Positions 1 to 50,328 of a DNA stretch of 50,328 nt are shown piece by piece (the stretch's first letter is position 1; each line of letters opens with the position of its first letter). The DNA is taken from IMG/VR virus record IMGVR_UViG_3300037200_000052, positions 1 through 50,328 of that record, one strand, 5' to 3'. Position numbers and translations under genes: made by a program. Below the pieces are notes generated by a model that saw only the letters and a program-made list of their open reading frames with translations, made no database searches and was not told where the DNA came from. This DNA comes from a virus. Taxonomy: Duplodnaviria > Caudoviricetes.

Positions 1-122
1 TTTCTTCGGCGCGTCGCTGTAACGCCTCTTCTTTGGAGCCAAGTTCGCCCATCCCTAGCGCCCTAGCCGCTCCCATCCTCAACTCTTCTTCCGTGGCTGT
101 GGCGGAACCGTATGACCCAAAG
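1..122. repeat. Terminal direct repeat, copy 1 (circular assembly overlap)
   Basis: Bases 1-122 are identical to 50207-50328, and an ORF reads in frame across the junction. Confidence 0.95.
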
Positions 123-379
123 TGTGCCGCGCTCCGTCTCTCCGCCTCGATTGCCTTGGCCATATCCAAGTCTTGTCTGGCCTGTGATCTCAGAAGCTCT
201 CTGTCCGCCATCCTTTGATCGGTACTTCTGGCTTCAAGCGCGTCAGAGTAAGCCCGTGCCTGATCGGTTGCCCTCCAATTTTCTAATTGATCTTGGAGCC
301 ATTTCTTGTCAGCAGCTTCTCTGGCCTTGAAACCAGAGTCGTCAAACGTACTGCCGATGTTGATGTTCATGTCAGGCAT
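1..379 (-). CDS. Tape-measure-like protein, 5' part (continues across the origin to 48195)
   Basis: ATG at 379 (MPDMNINIGSTFDDSGFKA...) reads open into the terminal repeat, in frame with ORF 48195..50288. The joined product is 796 aa. Confidence 0.7.
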   Translation of the reverse strand, partial: MPDMNINIGSTFDDSGFKAREAADKKWLQDQLENWRATDQARAYSDALEARSTDQRMADRELLRSQARQDLDMAKAIEAERRSAAHFGSYGSATATEEELRMGAARALGMGELGSKEEALQRRAEE

Positions 380-683
380 AGGAATCCATCCCTTGTCTCA
401 GGCTCTCCTCGCTGATGTCGCAGGTGGCCGTGTCTATTTGGAGTTGCCAGTCGGAAAGAAGCGATTCGCGGTCTGACTGAAAGAGTGGACCGGCATCGCG
501 CTCGGTGACTCCGAACAGCGCATCTCCAACAATGCCCTTTTCGGCTAGGACGAAACGGCAGGATGCTCGGCGGAGGTCGGCGATTCGGCAGGCGGCTTCG
601 ATGATAACCGCTTCAATACGCCCGGCAGCAAGTGCGGCTCCGTTGCCGCCAGCATTATCAGATCGTGATCGTTCCGGTTGCAT
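372..683 (-). CDS. Putative tail assembly chaperone, downstream (T-like) ORF
   Basis: Lies directly upstream of the tape-measure gene and overlaps 545..1042 in its -1 frame. AAGGAGGT precedes the ATG. Confidence 0.45.
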   Translation of the reverse strand: MQPERSRSDNAGGNGAALAAGRIEAVIIEAACRIADLRRASCRFVLAEKGIVGDALFGVTERDAGPLFQSDRESLLSDWQLQIDTATCDISEESLRQGMDSYA

Positions 684-1042
684 TGTTCGATGACCTCCTT
701 GGCATCATCCTCGCCCATCTTACCCGTGAGAAGTAGTTTGAGCAACTCCCGTCGATGAACATCCGACCGTTTTCTCAATTCGGCAAGTGTATCAATCGTT
801 TTGATGACCTGATCGGCGGACAATGATGAAAGAACCGGGGGTTGATCGGGCTGGCCTTTGGCCGGGACATCAACCGGTATGCCCTGTAACGCGCATTGCT
901 GGCTGGCGCAATATCCCTGGATACGGGCAATGCATTCCTGAAGGCGTTTGATCTCGTCGTCCTGTGGATGCAGGGTGATGACCCGCACCTGTACGGTCTT
1001 GCCGGTGGACAATGGCACCTGCTCGTATCGCGCTTCGGGCAT
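545..1042 (-). CDS. Putative tail assembly chaperone (G-like)
   Basis: 165 aa; called from its position between the tail tube candidate and the tape measure gene. Confidence 0.5.
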   Translation of the reverse strand: MPEARYEQVPLSTGKTVQVRVITLHPQDDEIKRLQECIARIQGYCASQQCALQGIPVDVPAKGQPDQPPVLSSLSADQVIKTIDTLAELRKRSDVHRRELLKLLLTGKMGEDDAKEVIEQCNRNDHDLIMLAATEPHLLPGVLKRLSSKPPAESPTSAEHPAVSS

Positions 1043-1051
1043 GATGATGGC

Positions 1052-1216
1052 CTATTTTGAGGGCAGGAAATCCAAGTAGAGACGGTAGCCCTTGATCGCA
1101 TGAACCTTGAACCGAACACCGTTGATTTCCAACTCTTCGCCTTCGGAGAATTGGGAGATCGGGTGCTTGGACTGCTCGGGCTTATTCGCATCCTGCTTTG
1201 GTGTTTCATCTGGCAT
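1052..1216 (-). CDS. Small hypothetical protein (54 aa)
   Basis: MPDETPKQDANKPEQSK...LDFLPSK; GGAG upstream; fills the gap in the operon. Confidence 0.6.
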   Translation of the reverse strand: MPDETPKQDANKPEQSKHPISQFSEGEELEINGVRFKVHAIKGYRLYLDFLPSK

Positions 1217-1235
1217 GAGAATTCTCCGTTGAATG

Positions 1236-1649
1236 TTATCCGGCCTGTGTGATGGTCAAATCGCCATACCGGAAGTTGACCGAGATGGATTCGGGAGCCA
1301 TCGCGCCGCCCGGTACGTCTCCGCCGGGTTGAGCAAATACTACGCTGGTAAATGTGTGGGTCGAGTTGGTTGCACCGTTTCGGTTGTGTCCAACAACGAT
1401 TAGGGTGACCGAAGTGGTATCGGCCCCAGTTCCCTTGAGGGCCTGTGCCGTTGCCGGGTCCCGAAGATGAACGGTGCCATTGCCCCGATGCGGACCGCTC
1501 CATACCTCCGTGTCGGACGTGTCATCATCATAGCCCTCGCCGCTGAGTGTCGTCCCGTCGCGGAAATCCACCCGGACGATGCCGGTATAGGTCTGCGAAT
1601 TGTAGGTGAATGTCTTGATTCCTATAATGAATCCTGATGGGGCTGGCAT
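1236..1649 (-). CDS. Putative tail tube protein
   Basis: 137 aa, beta-rich and T/G-rich, GGAGG upstream; position after the neck genes. Confidence 0.55.
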   Translation of the reverse strand: MPAPSGFIIGIKTFTYNSQTYTGIVRVDFRDGTTLSGEGYDDDTSDTEVWSGPHRGNGTVHLRDPATAQALKGTGADTTSVTLIVVGHNRNGATNSTHTFTSVVFAQPGGDVPGGAMAPESISVNFRYGDLTITQAG

Positions 1650-1670
1650 GGTAGAATTCCTCCGTTGTGA

Positions 1671-2126
1671 TTAGTTCGGCACCCAAAATATCCTGACCGT
1701 CTGCGTGCCATTCGAGCTTACGCCGTGAAGGTTTCCAGAGGGGTCTGTTTGAAATCTTCCTTGGTAGCTTTCTCCCGGCCTGAGCATGTTCGGATAATTA
1801 GTAGTGTTCGCATAGGCTGCGTTTCCAAACAAAAACTGGCTCGTGCTGTTGGCGGAAGTCGTGTTGTCGATATGCAGTTGACCACCGTTGATTACCGGGT
1901 TTACCCCATAGACCGTATCCGTTGCTCCGGCGAAATTGAAGTTCTGAAGATTGACGTTCGCGTTGCTGGACACCTGCGAGAACGTGCTGGAGAGCGTCAC
2001 CTGCGCGCCGTTCGTGCTGTAGGACTCACTGAGACTATAGCTGGTGGTCTGTCCAAAAGACGAAATGGCCAACATCGCAACCGAGCATCCAACGGCAATA
2101 GATTTAAGAATTCGATTCACTGTCAT
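1671..2126 (-). CDS. Signal-peptide-bearing protein in the neck/tail module
   Basis: Likely start MTVNRILKSIAVGCSVAMLAISSFG|Q with AGGAG upstream; S/T/N-rich mature part. Confidence 0.7.
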   Translation of the reverse strand: MTVNRILKSIAVGCSVAMLAISSFGQTTSYSLSESYSTNGAQVTLSSTFSQVSSNANVNLQNFNFAGATDTVYGVNPVINGGQLHIDNTTSANSTSQFLFGNAAYANTTNYPNMLRPGESYQGRFQTDPSGNLHGVSSNGTQTVRIFWVPN

Positions 2127-2163
2127 TCTCCTAGTTGTGCGGCCATGTCTCATTCCAAGCTGC

Positions 2164-2667
2164 CTACCAGCCAATCCAAATGTTCACGTTGATGTTCACG
2201 GGTTGCAAATTCATCTCCCGAAATTCCACGTTGATTCGTTCCTGTGTCCTCGCCTGTATCGCATCGCATTCAGCCTTGGCTTCCGCGCTCACTCCGAAGA
2301 ACGGACGCGCTGCTGGCATCCGTGAAGTACCGAATTGCTGAAAGTGCGCCACCAGCTCATCTCCTTCGATGGCCACGAACGCCGAATCCTCTCCAAGCGA
2401 CCCGCTCATAATCGATTCTTCCAACTCCCCGAAGCGAAGCCTTGGGGTGCTCGGCGAGATAGCCCCAATCTTTTCCTTGCGACGGATCGTTGATGGGGCG
2501 AGTGGTATGGCCGGCATGACCGGGCTTCCAACCATTTCCGGTGTGGTAAGTTGTTCGCCTGCCTCAATCATGCCCCGGCAATCAAACTTGATTGCATCGG
2601 CCATCTCACGCACCATACGCGTCATCTGGGCGTGAACGGATTCGCGTAGGGTGTCGATATTGGGCAT
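2164..2667 (-). CDS. Tail completion / virion morphogenesis protein (HK97 gp10 / Mu gpG-like)
   Basis: Motifs PLAPSTIRRK and HFQQFGTSRMPAARPFFG. Confidence 0.75.
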   Translation of the reverse strand: MPNIDTLRESVHAQMTRMVREMADAIKFDCRGMIEAGEQLTTPEMVGSPVMPAIPLAPSTIRRKEKIGAISPSTPRLRFGELEESIMSGSLGEDSAFVAIEGDELVAHFQQFGTSRMPAARPFFGVSAEAKAECDAIQARTQERINVEFREMNLQPVNINVNIWIGW

Positions 2668-2670
2668 GGC

Positions 2671-3153
2671 CTAGTTGTCCCCCTCATCTGCCGATTGCGA
2701 CGGATCGATCAGGCTTTCCTCCCAAAGGACTGTGAAACACGGCATGATGGAACCACGCGATATTGCCGCCCATTCGGTAGGTGTCTTGGTGGCATACCAC
2801 CGGGCCAACTGACTGCCACCGGGCTGCTGCTCGTTCACCGCCGCCTTCACGAGCGCCTCCCCGATGAGCAGGTTGTCCTCCAAGGATTCCAGATCGGCAA
2901 TCGTCTGGGCGCTGTCTGGCTTGGCGTATATCAACAAAATTCCGTAGTGCCCGGCATGTTCGGCCACATCCTGAATCTGATCAAACTTCAGGGCGTCATC
3001 CGCCGTGAGAATGAATGCCGATGGTAAATCCACTGCACCAAGAATAGACGGGCTTGGCCATCCGCGAGACACTGTCTTGAATTGTCCGGTGCCCTGCACA
3101 AGTTGCTTGAGACCGACCGCAATCGTCTGCTTGATAGGATAGGTGGCCTGCAT
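2671..3153 (-). CDS. Putative tail terminator / neck protein
   Basis: 160 aa with a DLPSAFI motif; position after the head-tail adaptor. Confidence 0.5.
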   Translation of the reverse strand: MQATYPIKQTIAVGLKQLVQGTGQFKTVSRGWPSPSILGAVDLPSAFILTADDALKFDQIQDVAEHAGHYGILLIYAKPDSAQTIADLESLEDNLLIGEALVKAAVNEQQPGGSQLARWYATKTPTEWAAISRGSIMPCFTVLWEESLIDPSQSADEGDN

Positions 3154-3154
3154 G

Positions 3155-3754
3155 TCAGGTGTTCAAACTCCATGTCGTATAGTGGTCAAGCGTCTGCCTG
3201 CACTTGGGCGATATGTCCACGATCTTGTATTGCTCAGTGCCCGCCTCGGTGAATCGGTCGGTGAGTTTCCCAAGTCGCTTCAGTTCCGAGTAAATCCATA
3301 CCGCCTCCGATACAAGAGCCACGTACAAATCCCTCGGAAGATTGTCCACCGTCGCATATCCCGCCGTATAATTCACGAACACATTGGGACGGTCTGATCG
3401 GCAGAATGTTTGACCGCCATATAGGAACAGTTCCGAACCGCTGAAACCATACCCGCAAGAATTGACCAGATAGGCTCCATTCGCGTCCTGTGGACATGCC
3501 GCAATGGAGCAGTTGTTGACGGACAGGTATGTGACCGCCGTGATTGGTTGCTGGTTGATGACCAGCGCAACCCCACCGTTGCCTCGATATTGCTCTTGGT
3601 ATGTCCCCTGAAGGAATTGCTGCCCGCAGTATGTACGCGCAAGGTCAGAGACGTATCCAGCGAGTAGATTGACTTGTGTGTCAACGGTGTCGCCGGATAT
3701 CGTCCCCGCCAAAAGCGACCGAATATCGTTCGGATTTACAAGCAGCGATGCCAT
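3155..3754 (-). CDS. Head-tail connector / adaptor protein
   Basis: Motifs ARTYCGQQF, PITAVT and VFVNYTAGY...LPRDL; directly after the capsid gene. Confidence 0.8.
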   Translation of the reverse strand: MASLLVNPNDIRSLLAGTISGDTVDTQVNLLAGYVSDLARTYCGQQFLQGTYQEQYRGNGGVALVINQQPITAVTYLSVNNCSIAACPQDANGAYLVNSCGYGFSGSELFLYGGQTFCRSDRPNVFVNYTAGYATVDNLPRDLYVALVSEAVWIYSELKRLGKLTDRFTEAGTEQYKIVDISPKCRQTLDHYTTWSLNT

Positions 3755-3770
3755 TCATTCACACTTGCGC

Positions 3771-5702
3771 TTATTGCACGTTGGTTTGGGTGCCCATGGT
3801 AATCACAGGCTCGGCTGTCGTGGCCGGCGAGGTAGCGATGTTCTTGATGGCCGGGAACGCGGGCGGGAAATAGACCTCCGCCAGTTGTTCCGAGTACACG
3901 CCGTTCTCATAGCGCCGGGTGCGAATCGGCCATTGGAAAGCGTAGTAGTCACGGCGGGCGCGGACCTGCGCCAGATTGCCGACGTTGTTCATCGCGTAGG
4001 GCAGTGTCTCGGTCCAGCCCAGGGCATTACCCGGAGGTAGATAAGGGTGCACGATGATATCCACGGAACTCTGGAACGCGAAGAACGGATTGATGAGCTT
4101 CGGAATCTGGAATCCACCCACGATGCGATTGGTTTCTCCACCCTCATAACCCTCAATCATGCGGACCAGAGGAGCACCGCCATTCGCAACCACCAGGTTC
4201 TTGATCGCCTGTCCAACATCGGCGGAAACGTAGAACCGCTGTGGCCCGAACTTCCATTTGGTCCAGAGCGTATAGAACATGGTGTTGAACGTGGTGATTC
4301 CACCGGCGCCATCGGATGTCATCACGGCGCCGTCGAGCGAGGCGCTGTATCCGCCCGGGAAGGTGCCGGACTGCGAGACATTGTTTCCTTGGAAGAAGTT
4401 GTTGCCACCGGGCACGCTGGCCGGATTGATATATGCCGACAGGCTCCCGAGCGCCTGCGTCCAGATACCGTCGAACACGAGAATGTTGGCGCTGCGGTCG
4501 TTGTTCACGAGATCCGTGGGCAACCATGCCAAATTCGTATAGGTCAGCGCGCCGAGCACGCATGAATTTAGGTTGCTGTAACCGGCGAACTGATATTGTC
4601 CGGTTGAAGCTGTGGCCAAAAACCAGCAATAGGCATAGGCGTTCGGTATGCTCGTGCAGGATGCGGTAATGTATCCGCCCGTGCTGCTTGTGCCGGACGA
4701 ACTGGCGGCGCTCGCCTTGCTGCAACCGTTGTTATAAACGGTCGTGGTGCCGTCGAGATTCTGGCGCGTAATGGTCGCGGTGCCGGCAGCGCTCAGGAGC
4801 GATCCGCCCGTTGTCGCCAGAGAGGTGTTTCCCGTGGGATCGACAATGCGAGTCATATCCATGCTCAGGGCCACAACCTTTAGGTAATAGGTCGAGCCGT
4901 TGCCGAGAGTTCCACCGGTACCAGCGGGACTGGTCGTGGCCAGCGTGGCTGCCGCCGGCGCGCCGAGAGCAAAGCTGCCGTTATTGAGTTCGCTGGGCAA
5001 ACCGATGCCGCCCATGAGCAGCAACTCCTCCGAATACGTCAACGCCTGGATGGTCTGCAATACGGCGAGGGCCTTCACGTCCTGATAGCCCTGCGAGGCC
5101 GTGTCCATTTCAAACGTGACGTAGTTTTCCAAACCGATTGACCGGAATACCGCCGTCATGGCGAAATCGCGCTGACTGATCGCTCCGCCTCGTGTGCCTT
5201 CCGAAATGCCCACGCCGGTTGCGCCTTCGTTGATACTCACGACGGCGCGCCAGTTGGCAGCCGTCCCGGTGCCGGGGACGCGCGGGGTGCTGTTACGAAT
5301 CGGGCTGAATACCGGGTAGAGGAGCTTCATCGGCGCTTCGAGATCGTATTGGACCGGGCCAGTGACAGGCGATGTGGGTATGCCCCATGCCTTTGTTACA
5401 CCATCGGACGCCCGGAACATATCCAGCAATTCCAGATAAGCGCGGGCGGTGTTCACGTTCTGTCGAACCAGACGAAGCCCGGAGGCCACAACACTTTGCG
5501 CGCTCTGCGAGAAGTCACCCGAAACCTTGGTGAGGCCATGGGATTCCTCGGAGACGCGAGCCATTACTTCATCGTCCTTCATCTTGCGGATGGTAGAGTC
5601 GTCGGCTCGACCCCGGAGAGGCACGCGGCCCTTGGGAAGATTTCCAGAGGAAGCAATCAGGGCTTCGAGTCCGGCGTCAATCGTTTGGAATCGGGATTTC
5701 AT
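3771..5702 (-). CDS. Major capsid protein with an inserted Ig/FN3-like domain
   Basis: 643 aa after the protease gene. YDLEAPMKLLYPVFSPIRNSTPRV, IIVHPYLPPG and a RDYYAFQWP C-terminus; central T/G/A-rich insertion (GGTLGNGSTYYLKVVA). Confidence 0.85.
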   Translation of the reverse strand: MKSRFQTIDAGLEALIASSGNLPKGRVPLRGRADDSTIRKMKDDEVMARVSEESHGLTKVSGDFSQSAQSVVASGLRLVRQNVNTARAYLELLDMFRASDGVTKAWGIPTSPVTGPVQYDLEAPMKLLYPVFSPIRNSTPRVPGTGTAANWRAVVSINEGATGVGISEGTRGGAISQRDFAMTAVFRSIGLENYVTFEMDTASQGYQDVKALAVLQTIQALTYSEELLLMGGIGLPSELNNGSFALGAPAAATLATTSPAGTGGTLGNGSTYYLKVVALSMDMTRIVDPTGNTSLATTGGSLLSAAGTATITRQNLDGTTTVYNNGCSKASAASSSGTSSTGGYITASCTSIPNAYAYCWFLATASTGQYQFAGYSNLNSCVLGALTYTNLAWLPTDLVNNDRSANILVFDGIWTQALGSLSAYINPASVPGGNNFFQGNNVSQSGTFPGGYSASLDGAVMTSDGAGGITTFNTMFYTLWTKWKFGPQRFYVSADVGQAIKNLVVANGGAPLVRMIEGYEGGETNRIVGGFQIPKLINPFFAFQSSVDIIVHPYLPPGNALGWTETLPYAMNNVGNLAQVRARRDYYAFQWPIRTRRYENGVYSEQLAEVYFPPAFPAIKNIATSPATTAEPVITMGTQTNVQ

Positions 5703-5730
5703 AATCGGTATTCTCCTTGGTTAGGCAAAA

Positions 5731-7113
5731 TTAATTCATCGCCGCGAGCACCTTGGTCAACTGACCGTTGCCCTTGGAATCATCTTCCTTCTTCAAAAGT
5801 TCGGACACGATTTCCTCGCGCGGTCGATCCGGCATTTCCAGCATGAACTTGGTCAACAGCGACAGGCGTTTGACCATGCCGTCGAAGTCATCGGACAGTT
5901 TCTTGAAATCCTCGCCGGAGACTTCGGATTCGATTGTGTCGCCGGAAGACTTGGCGAGCGACAATTTGCCGAATGCGGCGGAGAACTTCGAGAACGCATC
6001 GCGCATCTTGGTCATTGCCGACTTCCGCATCTTGGCGGCGTTCTTGCGTTTTTCCTCGTCCTTGCCGTCGCCCTCTTCCTCGTCGGCGGCATCCATTTCC
6101 TTGCAGGCCATCTCCATGCAGTCAGCGGCCTTGGTGACCCCATCGACCGCCTTGCCGGCGTAAACCGCGCTGCTCTTTTGAACTTCCTGGATGGCGGCGA
6201 TAATGCGTTCGTTGGCTGCGCCCTGCTCCGTGGTCTGCCGATTGCCGGACTGAATTGCCTTGACGATGGCGTCGGCTAGATCGCCGTTGCCATTTGGCGC
6301 GGGATCAGCCTTTCTGCCGCCAATGCCCTTGGCAATCGTTTCGAGTTCCGTAAGTAACGTCTTATCGGAATCGCTCAGGTCGTCCGCCTTTCGGAGGTCA
6401 TCAATCTGTGATTGCAATTTCTTAACGGCATCAGCTTTCATAACTGTCTCCTTGGGGGGATGGTTTTCGGGAAAAGAAGAAGCCGAACCGCAAACACAAT
6501 GTTCTCGGTCGGCTCCGCAGGTTGCACACCCGGCTCGCGCTGTCTGTCTGTCGCCGGTTGACGGTAAATCCTTGTTGGTTGGAGAATTACTACCGGACTT
6601 GCGTATTGTCAACAGAAAATCTCCGAATTGTATTTCAGTCGATCCGTCGTCGGGATTCTCGGAAACCTTTCCGAAGGACAAAACGCACTCTGGATTGGCG
6701 GGCCGGTCAACGAGAGAAATCTCATTCAGCACGAGCCGAATGATCTCTTTTCCGGCCTTCAATACCTTGCGGCCACCGATGCTGAATCCCTTCAGTACAC
6801 CTTTCAGAACCTTGTCTTTCGAGTCCGGGTTGACCACGCGCGCCCTTATAAATAGGCCCTTATCATCGACATGGGCATCTTCAACCTTGCCGGCGGCGAT
6901 GTTGGAGTGCATCTCCCGGAGGTTGGCCCATTTCATGTAGTCAGGAAGAGCATCCTTGATCGCATCCAGCGTCACGATGTCCCCCTGATCGTCCAGTTTG
7001 TCGGTGGAAGCGTAGCCCTCCACGATGACATCGCCGTTGTCCTCAGTTGTACCGGTGAATTTGAAGAACCAGCCGAAAGATTTTTCTATGGTGACGGGTT
7101 TTGGGATACTCAT
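5731..7113 (-). CDS. HK97-family prohead protease with C-terminal scaffold-like region
   Basis: VEGYAST..D.QGD, LREMH, GFSIGG and EISLVDRPANP motifs; helical charged C-terminal half. Confidence 0.92.
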   Translation of the reverse strand: MSIPKPVTIEKSFGWFFKFTGTTEDNGDVIVEGYASTDKLDDQGDIVTLDAIKDALPDYMKWANLREMHSNIAAGKVEDAHVDDKGLFIRARVVNPDSKDKVLKGVLKGFSIGGRKVLKAGKEIIRLVLNEISLVDRPANPECVLSFGKVSENPDDGSTEIQFGDFLLTIRKSGSNSPTNKDLPSTGDRQTARAGCATCGADREHCVCGSASSFPENHPPKETVMKADAVKKLQSQIDDLRKADDLSDSDKTLLTELETIAKGIGGRKADPAPNGNGDLADAIVKAIQSGNRQTTEQGAANERIIAAIQEVQKSSAVYAGKAVDGVTKAADCMEMACKEMDAADEEEGDGKDEEKRKNAAKMRKSAMTKMRDAFSKFSAAFGKLSLAKSSGDTIESEVSGEDFKKLSDDFDGMVKRLSLLTKFMLEMPDRPREEIVSELLKKEDDSKGNGQLTKVLAAMN

Positions 7114-7586
7114 TGGACGGCTCCTGAAACGTTATCGACCTGCGTTGTCACGGTGATGGATGCGTTGGTTGATGCCTGTGGTTGCAGCACGAATCCCGGC
7201 GTTGCTGAGGCCGGCCAGTTGCTCACGCATCCGATAATCTCCCAAGGCCCGGCGGAATTGGTGATGCCCATGGCCGGAAATCCTATGCCATTTCCTAGAC
7301 ATATGTTTATCAACATGACGCCATTGCTCAGAATTCCAATGGTCGAGAAATTGGAGTAGATGCAGGACAGGCGCGTAGAAGAATAGAGGGATTGCTGTGC
7401 AATCGGTGTGAGTGCATTCACGGCATTGGTGGCCTGAACTGCAGTAAGTCCCAAATTGGTAAATACTGGCACGAGCCACGCAACGATCTGCGCCGTGTTG
7501 GTTGGAGTGAGGGCCGGGCATGGGTCGGATGCGAAGACAGGCATGGCCAGCAATGCGAGAAGAACGGATAGTTTAATTACGCGCAT
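7110..7586 (-). CDS. Signal-peptide-bearing protein in the head module
   Basis: MRVIKLSVLLALLAMPVFA|S with GGAGG upstream; its stop overlaps the protease start. Confidence 0.7.
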   Translation of the reverse strand: MRVIKLSVLLALLAMPVFASDPCPALTPTNTAQIVAWLVPVFTNLGLTAVQATNAVNALTPIAQQSLYSSTRLSCIYSNFSTIGILSNGVMLINICLGNGIGFPAMGITNSAGPWEIIGCVSNWPASATPGFVLQPQASTNASITVTTQVDNVSGAVQ

Positions 7587-10044
7587 GGCTGGGCACCTCC
7601 AAAAAATCGTATTCCACGTCACATCGACAATCCGGGTGAACATCAGTATCCGAACCAGAAGGAAACTCTTCGTCAATCGGAATCCATCCAACATCCTCAT
7701 CGGCGAGACAATAAGGGCAAACTTTTTCATCCCCTGCCGTTACTCTTCGTTTCCGGTTCATGCCGGCGTCGCGGGCAATGGCACCCGCCACGAGTCGCAC
7801 GACACGCCCTACCTCTGTGATGGAAATTGTCTGTGCGCGTTGCGGATCAAATGCGCCGGTGACCAGCAGCGCCGCCGCCAGCCGTTTGTAATCCCAGTTT
7901 TCTTTTACCGCCTGATTGATGGCCTTGTGCGCTTCATCCCGAACGTCGTCGCTGATGGCCCATCCCGGCGTCTCGTTCGTCTCATGCCCATGGTGCGGAG
8001 TGCCGACGATCTGCGCGGCGCGTTGATCGGCAATATCCATACCAATCTTTTCCCACCGCTCCGCATTATCCAGCGATGGATCGAAATGCGCCACTGTCTC
8101 CACTGCTGCCAGTCTCAGGACTTCCGCGACCGGTTCATACTGCTCGTGCCAACCCTGCGTCATCCAGTGGTCAAAATGAGCCCGGGCATTGGCCTGAAGA
8201 ATCAGCAATGCCGCCTCATCGCGGTGACGGCGTTTACCAGTTGAGCGAGCGTTCGCTGTCCCCACACTTAAACGCGCGAGAGTTTCAGCCTTGAGGGCGA
8301 ACGCCCGCTGCAACCGATTCTTGAGCACCGTGACCTGGGCTTCAAACTTGGGATCCGTCCGCGCAATCATCACAGGTCTTTTTTTTTGAGTATCCCCATT
8401 TCCGTTGCCAGCCAATTTTCCATATGGGCGAAGATCGTTCCGGTGCCGGCGCTCCAAACCGCGCGGCTCTGGATTTGGATTGCCGGGTGAAGCCATGGGA
8501 CGACCACCGGGATTGGGCTGTTTCTTGGCGGCAATGGCGTCTAGTTCCGATTGCTCCAGGGGTTCCTTGCCGAGTTCGGACCGGATTTCGTTGATCTTCA
8601 AGATGCTGTCATTCACATAGAGGTGGTACATCTGGGCCTCTTGCAGAGGGTCAGTATGGCGTTGTCTCTGCCACACAAATTCTATGTCGGTGTATCCCCA
8701 CCCAATCCGAATGAGTTCGTCAAAGCTGCATTTGAAGTGGTTGAGCATCGGCATCGAACCCTCGCGGTCTGCCGCTTCTTGCTCGGATTGTTTCGAGGCC
8801 CCTCGCGCCGTGCGAATCAGCGGCATCGGCGATACTCCGAAAAAGAAGCAGATCACACGGGCGAGCCATTCGTCCATCTCGTCTTTGAGATGCGAGGCCG
8901 GCGCCGTCCACGGTTTCATCGGGCCCGGTATGACGCGCATCTTGTGGCGCTCGCGAAGATTTCCTGACATCAACTCGTTCCAGTACGACATGAATTCTTT
9001 GATCTGGCTTGGAGTCCAATTTTCCGGAGCTTGCAGCACGTTTTCTCCACGCGCGCCGTCCGTGTAGTAGGCGAGTTGTGAGAATTGTCTTCGGATGGCG
9101 ATATTGATCGTGACCAGGGCCATCTCGATTGGTCCCAGTCCGTAGACACGATTGGTGCGGACATTCTTGGGAAAATAGAAAACTTCTTCGCTGGTATAAT
9201 CGAGCGCGGGCAGTCCCTTGATGACTTGCTGATAGGCAATTCCCGGGGGTTCGGGGGTGCGACCATGATAATCAATCTTGCGAGCGATGGTCGCGCCGTC
9301 GATGGCAATGAAGGAGTGTGGCTTTCTGCTGAATGTACGCTGGATAAAAAGTGTGGGCGCATCTATCGCCAGCGCGTCCTCGGTCAACATTCCCAGCCAT
9401 TGTGGAAACGTGTGCTCGTTGTCCGGCTTCTTGAAGAACGTCCTGACCTCATCAATCCGCGACCGCATTTCCTCGGGTATGGCCTTCGGGTTGGATTTGG
9501 ATTTACCACGCAAGTTCTCATCCACAGGAACAATATCGTAATCCTGAGACGTGATTTTGTTCTTAGCGTGTTCCAAGGCTCCCCGGGCCAGGTCATATCC
9601 ATCCGACCAGTCGCGCAGCAATTGAAAGCTCACGCTCTCATAAGCGCGGGGCATGATCTGCATGTTGTAGTAGTACGGGTAATCAAGTTGCCGGGGCGCG
9701 GCATCGGGCGGGGCGAGTGGTGAGAGCCCGCGTCCCGGCGGGAAGAAGGCACGAGGATCACCGAAAAGTGCATATTCGAGTCCTTGAACGGCCCGGCGTC
9801 CGAATGGCGCTGGGTCTGGAATGGCGGTGCCGGATTGAGCGGCCAACATCAGGGCTTCAGCCGGCACATCGCCGCGTATGGCGTGGAAGGCGGCTTTCTG
9901 GATTCGTGAACCCAATCCGGTTCCCGCATTCAGATTTACACCGGCCAGTCGATAAGCGTCGTGAGCGATCTGTGAGGCATCGCTCTCGGCATCTTTGCTG
10001 GCCCGGGCGTTTGGACTCGCGCTCCTTGGCGCGGGCTTTGACAT
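7573..10044 (-). CDS. Portal protein fused to a MuF/SPP1 gp7-like head morphogenesis domain
   Basis: Portal motifs (YGLGPIE, LKINEIRSELGKEPL). The C-terminal domain has RAQTISITEV, GDEKVCPYC and HPDCRC. Confidence 0.88.
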   Translation of the reverse strand: MSKPAPRSASPNARASKDAESDASQIAHDAYRLAGVNLNAGTGLGSRIQKAAFHAIRGDVPAEALMLAAQSGTAIPDPAPFGRRAVQGLEYALFGDPRAFFPPGRGLSPLAPPDAAPRQLDYPYYYNMQIMPRAYESVSFQLLRDWSDGYDLARGALEHAKNKITSQDYDIVPVDENLRGKSKSNPKAIPEEMRSRIDEVRTFFKKPDNEHTFPQWLGMLTEDALAIDAPTLFIQRTFSRKPHSFIAIDGATIARKIDYHGRTPEPPGIAYQQVIKGLPALDYTSEEVFYFPKNVRTNRVYGLGPIEMALVTINIAIRRQFSQLAYYTDGARGENVLQAPENWTPSQIKEFMSYWNELMSGNLRERHKMRVIPGPMKPWTAPASHLKDEMDEWLARVICFFFGVSPMPLIRTARGASKQSEQEAADREGSMPMLNHFKCSFDELIRIGWGYTDIEFVWQRQRHTDPLQEAQMYHLYVNDSILKINEIRSELGKEPLEQSELDAIAAKKQPNPGGRPMASPGNPNPEPRGLERRHRNDLRPYGKLAGNGNGDTQKKRPVMIARTDPKFEAQVTVLKNRLQRAFALKAETLARLSVGTANARSTGKRRHRDEAALLILQANARAHFDHWMTQGWHEQYEPVAEVLRLAAVETVAHFDPSLDNAERWEKIGMDIADQRAAQIVGTPHHGHETNETPGWAISDDVRDEAHKAINQAVKENWDYKRLAAALLVTGAFDPQRAQTISITEVGRVVRLVAGAIARDAGMNRKRRVTAGDEKVCPYCLADEDVGWIPIDEEFPSGSDTDVHPDCRCDVEYDFLEVPSHARN

Positions 10045-10093
10045 TTCCTACGAGGAAGTAAACCCTGGCAGGGAGATTGTCAACACTTCCCGT

Positions 10094-10489
10094 CTATCGG
10101 TGACCATGCTTTGCGTGAGGCTTGGGGGCGACGGGAACCTCGGCGGGCACCGGCGTCAACGTCATGGACATCCTCGACAGGCTGGCGGGGTCGCCAACAA
10201 TCGTCAGCGCGACGGCTACTTTTCCGGCGTTGGGGTCTTGGTTCTTTTCGCCTTTCACTTGCGGATTGCAAGCCATGGCGATGATTACAGAGACTCCGGT
10301 TGCTTTCGCGGTCTTATCTACCGGAAGCACGAGCGCGGTGGAAATGTTACCATCGTCAGTGGCCTTGGCCGTAGCGTAGTCGGGGTTGCTGGATACCCAT
10401 TTCACTTCCACGTTCTCGGCGGCGATAAATTCGTGGAATGTGGCTGTGGCGATAAGGCCGTTGGGGGTAAGCGGGGTTGCGTTTTCCAT
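10094..10489 (-). CDS. Hypothetical protein, possibly Ig-like
   Basis: 131 aa with VKWVSSNPDYATA, resembling Ig-like strands. Confidence 0.55.
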   Translation of the reverse strand: MENATPLTPNGLIATATFHEFIAAENVEVKWVSSNPDYATAKATDDGNISTALVLPVDKTAKATGVSVIIAMACNPQVKGEKNQDPNAGKVAVALTIVGDPASLSRMSMTLTPVPAEVPVAPKPHAKHGHR

Positions 10490-10623
10490 GTGATAGACTC
10501 CAGATTGAATTGTTGGTTGCTATGAATAGAGCTTCCGCTATGGCCGCAGATTACGCCATAAGGTATTGACCCCACCCCCGCCTCCTCGGGTCTCCCCTCT
10601 GTTTCCAAAGGAGAGTGTCGAGA

Positions 10624-10986
10624 CTACGGGGTAGTCGTTTCGGTTGCGGTCGTCGATGCCACCGGTGCCGGCGCGGGAGCCGGTACGATGTTCACGATGT
10701 TCGCCACTGACTGTTTGAGCGCGTTGAAGTCCGCCTGTTGCTGGTCGTTCAACCCGACGCTCGATAGCGAGTTTTGCAGATTGGTGATCTGCGTCGTAAT
10801 CGCTGTAGCCGCCGTATTGAGCGCGGTCGTCAATGCCCCGATGTCCGTGTCCACTTGAGCGATTGTTTCGTCTGCCATGATTTCCTCCTTTCCGATTTTG
10901 TCCAGCTTACATTCTATTCGTTCCAAAGTCTCCATCAGACGACGAAACTCTCGTCGGCTCACTTCGTCACCATTTTGTTTAGCCAC
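10624..10986 (-). CDS. Coiled-coil hypothetical protein
   Basis: Heptad pattern (LTTALNTAATAITTQITNLQ) and a P/A/T-rich tail. Confidence 0.65.
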   Translation of the reverse strand: MAKQNGDEVSRREFRRLMETLERIECKLDKIGKEEIMADETIAQVDTDIGALTTALNTAATAITTQITNLQNSLSSVGLNDQQQADFNALKQSVANIVNIVPAPAPAPVASTTATETTTP

Positions 10987-11158
10987 AGCGCGGCGACCAA
11001 TCGACTTCGGTTCGGAGAGACGTCCGAGTGGGGACTCAATGAGTCCACGTAATTCTCCACCTTTCTACTGTCGAGATATAAAATAGGGGGCATCGTTTGT
11101 ACAGCATCCGGTTTGATGACATACCTCTGGGTACGAGGAAAGAAGCATTGCGGCGTTA

Positions 11159-11626
11159 TCACTCCGGGCACCTCACGGCCACGCCGTTGACGAACAATCC
11201 GGTATCGCCATCCACGATGACACTCGCTGATTCCGCCGGTCGCAGTTCGCAAAGTGAGATGCTATGGACGGTGGCAATCTGCGGGCTGTTACCCTTGGCA
11301 TTGAGCGCGGCGCATGTGTCGCCCGATTTGATGGCGGATGCGCTGACCCATTCATTTTTCACGAGCAACAAGCATTCCATACCGCAGAGCAGTGATAGCG
11401 CCCTACCCGCGCCCTCGTCGCTCATCAGGGAAATAAGAATCGCGTGAGTCATTGCCGGGGCGGGGGTGACGATAGCCTTCACCGGAACCAGTTTGAAGTT
11501 CGATGACAATACCAAGTCACCTACCTGCAAGACCGGGATCTTCTGGGTGATGTTCGGTGGCAGCGCCAGCGGCATTCTGCCGTGGTCCGTCCATGCGTGC
11601 TGCCGGGAGAGTAAAAAATTGTTCAT
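11159..11626 (-). CDS. Stand-alone Hint (hedgehog/intein)-like domain protein, degenerate
   Basis: LQVGDLVLS, WVSASAIKSGD and VDGDTGLFVNGVAV match Hint blocks. AGGAG upstream. Confidence 0.65.
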   Translation of the reverse strand: MNNFLLSRQHAWTDHGRMPLALPPNITQKIPVLQVGDLVLSSNFKLVPVKAIVTPAPAMTHAILISLMSDEGAGRALSLLCGMECLLLVKNEWVSASAIKSGDTCAALNAKGNSPQIATVHSISLCELRPAESASVIVDGDTGLFVNGVAVRCPE

Positions 11627-11669
11627 CGCGCTCCTTCTCTGTTATCGAACCTTCCTACCATTGTCAACC

Positions 11670-13424
11670 CTAATGATAACTACCGGCCCAAGAAAGTTCT
11701 TCATCGGGCAACATCGGGCCGGCAGCGGCGAACATGGCATCCAGCCGCCTGATCTCCAGAAGGGTGAATTGCGCCATGTTGATGCTACCCTCTTTGTCCC
11801 AGATTTCGGCCTGAGCCTTGACCGCTCGCCGAATCTCGTTCACGTAATCCCGGCGGGTACAGTTGAGGGGATGCCCATGCCAGAGACAGCCGATGGCGCG
11901 TTTGGATATTTCCGTTGGCTCGCGCTGGAGTTGCGTCGGCACTCCTATTTGGATTTGGGTGTCCCGTCCCGTCAACTCTCCGGCCACGATGCCGCACCAA
12001 TCCTCCGCCGTAGCTCCGCCAGACCCGCCGTCCAAGGCTTCGTAGAGCATTCTCAGGCTGTCTACACTGTGATTATATTCGTCCTTGGGCTCGTCTTCTC
12101 CCGCCTTCCACTCGTAACTCTCAAATTCGTTGATGGTATTTTCGCAGGATGGGTCAATCGTGAACCTTGGCAGGCCGTCGCCCTGAATCATCAGGCGATT
12201 TTGCAGGTAGGGAATACCGCCGGATTCCGGCCTGACCTTGCCCTTGGCCCCAATCAGCGACGTGTAGCTTGGCAGCGCATGGCGAAGATCAGCGATCAAT
12301 AGCGCGGCGGAGTTGTCCACCGCCGCTGTCGAGGCCATGAATTCCAATGCCCATGCTCGTGTCAATCCGACATGCTCTGCCAGATGTACGTGGCTCCGAT
12401 AGAACTCGCGAAAGACATGCCACCGCCGGTCGGTGTCCTCTCCCACCAACAGTGTCACCGCCGGGTCTGTCCACCCAGAATCGCAGCATAGATGCCATCG
12501 GCAGAATTCACTTTTCTCCCGGCTCCGAACGTGAACCTGCCTGTCAAACGTCGGGAACACCGCTCCCTCGGCGGTGGCCCATATATTTTCGAGAAGCCGT
12601 TTCCGCCGCACTCCCGATAGCGCCGCCAACGGCCGCATTCGGCGCCAGCCTTCCGCCGATAGAACGAACACCATTTCGTTTCGACGTACAACCGACAACT
12701 TTTCCACCTCATCATCCACGAGGTCGGGTGCTTCCTGAATGCTTTTTGGCCGGTGATAGCCCGAACCATATTTCTTCTGGAATTCTTCCTCGGTTAGAGA
12801 CTTGTAAAGCTGTGGATTATCGGTATGTCGAGAATCGAGCATGGGTGTTCGACCGGCATCACAACGGACTTTCAACCAGTGTTTGGCCGGTCCCGGGTTG
12901 CAGTCGGCAAATGTCTGGGCGTGCGGATAAACCGCGCTTCGACCCGTTGTGCAGGTGGTCAGCTTCTCCCAGTCATCCTCGCGTAATTCTTCCGCCTGGC
13001 AGACGTAACAAAAATCTTTTTCACTGGAAAGCACTTTGTCGGCGTTGTCCATGCCGCAGACCCAGAGACGCGATCCGTTGGAATACTGATAGTGTTCGAC
13101 ACGTTCCCCACCGTATTTCGATATGATACCATGCTGGATTTCTGCCTTCAGCAGTCGCTCATAGGTCAGCAGCACGGATGCCGGCATGGATTTTAGTTCA
13201 CGACGGATGATGACGCCCTGCGCGCCGGCGTACTTGGAAAGTATCAGGTGGGATTTCACACAGCAGGCAAGGCTCTTGCCTGTGTCGCGACCGCCACAGA
13301 TCACCAGTTCCCGGTTCCAGCGGTGTTCGCCTTCAATCAGTTGCCGCTGCGCGCCCCGGGGGACGTAGGAGCCGGGCGGGGCTTTGTCACCGAGACAGCG
13401 GACTTCATAGGTCGGTCCGGGCAT
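11670..13424 (-). CDS. terL: Terminase large subunit
   Basis: Walker A GGRDTGKS, Walker B-like YVCQAEE, ADCNPG coupling motif, and RNase H acidic motifs (CCDSGWTDP, NHSVDSLR). Confidence 0.93.
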   Translation of the reverse strand: MPGPTYEVRCLGDKAPPGSYVPRGAQRQLIEGEHRWNRELVICGGRDTGKSLACCVKSHLILSKYAGAQGVIIRRELKSMPASVLLTYERLLKAEIQHGIISKYGGERVEHYQYSNGSRLWVCGMDNADKVLSSEKDFCYVCQAEELREDDWEKLTTCTTGRSAVYPHAQTFADCNPGPAKHWLKVRCDAGRTPMLDSRHTDNPQLYKSLTEEEFQKKYGSGYHRPKSIQEAPDLVDDEVEKLSVVRRNEMVFVLSAEGWRRMRPLAALSGVRRKRLLENIWATAEGAVFPTFDRQVHVRSREKSEFCRWHLCCDSGWTDPAVTLLVGEDTDRRWHVFREFYRSHVHLAEHVGLTRAWALEFMASTAAVDNSAALLIADLRHALPSYTSLIGAKGKVRPESGGIPYLQNRLMIQGDGLPRFTIDPSCENTINEFESYEWKAGEDEPKDEYNHSVDSLRMLYEALDGGSGGATAEDWCGIVAGELTGRDTQIQIGVPTQLQREPTEISKRAIGCLWHGHPLNCTRRDYVNEIRRAVKAQAEIWDKEGSINMAQFTLLEIRRLDAMFAAAGPMLPDEELSWAGSYH

Positions 13425-13531
13425 GGCCTTCTGTTACCATCAGTTTGCGGCCATTGCAATTCTTAAATCAGGACATCGCCCTCCAAACTTTGTGCTTGCA
13501 TTCTTCCTACCTTTCGGAGTAAGGTTTCGGT

Positions 13532-14266
13532 ATGAAAGCCATCGGTTACATCCGCGTGTCCACCGAAGAACAGGCCCGGGACGGTCAATCCCTCGAACGC
13601 CAGCAAGCCCTGATCCGCGCCGAGTCGGACCGCCAGCACTGGGAACTGACTTCCATCCTCCGCGATGAAGGCGTGTCCGGCGGCAAACCCGCCGCCAAAC
13701 GCCCCGGGTTCTCGGCTCTCACCGACGCCATCCGAACGCGCGCCGCCGAAGTCGTTGTTGTCTCGGACATCTCCCGTCTCTCCCGCAGCCAGAAAGATAC
13801 CCTGATCTTCATCGAGGACGTGTGCCTGCCTTCGCACGCGCACCTGTATGCCATCGACAAGGGGTTCATCGAGAACAATACCGTGTCCGGTACCATGGAT
13901 CTCACCCTGCGCTCCCTGTTGGCCGAGGTTTACCGCAAGGAGATCAGTGAAAAAACCCTCCGGGCCATGGCCTTCAAACGTCAGCGCGGGGAATTGCTCG
14001 GGGGCTCAGGGCCTTTCGGGTTTTGCTCGGTCGATAACGGTAAACGTCGCATCGACCGGGATGGCCAGGAACGTATCATTTTCGACCTGGTACCATTGCC
14101 AGAAGAGCAGGCCACCATCCATAGGATTACAGCCCTTCACAAAGCAGGCGCCAGCCTTGCCGTTATCGCCCGCATACTCACCACCGATCTAGTCCCCACA
14201 AAACAGGGCAACTCACTCTGGTATCCATCTCAAATTAAAAGACTTGTAGAAAGAAAACAGCTATGA
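13532..14266 (+). CDS. Serine recombinase (resolvase/invertase domain plus short recombinase DNA-binding domain)
   Basis: GYIRVSTEEQ catalytic motif, DEGVSG, RPGF and SRLSRS; C-terminal TKQG..WYPSQIKR. Confidence 0.95.
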   Translation: MKAIGYIRVSTEEQARDGQSLERQQALIRAESDRQHWELTSILRDEGVSGGKPAAKRPGFSALTDAIRTRAAEVVVVSDISRLSRSQKDTLIFIEDVCLPSHAHLYAIDKGFIENNTVSGTMDLTLRSLLAEVYRKEISEKTLRAMAFKRQRGELLGGSGPFGFCSVDNGKRRIDRDGQERIIFDLVPLPEEQATIHRITALHKAGASLAVIARILTTDLVPTKQGNSLWYPSQIKRLVERKQL

Positions 14267-14646
14267 ACTTTTGGGATGAACAGGTTCTCTGGATTGCTTC
14301 CCACACCGACCGCCCACGCTATTCGGTATTTGCGTTGCTCTGGGAATGGAAACTGTTTCGAGATGCAGAAAAAATCAGTCACTCATGCAAAAAACGCCTG
14401 AAATCTCAAGAACGCCGTCATGCAATCCGTTTTGAAAAACGACTGCGAAAAATAGTGTCCGAAACCAAAACGGCGCTTCGGGAAACGCAGCGTACAAGTC
14501 CAGTCATACTACGCCAACTCAGGAAAGATCGTCGCGACTTCTTTGTTGCACGAGATGATCCAAAACGTCCCGTAAATATCTGCCCCGATCTCTGGTCGGA
14601 ACTCAAAAAAACAAAACGATGGGCTGAGAATCGAGGAATAAAATAA
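14263..14646 (+). CDS. Basic hypothetical protein
   Basis: 127 aa; ATGA overlap with the recombinase stop. Confidence 0.55.
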   Translation: MNFWDEQVLWIASHTDRPRYSVFALLWEWKLFRDAEKISHSCKKRLKSQERRHAIRFEKRLRKIVSETKTALRETQRTSPVILRQLRKDRRDFFVARDDPKRPVNICPDLWSELKKTKRWAENRGIK

Positions 14647-14780
14647 TGTCCCGCCCACGCAAATCTTCCAAAGGCAAGGTCATCAAAATATCCGTTTCCA
14701 TCACGCCGGAAGCCCTCAAAAAACTGCCCAAAAAAGGCCGAAGCGCGTTCGTTGACCGGTTACTCCTGAGAAAGGGGTAG
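14646..14780 (+). CDS. Small ribbon-helix-helix-like DNA-binding protein (44 aa)
   Basis: MSRPRKSSKGKVIKISVSITPEALKKLPKKGRSAFVDRLL: alternating beta strand plus RS-x-F helix. TAATG coupling to the upstream gene. Confidence 0.7.
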   Translation: MSRPRKSSKGKVIKISVSITPEALKKLPKKGRSAFVDRLLLRKG

Positions 14781-14903
14781 TGGGCTACTTTACGTATAGT
14801 GCGTAATTACGCACTTTTTAGAGCAGAGTTCGTACAACGGTGCAATTAGTTGCACCCGGCACCCCCGAAACCTTAGCAAAAGTGGAGAATTTGGCGCCAG
14901 CCA
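14774..14903. repeat. Cluster of three dispersed palindromic sites
   Basis: GTAGTGGGCTAC (14777-14788); 22 bp at 14797-14818 is an inverted copy of 33481-33502; 66 bp at 14838-14903 is an exact inverted copy of 25485-25550. Confidence 0.92.
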
Positions 14904-15012
14904 AAACCACTTCCCCCAAATCTTGGTTTTTCCGGATGTGGGACTGCGCACGACTTAGGACGTCGCAGCGCCTAAAAAGAACATGCTGGTTATCAACGGG
15001 TTACGCTATCAC

Positions 15013-15038
15013 CATAACACACCGCACGGTGTGTTATG
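15013..15038. other. Perfect 12-bp-arm palindrome just downstream of terS
   Basis: CATAACACACCG-CA-CGGTGTGTTATG. Confidence 0.8.
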
Positions 15039-15041
15039 CCT

Positions 15042-15641
15042 TCAAACCGAATCGCCCCCGACATTGACGTTAAACTGAATGTTTACTTGGCTTGTAGGCT
15101 GATCCCCGGTCATGCGGAGGATGCGGGCCATGAGCTCCAAGGCTTTGTGGCGGTCGTGGAGTTCTAGCTTGTAACCATACTTGTTGCGTTCCAGCGATTT
15201 CACCAGATGCCCATTCGCTGCTACCTTCTCGGGATCGAAGTCGAGGGTCGGTTTGCCTTCCTCGTCGAGTGCGAGGAAGTCGGAGATGTCGGTGCCTGCC
15301 ACGGCTCCCAAGTCAGCCATTACCCGGTCCGGCGTGAGGTGAAGGGAGCGCATCATGGGGATCAATGCGGCCTGTATGCGCTGATTGCTCAGGAGTTTAC
15401 TACCTTGTACATCGCAGGTGCCTGGGGAATACCCTGCACGCCTGGCGGCTTTGCTGGCGTTCCACGTCTTCAGGTACTCGTAGACGAAATCCCGCTGTTG
15501 ACCCGTTAGCTTGGGCAACCTGATACGCTTTGCCTTTGGTTTGGCGGGGTTGTGCTCCAGGATGGCCGTGGTTGGAGCTGTGGGGCGGCTGGCTGCGTCT
15601 TCCATGGTGGGGAGCATACATTCTGGCCGAACGCCTGTCAA
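15042..15641 (-). CDS. terS: Terminase small subunit
   Basis: LTGQQRDFVYEYLKTWNASKAARRAGYS HTH, GSKLLSN and KLELHDRHKALELMAR. Start codon uncertain. Confidence 0.92.
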   Translation of the reverse strand: MTGVRPECMLPTMEDAASRPTAPTTAILEHNPAKPKAKRIRLPKLTGQQRDFVYEYLKTWNASKAARRAGYSPGTCDVQGSKLLSNQRIQAALIPMMRSLHLTPDRVMADLGAVAGTDISDFLALDEEGKPTLDFDPEKVAANGHLVKSLERNKYGYKLELHDRHKALELMARILRMTGDQPTSQVNIQFNVNVGGDSV

Positions 15642-15723
15642 CGTGTCCCTTGGGCTTGTTGTTGCCGAACAGGTGGACGGCGATCGGTTCCCATGATTCT
15701 GATTGCCGTCCTGACCGCTGGAT

Positions 15724-15886
15724 TGTGTAAATAAAGGCAGAATCGTGTCGGAAAATCATACATTGAGTTGCAAGGGGTTACGCAATATGCGTCGGGATTG
15801 ATTACATGTCGGAAAACCTTACATATCAATTCATTAGGGAAATTGCGAGGTTGTAAGTGGCATGGGGAGTGCTATTGAAGGGGAGC
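15724..15886 (+). promoter_or_regulatory. Repeated sigma54-type promoter block, copy 1
   Basis: TGGCATG-N4-GTGCT (GG 15859-60, GC 15871-72); IHF consensus TATCAATTCATTA at 15824-15836; TGT-N11-ACA sites at 15746-62 and 15807-23. Confidence 0.75.
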
Positions 15887-16105
15887 ATGAAAAACAAAAA
15901 CATTCCGAGCGGAGTCCGAAACGCAGCAATCCACGTTTACCAGTCCGGCGCAGAGGTCGGTCGGGAGCCGATAGACTTTTCGCAGTACCGTCTGTGGGCC
16001 GAAGTCCCGAGCGAAGTGTGTGAGGCGCACCGAGTCCTGACCGCTGAGCAGATCGCACGATTCGGCCTCCAGCCCGATACCACGATCTTCGCAATTGAGG
16101 GCTGA
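15887..16105 (+). CDS. Hypothetical protein (72 aa), cassette 1
   Basis: ATG 14 nt after the -12 GC; ends IFAIEG. Confidence 0.7.
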   Translation: MKNKNIPSGVRNAAIHVYQSGAEVGREPIDFSQYRLWAEVPSEVCEAHRVLTAEQIARFGLQPDTTIFAIEG

Positions 16106-16127
16106 GCAATTCAGTTGAAGAAAGTTC

Positions 16128-16156
16128 TTTACAAACCGATCTGATAGGTTTATCTT
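16128..16156 (+). promoter_or_regulatory. Sigma70-type promoter with a palindromic spacer
   Basis: TTTACA-17-TATCTT; AAACCGATCTGATAGGTTT is an imperfect palindrome; ATG 9 nt downstream. Confidence 0.55.
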
Positions 16157-16165
16157 AAAAAAACC

Positions 16166-16435
16166 ATGAAAACAAATACAGTTCGAGCAGAAATCCTTCA
16201 ACGGGCCAAAAAGTATGTGGTCATCGACGATGGTCAATTCCAGTATCCGATGCTTCTCTCGGATACCGGCGCTGACACCGCTGACACCCTGCGCGATATG
16301 GGTGCCGATGCCTACTCGCACTGGTGCGCTACTCATCCCGCCGATCTCCGGTACGCCGAGGTCGGCTCGCAGGAGTGTATCGACCTTTGCCGCGATCTGA
16401 TCGAGGCGGGCTGTATATGTTGGAGGATAGCCTAA
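16166..16435 (+). CDS. Hypothetical protein (89 aa)
   Basis: ORF directly after the promoter-like sequence. Confidence 0.65.
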   Translation: MKTNTVRAEILQRAKKYVVIDDGQFQYPMLLSDTGADTADTLRDMGADAYSHWCATHPADLRYAEVGSQECIDLCRDLIEAGCICWRIA

Positions 16436-16437
16436 GC

Positions 16438-16761
16438 ATGGAGACCTTGCTCGTGTCGCGTGATGTCCGGTTCCGGTGCCCGCATTGCCACAAATGGATG
16501 CGGGTCCTGAAGCCGAATGCACCTCCTGACCGGCGTGCGCTGCTGTCGGGCGATCCGGGAGCACCACGGCGTCCGGGCAGGCTCAGAGGCAGCCGCAACA
16601 GACACCTGCATGGACACCAGAATCCGGCCCTGTGCGCCGAAATACACCGGATGCGACGTGGTGGCTCGACCCTACAGGCCATTGGCACCCGATTCTGCCT
16701 CACGCGCGAGCGGGTCAGGCAACTTTTGCGGGATTTCGACCCCGACGGCAGGCGAAGATGA
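16438..16761 (+). CDS. Zn-ribbon plus sigma70 region-4-like HTH protein
   Basis: CPHC, and TLQAIGTRFCLTRERVRQL. Confidence 0.7.
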   Translation: METLLVSRDVRFRCPHCHKWMRVLKPNAPPDRRALLSGDPGAPRRPGRLRGSRNRHLHGHQNPALCAEIHRMRRGGSTLQAIGTRFCLTRERVRQLLRDFDPDGRRR

Positions 16762-16928
16762 AATGTCCTCATTGTCAGCGTGAGATAAACGTCGGTTCGT
16801 TGCTCGGGCCGATCCGTAGCGAACGCAAGGCCGCGTCCAGCCGAGCCAACGGTCTGAGACCCTGTGCGCCCGGCAAACACCGTGGCCGGCCAAAAAAACT
16901 GAGCGATAAAGGTGCAGTTTCAAAATAG
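16758..16928 (+). CDS. Small CPHC / AT-hook-like DNA-binding protein, copy A
   Basis: MKCPHCQREINVGSLLG...SSRANG...RGRPKK; paralog of 18535..18678. Confidence 0.7.
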   Translation: MKCPHCQREINVGSLLGPIRSERKAASSRANGLRPCAPGKHRGRPKKLSDKGAVSK

Positions 16929-16956
16929 GCCACTACCTGGATTTCTGTCGGATTGC

Positions 16957-17105
16957 CAGAATGTCGTCGGAAAATCAGACATTGAGTTGCAAGGGGTTAC
17001 AGAAACAGCGTCGGGATTGATTACATGTCGGAAAACCTTACATATCAATTCATTAAGGAAATTGCATGGTTGGAAGTGGCATGAGGAGTGCTATTCAGAG
17101 GGAGT
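16957..17105 (+). promoter_or_regulatory. Repeated sigma54-type promoter block, copy 2
   Basis: Near-identical to copy 1; GG 17078-79, GC 17090-91; IHF site TATCAATTCATTA. Confidence 0.75.
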
Positions 17106-17480
17106 ATGAAAATGAAACTTAGCAAAAATGACCGAAACGATCCGCGCTCGCCAATTTGGAAGCGGCTCTATGCTTGCCTTACCAAAAACAGTTTTCGGGT
17201 GGGCAATTCGAGTTTTCCATTTAGTGGCGACGCTTGGAACACCTGCAGCATCGCCGGCCTTGACTCGCCGGAGGTGAATAGAAGCCTTCAAAAGCTACTG
17301 GAACACACCAAGCGGGGTCGGGAACGCGAAATGATTCTTATCTGCGCTGAACTCGGGCGCTTCTGGCTCGATGCACCAGAAAATAGTCGCCATCTATGCC
17401 GCGCCGACGTTCAGAAAAGCGTCGATGGACTCACGGCTATTGCTAACCGATACGTCGAAATCTTCGCAATTGAGGTCTGA
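17106..17480 (+). CDS. Hypothetical protein (124 aa), cassette 2
   Basis: ATG 14 nt after the -12 GC; ends IFAIEV. Confidence 0.7.
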   Translation: MKMKLSKNDRNDPRSPIWKRLYACLTKNSFRVGNSSFPFSGDAWNTCSIAGLDSPEVNRSLQKLLEHTKRGREREMILICAELGRFWLDAPENSRHLCRADVQKSVDGLTAIANRYVEIFAIEV

Positions 17481-17530
17481 CCTACGACAGGATATAGAAG
17501 GAATGACACAGTGAAAAGGAGAATGTAGTT

Positions 17531-18160
17531 ATGATCAAAAAACTCGGAACCATTGAGCAAGAGGTCAAAGCCTGCCGCGAAGCTTTTGCCGCCTCAAAAG
17601 TAGGCGATATGGTATGGCTTTGCCACCATGGAGTGCTTTGCGAGGATCTTACCGAGCCCCCAGAGGCCAGAATTGCCTACATTTTGGCATACAAGCCGGA
17701 ACATGAGCAAGCCCGACGGTTGCGCGAGTTTCGTCCGGTCAAAAGCAAAAAGGCCGTCGCCAAATGGCAGGCCGAGTGCGACGCGATGAGCGCCAAACGG
17801 CAGGCCAAGCGCGACGCGGTGAGCGCCAAATGGCGGGCCAAACGCGATGCGGTTGCCGCCAAATGGCGGCCCGGGTACGACGCGGTGAACGCCAAATGGC
17901 AGGCCAAACACGACGCGGTGGACGCCAAATGGCAGGCCGAGTGCGACGCGGTTGCCGCCAAATGGCGGGCCGAGCTCGACGCGGCGGACGCCAAATGGCA
18001 GGCCGAGCGCGATGCGGTGGCCGCCAAATGGCGGGCCGAGCGCGATGCGATGAACGCCAGATGGCGGGCCGAGGACGACGCGATGGATGCCAAACTGGAA
18101 GCACTGCACAAAAAAGAATATCCGTTCACGCGCTGGAACGGAAAGACGATGTTTGTCTGA
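17531..18160 (+). CDS. Hypothetical protein with 11-aa helical tandem repeats
   Basis: About ten AKW(Q/R)AE(C/R)DAVx units (33-bp repeats, ~17758-18095); AAGGAG upstream. Confidence 0.8.
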   Translation: MIKKLGTIEQEVKACREAFAASKVGDMVWLCHHGVLCEDLTEPPEARIAYILAYKPEHEQARRLREFRPVKSKKAVAKWQAECDAMSAKRQAKRDAVSAKWRAKRDAVAAKWRPGYDAVNAKWQAKHDAVDAKWQAECDAVAAKWRAELDAADAKWQAERDAVAAKWRAERDAMNARWRAEDDAMDAKLEALHKKEYPFTRWNGKTMFV

Positions 18161-18263
18161 CCTTCGCGCCTATCCGCCCGCGATTAGATCACGGGCGGTT
18201 GCGCGGCGGGGAGTGAGAGCGGTGGTTCAATGACGACCACGGCAAACCAAAAGGAATGACACA

Positions 18264-18473
18264 GTGAAATGGAATCTAAAATTTGAGAGCGGCGTTTGCT
18301 GGCGTCAGCCGGGCGCAAGGAAGCCCGTTGAGTTTGACACGGTAGAGTTGGCTTTGGCTTCCGCCAAAACTTCCGCAGATCAACTAGCGCGTGCTGGCTA
18401 TGCCAGTGAAGCGCGTTTGTTCAAAGCGGCACAAGCGGTCAAGATTGATATGCGCTGGGGAAAGGACAAATGA
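18264..18473 (+). CDS. Hypothetical protein (69 aa)
   Basis: ORF after AAGGA, in the plus-strand island. Confidence 0.55.
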   Translation: MKWNLKFESGVCWRQPGARKPVEFDTVELALASAKTSADQLARAGYASEARLFKAAQAVKIDMRWGKDK

Positions 18474-18534
18474 ACCGACTCTCCAATACTGACCGCTCGC
18501 GGGTTGTTGCCTGCATTGTCGAGGACAACAGCCG

Positions 18535-18678
18535 ATGAAATGCCCACATTGTAAGCGGAGTCTGAATGTCGGGGCTTTGCTTGGCTCGATAAAGTCCAAG
18601 GCCAAATCCGATGCGTCGCGCCAGAACGGGAAGCTTGGGGGACGCCCTCGAAAGAAGCCCACCGAACAGAAGGGTTAA
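18535..18678 (+). CDS. Small CPHC / AT-hook-like DNA-binding protein, copy B (47 aa)
   Basis: MKCPHCKRSLNVGALLG...ASRQNGKLGGRPRKK. Confidence 0.7.
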   Translation: MKCPHCKRSLNVGALLGSIKSKAKSDASRQNGKLGGRPRKKPTEQKG

Positions 18679-18681
18679 TAA

Positions 18682-18844
18682 TGTGTAAAGAAAGGCAGAA
18701 TCGTGTCGGAAAAGCAGACATTGAGTTGCAACGGGTTACGCAATATGCGTCGGGATTGATTACATGTCGGAAAACCTTACATATCAATTCCTTGGGCAAA
18801 TTGCATGGTTGGACCTGGCATGAGGAGTGCTAACTATGTATGAA
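18682..18844 (+). promoter_or_regulatory. Repeated sigma54-type promoter block, copy 3
   Basis: GG 18817-18, GC 18829-30; IHF site TATCAATTCCTTG; TGTCGGAAAAGCAGACA site. Confidence 0.75.
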
Positions 18845-19192
18845 ATGAACAAAATCAAACACAATAATAACTGCGGAGAGAGAAGGCAGGAGAACCAAAT
18901 GAATTACGAAAATCGAAAATACGGAATCAAAATTGAAGGGGATACAATCACCGCCCATTTTGGTGCGTTTGACCAAAACGAATACCGCACCCAAGCTAAC
19001 ACCGAAGTATGGGGATACCCAGCGAAAACCATCGCCTTCTGGAAAAGCCCGAAGTCGCGGGGGGGAGGATGGGTTGGCGTGAATCTCGAAACCGATGCCG
19101 TTTCCAACCACACCGAGCTTTATCTTCTTCTTCACGAACTTCGGGGCGAGTCCCAAACCGGTGACGCCGTGGACAAGGCAGGTGGGGAGTGA
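18845..19192 (+). CDS. Hypothetical protein, cassette 3
   Basis: ATG 14 nt after the -12 GC; an alternative SD-led start lies at 18899. Confidence 0.65.
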   Translation: MNKIKHNNNCGERRQENQMNYENRKYGIKIEGDTITAHFGAFDQNEYRTQANTEVWGYPAKTIAFWKSPKSRGGGWVGVNLETDAVSNHTELYLLLHELRGESQTGDAVDKAGGE

Positions 19193-19479
19193 ACCCAAAT
19201 CGACATCCCACCGGCGCGTTTGTCGGCATGGTAATAATCCTCACCCTCGCCTTCTGGCTGTCATGGCTGGCCTATGCTATTTACAACTGGCAGATCGTGA
19301 AACCATGACCCCGCCCATCACCGTTGCGGCCAAGAAACTGATTGCCCAGCTATCTGTCGAGGGCCGGGGAACGTATGCCGAGATCGTCAATGTATGCCTT
19401 CGGGAAATGGGAACGCCACTGGTCAACGGGTTGCAATGGCATGACGTTAGGTTTTGCCTTCGGTCGGGACTTCTGCCGA

Positions 19480-19863
19480 TCAAAGAAAGCGTGACGAAAT
19501 GAATCTATCCCGAGCCACCATCACCAAATCTATCAGCTTACGACCTTCTGCCGGGTTCTGGTGTACCCAATCATGGTGCGCTCTACAAAGACAGATTCCG
19601 TTCGATTCAACGTGTCTCAAATCTGACCGCGCCTTTTTTCCCTCGATGTGGTGCGCGTGATTCGTGTTGTACCGGTCGCAGTGTGGTCTGAATACCCGAT
19701 TCCACAACTGACACTGGTTCCCATCCCTCTCTAGTACCGCCTTCCTCCACTTCGCATCCAGGTACTCGACTCGCCCCCGGTTCTTCGACCGCTTCCGTAA
19801 CGGCGCCTTGCGTACACGTGGAGTTCCAACTGCGTTGAGTCTTTGTAGCCCACTACCCCCCAT
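19480..19863 (-). CDS. HNH endonuclease
   Basis: WRKAVLERDGNQCQ, HAHHI and NGICLCRAHHDWVH. Confidence 0.88.
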   Translation of the reverse strand: MGGSGLQRLNAVGTPRVRKAPLRKRSKNRGRVEYLDAKWRKAVLERDGNQCQLWNRVFRPHCDRYNTNHAHHIEGKKARSDLRHVESNGICLCRAHHDWVHQNPAEGRKLIDLVMVARDRFISSRFL

Positions 19864-20821
19864 CCACCGATATCAACTCCTGTTCTTTCACTTCTGGCTT
19901 GATGTCCGCTAGATTCCGAACCGCCTGTCGGAAGTAGGATGCCTTGAGTTCCACCCCGACCGCACGCCTGCCATTTAGCACAGCACCATAGACCTCGCTA
20001 CCAACCCCCATGAAAGGCGTCACTACCGTCTCGCCCGCATTCGACCAAAGGACGACCGCGCGTTCTATCACGTCGAGTTGCAATGGATGAACATGGCGCT
20101 CATCGTCTGGTTCCCGGCTTTCCTTGTAGGGCAATACCCGCTCAATCCGAATATCATCCCAAAACGCGCTTGCGTATTGTCTCCAAATCCAGTGTGAGTA
20201 TCGGTTCTCGATCTGGTTCCCCTGGTGGCCTTTATATTGCTGTAGCTCTCTGGGAATCTCGCGCGATCCCGCGTAAGTGGCAAGACCTGTCGGATGCCCC
20301 ACCGGGATTGCATTCTCGCCTTTCTTGCGGAACATAAGCAGATAGTCCGCTGCCGCAACATCGCAGAGAGTCGAGTCATTTACAACTTGCGCGTGTGCAA
20401 GACCTTTCGCCATCGTGCGATTTCGGACGCCAAGAGGTTCTTTCCAAACGTGATAACGAGCGCAGTATTGGAATCCAAGTTTCTCATGGAGCCGGATGAT
20501 GTCTCCCGAGAAGTCAATCAGTCCTCCGCCAGTGTTCGCCCCCGCCCGGGGCACGTCCGCACAATGCACGGCACTGATCCTGCCGGGCTTGGTGAGCCGA
20601 TGGAGTTCTTTCACTACAAAACCGTAATGTTCAAAAAATTCGTCGTAGTCGCGGCAGTTGCTCATATCGCGTTCGCTTGACGAATAATTATACAGCCCGG
20701 CAAACGGCGGACTGTAAATACTCATGTCTGCCGTGTTCGCTGGTAGTGATGGCAATACCTCGCAGCAATCGCCGCAGTAGAGAGCGTATCGGTCAGTTAT
20801 GGTTTGGTCTTTGACAGCCAT
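19853..20821 (-). CDS. DNA amino-methyltransferase (N4-C/N6-A, beta class)
   Basis: Motif IV YSPPF, HVHPLQLD, and motif I TPFMGVGSE. Confidence 0.92.
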   Translation of the reverse strand: MAVKDQTITDRYALYCGDCCEVLPSLPANTADMSIYSPPFAGLYNYSSSERDMSNCRDYDEFFEHYGFVVKELHRLTKPGRISAVHCADVPRAGANTGGGLIDFSGDIIRLHEKLGFQYCARYHVWKEPLGVRNRTMAKGLAHAQVVNDSTLCDVAAADYLLMFRKKGENAIPVGHPTGLATYAGSREIPRELQQYKGHQGNQIENRYSHWIWRQYASAFWDDIRIERVLPYKESREPDDERHVHPLQLDVIERAVVLWSNAGETVVTPFMGVGSEVYGAVLNGRRAVGVELKASYFRQAVRNLADIKPEVKEQELISVDGG

Positions 20822-22179
20822 GACGGGACTTCCTCCTGTTTGGTGTAGTCGTTTTGTCGTTTGATTTTCAGTTCGTCCATCATCAGCGCGACCAGATGTT
20901 CAAACATTACGTCCGCTGCTTCCGTCTTTCGTTTCAGATTGGCAAGGACGTTGGCCTGTCCATCCGTAGATATGAGGTCAACTGTCACTGGCCGTTTCTG
21001 ACCGAATCGCCAGCACCGTCGCGTTGCCTGATAGTATTGCTCATAGGAATGCGATGGGAAAAACGTCATGTGGGCGCAGTGCTGAAAGTTCAAACCCAGC
21101 GAAGCTATGGTTGGTTTTGTGACAATCACGCGCACCTTGCCAGAAACAAAATCCCTGAATGCTTCCTCCTTGCTATCTTCGCTGTCACTCCCTTCGATGT
21201 CCACAGATCCGGGAATCAGCTTCTTGAGCAGCTTGGCCTCTGTGTTCAAGTGACACCATGCGATCGCCGGTTTCTTGTGGGCGTTAATGAGTTCAGCAGA
21301 CATCTCGCATCGCTCATTGACCGTTCTGTGCAATTCCTCGCGTTGTTCCTGTAATCCGCTTGCCGGAAGTTCAAAGAGCATCCCTTCGGCCTTGCGCCGG
21401 GCTGTGACCTTATGCGCCCGTACAATCAATTCCGGCAGCTTGAAATCCGCATCATCGAAACCCATGTCGGAAGGCTTACGCATGGCTCGCGCCCATGAGC
21501 AGACCCACCGCCAAAAATCATGCTCCGCGTGACCTCGGAAATGCCAACCCTGACCGCCGCGGTTATAGAGCTTCACGAACACTTTGTCGCGTTTAAAGAA
21601 TCGGTTGAGCATGTCCATGTAACCTAGTTCACCAAGCGCATCCGATGAAGTTCCAAGTTCGATGTAATCATTCGGCGCGGCGGTCGCCGTATAGAGTGCA
21701 CGATAGGGAATCTTGCGCATGAAGTCCGTCACAGCCTGACGGGTAGCGCCGTCGAAGTTTTTCAAAATGCTCGACTCATCGCAAACCACGCCACCGAAGT
21801 CAGATGGTGCGAAGTGGTGTAGCCGTTCGTAATTCGTCACAACCAAACGACTGCTTGTGCCGCCAAGACCATCTCGTAAATGTTCTACCTCAAGGTCGAG
21901 CTTTGCGCCTTCTCGTACTGTCTGGAATGCGACCGATAGCGGAGTCAGAATTAGAACTGGCTTATCAGTTTTTTGGGCGACATTCTCGGCCCATACAAGT
22001 TGCTGAAAAGTCTTTCCAAGCCCACAATCGGCGAACGTCGCTGCTCGGCCTTTTCGGAGGGCCCATTCTGTCAGAGCTACTTGAAATGGGAATAGCTTTG
22101 ATGGCATCCATGTGGGCGCGAAGCCGTACTCGGAACCGACATGAGTTTTCCGTTGAAGGAAGTTGATGTAGTGATTCAT
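20797..22179 (-). CDS. SNF2-related SF2 helicase
   Basis: ADCGLGKT, VVCDESS, TATAAPND and QATRRCWRFGQ. Confidence 0.92.
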   Translation of the reverse strand: MNHYINFLQRKTHVGSEYGFAPTWMPSKLFPFQVALTEWALRKGRAATFADCGLGKTFQQLVWAENVAQKTDKPVLILTPLSVAFQTVREGAKLDLEVEHLRDGLGGTSSRLVVTNYERLHHFAPSDFGGVVCDESSILKNFDGATRQAVTDFMRKIPYRALYTATAAPNDYIELGTSSDALGELGYMDMLNRFFKRDKVFVKLYNRGGQGWHFRGHAEHDFWRWVCSWARAMRKPSDMGFDDADFKLPELIVRAHKVTARRKAEGMLFELPASGLQEQREELHRTVNERCEMSAELINAHKKPAIAWCHLNTEAKLLKKLIPGSVDIEGSDSEDSKEEAFRDFVSGKVRVIVTKPTIASLGLNFQHCAHMTFFPSHSYEQYYQATRRCWRFGQKRPVTVDLISTDGQANVLANLKRKTEAADVMFEHLVALMMDELKIKRQNDYTKQEEVPSWLSKTKP

Positions 22180-22263
22180 AGTAGCTCTCCGTTCGTATCG
22201 CTGGCCGTGTCAATCCCCCGTCCGCACCCGCATTCCCACTGCCAGTTTGTTCCCTCCTTGTCC

Positions 22264-23103
22264 TCAAACATGGTGAGCCTTTCGTTTCACTTTTCCGGGT
22301 ACGCTCCAGATAAAATTCCGAAGCATTGATTCCAGTTCGTCCCTGGTTCCCCCCGCTTTCAAAAAATCGCGCAGGTCTTTGCCGACGGGCGGAAATACTA
22401 TCACGCTCGGTACGGTCAAGACCTTCTGTAGTTTCTCCGCACCACGTAACCCGGCCTCGTTCTCGTCCACGTCGGCGCAAATAACAACTCGCCGGATACG
22501 GTTGAGTCTCACGTACTCGACTGCCATCTCGTCACACGCGCTGCAATTTGGCCTGCCAATCGCGCCCAGTCCTAGCGTCAGGGCGGCACTGAGACTGGTT
22601 GGGCCTTCCACCAGCCAAAGCGGTTGCTTGTTGTCTACGGGCATCGTGGAGCGAAATAACGCGTTCCTTGAGCCGGTCCATGCGTATTTGTCGCCTTCCA
22701 GTGTCCTTATCCGTATCCCGACGATCTTCCCCTTGGCGTCGTACATCGGGAACCCCCAAGCTTGGCGCTCCGGTATCCAACATGCCCCAATCATCCACAA
22801 TGCCCCGCCTTCAACGCCCAAGGCATCGCCAAGCTCGTTAACCCGTTTCGGTGTTGTCTTGTCCTTCCATCCTCGCCACAAGGCTCCGGCGTCGATTGTG
22901 ACGGGTTTTTTAGGCTTCCGCGTTACGGGAATTCCCGCAACGGGGTTCGCGGCCGTATGCAACCATCCGCCGTTTTTCAGCGGCCTGTCACTCGTCAGTC
23001 TCATGCAACAGTATTTCCCATCATCCGTGTACGTGCACCAGTCCGGTTTCTTGCACCCTTCGCATGGTCGTTTCTTGCTGACTCTGTGCCAGACCTGATT
23101 CAT
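22264..23103 (-). CDS. Zn-finger plus TOPRIM primase-like protein
   Basis: CEGCKKPDWC, LVEGPTS, ICADVD and KDLRDF. Likely start MNQVWHR. Confidence 0.85.
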   Translation of the reverse strand: MNQVWHRVSKKRPCEGCKKPDWCTYTDDGKYCCMRLTSDRPLKNGGWLHTAANPVAGIPVTRKPKKPVTIDAGALWRGWKDKTTPKRVNELGDALGVEGGALWMIGACWIPERQAWGFPMYDAKGKIVGIRIRTLEGDKYAWTGSRNALFRSTMPVDNKQPLWLVEGPTSLSAALTLGLGAIGRPNCSACDEMAVEYVRLNRIRRVVICADVDENEAGLRGAEKLQKVLTVPSVIVFPPVGKDLRDFLKAGGTRDELESMLRNFIWSVPGKVKRKAHHV

Positions 23104-23230
23104 CTTCCGTAAAACCATCCTTCGCAGTCGGTATGAAGATATACGTCAAACTCCGTGCCGGTCTTTTCTCTGACCAGTACCCAGTGGACCGGGTTTTCGG
23201 TTACGGGTTTGTTGCAGTGGAAGCAGAGGG

Positions 23231-25003
23231 TCAGATCAAATCTCCGTTGGTTTCAGATTGTGGAATTTTGTTGTTGACACCAGAAAAATTTTGCCCTATA
23301 TCCGGATCCACGTTGCAAGTATGAGAGTCAGATTGGGTGTCTGGTGGTTGAGTTGCAGTCTGGTCGTTTCCTTCTGGCCAGCGTTTCCCGTTCTTAACAC
23401 ATCCATCAATCAGGCGGGAGGCTTCCCACTTCACCAGATTCGGATCGTCGTACACTTCCTTCGGAGCCTTGCAATACTTTAGAAAGTTTCGCTGCGGTAG
23501 AGTCGCTGAAATCAGTTCCTTGTGTCGGGTGAGGTTCTCCATGATGGTGTGATCGTCCGGGTTCCATCCGTTCTTGATGAGCCGATCCCTCTGTTTCCGG
23601 CTGAGGCGTGGCCCCTGTTGAAACCCTTCCCATTTCTGGGCGTGTTTGTGGTAAGCCTCAAAGGGATCAACGTAGGTTGCGCGGAATGACGCTTTCGCTT
23701 TGATGCCTTTTCTGACTTCCGTTTCCGCGTCAATCAGTTCCGCCAATATATCCCCGCGTCCGGCTTTCTCGACTTTCTCTCTGGCCTTGGCCTTGGCTTC
23801 CTCGGAGAAATTCCCACCCAACACGTCAACGCTGCTTATTGTCAGTTTGTGGCGTAGAGCGTTCCCCTTGAAATCCAGTACCAACACATTCGGTTTCGGA
23901 CTGGCGGCGATGGCGGAACGCCTCTCCTCAGCGGTCGGATATTGGTCTACCAGTCCGCTCAATGGTCGAGTGCCACGCCCCAACATCTGAGTGTAAAGCG
24001 ACCGGCTCAAAGTCGGGCGTGCAACAACGATTGCCTCAATGCCGGGAACATCGACACCCTCAGTCACGACTCCAACATTAACGAGAAACTGAATCTCTCC
24101 GTTATGAAACCTCTTGAATGTATCCCGTCGTGTATCCTCCGGTGTATTACCAAAAACGGTTGCTGCACAATTGGGTTTATACCGATTGAAAATCTCTGCA
24201 TACCGTTCAGCCTGCTTGACAGTGACGGCAAACACAAGCGTCCGCTTGTCGCCCACGGTCTGTAAGGTTGAGTCCGCGATTCCCAAAAGAGGCTTTTCTT
24301 CCTCCAGCACATCTGCCAGATCGCGCTGGTTGAAATCTCCGGCCGTTACCCGGCAATTCGAGAAGTCCAACCCGTCAATTTTCACCAGGCGTTGATCGAC
24401 ATTGACGAGCCAGCCTTCCTGTATCAGATATTGAATGTGGATATTGAAGGCTACGGCGTCGATGATTCTCGCCAGTGCTTTTCCATCGTGACGGTCGGGA
24501 GTGGCGCTGCATCCGAAAAACTTCAGGTTCTGATTTTGCTTGAAGTGATTGATGATTGTCTGGAATTTTGGCGAGACGAAATGGTGCACCTCATCGACCC
24601 ACAGCATTTCAAACTCAGCCGGGTCAAACCGTTTCAATCTAGCCCCATCTCGTGAGTACAAAGTTTGGGGCGTACCTATCACCACTTGATTTCGGTTCCA
24701 CAGCTTCACGGAAGCGCAGCGATCCGCTTTTTCGATGTCGGCTCGGATTCCAAATTGCGCCAGCCGATTCCTGGCTTGTTCGACAAGTTCGTTTCTGTGA
24801 CATACCACGAATGTCCGGCAACCACGACGACGGATCAGTTCGCAGGCTACCTGAGTCTTGCCGCCACCAGTTGCCATGCAACCCAAAACAGAGTTGTGGG
24901 TCTGCCATTTCGATTCGACATCATCAGCCGCTTGCACCTGATAGGGACGCAACACACATGGAGATTCCGGCTTTGCTACCAGCGTGAAAAGGTCTTCAGT
25001 CAC
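23231..25003 (-). CDS. DEAD/DEAH-box SF2 helicase
   Basis: LRPYQ, MATGGGKT, DEVHH, SATPDR, TEGVD and QMLGRGTR. Confidence 0.95.
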   Translation of the reverse strand: MTEDLFTLVAKPESPCVLRPYQVQAADDVESKWQTHNSVLGCMATGGGKTQVACELIRRRGCRTFVVCHRNELVEQARNRLAQFGIRADIEKADRCASVKLWNRNQVVIGTPQTLYSRDGARLKRFDPAEFEMLWVDEVHHFVSPKFQTIINHFKQNQNLKFFGCSATPDRHDGKALARIIDAVAFNIHIQYLIQEGWLVNVDQRLVKIDGLDFSNCRVTAGDFNQRDLADVLEEEKPLLGIADSTLQTVGDKRTLVFAVTVKQAERYAEIFNRYKPNCAATVFGNTPEDTRRDTFKRFHNGEIQFLVNVGVVTEGVDVPGIEAIVVARPTLSRSLYTQMLGRGTRPLSGLVDQYPTAEERRSAIAASPKPNVLVLDFKGNALRHKLTISSVDVLGGNFSEEAKAKAREKVEKAGRGDILAELIDAETEVRKGIKAKASFRATYVDPFEAYHKHAQKWEGFQQGPRLSRKQRDRLIKNGWNPDDHTIMENLTRHKELISATLPQRNFLKYCKAPKEVYDDPNLVKWEASRLIDGCVKNGKRWPEGNDQTATQPPDTQSDSHTCNVDPDIGQNFSGVNNKIPQSETNGDLI

Positions 25004-25848
25004 TTCTTTTTACCTGGTGAACACGTCTCGAAAAGATACTTGGACAGAAACCCGCGTCCATAACACCGTGTGCAATTCTTGGTGTTCAATCCCCGGCAGA
25101 CATCGCACACGGCATGGGGAATCATCTGTTTCAGGGAAAATCGCAGGGCTTCAATGTCGCTCATGGTCGTATTGGAAAGCTCTCGACTGGCCGGCTCTCG
25201 TTTGTTTGGAGGACAATCCAGATCGCCCACCATGGCCTTCACTTCACCAAGCATCGACCACACCTTCTTGCCGAGTTCCTCTGCTGTCCGCCAGTCCAAC
25301 AAAATCTTTTCGGGAATCGGTGTCCCAAGTTTGTCGAGTTGGATAATGGGTTTTTCTTCGATTTTGGCAGCAGCCTCTTTGACTTCGGTTTTTGCAGCCT
25401 CAATATCCTTTGGTTTGCCACTCTTCGCGCGGGCCAAAATATCGACCTGTTTTGCCGTTGGAATGCCATCCAGAATCTTGCGGGTGGCTGGCGCCAAATT
25501 CTCCACTTTTGCTAAGGTTTCGGGGGTGCCGGGTGCAACTAATTGCACCGCAGTTTTGTCATCCAAAAGCGCTTTTAGTTCGACAATTCGTTGACCCGTT
25601 TTGTAGAGTTGTCGCGCCCATTCCTCGGTGAAACCGCATGATTCCACAAAGTCCTTCCAAGTGTCATGGTGGAGCTTCCACACGCCCGTTGTTTTGGCTT
25701 CGTAATACACTTGGGAAAATAAAATCGTGTGTTTCGCCCAAGAACTGAGGGTCTGGTGAATGCGACGATAATCTTTTTCGGTTGCTGTTGCGGCGAGAGG
25801 GGATGGCATATCAATTCCTCTCGTTCTGCAATGTTTCGGCGGCGGCAA
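25000..25848 (-). CDS. Putative HTH DNA-binding protein with C-terminal Zn finger
   Basis: WKLHHDTWKDFVESCGFTEEWARQL (HTH-like); CDVC...CTRC.GRG; contains the 66-bp duplicated site. Confidence 0.7.
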   Translation of the reverse strand: MPPPKHCRTRGIDMPSPLAATATEKDYRRIHQTLSSWAKHTILFSQVYYEAKTTGVWKLHHDTWKDFVESCGFTEEWARQLYKTGQRIVELKALLDDKTAVQLVAPGTPETLAKVENLAPATRKILDGIPTAKQVDILARAKSGKPKDIEAAKTEVKEAAAKIEEKPIIQLDKLGTPIPEKILLDWRTAEELGKKVWSMLGEVKAMVGDLDCPPNKREPASRELSNTTMSDIEALRFSLKQMIPHAVCDVCRGLNTKNCTRCYGRGFLSKYLFETCSPGKKK

Positions 25849-26038
25849 TTATCTCATCGACTTGTTGTTGACCCCACAACTTGTAATGCTTTCGCATCCA
25901 ATCCCACCGAGGCCCTGCTCCATCCTTGTGATCGCGAACATCTCGGAAACCCAAACCCTTATCTAGTATGTCAGCTCTGCATCCCGCCGAATCGTCCACA
26001 GACACAATCATTGTCAGTATCTCCTTGGCGTACATCAT
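25811..26038 (-). CDS. Hypothetical protein
   Basis: 75-aa ORF collinear with the operon. Confidence 0.5.
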   Translation of the reverse strand: MMYAKEILTMIVSVDDSAGCRADILDKGLGFRDVRDHKDGAGPRWDWMRKHYKLWGQQQVDEIIAAAETLQNERN

Positions 26039-26057
26039 GTGAATTTCCGGTAGTGGG

Positions 26058-26414
26058 CTACTTTGTATACAGCGTTTCTTTTTCCTTTACCGAAATGAAT
26101 GCCAAGGCACTAATTTCAGCGGGCGGCTCATTTCCCCAATGTTCTGTATATTCTTCCCCACAATTCAGCCTTTCGTCGGGCCATAGCTGACAAAACGATT
26201 GATGTCTATCAAGCGTGCGCAGATGCAGGTGAATCGTCTGGCACCGCAGGCATCGTTTAATCGTCTCTGCCGAGCCATCAAACACCGTGTTGATTCTGGC
26301 GTAATGCTGACCCTTCGGTATAGACTCTTTACAGGCATCACAGGTATGAGCCTTATTCGCCTTCACCGATTTCTCGTTATAAACAGCGTATTGTTCGTCG
26401 CATTCGTAGCTCAT
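26058..26414 (-). CDS. Zn-finger hypothetical protein
   Basis: KANKAHTCDACKESIPKGQHY...CLRC; flanked by 18-bp inverted repeats. Confidence 0.75.
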   Translation of the reverse strand: MSYECDEQYAVYNEKSVKANKAHTCDACKESIPKGQHYARINTVFDGSAETIKRCLRCQTIHLHLRTLDRHQSFCQLWPDERLNCGEEYTEHWGNEPPAEISALAFISVKEKETLYTK

Positions 26415-26470
26415 TTTTAACCTTCAATTCTCAAAATAGCCCACTACCGAATTTCCCCCACTCTGAAAAG

Positions 26471-26569
26471 ACAACCCGGTCGCGTCAAGCTGGTCGCAAG
26501 AATGGAATGGGGTGAGGCCCACACTCCTGCGCGACCGGGTTGTAAATTGTTGATTGAAGCGACCAGCTT
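26471..26569 (-). ncRNA. Putative structured leader / attenuator RNA
   Basis: Two interleaved perfect inverted repeats: 14 bp (26471-84 / 26530-43) and 11 bp (26487-97 / 26559-69). Confidence 0.45.
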
Positions 26570-26605
26570 TCATCTCCCCCACCCTCTCACAAAATTCTAT
26601 TTCCT

Positions 26606-26710
26606 GTCAACGCCTTTCATGGAATCCTGCAACTCAAACCTTGGTACATGCCCGCCAAAAACATCACGGCATCGACGTCAACGCCTTTCATGGAATCCTG
26701 CAACTCAAAT
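26606..26710 (+). CRISPR. CRISPR-like mini-array (repeat-spacer-repeat), unconfirmed
   Basis: GTCAACGCCTTTCATGGAATCCTGCAACTCAAA(C/T) at 26606-26639 and 26677-26710 around a unique 37-bp spacer. No cas genes. Confidence 0.4.
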
Positions 26711-27021
26711 CTCCACACCATTGCCCGACGGATCATGTCCACCGTGGATTGAAGTGTCACATCCTTGGGTTGGACGTAAATTATCCTCCAACCCATTTGA
26801 GCCAGTTCGTTCAGCTTCTCGTATTCCTTGAGCAACGCGGCCCCTTGGGTGTGCCGGCCTCTCACGAACAATCCCCCTTGGACTTCCACCGCCACACGTT
26901 CAGCCGGGAAAGCGATGTCCAGTTTCCACTTACGATCTTTATGAAATTTGTATTCAAATATCGGCGTAGGCAATCCACATTGTTCGTAGTACGCTGTGAC
27001 GATCTTCGTGTTGTACTTCAT
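26617..27021 (-). CDS. PD-(D/E)XK / Vsr-like endonuclease
   Basis: EYKFHKDRKWKLDIAFP..VAVEVQGG...KLNELAQMGWRII. Likely start MKYNTK. Confidence 0.8.
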   Translation of the reverse strand: MKYNTKIVTAYYEQCGLPTPIFEYKFHKDRKWKLDIAFPAERVAVEVQGGLFVRGRHTQGAALLKEYEKLNELAQMGWRIIYVQPKDVTLQSTVDMIRRAMVWRFELQDSMKGVDVDAVMFLAGMYQGLSCRIP

Positions 27022-27025
27022 CTCA

Positions 27026-27631
27026 CTACCCTTTCGTCCCTGGCTTGGGCGAGTCGAGGAAGGAGGCTCTTTTGCGGGCGATCTCATCGGCAAGTGGCCT
27101 TAAGACTTCCAAGTCGTACTCATCAATGCCAGTGAAATCAATCGCACCATATGCCTTCAATACATCCTCAGCCACCTGCTTTTGGTCATGTGCCCTGATG
27201 AACGTGGCGACGGCCAAATAATATCCCCTACGAAACTCACTCACTCCAAATCCACCTCGCTTGTCCTTCTCTTTTGCCGTGCTCGGGCAGTCACCACGTT
27301 TGTTCCTGACCAGCATTTCGGTCAGGTGTTCGTGGAGGGCTTCCAACTCCTTAACCTTTGCCGCCAGCGTGAAAGCATCTTGGCCGTGGGCGCGGGTGTG
27401 CTCGACGATTATTTTCGCACACTCCTTCCTGATTTCACCCGGTGCTGAATGAGCACTTCGGTGATGATAGACAAGTTCTGCCGCCTCCATCTCCTGCTTC
27501 GTCGGCTCCCCCGTGCAAGGCTGGCTGAGTGCGGCGAGGTCGGATTCAGCGGCTAAGGCACGGCGCTTCCACATATCAAGTTCACTTTCTAGTGATTCCC
27601 TTTGATCGTACTTCAGTTGTTCATAGTCCAT
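27026..27631 (-). CDS. Hypothetical protein
   Basis: 201-aa ORF with GGAG upstream. Confidence 0.65.
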   Translation of the reverse strand: MDYEQLKYDQRESLESELDMWKRRALAAESDLAALSQPCTGEPTKQEMEAAELVYHHRSAHSAPGEIRKECAKIIVEHTRAHGQDAFTLAAKVKELEALHEHLTEMLVRNKRGDCPSTAKEKDKRGGFGVSEFRRGYYLAVATFIRAHDQKQVAEDVLKAYGAIDFTGIDEYDLEVLRPLADEIARKRASFLDSPKPGTKG

Positions 27632-27661
27632 CAGTCTCTCCCTTGGTCTTGGTGTTCAGGG

Positions 27662-28339
27662 TCATCGTAGCCCACCGCCCGAAGGACATGGGGCGTTGAG
27701 GATGGCGTGTAGACATCTCTGCCCAATTTCACCGACTGTTTGGTCGTTCAATCCTATCTCTTTTAGATAGGCCGCACCACACGCCTCTCTCTGCAACCGA
27801 CAAGCCTCCGCCCTGCGCTGCTCCACCGTCTCTGCCGTTGCGGGAGGAGTCAGGGAAGCGAGTTGTTCCTTCAGCCTGTTCGTGTGACTGATGAACATCT
27901 CACGCTCTTGGTTGCAGTAAGACAATCGTCGTATCAGGTTCTCCACGCAAGTCATTGCTGGCATGTCCTCTTGCCAACCGCAGATCGTACAGGTTTTGAG
28001 CCCGCTATCGACCGCCACATCCAGCTTGTGTTTGGCCTCATACTTCGCCCGCGTGAGGGAGGCGACTTCGTAAGCCAACTTTCTGAAGTCATCGTAAGTT
28101 TCAGGTTTGTACAAGTGTATGGCAGGTGTATTAGTAGCCAGCCACTTTTCCACAAAGAGTTTCACATCCTCCCCCACCGGCTGCTTGTCAGCCTCGGCTT
28201 GGGAGTACTCAAGTACACTTCGGATTACCGCCTCCAAAGCATCACGAGCGACAACTGTGTCGATGACGCGGCGCCCTTCCCGCTGGTATCGGTCTGCCAA
28301 TTCTCTCACGGTCTGTTCGTTGATCGGTTTCGTGGTCAT
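27662..28339 (-). CDS. Hypothetical protein
   Basis: Likely start MTTKPIN overlapping the upstream stop; CTIC motif. Confidence 0.65.
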   Translation of the reverse strand: MTTKPINEQTVRELADRYQREGRRVIDTVVARDALEAVIRSVLEYSQAEADKQPVGEDVKLFVEKWLATNTPAIHLYKPETYDDFRKLAYEVASLTRAKYEAKHKLDVAVDSGLKTCTICGWQEDMPAMTCVENLIRRLSYCNQEREMFISHTNRLKEQLASLTPPATAETVEQRRAEACRLQREACGAAYLKEIGLNDQTVGEIGQRCLHAILNAPCPSGGGLR

Positions 28340-28593
28340 GGGGTCACTCCAAACTTTCTCTCGCATTTTTGCATCCGTCGCTTGGCGGAATCCATTTCCG
28401 AACATGCTTCGTCAAACTTGTCTTGGGCGCGCAGAACCAGAAACGCTCTCGCGTCGCTCATGGCATCGAAAAAGTGGTGACGAATAGTTCCGTCCGCGAA
28501 TGTGTCTGGGACTTTGTTCCATGGCTTGATTGTGTCCTGCCAATTATCTACCTTGAAGGCGTATATGTGGGCCTTATCATATTCGTCACTCAT
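28336..28593 (-). CDS. Hypothetical protein
   Basis: 85 aa with AAGGAG upstream. Confidence 0.65.
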   Translation of the reverse strand: MSDEYDKAHIYAFKVDNWQDTIKPWNKVPDTFADGTIRHHFFDAMSDARAFLVLRAQDKFDEACSEMDSAKRRMQKCERKFGVTP

Positions 28594-29041
28594 GTCTTGT
28601 CTCCTTGGGGTTCGTCGTCAGTCCAGCGGCCAGTAGCAAGACCACAGCGATGGCGAGTGATGGAGATTTGGATTCGTGATTGTACGTCCGCATCACCGAG
28701 CCGTCCGGTTTCCACAGCGAGAAACCATGCAAGCCAGTCAAGCCGTCATACGTCAATTCCCAGTTCCAGTCCTTCTTTGCCTGCAACAACGGAGCGATGG
28801 CATCCAGGGATGAGGCGTAGTCTGGCACCGGCATTCCCTCAACCTGACTTCCACAGCCCTCGCTATGAATGTCATGCTTCTCATCAAACGCAACAAATGC
28901 TGACGCAACTTCTCTGTCGCATTTTGGACAATACCAACCTTCGGTTTGCAGCCCCTCCATCTCCGCCATCATCCGATTGAAAGCCTCGTGGTTACCGGAC
29001 TCGGCCAGTTTTGCGGCATCTAGGATTGCTTGAAGGGTCAT
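28586..29041 (-). CDS. Hypothetical protein (phage ABA-sandwich-like, with Zn ribbon)
   Basis: VPDYASSLDAIAPLL...PSLAIA pattern; CPKC. Confidence 0.55.
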   Translation of the reverse strand: MTLQAILDAAKLAESGNHEAFNRMMAEMEGLQTEGWYCPKCDREVASAFVAFDEKHDIHSEGCGSQVEGMPVPDYASSLDAIAPLLQAKKDWNWELTYDGLTGLHGFSLWKPDGSVMRTYNHESKSPSLAIAVVLLLAAGLTTNPKETRHE

Positions 29042-29043
29042 GG

Positions 29044-29250
29044 CTAGATGTTGAATCCTCTCACGTTTTCCGGACTGAAATACTTGCTGGTTGAACCGCC
29101 CAAATTTGAATCCTTGACCTCAATCTTGCACCCGACTCCCTGCACAATCCGGGTCTGACCGCATTGGCCTGACCTCATCTCGGCTTGTACGGCGCGGCGT
29201 AGGTCGCCGGGGAGATCCTCAAGCGGAATCCATTCCCATTCGGTAATCAT
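29044..29250 (-). CDS. Hypothetical protein
   Basis: 68 aa; ATGA-coupled to the ATPase gene. Confidence 0.5.
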   Translation of the reverse strand: MITEWEWIPLEDLPGDLRRAVQAEMRSGQCGQTRIVQGVGCKIEVKDSNLGGSTSKYFSPENVRGFNI

Positions 29251-30644
29251 GGTTTTAGTTTGCCTCCTTCGACCACAAACACACCCACATCATCAGGAAT
29301 CAATGCCGGTTTCTCCCCCACAATCGTTGCCAAGATCGTGCTTTGCCGTTCTTTCGCACCCTCAATGATTTTGAATACATCCACACCCAGGGACTCCGCA
29401 CGATCCAGCAATTCAATTGGAGCCGTATCAGGGTACATCTGAGATAAGGCCAATCCCAACCGTTGATGTTGCGAGGTTGAAATCAGGGCGTTCGCTGTTC
29501 CCTCGAAAAGAAAATCTCCGTCCTCATCGAACGACAATCCTTTGATGCCGGAATCTTCCGCGATTTGAGCTAACTTTTTCGCCTTGAGAAGTTTGATCTC
29601 TCGTCCCCGTTCTTTGTTCAACCCCAGTAGATCGTTGTCGTTCTTGCGTTGCTCGACTCGGCGCATGTTCTCGACATACTGCGAAACTCGTACCTCTTGA
29701 GCAGCGGCTTCCTTGAGTTTTTCTTCCAAGTCAGACAGGTCAAGCGGCTTGGCGATCTTCGCTTTCAACTCGTTTGCTTGAGCAGTCAGATCCGGGAGTG
29801 CGTTGACTTCGGCGGTCAATGTCTCAACCTGTGTACGCAATGTCTGACAACTGCCGTCGATCTTCGTGCGTTTGTCGATGGCACTCTCAAGCTCTTTGCG
29901 GAGCCGGACAATCGTGGCTTCAATATCGGTGAAATCAGACTCCGCTATCGTCAACGAGTTCTTGGCTTCCCGCAATTCTTTCCGTTTTCCCGACTGCCAT
30001 TCGAGTCGCAGACCGTCCAACTGTTTCTGCCATTCCTCAATCTGGACACCGTGAACCCTTCGACGGGATTCCATCTCGGCCTTGATCGGGGCCGTGTCGA
30101 TGGCTAGTACCGGAGTCTCGTCAATGTCTCCGTACCCGGCGATCTTGGCTTCCAACATCCGGTTTTGATCGTCCAAATCCTTCTTCTCAGCGTCCAACTC
30201 CCCGGTGTCGATGTTCAGGAGAGAAATGAAGTATTGTTTCCGGTCAGTTGGCCCCATGCGTTTGAGAAAATCGCCGTCCTGCAAAAACGGGTTGCCGAAT
30301 ATCTCGCGCAACTGGGCGACGGGTTTCGGTACTGTTATCGGAGAGTTGTCCCTGAGAAACACGATCTCTAGCGCCTTGGTCAATCCGTCCTTGGGATCGA
30401 CGTAGAACTCGCGTGTAATAGAACCGCCTTCGATGTCCAGCTTTACGAATCCTTCCTTGGTCTCGTGTCTCAGGATGTCCGGTGGAAACGCTCCTCCGCG
30501 TAGGAGGTTGATGGCTGTACTCGTAGCGGTGGTCTTGCCCTGCCTCGTTGCACCAAAGAAGCAAATCAGGGATTTGTTGAACGGGTATTCGATGTCGGAT
30601 ACCGGGCCGATGTTGTGGATCGTGAGTTTGATGGGGCGAATCAT
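29247..30644 (-). CDS. SMC/Rad50-like ABC ATPase
   Basis: LTIHNIG, Walker A GATRQGKT, long coiled coil, ISTSQ signature and LLDRAE Walker B. Confidence 0.85.
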   Translation of the reverse strand: MIRPIKLTIHNIGPVSDIEYPFNKSLICFFGATRQGKTTATSTAINLLRGGAFPPDILRHETKEGFVKLDIEGGSITREFYVDPKDGLTKALEIVFLRDNSPITVPKPVAQLREIFGNPFLQDGDFLKRMGPTDRKQYFISLLNIDTGELDAEKKDLDDQNRMLEAKIAGYGDIDETPVLAIDTAPIKAEMESRRRVHGVQIEEWQKQLDGLRLEWQSGKRKELREAKNSLTIAESDFTDIEATIVRLRKELESAIDKRTKIDGSCQTLRTQVETLTAEVNALPDLTAQANELKAKIAKPLDLSDLEEKLKEAAAQEVRVSQYVENMRRVEQRKNDNDLLGLNKERGREIKLLKAKKLAQIAEDSGIKGLSFDEDGDFLFEGTANALISTSQHQRLGLALSQMYPDTAPIELLDRAESLGVDVFKIIEGAKERQSTILATIVGEKPALIPDDVGVFVVEGGKLKP

Positions 30645-31594
30645 ATTTTGTTTCCTTCCCGATCAACTTCGTAACACTTTCCACCGGTTACGCCTTTGGC
30701 CTTGATCTTCTGTGGGTATGAGCCGTCCGGATGGACTACAATGTCTTGTAGCTTGATGGGACATGCCACAAATTTCTCAGCCGCAGCATTAAATTCCAAG
30801 GTCATTGAAGGGCACGGAGAGAAGTGAAGGCCACCGCCACACTCAACTTTACCACCGTCCCAATCCGGCGCTACCGGTGATGTGCCCGGTTTGTAGCTTG
30901 TGCCTTTTGGAGAAACCCAATCTTTGTTGACCCCTTTGAAAACGACAGCGATTGACTTCGTAACTTTTACACCCCAGAACAAGCACCACTCTTTTGCTGT
31001 CTTGGGTTTAACAGCGATGTGTTTTTGACCTCCCTCGATTGCCTCATTCGATCCGTGTACAATTACAATGACACTGGCGGCACACTTGACTTTTACGGCT
31101 GAGAAAAGGCGAATGAAAACATTTCCCCACGCCACGACGTGCGAGCTTTCCCACGCCACGACGTGCGAGCTTTCCCGCGCCTCGACGTGCGAGCTTTCCC
31201 ACGCCTCGACGTGCGAGCTTTCCCGCGCCTCGACGTGCGAGCTTCCCCACGCCACGACGTGCGAGCTTCCCCACGCCTCGACGTGCGAGCTTTCCCGCGC
31301 CTCGACGTGCGAGCTTTCCCGCGCCTCGACGTGCGAGCTTTCCCACGCCTCGACGTGCGAGCTTCCCCGCGCCTCGACGTGCGAGCTTCCCCACGCCTCG
31401 ACGTGCGAGCTTCCCCACGCCACGACGTGCGAGCTTTCCCACGCCTCGACGTGCGAGCTTCCCCGCGCCTCGACGTTTACGTTGCTTGGAGTGGAAACTG
31501 TAATCCACAAATGCGCACTGGCAATAATTCGTATTTCCAAATGGCCGGCCTTAACGGCTGCATCAAATTCCATCTGTGTGGTAACTTCAATCAT
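30641..31594 (-). CDS. Protein with 8-aa tandem repeats (beta-solenoid-like)
   Basis: Fourteen SSHV(E/V)A(W/R)(E/G) units (24-bp repeats, ~31125-31476); C-terminal ECGGGLHF domain. Confidence 0.85.
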   Translation of the reverse strand: MIEVTTQMEFDAAVKAGHLEIRIIASAHLWITVSTPSNVNVEARGSSHVEAWESSHVVAWGSSHVEAWGSSHVEARGSSHVEAWESSHVEARESSHVEARESSHVEAWGSSHVVAWGSSHVEARESSHVEAWESSHVEARESSHVVAWESSHVVAWGNVFIRLFSAVKVKCAASVIVIVHGSNEAIEGGQKHIAVKPKTAKEWCLFWGVKVTKSIAVVFKGVNKDWVSPKGTSYKPGTSPVAPDWDGGKVECGGGLHFSPCPSMTLEFNAAAEKFVACPIKLQDIVVHPDGSYPQKIKAKGVTGGKCYEVDREGNKI

Positions 31595-31863
31595 AGTGGC
31601 AATTCCTCCGCTTGAACCTTCTCGATGTCATCCAGCCAGTAATACAATGTCCCGTTGTAGTCCGATGCCCGGACTGTGCACGACACTTTCTGGCCGGTCT
31701 GGTACAGGTTGATCGCTTTTTGTGTGTAGTACATTCGTCCGTCATTCTCGAATTCCACGCGGAACGCCTTCCTGCCTTCCGGTGGATGAGACCAAGCCCG
31801 GATTGTCTTTTCGACCAGACAGGTCTCGCCGTCTTCAAGCTGGTCGATGCGTTTGTTAATCAT
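31591..31863 (-). CDS. Hypothetical protein
   Basis: Likely start MINKRID; coupled to both neighbours. Confidence 0.55.
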   Translation of the reverse strand: MINKRIDQLEDGETCLVEKTIRAWSHPPEGRKAFRVEFENDGRMYYTQKAINLYQTGQKVSCTVRASDYNGTLYYWLDDIEKVQAEELPL

Positions 31864-32185
31864 GTGGTTTGTAATCGCCTTCTTGTTCCTCCGGGAAAAA
31901 ACAGTCAACGGCCTTCCCTTGGTAAACCGCCTTGTAACACCATCCAAATCCCGACACCTTCTCAAATCCAATTTGTTTCAGGGCTTGCCACAAAGCCTCC
32001 AGGTTGATCTCTTTCACCTGTCGAATTCGATAAAACAGGATGTCGCAGTCTTTTCGCGTTCCCTCTTTGTAGAGAAGTCCTCCGGTCAGCGCGACATGAC
32101 ACCCAAACTCCGGGCAGATGGATTCGATCTTTTTGCACAGGTCAACAGCTTCGGATTGCGTCCAGCGTATCGGGTAATCGCTCAT
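31856..32185 (-). CDS. Minimal nucleotidyltransferase-like protein
   Basis: VALTGGLL....RKDCDIL (hG[GS]...DxD) plus a later VD. Confidence 0.6.
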   Translation of the reverse strand: MSDYPIRWTQSEAVDLCKKIESICPEFGCHVALTGGLLYKEGTRKDCDILFYRIRQVKEINLEALWQALKQIGFEKVSGFGWCYKAVYQGKAVDCFFPEEQEGDYKPHD

Positions 32186-32544
32186 CTGAACCCCATTGCC
32201 TGTTTCGCCATTGAAAGTAAACTCCTTCGTGTTTCAACCCTCGCAGACCAGTACGCCCATTCGTCAATCAGTTCCCGCGCCCGTTCATAGTCCCGTTTCT
32301 CTTGCTCGATCTCTTTCAAATACTCCGGGTTCGTCCTGGCGAATTCATCGGCGTCAGCCTGAGATTTCTTGGTCTCTCGTTCCAGTTTGTAATACTTCGC
32401 TTTGATCGCCTTGAGTCGTACCTCGACAAACTTCTCTTGGGCAATCTGCCGGGCTTTGCTGAGAGCGTGGAGTCGTTTCTTTACTTCTGACTCCGCGCTC
32501 TCTAGCTCGGCCCGAATCTTGGCGATGTCGTCGGCGTCAAACAT
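32182..32544 (-). CDS. Coiled-coil hypothetical protein
   Basis: 120 aa, helical and charged. Confidence 0.65.
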   Translation of the reverse strand: MFDADDIAKIRAELESAESEVKKRLHALSKARQIAQEKFVEVRLKAIKAKYYKLERETKKSQADADEFARTNPEYLKEIEQEKRDYERARELIDEWAYWSARVETRRSLLSMAKQAMGFR

Positions 32545-32546
32545 GG

Positions 32547-33275
32547 TCAGAAAGGAATTTGCTCCTCTTCTTCGGCTGGTGCGCCCTGCGCTGCTTCCTC
32601 ATCAGTCGGTGGCTTCGACGACGCAGCTTCCTCGTGAGTATGCGAAGCGGCCTCGACTTTTGGACGCGAGAAATAACCTTTCAGGTACGCCTGCAACTCT
32701 ACGTCAATTGCGACGGCCTGTTTGTTCGTATCTTCGGCGCAATCCACCAAGAAGAAACACGGCGTCTTGAATTCAACGGCGCCCTTCTTTCCGTCCTTGC
32801 TCCCCTTGATCCGCACGGCCTTCTTGTAAAGGTCGGCTCCGCTGGCCTTCTCGAAGTCCATCCAGGCTCTCAGGGCCGCACCCTTAAACTGGATAGACCC
32901 AAGCACAAGTTGGCCCTCAGCGTTCTTGTAAGCCAGATAACAGTTCAGAGTAAAATCTCCACCGTGGGCGTTCACCCTGTCTTTGATGCCGGCGTAGATG
33001 CCCTCGGCCAGCAATCCCCCCTTGAATGATTTGACAACGAACGGTTCCTGTCGAGTGTCCCGGACTTCGTTGGAATAGATAATGCTCTGGGACTTCTCGT
33101 GCCAGCCACGTATCGAACCGAGCCGATCCAGCAGGATGAACGTCAAATCAGCGGGCAATTCCACGTATTTCTTTTCGGTCTTGTCGTAGTAGCCCGGCAC
33201 GCCTTTCGTGCCATCCCACTCAAACCATCGAGTACAGGGATTTGGGCTGTTGCTAGTAGGATTGCTTCGGCTCAT
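32547..33275 (-). CDS. Putative single-stranded DNA-binding protein
   Basis: Acidic tail ending EEEEQIPF, typical of SSB C-termini. Confidence 0.65.
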   Translation of the reverse strand: MSRSNPTSNSPNPCTRWFEWDGTKGVPGYYDKTEKKYVELPADLTFILLDRLGSIRGWHEKSQSIIYSNEVRDTRQEPFVVKSFKGGLLAEGIYAGIKDRVNAHGGDFTLNCYLAYKNAEGQLVLGSIQFKGAALRAWMDFEKASGADLYKKAVRIKGSKDGKKGAVEFKTPCFFLVDCAEDTNKQAVAIDVELQAYLKGYFSRPKVEAASHTHEEAASSKPPTDEEAAQGAPAEEEEQIPF

Positions 33276-33424
33276 GGCTTCTTCTCCTTTTTGGGCTTGT
33301 TCCAGTATGGACTATGACAGTTGGGGCAGACGGTTGGTCTGACGTTGCGTTGAGTTGTCCAGTGATGTTCGCAGCGTAGACAGTAACACTGGATTACCGT
33401 CACCCGAATTGCTTTGGCAGGCAT
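33272..33424 (-). CDS. Small Zn-ribbon protein, first gene of the replication operon
   Basis: CLRCEHHW...PTVCPNCHSPYWN; ATG 6 nt after the -10 box. Confidence 0.75.
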   Translation of the reverse strand: MPAKAIRVTVIQCYCLRCEHHWTTQRNVRPTVCPNCHSPYWNKPKKEKKP

Positions 33425-33430
33425 GACCCG

Positions 33431-33459
33431 ACTATATGACCCGGCTGAAACGGAGTCAA
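33431..33459 (-). promoter_or_regulatory. Sigma70 promoter, leaderless
   Basis: TTGACT-17-TATAGT; CGGGTCAT direct repeats at the -10 box and start codon. Confidence 0.75.
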
Positions 33460-33483
33460 CAACTATTTTAGACAAAATCGAAA

Positions 33484-33501
33484 AGTGCGTAATTACGCAC
33501 T
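33484..33501. promoter_or_regulatory. Perfect 18-bp palindrome (operator-like)
   Basis: AGTGCGTAATTACGCACT, also at 14798-14815. Confidence 0.7.
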
Positions 33502-33510
33502 AGAGACGAA

Positions 33511-33551
33511 GCGGGGCCAGCCCTATTGGACTGACCCCACGGCGCTTTTTT
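33511..33551. terminator. Putative intrinsic terminator
   Basis: GGGGCCAGCCC-TATT-GGACTGACCCC hairpin with a T-run, between the late and replication operons. Confidence 0.55.
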
Positions 33552-33584
33552 GATTTTGGTTTAACCGTGTTCGCTTCGATGCGA

Positions 33585-34292
33585 CTACAGATTGACCTTG
33601 AAATCCAGACCGCCCACGTAGACCTCTCCGGAGATGTCAGTACGTTTGCCGATACCGGCATTCAGGCCGAACTCGAATGTATCCGTCTTGTCCTTGTAGA
33701 GACCCAAGGCGAGGCCTGCCGCTGCTTCCCCGACGATCTTGGTGCTCTCCTTCCCAAAGCCAACACCAGAGCCTACAAAGCCCCAAGGCGTCGCGCTGAC
33801 GTTGGCTAGCCATGCCGGTAGTTTGCTGGCATAACCGATGAGCGGATGAGTCGGTAGTTGCAACGTCAGTTGTCCACCCCCGTAGGTCGGAAGGTCGTTG
33901 AGATATTCAGCGTGCACCCCGACGATCACTTGTGGGCTGACGGCGTATCCAAGCATGGCGATACCTCCAAACTGACTGCCGCTGGCCGCGTGGGGCGCGT
34001 AGAGGCCATCCACTGCAAACACCCAGTTCGTTGCGCCTGACTCGGCTCCGGCGATGATGGCGTCAATGCCAGTAGGGGCTGGGTTGGTTGCTGGCGGTGT
34101 ATTGGTCTGCCCATACGACTTGCCAATCCCGAGTGTGACCAGTAACAGGGCGATGAGGAGGCCGTCCTTCAGGTGCTTTTGTCGCATTGCCCGCCGCTGG
34201 AGCAAATGCTTCAAAGATATTTTCACACATAGCAGTTCTTTCAAACTCAACACTACCACACAAAGCCACACGACAATTTCAATCCACTTCAT
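33585..34292 (-). CDS. Putative outer-membrane beta-barrel protein
   Basis: Signal-like LLIALLLVTLGIGKSYG|QTN, alternating Gly/aromatic strands, C-terminal YVGGLDFKVNL. Start may be 34187. Confidence 0.65.
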   Translation of the reverse strand: MKWIEIVVWLCVVVLSLKELLCVKISLKHLLQRRAMRQKHLKDGLLIALLLVTLGIGKSYGQTNTPPATNPAPTGIDAIIAGAESGATNWVFAVDGLYAPHAASGSQFGGIAMLGYAVSPQVIVGVHAEYLNDLPTYGGGQLTLQLPTHPLIGYASKLPAWLANVSATPWGFVGSGVGFGKESTKIVGEAAAGLALGLYKDKTDTFEFGLNAGIGKRTDISGEVYVGGLDFKVNL

Positions 34293-34534
34293 TTCTGTTT
34301 CTCCTTTTTGGTTAGTGCGCTTCGTAACACTGCATTACGGTTTTTCGGAAGTGGTGTACCAAGAGTTTGATTTGGTTTCAACTCCAACTTGGTGACATGC
34401 CACTGTTCTGTTCTGTGACAGTGCTCCCAGTTCTCGCCATTGTACTTCCAATCCCAAGAATATGGGTCTAGCCACTCGCCGCAGCTACAACGCCACGTTT
34501 TCTTAGAACCCGGAATTACCTGCATCATCCGCAT
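34289..34534 (-). CDS. Small Cys/His-containing hypothetical protein
   Basis: WRCSCG...WEHCH; AAGGAG upstream. Confidence 0.6.
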   Translation of the reverse strand: MRMMQVIPGSKKTWRCSCGEWLDPYSWDWKYNGENWEHCHRTEQWHVTKLELKPNQTLGTPLPKNRNAVLRSALTKKEKQK

Positions 34535-34546
34535 TCTCCTTTCGGT

Positions 34547-34693
34547 TTACTTGTTGTGGAGGATACCAAGGTCAATCCCGCCAGCGCCAGCCTCAAAATG
34601 GAACCGGAGGCCGACCAGCCAGCACAGGGCTACGACCACGATGACGATCAATACGAATACAACGAACTTGTTTGCGAAGATTCTTGCCCACAT
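34547..34693 (-). CDS. Small single-pass membrane protein (48 aa)
   Basis: MWARIFANKFVVFVLIVIVVVALCWLVGL; AAGGAG upstream. Confidence 0.55.
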   Translation of the reverse strand: MWARIFANKFVVFVLIVIVVVALCWLVGLRFHFEAGAGGIDLGILHNK

Positions 34694-34694
34694 G

Positions 34695-35048
34695 TTACTT
34701 ACTCCTTCTTGTTGACCATCGAAACAGCTTCAGGCCATTTCTCTTTAACTGCTTCTCGAACGTCCACAGAATTGCCACGAGCGCAGCCAATCCACCGAGG
34801 TAATACTTCTGGCGCTGTTCGCTCTGCGTCAGGTGATTCTGTACCAGCCTGTCCACGCTATTCGTCATTTGCGATACCGCGCACCATACGGCCTTGTCGC
34901 AATCCCAAATACCAAGTATCGCATTCGTGCTCACAGCATCCACATCGGCCCGTATCCGGTGGCTGTCCTGAAGACAGCTACTTCCAAGCAGGCAGAGAGC
35001 CGCTAACACCCATATAAAACTCTGGCCTCGCATGTCCGTCCGTTTCAA
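34695..35048 (-). CDS. Putative lipoprotein with C-terminal TM helix (u-spanin-like topology)
   Basis: VLAALCLLGSSC; YYLGGLAALVAILWTF followed by a basic tail. Confidence 0.5.
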   Translation of the reverse strand: MKRTDMRGQSFIWVLAALCLLGSSCLQDSHRIRADVDAVSTNAILGIWDCDKAVWCAVSQMTNSVDRLVQNHLTQSEQRQKYYLGGLAALVAILWTFEKQLKRNGLKLFRWSTRRSK

Positions 35049-35172
35049 CGGTCGTGTTCCATCCGTTCGGTAGCATCGACTTTGCTGTCTGACAACCGCT
35101 ACTTGACAACAGGAACAGCAGGAGGCAACACAGGGGCAGCAGTTGTATCCGCTTGAACGGTCTTTTTGGCAT
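34978..35172 (-). CDS. Small putative lipoprotein
   Basis: LLLFLLSSSGC lipobox-like; overlaps both neighbours. Confidence 0.5.
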   Translation of the reverse strand: MPKRPFKRIQLLPLCCLLLFLLSSSGCQTAKSMLPNGWNTTVETDGHARPEFYMGVSGSLPAWK

Positions 35173-35569
35173 TCGCTCCTCGTTGGGCCAACGGTGTTAC
35201 ATTCTGGACGCCCTTCAAGTTTTCAAGAATCATCACGATTGGCGAAAGCCACGGGTACTTCGCCTCGTAGCCGTCCAAAATCTTCGGGCCATACAATACG
35301 ACCAGACCGGCGATGGCAGGCCAGTACGTTGTGGCGAGATTCCAAAGGACGACCAACCAATGCCAAGAGACGGTAAAGGTGAAGCTCGGCACCGTGAAAG
35401 TGAAGTTCGTGCTCACAGCGGCCACCGGCGGCGCGGAAATTGGCACTGTGGCGACCGCGACGCTGCTTGTCACCTGCGCCCACACGACGGCATGCCAAAT
35501 AAATACGAACGCCGCAACCATCAGTATCAGTGTGGGCAATCGTTCGATAAGACTGTGTAATCGTTTCAT
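35099..35569 (-). CDS. Membrane protein (holin-like)
   Basis: N-terminal hydrophobic segment plus further TM segments; GGAGG upstream. Confidence 0.55.
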   Translation of the reverse strand: MKRLHSLIERLPTLILMVAAFVFIWHAVVWAQVTSSVAVATVPISAPPVAAVSTNFTFTVPSFTFTVSWHWLVVLWNLATTYWPAIAGLVVLYGPKILDGYEAKYPWLSPIVMILENLKGVQNVTPLAQRGANAKKTVQADTTAAPVLPPAVPVVK

Positions 35570-35657
35570 CTTCTCATCCTCCAGTTAAATGCCGCACGCT
35601 GTCAAGTCGGACAAGGCCGTCCCTCGTTCACCCCGCAAGACCATACGCGCGGCAAAG

Positions 35658-37766
35658 TTAATCGCTCCCCATCCATCCGTTCGATCCTGTACTCGGTCGG
35701 TTCGTGCCACCCCGCGTGACCGTGATGCCCGGAAGCCATGAGAAAGCCGTGGTCAGATTAGACCCATTCCCATAAATAGACGAGCTTGGCGACACCTGAT
35801 AGTTGTTCAGGATCGTGTTTGTCTGGTTCGGGCCATATGTCACTGATACAAAACCCGGGTTTAGGTTCGTGCCATGTGTTTCCCACCCGTTGGCTTGCAA
35901 CGAACCCAGATTCATTGGGCCTCCTATGCCCGGAGGATTGGCCGAGCCGTTGAAGTATAGATACGACGATGGCGTGTTGCTAACATTGTAGAAATCATCG
36001 TGGTCGAATGCCAGCGAGTTCGTTCCGCCCGGAGGAGCATTGGTGAACCCGGCGCTCATCAGGTCGTCTGGTGGCGCTTCCTGCTCGTACACAATGTTGT
36101 TGGCTGTGAATGTGCGCTGTGACGGGCCGAGGCATTCAAAGTTGAACGGTTGCGGCGGCGCGGTCTGTCCGGGATCTCCCACCGTCTGGAATATCATCGG
36201 GTTGTACCACTCGACGACGGTATTGTTGATCACCCTGAAATAGTGGTTCGTAACCGTGTATCCGTCGATGGAATCGTATAAGTAGCCGTCCGACACGGAA
36301 TTATCCACCAGCAAGTTGTTGTAAATGTTCAAGCTGGTCGAGCCGGTACAATGGATGACACCAGAAGCTAGTCCACCGTCCACGTTCCCGTTGTCGGCAT
36401 AGAACGTATTGGCATACACGTCCATGTTGCTTCCCTCAAGAAACGGGTTAGCACTTCCACCAGCCGCCGCGCTTGGGGAACCCCTGGAGTAGATCGCATT
36501 GGAGTGCCAGTTACCAGACTCCGCACAGTTGGTGCTCGGCCCCCATGTTCCGGTCACAACTTCCGTATTATAGAACGTATTGTTGTGGATGAAGTAGGCG
36601 TCTCGGTAAGGCGAGAATACACCGTCGGGCGATGAAATCGGCATGTCGATTGTCCAATTGAATGACCAAAGGAATTGGCAGGCTACGACCGTGATATTTG
36701 ACGAGCCTTGAACGGTTCCCAATTCCAAGGCGGTAGGAGCGAAGGTGAACACGTCGTTGCTGACAATGATATTCAGGAAGTCTTTGGCTGTGTAACAAGC
36801 TCCCTGCGGGCTGTAGCACTCCCCGGCGTAACCGATGTTGTGGAAGTAGCAATTCTCGACCGTCACGTTGGTCTGACCGACCGGGCAGTCAATACCCCAG
36901 GATGGATTGAGGGGCGAGCCTGTGCTGACCTCGATATTTGTGATCGTACCACCTACCGGCCCAATCTCCAGATTGTTGAATACGATGTTGCTAAAACCGT
37001 TTGGAGAATAAAAAGCGGCCAGCATGTTACTGCCATAATTGTCGGTGATGACCGCTCGGTTGGTGGTGATCCCCCAAGCGTTGGTGCTGGTGTACGTTAT
37101 CGGATTTCCCGTCGTGCCACTCCACTTGACCGCAATACCGGCTGTCTCCGCGCTGCCGATGTTGGGAGCCGTTAAAACGTAGTTTTCGCCGCCTTTGAAA
37201 TAGACGACATTTCCGGCGGTCAAAGTCGCATTGCTGGCTGTTTCAGTCGCCTTCGGATCGCCCGGACAATGCTTCCACGCCGTGGCGATGTTCGTACCCG
37301 CCAGCGAGTCTGATCCGCCAACGTAGTCAATGTAATACCCTTGCCCTGTCAGATTGGTATTCCCCCCGGTGCTCACAACGTTCGTGGTGATGACCGTCCC
37401 CGGCGGAAACTGTACCGTGAAATTGGTCTGACCCGGCGCTGAGAGCGATAGCATAAAGCTCATGGACGCGCCTGCCGCGAGCGTCTTGACCGCCGTGGAG
37501 TACGAGGTCAGATCGAGAGGGATGTTGAAGAAGGCGGTTTTGTTCGACATGATTAGGCTACCTGAGTTGGTGGTTGCTGCTCCCCATTGAATCCCTTGGC
37601 TGTTTCCGATCCTCACGAATCCCGATGGCCCAATAGTGTTCGTCACCGTGACCCATGGGCCTTTGGGCGATGTTGCTATCTGGATGGCGTTGGTTTGACC
37701 GTTCACACAAGCTGCGAACCCAATCAACAAGACGGCGAAGAGGATGGCGGTTCTGAGGCATCTCAT
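35658..37766 (-). CDS. Exported right-handed beta-helix (pectate-lyase-fold) protein, candidate depolymerase
   Basis: Signal MRCLRTAILFAVLLIGFAACVNG|Q; YYIDYVGGSDS.AGT...AWKHCPG; repeated NNTFY/NNLLV/NNIVY coils. Confidence 0.75.
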   Translation of the reverse strand: MRCLRTAILFAVLLIGFAACVNGQTNAIQIATSPKGPWVTVTNTIGPSGFVRIGNSQGIQWGAATTNSGSLIMSNKTAFFNIPLDLTSYSTAVKTLAAGASMSFMLSLSAPGQTNFTVQFPPGTVITTNVVSTGGNTNLTGQGYYIDYVGGSDSLAGTNIATAWKHCPGDPKATETASNATLTAGNVVYFKGGENYVLTAPNIGSAETAGIAVKWSGTTGNPITYTSTNAWGITTNRAVITDNYGSNMLAAFYSPNGFSNIVFNNLEIGPVGGTITNIEVSTGSPLNPSWGIDCPVGQTNVTVENCYFHNIGYAGECYSPQGACYTAKDFLNIIVSNDVFTFAPTALELGTVQGSSNITVVACQFLWSFNWTIDMPISSPDGVFSPYRDAYFIHNNTFYNTEVVTGTWGPSTNCAESGNWHSNAIYSRGSPSAAAGGSANPFLEGSNMDVYANTFYADNGNVDGGLASGVIHCTGSTSLNIYNNLLVDNSVSDGYLYDSIDGYTVTNHYFRVINNTVVEWYNPMIFQTVGDPGQTAPPQPFNFECLGPSQRTFTANNIVYEQEAPPDDLMSAGFTNAPPGGTNSLAFDHDDFYNVSNTPSSYLYFNGSANPPGIGGPMNLGSLQANGWETHGTNLNPGFVSVTYGPNQTNTILNNYQVSPSSSIYGNGSNLTTAFSWLPGITVTRGGTNRPSTGSNGWMGSD

Positions 37767-37818
37767 GGGGTCTCCGGTTGAGTTGCAGGCGCGAAGGCGA
37801 TGATGAGATAACAGCGAA

Positions 37819-38151
37819 TCATCTTGGCCTTGGTTCCGGCTTGTCGGTGGCCTGATGTGCGGCGAGTTGCAATGCAACTAAGTTTTGATTCTCGGCAACA
37901 TGGTCAACCTTTTCGCCAAGTTCTTTCACGTCGGCTTTCGTGGCGAGGGTGTTGGCCATTTCCAGCCTGAGAGAGGCTATGTCTTTCACGGCGTTCGTGA
38001 CCTGCTCACTGTTCTTTTCAATGTCCGTGCGACAATCGGTGAGCATTCCCCAAATGACAATCGCCAGAGCCGCTATGAGCGCGGCGATGATGGAACACGC
38101 TATACCGAGCGCCCATTTAAGCGTGATGTTGTTCTTTTCTCCGTCGCCCAT
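37819..38151 (-). CDS. Single-TM coiled-coil membrane protein
   Basis: WALGIACSIIAALIAALAIVIWGML followed by heptads. Confidence 0.65.
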   Translation of the reverse strand: MGDGEKNNITLKWALGIACSIIAALIAALAIVIWGMLTDCRTDIEKNSEQVTNAVKDIASLRLEMANTLATKADVKELGEKVDHVAENQNLVALQLAAHQATDKPEPRPR

Positions 38152-38185
38152 TTTTTCCTTAGCGTTAAAAAGAGATGTTCACCCG

Positions 38186-39583
38186 TTAGAACAAAATGTA
38201 TCCGCCCCCCATCAGCACCGTGATGTTCGGGGTCAACACCGTTACGATTCCGATACCCAAGACGTTCGAGTAGATGTCCGTCGCCTGCGTATAGGAATTC
38301 AGTGCGACCTGTTGTGTGGTTCCCTCTTTCGTACAGGCGAACGTGATCTCGTTTGACCCGGACCCAAAGGAGAACGCCCATACATTGCCGTTGGTGACGA
38401 CGCCGGATGCCGTCTTGTTGCCGATCCACGCCGCCGTGTAGGACGCCGCTCGTTGTTCGGTGGTCGGGTAGAAAACCTCATTTGAGAAGCTCCCGGTATA
38501 GGTGTACAGGTACGGCACGCCACCGGGATTGAAGTTGAAGCTCGTCGCTCCACCCGCGCGCGCCATGATCATCTCCTTGGCGAGTCGTTGAGGTGGGACT
38601 CCGGTGTTGTTGGCGTATGATGTTCCAAATTCATCAATCCGCACCGGCATGTTGCTGGGAATAATCGTGTAGACGTAATTCAGGTATTGATAAATGTTCC
38701 CTGGATACCAACCGGATGGACAACTGGTTGGGCAGAAGTCCACCATGGCCACGAGCGGGTCTAAATCCGCCGGGGCATACAGATGCACGTTCATGCAATC
38801 CGCGTTCGTCAAAATACCAAGTGCAACCAAGTCGGTCATCTGGTTCGTGGCAGGCCCGGTAAAATCTCCCCAAGCGAGTTGCACACCGTTTGTCCGCGCT
38901 CCCTGGCACGCGCGGTAAATCTGCATCTGGAACGCTTCCGAGAACGTACCGGCTGATGGCCCCACCGATACCGGCTGGTTCGTGGCTGCAAACGGCTCAT
39001 TGCGTACCACGACCCACGCCAGCCCATTCGTGACTCCGTTCCCGGTAACGGTGTGATATGCACCCGTCGAGTACCTCGCTACAAACCACTCTACGAAATT
39101 TGCCAGCGCCGCCGCGTAGTGGTTGGTGTCCAGATTGGTAGCCCACGCCGGGTCGGCCAAAGGATTGTTCGTGTATGCCGAACACACCCAGACGACGCCA
39201 AGTTGCATGTTAAACTTGCAGCCCCACACCATCTGAGAGTCCGCCCCGCTCGCCCCCTCGAATGTGTTCGATCCATTGGGCTGGATTTGTGACCATGCCA
39301 AAGACGTATTAGCCAGTGCACCCGAGTACCCGAATGTCCCATACATGCTTCCGAATCCCCAGGTTGGCCAGTAGAGATATTGCCCGAATGTGTCCTGTGC
39401 CGAACCGGGTAGTCCGCCGGAATCCTGACCATCCCAGCTCGCTGATGCCCCGTACCAAGGATACTGACCGATGGACAGCGGCATCTGCGGAGGTGGAAGA
39501 GGTATCCAGCCTGTCATCTGCACTTGAGCACAGGCAGACAGGCAGAGAGCGCAGAGGGCGAGGATGGATAAGTGCAGGCGCAT
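38186..39583 (-). CDS. Exported clan GH-A glycoside hydrolase (GH5/GH39-like)
   Basis: Signal or lipobox (LCLSAC-AQ); acid/base RNEP, NVHLY, nucleophile VRIDEFG. Confidence 0.75.
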   Translation of the reverse strand: MRLHLSILALCALCLSACAQVQMTGWIPLPPPQMPLSIGQYPWYGASASWDGQDSGGLPGSAQDTFGQYLYWPTWGFGSMYGTFGYSGALANTSLAWSQIQPNGSNTFEGASGADSQMVWGCKFNMQLGVVWVCSAYTNNPLADPAWATNLDTNHYAAALANFVEWFVARYSTGAYHTVTGNGVTNGLAWVVVRNEPFAATNQPVSVGPSAGTFSEAFQMQIYRACQGARTNGVQLAWGDFTGPATNQMTDLVALGILTNADCMNVHLYAPADLDPLVAMVDFCPTSCPSGWYPGNIYQYLNYVYTIIPSNMPVRIDEFGTSYANNTGVPPQRLAKEMIMARAGGATSFNFNPGGVPYLYTYTGSFSNEVFYPTTEQRAASYTAAWIGNKTASGVVTNGNVWAFSFGSGSNEITFACTKEGTTQQVALNSYTQATDIYSNVLGIGIVTVLTPNITVLMGGGYILF

Positions 39584-42500
39584 TAGAGGAGTCCGCTGGC
39601 TCCATAAATATGTGAATTGTAATTCGTCCCCGCTGGCGTAGGAATAGTTGCCTGCCAGTCATTGGAGCCGGTCAGGTTTCTCAGCAGATTCCAATCGGGT
39701 GGCACGCTCTTCACCGCATTCGTGACCGTCTGCAACGTGTCCGCCCGAGTCCCCGGCAGGTAGTAGCTCATATTCTCGTTGGTTTCAAACCCGCCAAAAA
39801 TCACTGTATACGAATCGCCATTCGTGCCACTCACTCCGTTAGCATTTGGATTGGAAAGAGCCCACGAGTTGACAGCAAACGGGATGCCCGTCGAACAGGC
39901 TATAGATGCGTTGTCCCCCTGATTGTTGATGCCCAAATCCCACGCATCGCCATAAAAGTAGCAGCCATTAAGCACAATGGTGTAGTTGGCCGCGATGGCG
40001 TTTCCGTGGAACGCGCCGATGCTGGCAATCTGTTGCGTCTCTCCGCCGGAATAATTTTCGACATTACCAATCTTGCAATTGTTGATGTAGATATTCTGGT
40101 TTCCACTCACAATCGGGATGGCTTTTACCTTTGACGGCGCGGGCTGCTCGTTCATCTGAATCTGCGCATGCATCCCGTTGATGTAGACCCACTGAGAATA
40201 GGCTATCCCAAAAAGCTGCGAGTTTAAATTGGTGTTATACCCGGAAAGGAAAATCGCCTGTATGTTCCAGTCGCCGTTAACTTGCAGATTAGTGCAGTTC
40301 TGGAACGACATGGCTTCACCGATGGCGGATGCGGAGGAATTCCAATACGAAAATATCTGCGGCTGATAAGAATTCACGACCACCCCGGTCAATCCATCAA
40401 AAGTCAGGATGGTATTCGTGAGGGTGTAAGTCCCACCGTTCACGTAGCCTACATCCCCAGTCGTAAGCGAGTTCGTCCAAGCCGTTATGTTGTTGCTAAA
40501 TAGCAACGTCTGGCCATTACGCCAGATGGAGCAACCAATTGGAAGGCTCGGCAGCAGATTGGTGATGCTGGTATTGTTGGCGAAGGTCAGGGAGTTGGTT
40601 GCTGATGATGTGCCCGTTGTCTCAAATTCCCCCGCCACCGCCGCACCAAGCGCGTTGGCATTATTGGTGTACCAAGTGGCGTTCGGGCCAACTCCGTTGG
40701 TGGACGTAAAAAGCCATCCATTCGTATAGGTAGCGGCAACAACAGCGGCAAAACCACCAACATTTGTAAGTTCAGAGCCGGATATCACAAACGTATTATA
40801 ATTTGACCCGGCTCCCTGCAATAGCCACCAGTACGTTGCTGGTGATTTTTCTTTGACTCCAAGCAACGCAGACAATACTCCGGGAAATACTCCCGAAACT
40901 TGATTGAACACTCCCGTTAAAGACGCTGAAGCGAAACCCGTTGCAATCGCGGAAGTTATCTCAGCAAATGGAACACCCCCGATTGTCACTGCACCCACAG
41001 TCCCGAATACTGCCGAACCCGTGGTGTTCGTCGAACCCGCCACCAGATTAGTCGTTGCGACCCCGCTCAATGCTCCGGCGTTCGTGCTGATGGCCGAAGC
41101 CAATGCCCCTGTCGAAACTATTGGACTAGTGCCTGAGGTATCAGCGGAGAACACCGTCGTTGTCGGGCTGGTGGCAGCCACGAGAACGCCGTTTGAGCCA
41201 ATAGCGGACTGAGTGACCGCGCTGACGATGCTCGTGGGAAAGTAGGTGTTTCCGACCTGTCCCGTACCGCCTTGTGTCAACGTGAACCCGGTTCCAAAAG
41301 CCACGGTTGAATTGGTGACCGGCGTTGCTGACGTAGGAATCGGGATGTACATCTGCTGAACCGGGCCGTCTACATGAATCGGCAGATACATCGTGCTACC
41401 CTGAGCCAAGGTGAACCCGTTGCTGCCCGGCCCTTTGAATGTCCAGCCACTCACGTTGCCAGCAAATACGAAGTTCACCACCACATTATTTGTAGGACTT
41501 ACCGGGGCATACAGATAAAGCTCTTCGGATAACGTAGACGGTGGCTCATTGGAGAATACATAGGTCACGGGAGACGCGCTTAATCCTGTCGTGTTCGTCA
41601 CAACCTTCTCAAGATTGCCAATGACGTTTATCAACTGCGAATTCGTAGAGCCGTCATGGAGTCCGGCAAAGAAAGACAGATTCGTGGTCTGGATTGGGCC
41701 GCCCCCGAAAGCGTTCAACCCGACTTCCAGTACATTGCTTACAACAGTCACCGTCGCGCCCGCAAGACCGACGCCGCCCGTAACGGAATTGAACACCCCA
41801 AGTTGCACCAACTCATTCGAGTCCACCAGTTGATTGGCGGGTGTGAGAGCGCCGTTCTTGTCGTAGAATACCCATGCGACGTTTGTTCCCTCATTAAACA
41901 CGAGTGAGTTCTCATAGTTAAAGCTGCCCGCGTTTCCGTTTTTGGAACCGAAGTTTGCTATGGGAGAGCTTAATGCCGCTGACCAGAGAGTATCGTTGCT
42001 GATGATGAGGTTTTGACCGGAGTCGAATAACAGCCCATTCAGCAGCGTCAACGCGGTCAACTTGGTCACCCCGGATTGGCCGTTCGTGATAACCCCCGGT
42101 GTGGCGCTGGCTGTAAACGTATAACCGTTCTGGGCGTCCGGGCCGGTGACTCCCACCGTGGAGCTTGGGTGAATAGTTTGCACTATGTTCGTGAGACCGT
42201 TGGCGTTACCATTCGCCAGCGCCGCTAAGGTCGCATTCGTCGGGACGATCCCTATGGATTGCAGGTAGGGAATGGATGCGTAGGCCACTTTGCCGGTGTA
42301 GAAACTGGGCGCACCCAAGGCCAGATTCGTGATGATGAGACTGGCATCGCCATTGGTCACCCCACCCGAACCCGTCTGCGTGATGTTGTTGACGATGGTT
42401 GTGCCGGAGCCTCCGACCGGAACCGTTCCCCCTGAATTAGTGACAGTTCCAAATGTAGCCCATGTAGACCAGTCATTGCTGACGATGAGGGAATACCCGT

Positions 42501-42882
42501 TGGAAACACTCATGCTCACCGTGGCGCTGCTGATGGTGGCGTTGAACGAAGCCGGGGAGGAAGCCAGACCAAAGCTCTGATTGAGGGAATTGGTGATGGC
42601 ATTGAACAGATTGATTGCCCCTTGATTGACGGTATTGGTCAACTGCATCTGGTTCCCTCGTACCGGGGAGTTGGTCCACTGCAACTGAAACCCGTTCACG
42701 GTCAAAGTGCCGTTGGTGGGCGCGGGATTCGTTATGGTCAGGCTTATCGTGGCCACTTGTCCAGTGACGATACTGATGGCCTGAAACGCAGTGATCGAGC
42801 CCACATTGACATGCAGGAAGTCGGCTCCAAAAACGGATGCCGACCAAAGGATAATCAACAGGATTGATAGGCGTGTTTTCAT
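39583..42882 (-). CDS. Large tail fibre/spike-like protein with signal peptide (1099 aa)
   Basis: MKTRLSILLIILWSASVFG|A; G/T/N/S-rich fibre-like body and a beta-helix-like C-terminus. Confidence 0.7.
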   Translation of the reverse strand: MKTRLSILLIILWSASVFGADFLHVNVGSITAFQAISIVTGQVATISLTITNPAPTNGTLTVNGFQLQWTNSPVRGNQMQLTNTVNQGAINLFNAITNSLNQSFGLASSPASFNATISSATVSMSVSNGYSLIVSNDWSTWATFGTVTNSGGTVPVGGSGTTIVNNITQTGSGGVTNGDASLIITNLALGAPSFYTGKVAYASIPYLQSIGIVPTNATLAALANGNANGLTNIVQTIHPSSTVGVTGPDAQNGYTFTASATPGVITNGQSGVTKLTALTLLNGLLFDSGQNLIISNDTLWSAALSSPIANFGSKNGNAGSFNYENSLVFNEGTNVAWVFYDKNGALTPANQLVDSNELVQLGVFNSVTGGVGLAGATVTVVSNVLEVGLNAFGGGPIQTTNLSFFAGLHDGSTNSQLINVIGNLEKVVTNTTGLSASPVTYVFSNEPPSTLSEELYLYAPVSPTNNVVVNFVFAGNVSGWTFKGPGSNGFTLAQGSTMYLPIHVDGPVQQMYIPIPTSATPVTNSTVAFGTGFTLTQGGTGQVGNTYFPTSIVSAVTQSAIGSNGVLVAATSPTTTVFSADTSGTSPIVSTGALASAISTNAGALSGVATTNLVAGSTNTTGSAVFGTVGAVTIGGVPFAEITSAIATGFASASLTGVFNQVSGVFPGVLSALLGVKEKSPATYWWLLQGAGSNYNTFVISGSELTNVGGFAAVVAATYTNGWLFTSTNGVGPNATWYTNNANALGAAVAGEFETTGTSSATNSLTFANNTSITNLLPSLPIGCSIWRNGQTLLFSNNITAWTNSLTTGDVGYVNGGTYTLTNTILTFDGLTGVVVNSYQPQIFSYWNSSASAIGEAMSFQNCTNLQVNGDWNIQAIFLSGYNTNLNSQLFGIAYSQWVYINGMHAQIQMNEQPAPSKVKAIPIVSGNQNIYINNCKIGNVENYSGGETQQIASIGAFHGNAIAANYTIVLNGCYFYGDAWDLGINNQGDNASIACSTGIPFAVNSWALSNPNANGVSGTNGDSYTVIFGGFETNENMSYYLPGTRADTLQTVTNAVKSVPPDWNLLRNLTGSNDWQATIPTPAGTNYNSHIYGASGLL

Positions 42883-42890
42883 GGTGTGTC

Positions 42891-43457
42891 CTACGGAGAT
42901 CCAAATCCGGTGGCGCCAAGCCAGCCGGCCAGCGTGCCGTTGATATACCACTCATACCGGCCCGTGGTGGAATTGAATATCATGGCTGTGCCGCTCGGGA
43001 TGGTTGACGGCGGCGGTGCCCCGCTTACGTCACCATGCGCGATACAGAGACAGGAAATCTGGCGCTCAAACTGATACGTCACTCCACCGGCTACCCATGT
43101 AGCCAGCACGCAAACGAACCCGGTGGCAGACAGATTCGTGGAAATGAATGTCGCCATCTGCGGGGTATTGCAGTTGAGTACCCCTAGGAATGTAATGCCA
43201 TCCCCCTGAAGCGTTAGGTTCGTCAGGGCGAGTTGGTTTGGGTTTGGAGGAGGCCCGGTTCCGCTGGGCTTGTCTACGATTACAACCTGCACGCTGATGC
43301 CCGCCGGTGGCGTATAGATGCCGTTCCCGCCATTGCTGAATTGCAGGGAGATCGGCACCCCCAGATCGTTCTGGTTGACAGTCAGAGACCCCGGCGACGT
43401 GGTGCTCGTCGGCGAGATGTAGAAATTCTCGGAATTCCAGTCCGGGTAGATCAGCAC
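42891..43457 (-). CDS. Putative baseplate/fibre-attachment protein (BppU-like)
   Basis: LTVNQNDLGVPISLQF pattern; position upstream of the fibre gene; AGGAGG upstream. Confidence 0.5.
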   Translation of the reverse strand: MLIYPDWNSENFYISPTSTTSPGSLTVNQNDLGVPISLQFSNGGNGIYTPPAGISVQVVIVDKPSGTGPPPNPNQLALTNLTLQGDGITFLGVLNCNTPQMATFISTNLSATGFVCVLATWVAGGVTYQFERQISCLCIAHGDVSGAPPPSTIPSGTAMIFNSTTGRYEWYINGTLAGWLGATGFGSP

Positions 43458-43479
43458 GGTCTAGCCTCCTTTCGGACGG

Positions 43480-44001
43480 CTAGAGGCTTCCGCCACCGGA
43501 AAGCACGGGATAAAGCGCGTTCGTCGTGTTGCCGGTAATCAGCCAGAATTTGTTTGTGGCAACCCATTGCTCGAAGGTGTTGGTGTTTAACCCAATACCG
43601 GTCGCCGTACCCCCAGAGGCGAAAATAGACAATGGATTCGTGATACCGGCTACAACGCCATTGGTGCCCGGCGGGAAGTTCGTGACACCGATGTAGTACA
43701 GACCCAGGGCGCTGACGGAACCAACGTTCGCGGTGCCAAAGTACAACTTGTTCGTTGGCGAGAAGTACATGCCGGTGCCGTAGACGGAGGCGAGCTTGAA
43801 AATTCCGCCCGGCAGATATTCCCACTTCACGTTATTTGTGTCGGTGATGATGGACACGGCACCGGACACCTGATTGCTGATGTTGGTGGGGTCAGCCTGA
43901 GCCTTGGCCGATTGCTCGGACCAGCGGGAGGCGGTAATGAGGATACCGGCGGTGACGATTGCGAGCGCGGCGGCTATGATTCTGCGTTTCATGTCTGACA
44001 T
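43480..44001 (-). CDS. Signal-peptide-bearing TN-rich protein in the tail module
   Basis: MKRRIIAAALAIVTAGILITA...AKA|Q; AAGGAG upstream. Confidence 0.7.
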   Translation of the reverse strand: MSDMKRRIIAAALAIVTAGILITASRWSEQSAKAQADPTNISNQVSGAVSIITDTNNVKWEYLPGGIFKLASVYGTGMYFSPTNKLYFGTANVGSVSALGLYYIGVTNFPPGTNGVVAGITNPLSIFASGGTATGIGLNTNTFEQWVATNKFWLITGNTTNALYPVLSGGGSL

Positions 44002-44069
44002 TCTCCTTGTTCGCAGACCGGGCCGTCGCGCTCGTGACCGGATACTGCAACTGATTGTTTTGTGGTTCT

Positions 44070-44552
44070 TTACCCCTGTGCGGGCGTATTGTCAACAGGA
44101 TTTGCAGTCTCCGATTCCCGCCCGGTCCTGATGGCCTTCACCAGCGCCTCAAGAATCTTGAGCTTCTTCACATCCAGTTTCCGCTTCTCGCACTCGACCT
44201 TGAGCCAGCCATAGATCGTGGAGACGTTCTGCATACAGCCCATCCATCCCCAACCGTTCATCAGTTTGCGTCTCTGGTCACACCCACCGCACATGAATTC
44301 TTCCGTGACCTCATGGATGACAAAAGCCAGAAGGTCACCCGGTTGTTTCAGGGATGGTGGATTAGGCGGTGGCGGGGGAGCCGCTGCGCGAGACTGCGCT
44401 TCCCTCAACTTCTCCGCATGATTCTCCAATGTCACACCCCATGGGCAAGTATCCGGTGCGCTGACATTCTTGCGCCAATCGGCATTCGTCAGGCAGGTCT
44501 GGCAATGCACCCTACTTTGGCAGTGGTAGGAGTTGGGGAAGTCGGATATCAT
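44070..44552 (-). CDS. Cys-rich tail-region protein
   Basis: HCQSRVHCQTC, CPWG and CGGCDQRRKLMN. Likely start MISDF. Confidence 0.65.
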   Translation of the reverse strand: MISDFPNSYHCQSRVHCQTCLTNADWRKNVSAPDTCPWGVTLENHAEKLREAQSRAAAPPPPPNPPSLKQPGDLLAFVIHEVTEEFMCGGCDQRRKLMNGWGWMGCMQNVSTIYGWLKVECEKRKLDVKKLKILEALVKAIRTGRESETANPVDNTPAQG

Positions 44553-45064
44553 GGTCCCACCGTGACCGAGGCCATGCAACCGGAGCAGTTCAATCCTATG
44601 CCATTATTTATGCCCGGAAGGGTAAATGTTCCGTTGACGTGGTTTCCAACATTACATTCCACTCCAGAAACTATTGTGCCTAGATTAAATCCTCCATTGC
44701 ACAAAATATTCCCCCCAAATAGTGCGTACACTAGGGGCGAAGTTTGTTCTATATATGCACCCCATTGCGCGGTAGGGGTGCAATAATTTACTACTAACTC
44801 AATGTATGCATTATCCCAAAACCACAGGCATCCCCTACCATCAAAGCTGGGTGCGGCACCACTAAATGTAAATATACCACCAACTGCACATATCGCATCG
44901 CAAGTCCCCGTTATGGAGATTAGGGCTGACGGCTGGGAACCCGAGCATAAAGAATCGCATGGCAATATGGCACCCCCCACCAAAATCTTCCCCGTGGCCG
45001 AGTCCGTCACTATGCCGCCGGATGCCACGTTGATGCCATCGCTCACGAACAACTCCCGGCGCAT
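44549..45064 (-). CDS. Cys-rich tail-tip-region protein
   Basis: 171 aa with many Cys and Gly; coupled to its neighbours. Confidence 0.6.
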   Translation of the reverse strand: MRRELFVSDGINVASGGIVTDSATGKILVGGAILPCDSLCSGSQPSALISITGTCDAICAVGGIFTFSGAAPSFDGRGCLWFWDNAYIELVVNYCTPTAQWGAYIEQTSPLVYALFGGNILCNGGFNLGTIVSGVECNVGNHVNGTFTLPGINNGIGLNCSGCMASVTVGP

Positions 45065-45672
45065 TGCTGCTGTGTCTCATAAGCAACAAAGTGAAACCCG
45101 TTCGTGGCATCGTACCAGCCATCGCCCAGAGTAGCGGCATTGCACGGACACATGACCATACGGGCCGGGCTGAAATCTGGTTGTATGGCCGTCACGTTGC
45201 TTCCGCCAATCGGGTTTCCCCAATAATCCGATACCTGATAAGTGAATGTGCAATACGCCGAGTTACTTCCCGCGCTGCCTCCGACTTTGGCGAGTACCAC
45301 GGCAAATTTTGTGGCACTGGCATCCAACTCCGGTGTCTCGATATACCCGGTGATGACGTTCCAGATGACCGTGCTACCGATTATGAACGGCGCATACCGC
45401 TTGGAGGGATTGCGTAGCTGGGGATTGACTGTGGCTACAAACGTCCCATAGATGCCGTTGAGGTCGATAATGGTGTAAGAGTACGTTGTCGGTGGGCCAC
45501 CTACACCGCTGGCTGGCGACGTGCCGGTGATCTTGACCGAGCAAAAGTCGCCCAAAGGTACTGACAATGCCGCGCCGTCGCTGGTCTGCGGTCTACGGAA
45601 ATCCTGATTGAAACGGTCTGCATCCGCCTGATACCCGTTCCGAAGCCAGTATGCGGTGTAGCTGTCCATCAT
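45043..45672 (-). CDS. Tail-tip-region protein
   Basis: 209 aa; ATGA-coupled to the upstream tail gene. Confidence 0.6.
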   Translation of the reverse strand: MMDSYTAYWLRNGYQADADRFNQDFRRPQTSDGAALSVPLGDFCSVKITGTSPASGVGGPPTTYSYTIIDLNGIYGTFVATVNPQLRNPSKRYAPFIIGSTVIWNVITGYIETPELDASATKFAVVLAKVGGSAGSNSAYCTFTYQVSDYWGNPIGGSNVTAIQPDFSPARMVMCPCNAATLGDGWYDATNGFHFVAYETQQQCAGSCS

Positions 45673-47771
45673 GCTCCACGCCGAAAATGACGTTGATCGA
45701 CAAAGCTGTGAGCCAGTTCAACCGCTTCATGCCCCAAGTAATTTGCGAATTGATACTCGATACTTTGTTCTTCCCCATTATACATCATGGCGACGATAAA
45801 CTCGTCCCCGACAAGCTCGTAGTTTCCACCGGTCGCTGTGATCTTGGTTCCCACCGGCAGCGATACATAGCTTGGAAACTTCATGCGCCCTTTGCTGGAT
45901 AACCGGCCTAGTTCCGGTTGAACCAGCGAGGCAATCTGTGAAAGCGGGCTGATGCCGTCCACGACAACTTCAGTCCCATTGCTGGTATTCGTGAGCGGCC
46001 CGCCCGGTGTCGTCCATGTAAACACAATCGGGTAAGAGCCCGTGCCGCTCGTGGCGTAATTCCTTGTCCATCCAGACGGCAAAGCGATGGCTTCATTGAC
46101 CGCCCATGAGACGCTGCTGCCTACAATCGTGATCGTCAAGTCCACCGGGGCTACCATCTGGACAGATTCCCGCGTCTGATGAATGAATTCATCCCGGATG
46201 ACCGCCCGCGTGATCGTTGGCAGGCTGTCCGGGTTGTTTGTCGCTAGCACATGCTGTCTCGTCTCCAATCGAAATGGCAGCACCCCTCCACTGGGCGGTG
46301 AATCGTAGGGGCTTATCAATCTGCCGAACACGTCCACGACGCGCTTGGTGGACAATTGTGCCCGGTCCTGGTCAATGCTCACGCCGAGCGGATATTGACT
46401 GGCAAACGGCTCGTGTGTGCTGATGTTGTAGATACCGCATTCGTTGAGCGGGTTGACGTAATTGTTGCATTGGTCGCGCTTCTCGATCAGCGATCCGTTG
46501 ATTCTCTTGCCCCAATCTTTCCTTCGCATGTCCTTGCCCGCGTAATGCAGGGCATAGTGATCGGCCCGGAAGGTGAACCGAATGGTTGCGCCCGCGAATG
46601 TGTGGGCCGGGCTTCCTCCAACATAATTGCTCCACCATCGGATTCCTTCGTAGGCTCCAATGACGTAGCTGTAGAGTGGCGGGAAGATTGGCGCAATGGT
46701 GAATTCAATATCTCCATAGGGCAACCCGCTGCCGCTGGCTCCTGGATACCAGTCGCATGAGCTACCCGCACCCACCGGGGAAATCTCCCGGTCCTGCATA
46801 CCGCCGATGATTTCCATGTCGGTGACGACATCCTCAGAACCGATTTGTACCTCAAATTCTTCCGGCATAGTAAGTTCGTAGCTGCTATTGGACAGGTCGG
46901 TGGTTTCGCTGACAAAGTTAAGGCCATACGTTCCTACCGCCGTTGCCGTGGTAAGCCGCGTCCAGAAGTACAGCGCACCCGCCGGTGTCAGTCCGCAACT
47001 GGTGATCGTGCGGGCAAGGATCTCTTCAAGGGCAGAGCCAACGGGTACACCAAGCAACCGTAGCGGCTCTGTGGGTGTGAGCAGGTCGTTTGTCCAGTTG
47101 GCGATGTTCGACGGCAACAGGTAGGACGGAAATGGAATCGCGGTGACGTAGTTCGCCAGAATCCAGCCCAACAGATACCCATAGTTCCAGTAGTTCGCCT
47201 GTGACAGGGCGCAGTTGCTCGGGGAGCACTCCGAAGCTTGGGTGCCATCGTCGGGAAGCTGGTAGCAGAATTGGGGGTTGCCGTTGGTGTCCAGAATCGG
47301 AGCGCCGTTGGTGTAGGAAGCACCCGAACCAATGGGGGGTTGTGTCGAGTAGCTCCATGCCAGATTTGGAAGTCCTTGGCGATTGAACCAAATATCGGCA
47401 CCAAGAAACGGTAGTCCATTCGCTGGCTGTGACCCGGTGTTTGGTGTGCCGAGATGTAGTTGCCCGATAAAAATGTCATTCAGATCATGCCGTGCATCCG
47501 CAATCAGCACTTCCACGGTTCTGCCGCGTAGTGACTTGGTGACGTTCTTGCAGGTGCCGGTGAACTTCAGGACGCCGTTGAGTGTGAATGTGGCTGGCTG
47601 ATTTACCAGTGTGCCGCGCGAGATGCTACCGGGTGTTTGATCGGCTATAAGGGCAATTATTCGAGAGGGACGAAAACCCAACTGGTTATGCCAGCGACGT
47701 ATTTTGATAACGGTGAATGGCACACCGCCAATCGTTACTACCAAGCTGTCGGGCTCGAATTCAAAACCCAT
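45669..47771 (-). CDS. Putative tail hub / Tal-like protein
   Basis: 700 aa, second gene after the tape measure; LKFTGTC..V and VEVLIADARHDL N-terminal pattern. Confidence 0.6.
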   Translation of the reverse strand: MGFEFEPDSLVVTIGGVPFTVIKIRRWHNQLGFRPSRIIALIADQTPGSISRGTLVNQPATFTLNGVLKFTGTCKNVTKSLRGRTVEVLIADARHDLNDIFIGQLHLGTPNTGSQPANGLPFLGADIWFNRQGLPNLAWSYSTQPPIGSGASYTNGAPILDTNGNPQFCYQLPDDGTQASECSPSNCALSQANYWNYGYLLGWILANYVTAIPFPSYLLPSNIANWTNDLLTPTEPLRLLGVPVGSALEEILARTITSCGLTPAGALYFWTRLTTATAVGTYGLNFVSETTDLSNSSYELTMPEEFEVQIGSEDVVTDMEIIGGMQDREISPVGAGSSCDWYPGASGSGLPYGDIEFTIAPIFPPLYSYVIGAYEGIRWWSNYVGGSPAHTFAGATIRFTFRADHYALHYAGKDMRRKDWGKRINGSLIEKRDQCNNYVNPLNECGIYNISTHEPFASQYPLGVSIDQDRAQLSTKRVVDVFGRLISPYDSPPSGGVLPFRLETRQHVLATNNPDSLPTITRAVIRDEFIHQTRESVQMVAPVDLTITIVGSSVSWAVNEAIALPSGWTRNYATSGTGSYPIVFTWTTPGGPLTNTSNGTEVVVDGISPLSQIASLVQPELGRLSSKGRMKFPSYVSLPVGTKITATGGNYELVGDEFIVAMMYNGEEQSIEYQFANYLGHEAVELAHSFVDQRHFRRGA

Positions 47772-47774
47772 GGC

Positions 47775-48188
47775 TCACGATCCCAGGGCTCCGGTTGCCA
47801 GCGATGTGACTTCCCAGATGATTCGATACCGGACCCTGCCTCCCGTGGTGGAATTGGGTTCGGGTACGCCGGTGCGATCTGGCGCGAGCGTGGCATCCAC
47901 CTTGTAGCAGTTTGAATAAGAACCCTGAAGTCGTGTCGTCACGGCCTGAGTTGTGGCGGGGTTTCCCTTTCCAAAATACAGCGCAGTCAGACTGGCAGTA
48001 TCTTTACCGCATTGTCCCGTCTCGATGATGCGGATGTACTGAAGAGATAATTTCTTGTAAATCTTCCCCTGAATTCCCGGCACCGTGGTTTCTCGAATTA
48101 CAGCGGGGATCGTCTGAATGTCGAAATGCTGAAAATAAACGTTCTCTGCTCCCCCCGTTTTTCCTCCGAATCCATAGCTCTGTGCCAT
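47775..48188 (-). CDS. Putative distal tail protein
   Basis: 137 aa directly after the tape measure gene; RETTVPGIQG. Confidence 0.5.
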   Translation of the reverse strand: MAQSYGFGGKTGGAENVYFQHFDIQTIPAVIRETTVPGIQGKIYKKLSLQYIRIIETGQCGKDTASLTALYFGKGNPATTQAVTTRLQGSYSNCYKVDATLAPDRTGVPEPNSTTGGRVRYRIIWEVTSLATGALGS

Positions 48189-48194
48189 GTCAGT

Positions 48195-50328
48195 TCACCA
48201 TGGCAGGGTTGCCACCGGCCCGGAATCCGGCTGGTTGTGCGCGTCCGTGGCCTGCCGGACCACCTTGTTAAATTCGTGAAGGCCGCTGATGGTGGAAGTG
48301 ATTACCGTCTCAAACTGGTTCCCAGCGCCCATCGCATGATAACCCCCGCCGGATGGATGCTCACCCATGCCTCGATAGTCCGAGGAATGCACTGTGTCAC
48401 CCATGCGCCGTGTGGGGATACCACTGCTGCCGGCCTGCTCTCTATAGCGACCAACTGCAATCTGTTGCTGGATGGCCTGTTGCCGGAAGTGTTCGGAGGA
48501 TATTTCGCTGTAGGGACGACCGGCAAGGAAGGCTTCCTGATCGGACTCACCGGGTAACTCCGATAAATCCCTGGTGGATAAAGATGCAAGGGCCTGCGCT
48601 TTCTCTAACCAGAATCTATAATCCTCCGGCGTTGTTGTGTCACCCACGTTTCTGCCCGCCTGTTTTGCCTGATCGCGCGCCAAGGCCGCTTCTTGGCGTT
48701 GCCCTGTCATGCGAGCCTGCAAACGTTGGGAGGGTGTCATCCCAAATCGTTCCGTGCCGGCAATCTGGGTTTCGAGTTGTTCTCGGGAGAGTGACGTATC
48801 GAAGCTAAAAACCTGTTGAGCTATGCGACGTTCTTCTTCAATCTTATTTTGGCGCTGCAAATCGCCCATGGCTGATGTTCCCGCGTCAATAGACTGACTC
48901 GATGTTCCCGCGTCAGTGTACGCTTGCTTAAGATTTCGCAGTGAAGCATCGGCGGCCAGTTGCGCTTCCGTAACATCTTCGGCCAGTTTTCTTCCCTCTG
49001 GCGTAAGACCATAGGGCTGCATACCCTTCGTGCGACCTGTTTCGTAGGATTTATCTTCGGTGGCCTGAAGTTCTTGAAGTTGTCCAAGCTTCTGATTTGC
49101 CAGATTGTATTCGTCAACGTAGCCCCGCACTGTGACATTAAGCTTATCCTTCTCAGCCTGCCCCACTTTTTGTATATATCCCAATTCGGAATCGAGCCGC
49201 TGTTGTGTGCTTCCGGCCCCGCGTTCGCGAGCCTCAGACAGAATGTGCTCCGTCCGGATTTGCTCATCGATAACCCGTGTTTCGCTTTCCCGGACCTGTC
49301 TTGATTGTTCTCGTCCCTCTCGCTCACCGGATTGTATTCGTAACAAATCATCACGAAGCCCAACTTCTGCGCGTAAACTGCTCGTTTCATCCGCCTGCGA
49401 TCTTCCGAGTGCTTGCTCGGCTTCTCCACGAAAGCCGGCTCGTTCCGTTGGGTTGTATCGTCGGGCATCGTTGGCCTTGTAACTCGCCTCATAGAACTCT
49501 TCCATGTCCCGGTAGCCCTGCTGCCTGAATTCCGGCCTTAGAGACTCCGTATATCGGGAAATAGCTTCTGCCCCAGGCTTGGCATCCATTCTGGCTCGAC
49601 CCGCCAGATAAGTCAGGTTGGTGGTATCGCGCATCAATTCATCGGCCGGCAGTCCGGCTGCCGCCAGCGAGTTTATGACCTCGGTTTGCTCGGCTTGAAG
49701 GGCGGTTCCCGGGCCGGTTATGGCAGAGGAAAGGAATCTTCCAAAACCGTGATGTGCGGATTCTGCCAGACCCGCTACATATCCGGGCGCTGGCATTCCG
49801 GCGAATACCGTTCCAGAGCGGGCAAACGAGCCAATCGACTGCCCTGAAGCTTTCTCCAGGGATGATACGTTTGCTTCATAGCCAGAATATGCGGAAATGC
49901 CAGCTTCAGCCGCGATCAAGGCAGCCAATACCGGCCAGCCAGCCAGTTCCCCGGCTCCCGTGCCGCCAATCATTCCAAGTACACCGCCTGCGTCACCACC
50001 AATATCACTGCCTATGGCTCGCCCTAAATTTCTACCGGCCATTCGTTCTAGGTAGTTGTTTCCCACAACCTCCGCTCTCCCGGCCACACTTCCAGCGCCC
50101 CTGATAATTCCCATTTCATCTTCGGTGGCATCTCCTACAATACCGGAGGCCCTTTGAGACCGCTGCCAATCCTGCATAGCCCATCGCTCGCCTCGCCGGG
50201 CTTCCATTTCTTCGGCGCGTCGCTGTAACGCCTCTTCTTTGGAGCCAAGTTCGCCCATCCCTAGCGCCCTAGCCGCTCCCATCCTCAACTCTTCTTCCGT
50301 GGCTGTGGCGGAACCGTATGACCCAAAG
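48195..50328 (-). CDS. Tape-measure-like protein, 3' part (starts at 379 across the origin)
   Basis: Long A/E/Q/R-rich helical ORF with a Gly-rich hydrophobic segment, in canonical position. Confidence 0.7.
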   Translation of the reverse strand, partial: FGSYGSATATEEELRMGAARALGMGELGSKEEALQRRAEEMEARRGERWAMQDWQRSQRASGIVGDATEDEMGIIRGAGSVAGRAEVVGNNYLERMAGRNLGRAIGSDIGGDAGGVLGMIGGTGAGELAGWPVLAALIAAEAGISAYSGYEANVSSLEKASGQSIGSFARSGTVFAGMPAPGYVAGLAESAHHGFGRFLSSAITGPGTALQAEQTEVINSLAAAGLPADELMRDTTNLTYLAGRARMDAKPGAEAISRYTESLRPEFRQQGYRDMEEFYEASYKANDARRYNPTERAGFRGEAEQALGRSQADETSSLRAEVGLRDDLLRIQSGEREGREQSRQVRESETRVIDEQIRTEHILSEARERGAGSTQQRLDSELGYIQKVGQAEKDKLNVTVRGYVDEYNLANQKLGQLQELQATEDKSYETGRTKGMQPYGLTPEGRKLAEDVTEAQLAADASLRNLKQAYTDAGTSSQSIDAGTSAMGDLQRQNKIEEERRIAQQVFSFDTSLSREQLETQIAGTERFGMTPSQRLQARMTGQRQEAALARDQAKQAGRNVGDTTTPEDYRFWLEKAQALASLSTRDLSELPGESDQEAFLAGRPYSEISSEHFRQQAIQQQIAVGRYREQAGSSGIPTRRMGDTVHSSDYRGMGEHPSGGGYHAMGAGNQFETVITSTISGLHEFNKVVRQATDAHNQPDSGPVATLPW
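50207..50328. repeat. Terminal direct repeat, copy 2
   Basis: Identical to 1-122. Confidence 0.95.

What the first reader, a model, noticed from the sequence alone, without database searches (positions are those of the whole stretch)
1671..44001. Virion-module proteins with Sec signal peptides: possible periplasmic maturation of phage particle components
Seen: at least six genes in or next to the morphogenesis operon begin with classical n/h/c signal peptides. They are 7110..7586 (between portal and protease), 1671..2126 (between neck genes and tail tube), 43480..44001 and 39583..42882 (tail fibre position), 38186..39583 (glycoside hydrolase) and 35658..37766 (beta-helix). They are co-oriented, and some overlap their neighbours' start or stop codons. 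Several predicted cleavage sites are followed by Gln (SFG|Q, AKA|Q, VNG|Q, ACA|Q). Known: tailed-phage virion proteins normally fold and assemble in the cytoplasm without signal peptides. Inference: these head-decoration and fibre/depolymerase-like proteins are exported, matured in the periplasm (disulfides, pyroglutamate, glycosylation) and join the particle at lysis. Alternatively they remodel the host envelope late in infection. This is my best candidate for an undescribed system here.
Basis: partly seen in the sequence, partly recalled or inferred. Interest (0 to 1): 0.85.

Follow-up and report, generated by a model that had tools for sequence, protein, structure and literature searches.

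The report
Exported-protein cassette in a phage late operon
A complete peat-soil phage genome carries an unusual run of late genes whose products start with export signals, most likely enzymes and membrane proteins sent to the host envelope rather than parts of the virus particle.

Summary
The window is a complete circular 50.2-kb tailed-phage genome. All six named genes begin with a classical n/h/c export signal. I found four more membrane or exported proteins beside them. My rule-based test flags 9 of 48 annotated N-termini against 0.9% of internal control positions (P = 7e-10). Seven near-complete relatives sharing the head module have only small, scattered signal-bearing genes.

- F (35658-37766) belongs to a large family of right-handed beta-helix carbohydrate enzymes. 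Most members carry their own signal peptide directly before the conserved domain.
- A (7110-7586) fills a slot that is empty in most relatives.
- E and F are interleaved with holin- and spanin-like genes, and no ordinary endolysin is detectable.

Best reading (about 0.55): late-expressed, Sec/lipoprotein-exported accessory proteins acting on the host envelope or exopolysaccharide.

One unexpected regularity remains. In other viral contigs with a signal-bearing F-like gene, half of the neighbouring genes also carry signals (29 of 56 against 9 of 116). Some of those neighbours look like fibre or lectin proteins. Virion incorporation is therefore not excluded. D and E are orphans and the host is unproven.

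The parts
7110..7586 (-). A: 158-aa protein with a type-I signal peptide (VFA|SD) and 4 Cys in the mature part. It lies between the portal-MuF gene and the protease/scaffold gene.
   Evidence: GGAGG lies 8 nt upstream. It overlaps the portal gene's end by 14 nt and the protease gene's start by ATGA. There are no homologues. The slot is closed in 35 of 56 relatives.
1671..2126 (-). B: 151-aa Ser/Thr/Asn-rich protein with a signal peptide (SFG|QT). It lies after the Neck1/tail-completion gene and before the presumed tail tube gene.
   Evidence: AGGAG lies upstream. There are no homologues.
43480..44001 (-). C: 173-aa protein with a long Ala/Gly/Thr-rich N-terminal hydrophobic segment. This could be a signal peptide (AKA|QA) or a signal-anchor/SAR-like segment.
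   Evidence: There is no significant family or PDB match.
39583..42882 (-). D: 1099-aa Ser/Thr/Asn/Gly-rich orphan with a signal peptide (VFG|AD). All 5 Cys lie in the last 320 residues.
   Evidence: The only hit is itself. The Atlas best score of 0.79 is uninformative.
38186..39583 (-). E: 465-aa orphan with a canonical lipobox (LSAC), or alternatively ACA|Q. Its start overlaps D's stop (TAATG). An alternative start exists at Met118.
   Evidence: There is no family or fold assignment.
35658..37766 (-). F: 702-aa protein. It has a signal/lipobox-like N-terminus (FAAC, or VNG|Q), a unique domain of about 115 aa, and then a right-handed beta-helix carbohydrate-active domain (residues ~140-700).
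   Evidence: 736 relatives at E<=1e-3. PF13229 is found in relatives. Model pLDDT is 73.8 and is high over residues 140-700. Best fold matches are GH136, pectate and rhamnogalacturonan lyases, PL6 lyases and the HK620 tailspike, and phage beta-helix proteins.
37819..38151 (-). 110-aa protein with one strong N-terminal transmembrane helix and a charged helical tail. It is holin-like or i-spanin-like and lies between E and F.
   Evidence: hydropathy 2.88. Pfam gave only sub-threshold hits. The functional label is inferred.
35099..35569 (-). 156-aa membrane protein with an N-terminal hydrophobic segment (VWA|Q) and a second hydrophobic stretch. It is holin-like.
   Evidence: There is no family match. 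The label is inferred.
34695..35048 (-). 112-117-aa protein with a lipobox-like N-terminus (LLGSSC) and a C-terminal hydrophobic segment. This is the layout of a unimolecular spanin.
   Evidence: There is no family match. The spanin layout is recalled knowledge and was not tested.
33585..34187 (-). 200-aa protein with a signal peptide (SYG|QT) and a Gly/aromatic-rich sequence with alternating hydrophobic residues, ending ...GGLDFKVNL. It may be a small outer-membrane beta-barrel.
   Evidence: There is no family or PDB match. The barrel reading is an inference from sequence pattern only.
33484..33501 (-). Terminator-like hairpin with a T-run just after the last cassette gene. A 10/12 promoter-like site follows at 33459-33431. 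This is the probable end of the late transcription unit.
   Evidence: Overall site counts in the region are not above the shuffled controls, so this is a consensus match only.
7573..10044 (-). Context: portal protein fused to a Mu F-like domain.
   Evidence: PF04860 at 8e-23 and PF04233 at 3e-6. phrog_2662 at 2e-63.
3771..5702 (-). Context: major capsid protein. The protease/scaffold gene lies at 5731-7113, the head-tail adaptor at 3155-3754 and Neck1 at 2164-2667.
   Evidence: phrog_13692 at 2e-91; phrog_21715 and phrog_9427; phrog_442; phrog_26. A distant match lies under a feature annotated 'major head protein' in phage MMB025.
45669..47771 (-). Context: 700-aa tail hub-like protein without a signal. 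A presumed tape-measure gene of about 796 aa runs 379->1 and then 50206->48195 across the circular junction.
   Evidence: Atlas leads point to XkdQ/YqbQ, gpD/Vgr and 'tail protein' clusters with TM 0.36-0.51, which are leads only. Size and position are the only evidence for the tape measure.
42891..43457 (-).
   Evidence: Searches gave no match. Binding was not tested.

Best explanation
The late operon of this complete phage genome ends in a cassette (44001 down to 33585) whose products are sent out of the cytoplasm by the host Sec and lipoprotein pathways. Two single insertions of the same kind lie in the head and neck modules (A and B).

The proteins act in the envelope and are not built into the particle. 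F, and probably D and E, are polysaccharide-active enzymes that reach the periplasm or are lipid-anchored. There they cut the host's exopolysaccharide, capsule or wall polymers while progeny assemble. This eases release, or destroys or masks receptors so that progeny and lysogens are not lost to re-adsorption.

The interleaved small membrane proteins (37819-38151, 35099-35569, 34695-35048) are the holin- and spanin-type lysis proteins. The 200-aa product of 33585-34187 is an outer-membrane protein of the lambda Lom kind. A, B and C are small periplasmic proteins of the superinfection-exclusion or moron kind.

Shown: the export signals, their excess over chance, F's fold and family, and the position in the operon.
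Inferred: actual export, the substrates, and absence from virions.
For: 1. Signals are real and far above chance. 9 of 48 N-termini pass, against 79 of 8380 internal controls. Relatives with the same head module have 58 of 1268 ORFs and 20 of 320 genes flagged. All of those are small and scattered, with at most 3 in any 8 consecutive genes.

2. F's family is a family of secreted enzymes.
- It has 736 relatives.
- The match begins at F residue ~140 and at residue ~15-40 of the relatives.
- At least 85 of the 150 listed carry a signal peptide directly before the YYVDYxxGxDxNxGT motif.
- Relatives carry Beta_helix, PKD and Ig domains.
- The fold matches GH136 and polysaccharide lyases best.

3. 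In 33 viral contigs the F-like domain occurs with a signal in 20 (18 by rule, 2 by eye). It starts exactly at the motif with no signal in 10. It follows a 1053-aa extension in 2, and one is of another form. Export is therefore an alternative to virion attachment in this family.

4. A fills a slot that is closed in 35 of 56 relatives and holds unrelated small ORFs in others. A to F have no counterpart in 80 related loci.

5. E, F and 34695-35048 have lipobox cysteines.

6. E and F are interleaved with holin- and spanin-like genes, and no known endolysin family was found in about 60 ORFs scanned.

7. Precedents in print:
- Sec-exported and SAR endolysins (PMC6116005, passages read).
- Signal-peptide genes of P. 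gingivalis phages, read by their authors as envelope modifiers (PMC10367356, passages read).
- Signal peptides in 3261 of 64,678 prophage CAZymes (PMC13507307, passages read).
Against: - No independent promoter or terminator sets the genes apart, as is typical for morons. A and E are translationally coupled to structural neighbours.
- D sits where a central fibre would be expected. No receptor-binding protein was positively identified among the signal-less tail genes.
- F has an extra N-terminal domain of about 115 aa that the plain secreted relatives lack. This recalls the particle-binding domain of tailspikes.
- In other viral contigs the signal-bearing neighbours of F-like genes include fibre- or adhesin-like domains: YadA head repeats and a ConA-like lectin domain, plus a sub-threshold match to the phage depolymerase C-terminal domain.
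- One signal-bearing neighbour matches a PHROG named 'virion structural protein' at 7e-6.
- In the complete genome G314 the three signal-bearing proteins are the only large proteins after the head genes.
- A signal peptide only reaches the periplasm. How the enzymes would meet an extracellular polymer is not explained.
- D, E, A, B and C have no homologues, so their functions are guesses.
Confidence: 0.55

Rival explanations
1. D, E, F, C (fibre or depolymerase) and A, B (head or neck decoration) are genuine virion parts. They are exported, folded in the periplasm, and attached to cytoplasm-built particles when the inner membrane is breached at lysis.
For: - The genes lie inside the structural operon with overlapping start and stop codons.
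- D (1099 aa) occupies the central-fibre position.
- F has an N-terminal domain followed by a beta-helix, like a tailspike.
- Signal status is shared by neighbouring genes in other phages: 29 of 56 neighbours against 9 of 116 elsewhere in the same loci, Fisher P = 3e-10.
- Some of those neighbours carry fibre-like YadA or lectin domains.
- In the complete genome G314 no other large tail protein is visible after the head genes.
Against: - No homologue of any of the six is a known virion protein.
- Most of F's family are free secreted proteins.
- Lipobox cysteines on E and F would tether them to membranes.
- A's slot is empty in most relatives.
- Searches found no report of such assembly in tailed phages.
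- A cultured podovirus distantly related to G314 has 0 of 27 signal-bearing CDS among the 27 scanned in the head/tail stretch fetched.
Confidence: 0.12
2. Lysogenic-conversion or auxiliary-metabolism reading. The phage is temperate, and the exported enzymes (D, E, F) with the outer-membrane protein serve the lysogen. They would feed it plant or microbial polysaccharide, or change its surface, and play no role in lytic growth.
For: - A serine recombinase gene lies at 13532-14266 (PF00239 at 6e-30).
- Soil prophage CAZymes with signal peptides are on record (PMC13507307, passages read).
- F's relatives look like ordinary bacterial secreted glycanases.
Against: - The cassette is co-oriented and contiguous with the tail genes, with no promoter of its own detected.
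- The recombinase is short (244 aa) and is followed by a separate 127-aa ORF.
- No integrated copy with host flanks was found. The MAG contig is all phage.
- No RNA run holds the sequence, so expression could not be examined.
Confidence: 0.13
3. Signal-anchor reading. The N-terminal segments are not cleaved. They hold the proteins at the inner membrane in an inactive state until the holin fires, as in SAR endolysins. One of them (C or E) is the missing endolysin.
For: - No known endolysin family was found in the genome.
- C's hydrophobic segment is rich in Ala, Gly and Thr.
- E and F flank holin-like genes.
- SAR and Sec-exported endolysins are established (PMC6116005, passages read).
Against: - Most of the segments have good small-x-small cleavage sites and strongly hydrophobic cores (hydropathy 3.0-3.7), unlike weakly hydrophobic SAR domains.
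- None of the mature parts matches a muralytic family.
- F's fold points to polysaccharide, not peptidoglycan.
Confidence: 0.1
4. Artefact. The true starts lie downstream of the hydrophobic segments, or the resemblance is chance in hydrophobic, low-complexity orphan ORFs.
For: E has a plausible downstream start at Met118, which a public gene call uses. The coding score of its first 117 codons is weak. No SignalP run was possible.
Against: - The control rate is 0.9% against 19% observed.
- Ribosome-binding motifs or coupling sit at the upstream starts.
- The stated frame scores best for all six.
- Downstream starts would leave long non-coding gaps in a tightly packed operon.
Confidence: 0.03

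Closest known systems
Phage morons and exclusion proteins in tail regions (lambda lom and bor, HK97 gp15, T5 Llp, Cor).
   Same: These are signal-peptide, lipoprotein or membrane proteins encoded among or just after tail genes. They act in the host envelope and are not virion parts. The 200-aa product of 33585-34187 and the small proteins A, B and C fit this pattern by size and position.
   Different: Classical morons have their own promoter and terminator and are single small genes. Here there are about ten genes, three of them 465-1099 aa. They are coupled into the late operon with no separate signals detected. No sequence similarity to any of the named proteins was found.
Sec-exported and SAR endolysins with holins and spanins (fOg44 Lys44, P1 Lyz; review PMC6116005, passages read).
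   Same: These are phage late proteins deliberately routed through Sec and kept in check until lysis. The cassette contains holin-like and spanin-like genes and lacks a recognisable cytoplasmic endolysin.
   Different: None of the exported proteins matches a muralytic family. F is a beta-helix polysaccharide enzyme. The number and size of the exported proteins far exceed those of a lysis cassette.
Signal-peptide genes of Porphyromonas gingivalis phages that obey the Bacteroidetes Q-rule (PMC10367356 and PMC5837995, passages and abstract read).
   Same: Several phage genes of unknown function have Sec signals whose predicted cleavage exposes Gln. Their authors read them as envelope modifiers. 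Here Gln follows the predicted site in up to 6 of 9 signals.
   Different: This phage uses Shine-Dalgarno motifs before 27 of 48 genes, against a 12% background. From general knowledge that is unlike Bacteroidota. It is binned with an Acidobacteriota MAG. A Q-rule in its host is not shown: 7 of 54 in the MAG sample.
Secreted right-handed beta-helix glycanases and lyases (PF13229; GH136 lacto-N-biosidase, Pel9A, PL6 lyases). Also bacterial EPS-trimming enzymes with a tailspike fold, such as Pantoea WceF (PMC7949094, listing and abstract only).
   Same: F shares the fold and the signal-peptide-plus-beta-helix layout.
   Different: F is phage-encoded and has an extra N-terminal domain of about 115 aa with no relatives. 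Identity to any solved structure is only 9-13%, and catalytic residues were not examined.
Phage tailspike depolymerases (for example HK620, E about 7e-4).
   Same: They have a beta-helix catalytic body preceded by an N-terminal domain, and the gene lies after the tail genes.
   Different: Tailspikes have no signal peptide and are assembled in the cytoplasm. F's sequence relatives are mostly stand-alone secreted proteins. There was no match in 50,697 deposited phage records.

Membership tests
Sec type-I signal peptide | A positively charged n-region, an uncharged hydrophobic h-region of about 8-20 residues, and small residues at -3 and -1 within a few residues after it. | tested here: met
   A, B, C, D, 33585-34187 and 35099-35569 pass a rule-based test. 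The control rate is 0.9%. SignalP itself was not available.
Sec type-I signal peptide | Actual translocation and cleavage by signal peptidase I. | not testable with these tools
   This needs PhoA or BlaM fusions, or N-terminal proteomics.
Bacterial lipoprotein signal (type II) | A lipobox [LVI][ASTVI][GAS]C at residues about 15-35, after an uncharged h-region, with K/R near the N-terminus. | tested here: met
   E has L-S-A-C18. F has F-A-A-C20, with an unusual Phe at -3. 34695-35048 has G-S-S-C, also non-canonical at -3. Each also has a possible type-I site a few residues later, so the type is ambiguous.
Right-handed beta-helix carbohydrate-active enzymes (Pfam PF13229 clan) | Sequence homology to family members, and a parallel beta-helix fold. 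| tested here: met
   This applies to F only. F itself has no Pfam hit. It has 736 relatives, and PF13229 appears in three of the ten relatives scanned, one of them above the cut-off. The model is a beta-helix with pLDDT mostly above 85 over residues 140-700. Foldseek probability is 1.00 to GH136, PL9 and PL6 chains.
Right-handed beta-helix carbohydrate-active enzymes (Pfam PF13229 clan) | Catalytic residues and a defined substrate. | not tested
   Identity to solved enzymes is 9-13%. No active-site mapping was done.
   There was no Pfam, PHROG or PDB sequence match. There were no homologues. Only weak N-terminal matches were seen in 2 of 301 Acidobacteriota genomes. The single-sequence AlphaFold model was unusable at pLDDT 32. 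NEP and DEFG motifs seen by eye resemble clan GH-A signatures from memory only.
Phage tailspike or tail fibre (virion-borne) | An N-terminal particle-binding domain homologous to known adaptors, no export signal, and presence in virions. | tested here: not met
   D and F have export signals. No N-terminal similarity to each other or to tail neighbours was found. There was no PHROG tail family. Presence in virions is not testable here.
Classical moron | A gene inserted between conserved neighbours that are adjacent in related phages. | tested here: met
   This applies to A. The portal-protease gap is at most 72 bp in 35 of 56 relatives, and one further locus gave an anomalous value. It could not be tested for B to F, because their neighbours are not conserved.
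Classical moron | Its own promoter and terminator. | tested here: not met
   No promoter- or terminator-like sites flank A or B. Site counts do not exceed the shuffled controls. The consensus used is sigma-70 type and may not suit this host.
Bacteroidetes Q-rule substrates | Gln at +1 of signal peptidase I substrates in a Bacteroidota host that has glutaminyl cyclase. | tested here: inconclusive
   Gln at +1 occurs in 4 (automatic choice) to 6 (by eye) of 9 signals. Shine-Dalgarno use and the MAG binning do not point to Bacteroidota. The host's cyclase was not examined.
Holin and spanin lysis proteins | Small proteins with 1-3 transmembrane helices (holin). An N-terminal lipoprotein signal plus a C-terminal transmembrane helix (unimolecular spanin). 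Adjacency to an endolysin gene. | tested here: inconclusive
   The topology features are present. No family match was found. No endolysin was identified.

The most novel reading that the evidence does not exclude
A recurrent class of tailed-phage late modules that I found no description of. In it, the fibre-, lectin- and depolymerase-like proteins encoded after the head and tail genes are all routed through Sec.

Two readings remain open. Either these phages finish their particles outside the cytoplasm, with fibres or spikes folded in the periplasm and attached at lysis. Or they deploy an 'inside-out' module that strips the host's polysaccharide coat and receptors from within before release.

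The coupling of signal status between neighbouring genes is what needs explaining. It holds across viral contigs ranging from 29 to 62% GC, including a second complete circular genome.
Probability: 0.2. Interest if true: 0.8.

Novelty: new variant of a known kind. Interest (0 to 1): 0.5.

Why it matters
Phage depolymerases are normally thought of as virion-borne spikes, or as soluble by-products released at lysis. A phage that exports a whole set of large polysaccharide-active and unknown proteins during late infection would add a different way of dealing with the host coat: from the inside, before lysis. That bears on how soil phages escape exopolysaccharide-rich hosts, and on superinfection exclusion. 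It also bears on how 'viral carbohydrate-active enzymes' in soil metagenomes should be read.

The neighbour coupling seen in other viral contigs suggests the arrangement is not a one-off. It can be tested directly by a SignalP survey of complete viral genomes.

If the proteins did turn out to be in virions, that would overturn the rule that tailed-phage particles are built wholly in the cytoplasm.

Tried and rejected
Searches and models that gave nothing:
- Pfam and PHROGs on A-F and the tail genes gave nothing.
- PDB sequence searches on A-F and 33585-34187 gave nothing below E = 0.09.
- Close-relative scans of viral contigs with A and D gave none.
- Large protein searches for D and E returned only themselves.
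- tblastn of D, F and two cassette proteins from other loci against 50,697 deposited phages gave no match.
- The single-sequence AlphaFold model of E had pLDDT 32 and was discarded.
- The Atlas search for D gave a best score of 0.79, which is uninformative.
- I looked for a shared N-terminal anchor domain among A-F and the tail neighbours by permissive all-against-all BLASTP. Only composition-level hits appeared.

Host:
- The only link is a 100% identical contig in a MAG titled Bryobacterales. That contig equals window 2244-31176 and has no host flank.
- F-like and E-like genes were found in 1 of 151 and 2 of 301 Acidobacteriota genomes, all weak matches.
- I considered a Bacteroidota host on the strength of the Gln+1 pattern. 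I set it aside because Shine-Dalgarno motifs precede 27 of 48 genes.

An idea I dropped: that the Gln of F's 'GQTN' is conserved in its nearest relatives. Their QTN aligns with F's second QTN at residue 112, not with the cleavage site.

Other points:
- Sequencing runs: no RNA holder is listed. The two DNA holders are peat metagenomes that may be the source.
- The closest head-module relatives in metagenomes (41% capsid identity, L139 and L140) are contigs of 3.6-4.1 kb. They are too short to show the A or B slots.

Tools that did not answer:
- The look-up of sequencing runs was unreachable four times before it answered.

Supplementary files of the papers cited were not opened. Those of PMC10367356 and PMC13507307 may list which phage signal-peptide genes lie in structural modules.

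Full report
WHAT THE WINDOW IS

The window is a whole virus record of 50,328 bases whose first and last 122 bases are identical. It is therefore a circular or terminally redundant genome of 50,206 bp. Almost all genes lie on the - strand. In reading order I find:
- small terminase at 15641-15042 (PF03592);
- large terminase at 13424-11670;
- portal fused to a Mu F-like domain at 10044-7573;
- gene A;
- protease/scaffold at 7113-5731;
- capsid protein at 5702-3771 (phrog_13692, 2e-91);
- head-tail adaptor at 3754-3155;
- an unknown gene;
- Neck1/tail-completion at 2667-2164;
- gene B;
- a 242-aa and a 103-aa unknown;
- an ORF of about 796 aa that crosses the junction (379->1, then 50206->48195), which is a tape measure by size and position only;
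- a 137-aa unknown;
- a 700-aa protein whose Atlas neighbours are hub or 'tail protein' clusters (a lead only);
- two small unknowns;
- then C, a 188-aa unknown, D, E, a small membrane protein, F, and four more small genes down to 33585.

Replication genes (helicases, Toprim, methylase) and a serine recombinase fill the rest.

A capsid gene 100% identical to the window's lies on a contig of a MAG titled Bryobacterales. That contig equals window 2244-31176 and carries no host DNA. The host link is therefore by binning only.

THE OBSERVATION

The six ORFs are there, and their N-termini are textbook export signals.

I had no SignalP, so I wrote a rule. It requires K/R before an uncharged stretch of at least 8 residues with high hydropathy, starting within 14 residues of the N-terminus, and followed by small residues at -3 and -1. 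I calibrated it on the phage's own proteins:
- 79 of 8380 internal positions pass (0.9%);
- 9 of 48 annotated N-termini pass (P = 7e-10).

A tenth protein, 37819-38151, has a very hydrophobic N-terminal helix without a cleavage site.

Ribosome-binding motifs or stop-start coupling sit at the signal-including starts. The stated frame has the best codon score in every case.

E is the weak one. Its first 117 codons barely score, and a public gene call starts it at Met118.

E (LSAC) has a canonical lipobox. F (FAAC) and 34695-35048 (GSSC) have lipobox-like motifs.

HOW UNUSUAL IT IS

With the same ORF caller and rule:
- 80 loci around related capsid genes have 58 of 1268 ORFs flagged;
- seven near-complete genomes of that head family have 20 of 320 flagged.

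In those seven genomes the flagged genes are 92-255 aa, apart from three of about 400-470 aa whose N-termini look like false positives. Many have lipoboxes, as expected for spanins or exclusion lipoproteins. There are never more than 3 in any 8 consecutive genes. The window has ten flagged by that caller. Three of those look spurious, and A and 34695-35048 were missed. It has 5 in 8 consecutive genes.

A cultured podovirus examined for comparison has 0 of 27.

WHAT THE PROTEINS ARE

F is the only one with relatives: 736 at E<=1e-3 in the representative library. The alignments start at F residue ~140 and at residue ~15-40 of the relatives. Those relatives mostly begin with their own signal peptide, ending right before a conserved YYVDYxxGxDxNxGT motif. 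At least 85 of the 150 listed pass the rule, and several more do by eye. Some carry Beta_helix, PKD or Ig domains.

An AlphaFold model built on 40 sequences is a confident right-handed beta-helix from residue 140. Its best solved matches are GH136 lacto-N-biosidases, pectate and rhamnogalacturonan lyases and PL6 alginate lyases. Phage tailspikes come further down the list. Viral matches are beta-helix 'structural', 'tail fibre' and depolymerase proteins.

F's residues 24-140 have no relatives and are poorly modelled.

D and E returned only themselves from a 5.8-billion-protein search. They have no family, PDB or phage match, and the fold prediction for E failed. A, B and C are likewise orphans.

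The four extra proteins have these topologies:
- a single-pass membrane protein;
- a two-segment membrane protein;
- a lipoprotein with a C-terminal hydrophobic segment;
- a signal-bearing Gly/aromatic-rich 200-aa protein ending in an alternating hydrophobic strand.

I read these as holin-like, holin-like, unimolecular-spanin-like and small outer-membrane-barrel-like. These labels are inferences from pattern and recalled knowledge, not matches.

No known endolysin family was found in about 60 ORFs scanned with Pfam.

TESTS OF THE VIRION READING

(a) Conservation of place. Among 56 related loci with both portal and protease hits, the two genes are adjacent (gap at most 72 bp) in 35. One locus gave an anomalous value. 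Four have gaps of 163-195 bp, eight have 271-689 bp and eight have more. The mid-sized gaps hold unrelated small ORFs, and in one locus (L014) the ORF carries a signal. A is therefore an insertion into a variable slot, not a conserved head component. None of A-F or their tail neighbours has a counterpart in the 80 loci.

Of 33 viral contigs with an F-like domain:
- 18 have a signal by rule and 2 more by eye;
- 10 start exactly at the conserved motif with no signal and no N-terminal domain;
- 2 place the domain behind a 1053-aa extension;
- 1 is of another form.

The family thus occurs in phages as an exported enzyme, a cytoplasmic free enzyme and a fibre fusion. The export signal goes with the stand-alone form.

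(c) Shared anchor. Permissive all-against-all comparison found no common N-terminal module among A-F and the tail proteins.

(d) Transcription. No promoter- or terminator-like sites set the genes apart. A terminator-like hairpin and a strong promoter-like site follow the last cassette gene at 33501-33431. The cassette is therefore probably the tail end of the late transcript. That fits either reading.

AN UNEXPECTED REGULARITY

Of the 33 F-like loci, my ORF caller placed the F-like gene in 25.
- In the 14 of these whose F-like gene has a signal, 29 of 56 same-strand neighbours within three genes are also flagged. Only 9 of 116 other genes in those loci are (Fisher P = 3e-10).
- In the 11 whose F-like gene lacks a signal, the figures are 4 of 59 and 4 of 65.

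These loci range from 29 to 62% GC and share nothing else with the window.

Two of the five records checked are rated 100% complete, one of them with terminal repeats. In that genome (G314) the capsid gene (phrog_1328, 2e-25) is followed by four small genes. After those come three signal-bearing proteins of 777, 257 and 642 aa, the last of which is F-like.

Some signal-bearing neighbours carry a ConA-like lectin domain (3e-12) or YadA head repeats (1e-8). One matches a PHROG named 'virion structural protein' at 7e-6.

So whole blocks of fibre- and enzyme-like late proteins switch together between exported and non-exported states. I cannot explain this fully.

WHAT I CONCLUDE

Most likely (about 0.55) the cassette and the two single insertions encode exported accessory proteins of late infection. 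These would be polysaccharide-active enzymes (F, probably D and E), lysis membrane proteins, an outer-membrane protein and small periplasmic proteins, all acting on the host envelope or coat.

This is an enlarged version of known things:
- tail-region morons and exclusion lipoproteins (recalled);
- Sec-exported and SAR endolysins (PMC6116005, passages);
- signal-peptide genes of P. gingivalis phages, read by their authors as envelope modifiers (PMC10367356, passages);
- the 5% of prophage carbohydrate-active enzymes that carry signal peptides (PMC13507307, passages).

Rivals and their odds:
- exported virion parts (0.12);
- lysogen-serving enzymes (0.13);
- uncleaved signal-anchors that include the missing endolysin (0.10);
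- artefact (0.03).

THE GLN OBSERVATION

Gln follows the predicted cleavage site in B, C, E, F, 33585-34187 and 35099-35569. Four of these were chosen automatically and two by eye.

In 300 kb of the co-binned MAG, Gln is at +1 in 7 of 54 flagged ORFs. Six of nine would then be unlikely (P about 3e-4), but my site choice was not blind.

The pattern resembles the Bacteroidetes Q-rule (PMC5837995, abstract). Against that, Shine-Dalgarno motifs precede 27 of 48 genes compared with a 12% background. From general knowledge that is not Bacteroidota-like. It stays unexplained.

LIMITS
- SignalP was not available, there are no expression data and there is no host.
- Five of the six proteins are orphans.
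- Gene calls in other loci are my own greedy ORF calls.
- IMG/VR contigs may include non-viral flanks, although two complete genomes show the pattern.
- Paper supplements were not opened.

Noticed in passing
window 14838-14903 and 25485-25550; recombinase at 13532-14266(+) and 14263-14646(+): A perfect 66-nt inverted repeat brackets 10.6 kb that includes the small terminase and several replication genes. It begins about 190 nt after a serine recombinase gene (Resolvase N-terminal domain, 6e-30). That gene is short and is followed by a separate overlapping 127-aa ORF. This could be an invertible segment, or a split integrase.
   Followed up: partly
window 31051-31554 (in gene 30641-31594) and 17704-18132 (in gene 17531-18160): Long in-frame tandem repeats. 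One is about 15 or more registers of a 24-nt unit (8 aa) in a 317-aa protein with DUF7666 and weak beta-solenoid hits. The other is 33-nt units (11 aa) in a 209-aa protein.
   Followed up: no
window 15738-15898, 16957-17117, 18696-18856; also 26606-26641 and 26677-26712: Three copies of a 161-nt element (84-88% alike) lie in the mixed-strand early region. A pair of 36-nt direct repeats lies 71 nt apart and could be regulatory or origin-related.
   Followed up: no
whole window: No known endolysin family (lysozyme, amidase, transglycosylase or peptidase) was detected in about 60 ORFs scanned with Pfam. Holin- and spanin-like genes are nevertheless present at 34695-38151.
   Followed up: partly
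G001 contig C359 (= window 2244-31176): The 9.4-Mb MAG that holds the phage sequence contains only a phage fragment without host flanks. F-like and E-like genes are nearly absent from sampled Acidobacteriota genomes: 1 of 151 and 2 of 301, all weak. The host assignment is therefore open.
   Followed up: yes
L014 ~7559-8248; L030, L019, L048, L076 portal-protease gaps: In several head-module relatives the portal-protease slot holds a small ORF. To my eye these ORFs share a loose motif (DGxxYxPxANG...VPD). In L014 the ORF carries a signal peptide and is followed by a membrane protein. The slot seems to be a hot spot for small accessory genes.
   Followed up: partly
G314 (L239-L241), 5585-13147 on the - strand: This is a second complete, terminally repeated phage genome of 43.7 kb with a podovirus-like capsid. 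Its three largest post-capsid proteins (777, 257 and 642 aa) all begin with signal peptides. One has a ConA-like lectin domain and one is F-like.
   Followed up: partly
window 7573-10044: The portal protein is fused to a C-terminal Mu F-like head-morphogenesis domain in one 823-aa ORF.
   Followed up: no
window 38186-39583: The public protein collection holds E only as a 348-aa form starting at Met118. Residues 20-117 of the long form are a Trp/Gly/Pro/Tyr-rich low-complexity stretch.
   Followed up: partly

Follow-up and report, generated by a model that had tools for sequence, protein, structure and literature searches.

An exact 66-bp inverted repeat in a phage genome as a recent ectopic copy of early-gene sequence and a candidate antisense element

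The 66 bp at 14838-14903 of the phage genome analyzed here, a DNA stretch of 50,328 nt referred to as the window, are the exact reverse complement of 25485-25550 (66/66 bases). The right arm (IR-R) lies inside the first gene of the replication module, called the early gene below, and the left arm (IR-L) is intergenic, between terS and a serine recombinase operon. The exactness of the repeat and the placement of one arm between genes and of the other inside a gene had been stated in the original prediction and are confirmed by the sequence match and the ORF map. The best reading, to which a probability of about 0.35 is given, is that IR-L is a recent ectopic copy with a built-in effect at the RNA level. 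The plus strand of IR-L is early-gene sense, and its minus strand is perfectly complementary to the mRNA of the early gene, a minus-strand gene.

Origin and setting of the repeat

About 5e-31 exact inverted matches of 66 nt are expected in 50 kb, and the longest exact inverted match in 30 mononucleotide shuffles was 14-18 nt; a chance origin of the 66/66 match is far too improbable. A terminator hairpin pair of 22 nt (I5) comes second among the exact inverted repeats of the window, and the next-longest inverted arm listed for the window is 40 nt at 73%. Since the 300-nt flanks of the arms show no similarity above shuffled controls (score of 10 against means of 9.6-9.9), the edges of the repeat are sharp. 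The recombinase operon ends with a stop codon 57 nt before IR-L; on the minus strand, IR-L lies 138 nt beyond the stop codon of terS. An 18-bp dyad (Table 1) occurs in the two arms only and, as RNA, would form a hairpin with a 7-bp stem.

The ORF of the early gene has 282 codons, with a likely ATG start at 25809 giving a protein of 269 aa, and IR-R encodes VQLVAPGTPETLAKVENLAPA. The C-terminal part of the protein, with two CxxC pairs, is conserved among homologues, and the N-terminal part is variable. No match was found in Pfam, PHROG or NCBIfam; Atlas leads to DUF3102 and ParB_N are the sole support for the earlier label of HTH protein, and a ParB-like N-terminal motif was seen by eye in the homologues P0006 and P0007. 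The replication promoter of the original prediction was not identified. Since a homologue with 53% identity (P0004) aligns through the copied peptide and keeps that stretch, the early-gene copy is the original and the intergenic copy the derived one. In an AF2 model, the copied peptide falls in a low-confidence, linker-like region (residues 85-115, pLDDT below 50), so that the protein may constrain this DNA less.

IR-L is embedded in a 261-bp spacer, which runs from the terminator region of the recombinase operon to terS and is a patchwork containing a copy of the terminator hairpin at 33481-33502, a copy of the motif at 26049-26064, and an incomplete copy of the D3 upstream element (14975-15009). 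The copy of the terminator hairpin at 33481-33502 faces the minus strand, and the T-run beside IR-L is on the plus strand only. For the motif copies at 14776 and 26049, the left edge is the exact point at which contigs from a sequencing run (X2) diverge from the window. A second hairpin with an 11-bp stem (15013-15038) lies between IR-L and terS. Compared with shuffles, the spacer has a more stable predicted fold on either strand (z = -3.6), with z = -3.5 for the minus-strand core, and an Rfam search of the spacer gave no match. The segment between the arms contains terS and genes for HNH, a methyltransferase, a Toprim protein and two helicases, together with three plus-strand sigma54-type promoter cassettes; the cargo listed earlier (terS, sigma54 cassettes, HNH, methyltransferase, helicases) is borne out by annotation.

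Table 1. Features of the window around the two arms of the 66-bp inverted repeat
Feature	Coordinates	Strand	Remark
terL, large terminase subunit	11670..13424	-	parted from terS by the plus-strand recombinase operon
Serine recombinase, 244 aa	13532..14266	+	Pfam Resolvase; catalytic Ser10 motif RVST present
ORF127, basic protein	14263..14646	+	start overlaps recombinase stop codon
44-aa ORF	14646..14780	+	ribbon-helix-helix-like by eye
Motif GGTAGTGGGCTACTTT	14776..14791	+	more copies at 26049(+), 26440(-), 16922(-)
Terminator-like palindromic hairpin GTGCGTAATTACGCAC, then T5	14799..14819	+	faces the plus-strand operon
Left arm, IR-L	14838..14903		derived, intergenic copy of the 66-mer
18-bp dyad GGTGCAA-TTAG-TTGCACC	14839..14856		outer edge of the repeat
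Structured part of the spacer	14904..15041		hairpin across the repeat edge, D3 piece, second hairpin
Stretch between the arms, 10,581 bp	14904..25484		terS to the 3' two-thirds of the early gene
terS, small terminase subunit	15042..15641	-	3' flank leads into IR-L
Early/replication-module gene (P0001/P0003)	25000..25848	-	first gene of the module, directly upstream of helicase
Right arm, IR-R	25485..25550		original copy, within the early gene, residues 101-121 of the 282-codon ORF

A candidate antisense RNA

A 66-bp piece of the linker-coding part of the early gene was copied, one-way, recently and in reversed orientation, into a non-coding spacer between terS and the acquired recombinase operon, a spacer made of pieces from elsewhere in the genome; the copy would not serve as a dedicated recombination site. 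A minus-strand transcript running from terS towards terL would include 66 nt perfectly complementary to the early-gene mRNA. RNA from late transcription could therefore pair with this mRNA, which might then be cleaved or silenced. With both arms on one long read-through RNA, a long-range duplex might form inside that RNA. Occasional inversion through homologous recombination over the 66 bp would be a side effect yielding a disabled genome. The sequence establishes that the 66 bp were duplicated, in which direction, where the copy lies and how the strands relate; transcription across 14838-14903 and any regulatory effect are what we infer from the arrangement. An antisense element in a terS-terL transcript had been the second choice of the original prediction; it fits the strand logic and is now the top-ranked candidate for a functional reading. 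The structure of the spacer, the plus-strand-only T-run beside the copy and the orientation of terS count in its support. A search between terS and the repeat found no promoter-like site; two promoter-like matches were found with 1.4 expected, and the one before terS is at chance level. The strong hairpin that immediately follows the terS stop codon might terminate or process the transcript ahead of the repeat, and none of the RNA runs was found to contain the stretch. Relatives carrying the 66-bp element were not found, and it is known from one lineage only.

Nearly as likely as the antisense reading is that IR-L is a neutral relic, a filler 66-mer left by recent illegitimate recombination or repair at a mosaic junction, which has no function and will decay. 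The 100% identity of the arms is equally expected for a young neutral relic. A derived copy with sharp edges and dissimilar flanks, restricted to this lineage and set in a spacer assembled from other duplicated pieces, is consistent with such an origin, as are the non-coding-like ORF over the copy and two features of the sequencing runs described below, an X2 contig diverging from the window at 14775 and the over-deep terS piece in X1 and X2. Against a relic, the copy adjoins the only recombinase found and is in antisense orientation, each a modest coincidence. Because a disabling inversion is possible, an exact inverted repeat is costly, and selection should purge it unless it is young or useful. 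Under the antisense reading, the place of the copy beside the recombinase operon is taken as a coincidence, with roughly 7% for a random intergenic landing by our own estimate from the gene map.

The recombinase operon, the orientation of the segment and other roles of the repeat

The window is a metagenome assembly with a terminal overlap of 122 bp; the phage comes from peat soil and was binned with an acidobacterial genome. All four arm/flank junctions are present in Logan k=31 contigs of two runs (X1 and X2) from two studies, and these contigs cross each of the four boundaries by 30 nt, with depths of about 10-52 in X1 and about 108-131 in X2. A second assembly (G001:C359; 28,933 nt) is 100% identical to the window wherever checked, both arms included; X1, X2 and the MAG are perhaps from the same or related samples, and the independence of the assemblies is partial. 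That one copy is an assembly artefact absent from the real molecule is hardly credible, given the junction-spanning contigs built independently in two runs and the separate assembly that is identical across both arms. Because the k=31 contigs break inside the 66-bp arms, they are blind to orientation, and a rare inversion may occur. The window and G001:C359 both run unbroken through both arms in one shared orientation, collinear with a distant relative (L072) in the order helicase, methyltransferase, terS and terL; the orientation seen in both assemblies matches ancestral synteny. An X2 contig matches the DNA to the right of 14775 and diverges on the recombinase side, weakly suggesting that the 66-mer goes with the terS side and not with the recombinase cassette. 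The terS piece 14874-15804 is over-deep (in X1 51.6, compared with about 10-17; in X2 131, compared with about 108-123), suggesting module exchange around this spot.

The three-gene recombinase operon (13532-14780) is best explained as an acquired element between terL and terS. The recombinase matches Pfam Resolvase (E = 6e-30) and, below threshold, the start of PF07508 (20.7 against 21.1 bits), with no other Pfam domain at E <= 0.01. Its catalytic domain is nearest to that of the TP901-1 integrase, and the protein stops short in the first half of PF07508. It scores 52 bits against the Mpi invertase model of NCBIfam, whose cut-off is 272, and the best PHROG match is 'integrase' (1e-53), followed by 'DNA invertase' (1.5e-30). 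Homologues number 373 proteins at E <= 1e-20, with lengths of 188-284 aa among the 120 listed, and family members have about 225-250 aa. A small invertase of the Hin/Gin type (about 190 aa, with a C-terminal HTH) was rejected on length and domain content, and a large serine recombinase or phage serine integrase (>400 aa, with the full domain, zinc ribbon and coiled coil) was rejected on length and domain content. ORF127 has no family match and is missing from the modules of relatives, and the 44-aa ORF is homologous to a small ORF after the recombinase in L003 and L075. The available DNA around the 57-58% identical recombinases of L003, L074 and L075 showed no inverted repeat of more than 24 nt with >=90% identity, and linkage of such a site to the recombinase was seen at 0/3 loci. 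A tyrosine integrase adjoins the recombinase at two of them (L003 and L074), and a conserved dyad, absent from the window, lies upstream of the recombinase gene at all three.

A programmed inversion, in which the adjacent recombinase flips the 10.6 kb at the arms as a replication or life-cycle ON/OFF switch, is quite improbable. It is equally doubtful that such a flip, perhaps helped by ORF127 and the 44-aa protein, switches replication and packaging. The anatomy of an invertible switch is present as claimed: the copies are inverted, the operon is located immediately beyond one arm, the second arm is coding, and the constant N-terminal part of the early protein is outside the segment. The recombinase retains its catalytic serine motif, and the dyad lies within the arm. 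In an in-silico flip, the conserved C-terminal part of the early protein has a 182-codon in-frame ORF, and this ORF, the helicase, the Toprim protein, the other helicase, the methyltransferase and HNH are co-directional with the recombinase operon. The flipped state would also cut the early gene in two and part terS from terL. The alternative C-terminus proposed for the early protein (ORF 14840-15067) does read the repeat in the frame of the early gene, and the in-silico flip yields the in-frame fusion that had been predicted. The 54-codon tail in which the flipped N-terminal fusion ends is non-coding-like, its codon score of -0.139 being below those of 318/318 in-frame windows of confident genes (minimum of -0.124) and within the off-frame distribution. 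The GTG at 14840 has no Shine-Dalgarno-like sequence before it. A terminator stands between the operon and the left arm, two assemblies show one orientation with no break at the arms and with the ancestral synteny, and the homologous recombinases lack long inverted repeats, two of them adjoining a tyrosine integrase; these observations, together with the missing upstream dyad and the X2 contig that places the 66-mer weakly on the terS side, argue against a programmed inversion. The single orientation, the non-coding-like tail and the lack of repeats at homologous recombinases leave the life-cycle-level DNA switch of the original prediction with no result in its support.

It is also unlikely that IR-L is a second DNA site for a protein that acts on the original copy, comparable to SPP1 oriL and oriR, the putative binder of the dyad being the early-gene product or another regulator. 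The original copy lies in the first replication-module gene, directly upstream of the helicase and in a linker-like stretch, and the other copy is 10.6 kb off, surrounded by packaging genes and part of an insert with transcription signals on both sides; this layout resembles that of SPP1 in the excerpted account of that phage (PMC6316719). The confinement of the dyad to the arms, the ParB-like motif of P0006 and P0007 and the Atlas leads to DUF3102 and ParB_N are consistent with such a site. Neither a cluster of repeated boxes outside the 66-mer nor an AT-rich region was found at either copy: the AT content over the two arms in 30-nt steps is 0.37-0.60, that of the wider scanned regions is 0.33-0.67, and both arms fall outside the 12 most AT-rich 100-nt windows. 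Furthermore, the dyad is not encodable in the 53%-identical homologue because the peptide differs there, and the early-gene product has no family match and a low-confidence model.

Significance and comparison with known systems

If the antisense reading is true, a single 66-bp duplication would provide a simple shut-off of an early replication gene at the onset of late transcription. If the copy is a relic, mosaic phage junctions would be shown to collect short pieces of the phage's own genes, and an exact inverted repeat beside a recombinase would be insufficient for calling an inverton. If the flip is true, phage DNA-inversion switches would reach beyond host-range genes into the core of replication and packaging, and the Mu-G geometry would have a new use beyond tail fibres, in a phage binned with an acidobacterial genome.

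In the Mu (G/Gin), P1 (C/Cin), Hin, Pin and PinQ systems, inverted sites flank a kilobase segment with the serine recombinase outside one of them; in inversion of the Mu/P1 type, the other site is coding and the flip swaps a C-terminus. The geometry of the Mu G and P1 C segments is the same as here, with inverted arms, a recombinase outside one arm and the other arm coding. However, the segment here carries replication and packaging genes instead of tail-fibre genes, the alternative C-terminus is non-coding-like, one orientation is seen, and the homologous recombinases have no inverted repeat. The crossover site of Hin/Gin-type systems is about 26 bp with dyad symmetry and is accompanied by a recombinational enhancer; here each arm has an 18-bp dyad at its outer edge. 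The recombinase here has 244 aa with a partial PF07508-like C-terminus, not about 190 aa.

In the excerpted account of Anabaena cyanophages, a segment of about 30 kb flanked by inverted repeats of 400-700 nt, position-conserved in nine phages, shows genome isomerism, with both isomers demonstrated by PCR and reads; no dedicated recombinase is required there, and general recombination is offered as the cause (bioRxiv 10.64898/2026.02.14.705889). The present case is similar in having a large gene-rich phage segment between inverted repeats, but the repeat is 66 bp, in one lineage and with one isomer seen. Invertons of gut bacteria that are intragenic or partly intergenic (PMC10028968) and putative viral invertons (PMC13501310) have, in the parts of these reports drawn on here, arms inside genes whose inversion would recode a protein, as it would here; they are defined by reads in both orientations, whereas the present repeat is known from assemblies in one. 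In SPP1, according to the excerpted account, oriL lies inside gene 38, the gene of the origin-binding protein itself, and oriR is about 13 kb away in a late-region insert with morons (PMC6316719). Unlike the SPP1-type origins of that account, neither direct repeats (iterons) nor an AT-rich unwinding element was found here. The likeness to SPP1, within the same account, is that one copy is in the first replication gene and the second is about 10-13 kb off in a moron-bearing insert of the late region.

In the c4 RNA of P1/P7, the CI RNA of P4 and lambda sib, a short phage sequence copy gives rise to an RNA complementary to a target mRNA, and retroregulation by lambda sib needs read-through of a long transcript. 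In contrast to c4, CI and sib, the repeat described here does not allow a separate small RNA with a promoter and terminator of its own to be defined; the complementarity is perfect over 66 nt, and the two sites are 10.6 kb apart.

The inverted repeat and its two copies

The left arm (14838–14903) is the reverse complement of the right arm (25485–25550) at 66 of 66 bases, confirming the exact inverted repeat of the original prediction. The chance expectation for such inverted matches is about 5e-31; in 30 shuffled sequences, exact inverted matches reach at most 14–18 nt, and the exact inverted repeat that comes next in the window, a pair of terminators, measures 22 nt. Over 300 nt to either side, the flanks of the two arms resemble each other only at the level of shuffled sequence, indicating that the edges of the repeat are sharp. 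All four arm/flank boundaries are crossed by 30 nt in the Logan k=31 contigs of X1 and X2, two sequencing runs from two studies, and these contigs stop 30 nt past the boundaries, which is what a repeat exceeding k should produce. C359, a separately assembled 28,933-nt contig of the same phage in the metagenome-assembled genome (MAG) G001, is 100% identical to the window at every stretch checked (locus L073 against window 3532–24263, with 0 mismatches, and window 24800–26300; the ends of C359, at window positions 2244 and 31176); C359 and the runs may have samples in common with the window and are not fully independent. The junctions in both runs and the identity of C359 do not bear out the concern that one copy arose during assembly, and the probability of such an artefact is negligible. 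C359 (window 2244–31176) is binned in a 9.4-Mb MAG labelled Bryobacterales and carries no host flanks, giving a hint of the host only.

The virus record is complete, with 50,328 bp and a terminal overlap of 122 bp. Most genes are on the minus strand, and the structural genes include a head-protease/capsid-like gene. Each of the three repeated cassettes has repeated upstream GTCGGAAAA...ACAT boxes, followed by a TGGCAT-N5-GTGCT element, which we take from its consensus to be a sigma54-type −24/−12 promoter, and then by an ATG. The cassettes would drive small plus-strand genes against the minus-strand backbone and look like mobile regulatory cassettes dependent on an enhancer-binding protein. 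There are also two in-frame tandem arrays, one of a 33-nt period (17704–18132) inside ORF 17531–18160 and the other (31051–31554) inside gene 30641–31594, with a 24-nt period and 15 or more register copies that overlap; C359 terminates within the latter array. A 36-nt direct repeat (26606–26641 and 26677–26712; 97% identical, 71 nt apart) is present in the divergent region beside ORF 26502–26831.

Features of the window
Feature	Position	Strand	Remarks
Portal	7573–10044		
terL	11670–13424		
Plus-strand block 2	13532–14780	+	three-gene operon, tightly coupled
Serine recombinase	13532–14266	+	244 aa; Pfam Resolvase, E 6e-30; RVST serine motif present
ORF127	14263–14646	+	basic 127-aa protein
44-aa protein	14646–14780	+	ribbon-helix-helix-like (by eye)
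Motif GGTAGTGGGCTACTTT	14776–14791	+	
Motif GGTAGTGGGCTAYTTT	14776–14791 (+), 26049–26064 (+), 26433–26448 (−), 16922–16937 (−)		
Palindromic hairpin + T5	14799–14819; repeated 22-nt unit 14797–14818	+	terminator-like
terS	15042–15641		
Cassettes	15738–15898, 16957–17117, 18696–18856	+	84–88% identical over 161 nt
Plus-strand block 1	15860–19500	+	three repeated cassettes
HNH	19480–19863		
DNA methyltransferase	19853–20821		
Helicase	20797–22179		
Toprim protein	22264–23118		
Second helicase	23231–25003		
Early gene	25000–25848	−	carries the right arm

The right arm codes for VQLVAPGTPETLAKVENLAPA, residues 101–121 of the 282-codon ORF of the early gene, which is directly upstream of the second helicase gene. 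The early gene has no family match among Pfam, PHROG and NCBIfam profiles, and a protein database search finds five proteins at E ≤ 1e-3, the query included. Since one of the four other relatives, with 53% identity, aligns through the copied stretch and to either side of it, the gene has the native copy, and the intergenic one derives from it. The C-terminal part of the family is conserved with two CxxC pairs, the N-terminal part is variable, and two members have a ParB-like N-terminal motif by eye. Atlas leads for the product, taken as leads only, are phage proteins, of which some carry DUF3102 or ParB_N. The AF2 model is poor (mean pLDDT 52.8), and residues 85–115, including the copied peptide, are predicted to be linker-like, with pLDDT below 50.

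The derived copy is located in a 261-bp spacer, in which the operon is followed by the motif, the hairpin with its T5, an 18-nt spacer, the 66-mer, a 138-nt structured spacer and the terS stop codon. An identical 22-nt copy of the hairpin and T-run at 33481–33502 faces the minus strand, and the hairpin appears to be a reused terminator, each copy facing the strand of the genes it trails. The 138-nt spacer contains a partial copy of the cassette upstream element (14975–15009) and a hairpin with an 11-bp stem. The motif recurs at 26049, 26440 and 16922. Since the hairpin, the motif and the partial cassette element all have counterparts in the genome, the 261-bp spacer seems to have been pieced together from parts occurring elsewhere in it. 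The spacer folds better than shuffled sequence on both strands (z about −3.5), and one hairpin spans the inner edge of the 66-mer; there are no Rfam matches in the window. Motif GGTAGTGGGCTAYTTT was rejected as a promoter because its orientation relative to neighbouring genes is inconsistent. At two copies of the motif, a single X2 contig leaves the window sequence precisely at the left edge (14775 and 26047), and the foreign flank is not found in the window. This divergence points to the motif as a marker of module borders between phages that occur together.

The recombinase operon and its relatives

The recombinase belongs to a family of proteins of about 225–250 aa, with 373 proteins at E ≤ 1e-20 and lengths of 188–284 aa among the 120 listed. 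The catalytic domain is nearest to those of large serine recombinases, with TP901-1 integrase as the best PDB match (1.6e-13), and the PHROG assignment is 'integrase' (1e-53) versus 'DNA invertase' (1.5e-30). The C-terminus stops within the first half of PF07508, a sub-threshold match, and all NCBIfam models score well short of their cut-offs. By domain content the architecture is neither that of Hin/Gin nor that of a large serine recombinase, which counts against a life-cycle switch. ORF127 has a codon score of −0.043 versus a mean of 0.22 for confident genes; no relatives were found and it is absent from the modules of L003, L074 and L075, three loci with 57–58% identical recombinases, and it may be foreign or non-coding. 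The 44-aa protein has homologues in L003 and L075, encoded there by the small ORF that comes behind the recombinase gene.

In L003, genes for a primase-helicase, a small HTH protein, terL (46% identity), the recombinase, a small ORF and a tyrosine integrase follow one another, and in L074 the recombinase is followed by a tyrosine integrase and host genes (response regulator, MutS). The two integrases share 60% identity, and neither has a homologue in the window. A conserved module, in which a short serine recombinase and in some cases a small ORF lead into a tyrosine integrase, is seen at the edge of integrated elements (L003 5998–8188; L074 8970–11114), and the context in L003, L074 and L075 resembles a module for lysogeny or maintenance. 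A dyad, GTAACACTT-N6-AAGTGTTAC, conserved just upstream of these recombinase genes (L003 5880–5910, L074 about 8900, L075 411–430), could serve the family as an operator or as a recombination site. It is missing upstream of the window recombinase gene, where only a 7-mer, regarded as chance, is shared by eye with the relatives' upstream regions. In L072, a distant locus with a 40% identical terL, the helicase, methyltransferase, terS and terL genes are collinear on one strand and a recombinase is undetected, and so the window operon is read as a probable insertion between terS and terL.

The exact 66-mer is absent from viral_contigs and metagenome_contigs, where near-window records may be omitted, and a protein-level search of viral_contigs gives no close relatives for the early gene or terS; terL relatives are only 40–46% identical. 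The early gene has a match in 1 of 301 genomes of the order of G001 and terL in 1 of 401 genomes of its phylum, in both cases G001 itself. The sole match in the phage collection is a 69-nt stretch of terS in Ralstonia phages.

Proposed inversion of the block between the arms

The original prediction was a programmed 10.6-kb inversion acting as a life-cycle switch. When the block is flipped in silico, the early gene on the minus strand is reduced to 121 of its own codons followed by a 54-codon tail, and the plus strand gains a 182-codon ORF from GTG 14840 for the conserved C-terminal part, followed by the helicase, Toprim protein, helicase, methyltransferase and HNH genes, co-directional with the recombinase operon; terS faces away from terL, about 11 kb off. 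The arrangement has the geometry of the invertible G segment of Mu, and this geometry together with a certain logic of the flipped block keeps the inversion model alive. The predicted new C-terminus is indeed in frame, but its tail resembles non-coding sequence: its codon score of −0.139 falls below the lowest value (−0.124) among 318 in-frame 54-codon windows taken from confident genes, and such a score is usual in off-frame sequence. Furthermore, GTG 14840 has no preceding Shine-Dalgarno-like sequence, a terminator separates the operon from the arm, both assemblies pass both arms in a single orientation, which is that of ancestral synteny, and a long inverted repeat is found in none of the three loci with related recombinases, within the available locus DNA. 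The 46-mer adjoining the left arm on its right side, which would have revealed an assembled flipped junction, is absent from metagenome_contigs. A life-cycle switch is very unlikely.

An X2 contig that matches the window to the right of 14775 and differs to the left also speaks, weakly, against inversion. The terS piece from the left arm to the first cassette (14874–15804) has excess k-mer depth in X1 (51.6 versus about 10–17) and X2 (131 versus about 108–123), reflecting either another genome with the same module or a short part common to something abundant. This divergence and excess depth are together a weak sign of a co-occurring genome in which the terS-side DNA, probably including the 66-mer, is present and the recombinase operon is not. 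Since k=31 contigs break in the arms, orientation is unreadable from X1 and X2, and a rare flipped form is possible. A 2026 cyanophage preprint describes isomers of about 30 kb flanked by inverted repeats of 400–700 nt, both forms being seen by PCR and reads (bioRxiv 10.64898/2026.02.14.705889), and a 2026 paper describes putative viral invertons from gut metagenomes (PMC13501310); the portions available of these two sources contain no case like that of the window.

Possible antisense RNA and other readings of the derived copy

The minus strand encodes the early gene, the plus strand of the left arm has the sense of that gene, and a minus-strand RNA leaving terS would therefore be complementary to the early-gene mRNA over 66 nt without a mismatch. 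Since the T-run of the hairpin is on the plus strand only, the terminator is expected to act on transcripts of the recombinase operon and not on minus-strand ones. Antisense action, offered originally as the alternative to inversion, is the top-ranked functional reading on the basis of arm orientation, with a tentative probability of roughly 0.35. A promoter scan is at chance level, no RNA runs are listed as containing the stretch, and two RNA runs have one 18-nt piece at each of two repeat copies and nothing more. A neutral relic of recent origin comes close to antisense in probability. The two-copy layout would also fit a second protein-binding site in the pattern of SPP1 oriL/oriR, as far as the part of the source consulted describes it (PMC6316719). 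However, iterons and an AT-rich element were searched for at both copies and none were found, making this analogy unlikely. The antisense reading remains preferred among functional roles. Antisense-type control is known in phages from P1 c4, P4 CI and lambda sib, and it is these systems that a terS-derived RNA directed against the early gene would resemble.
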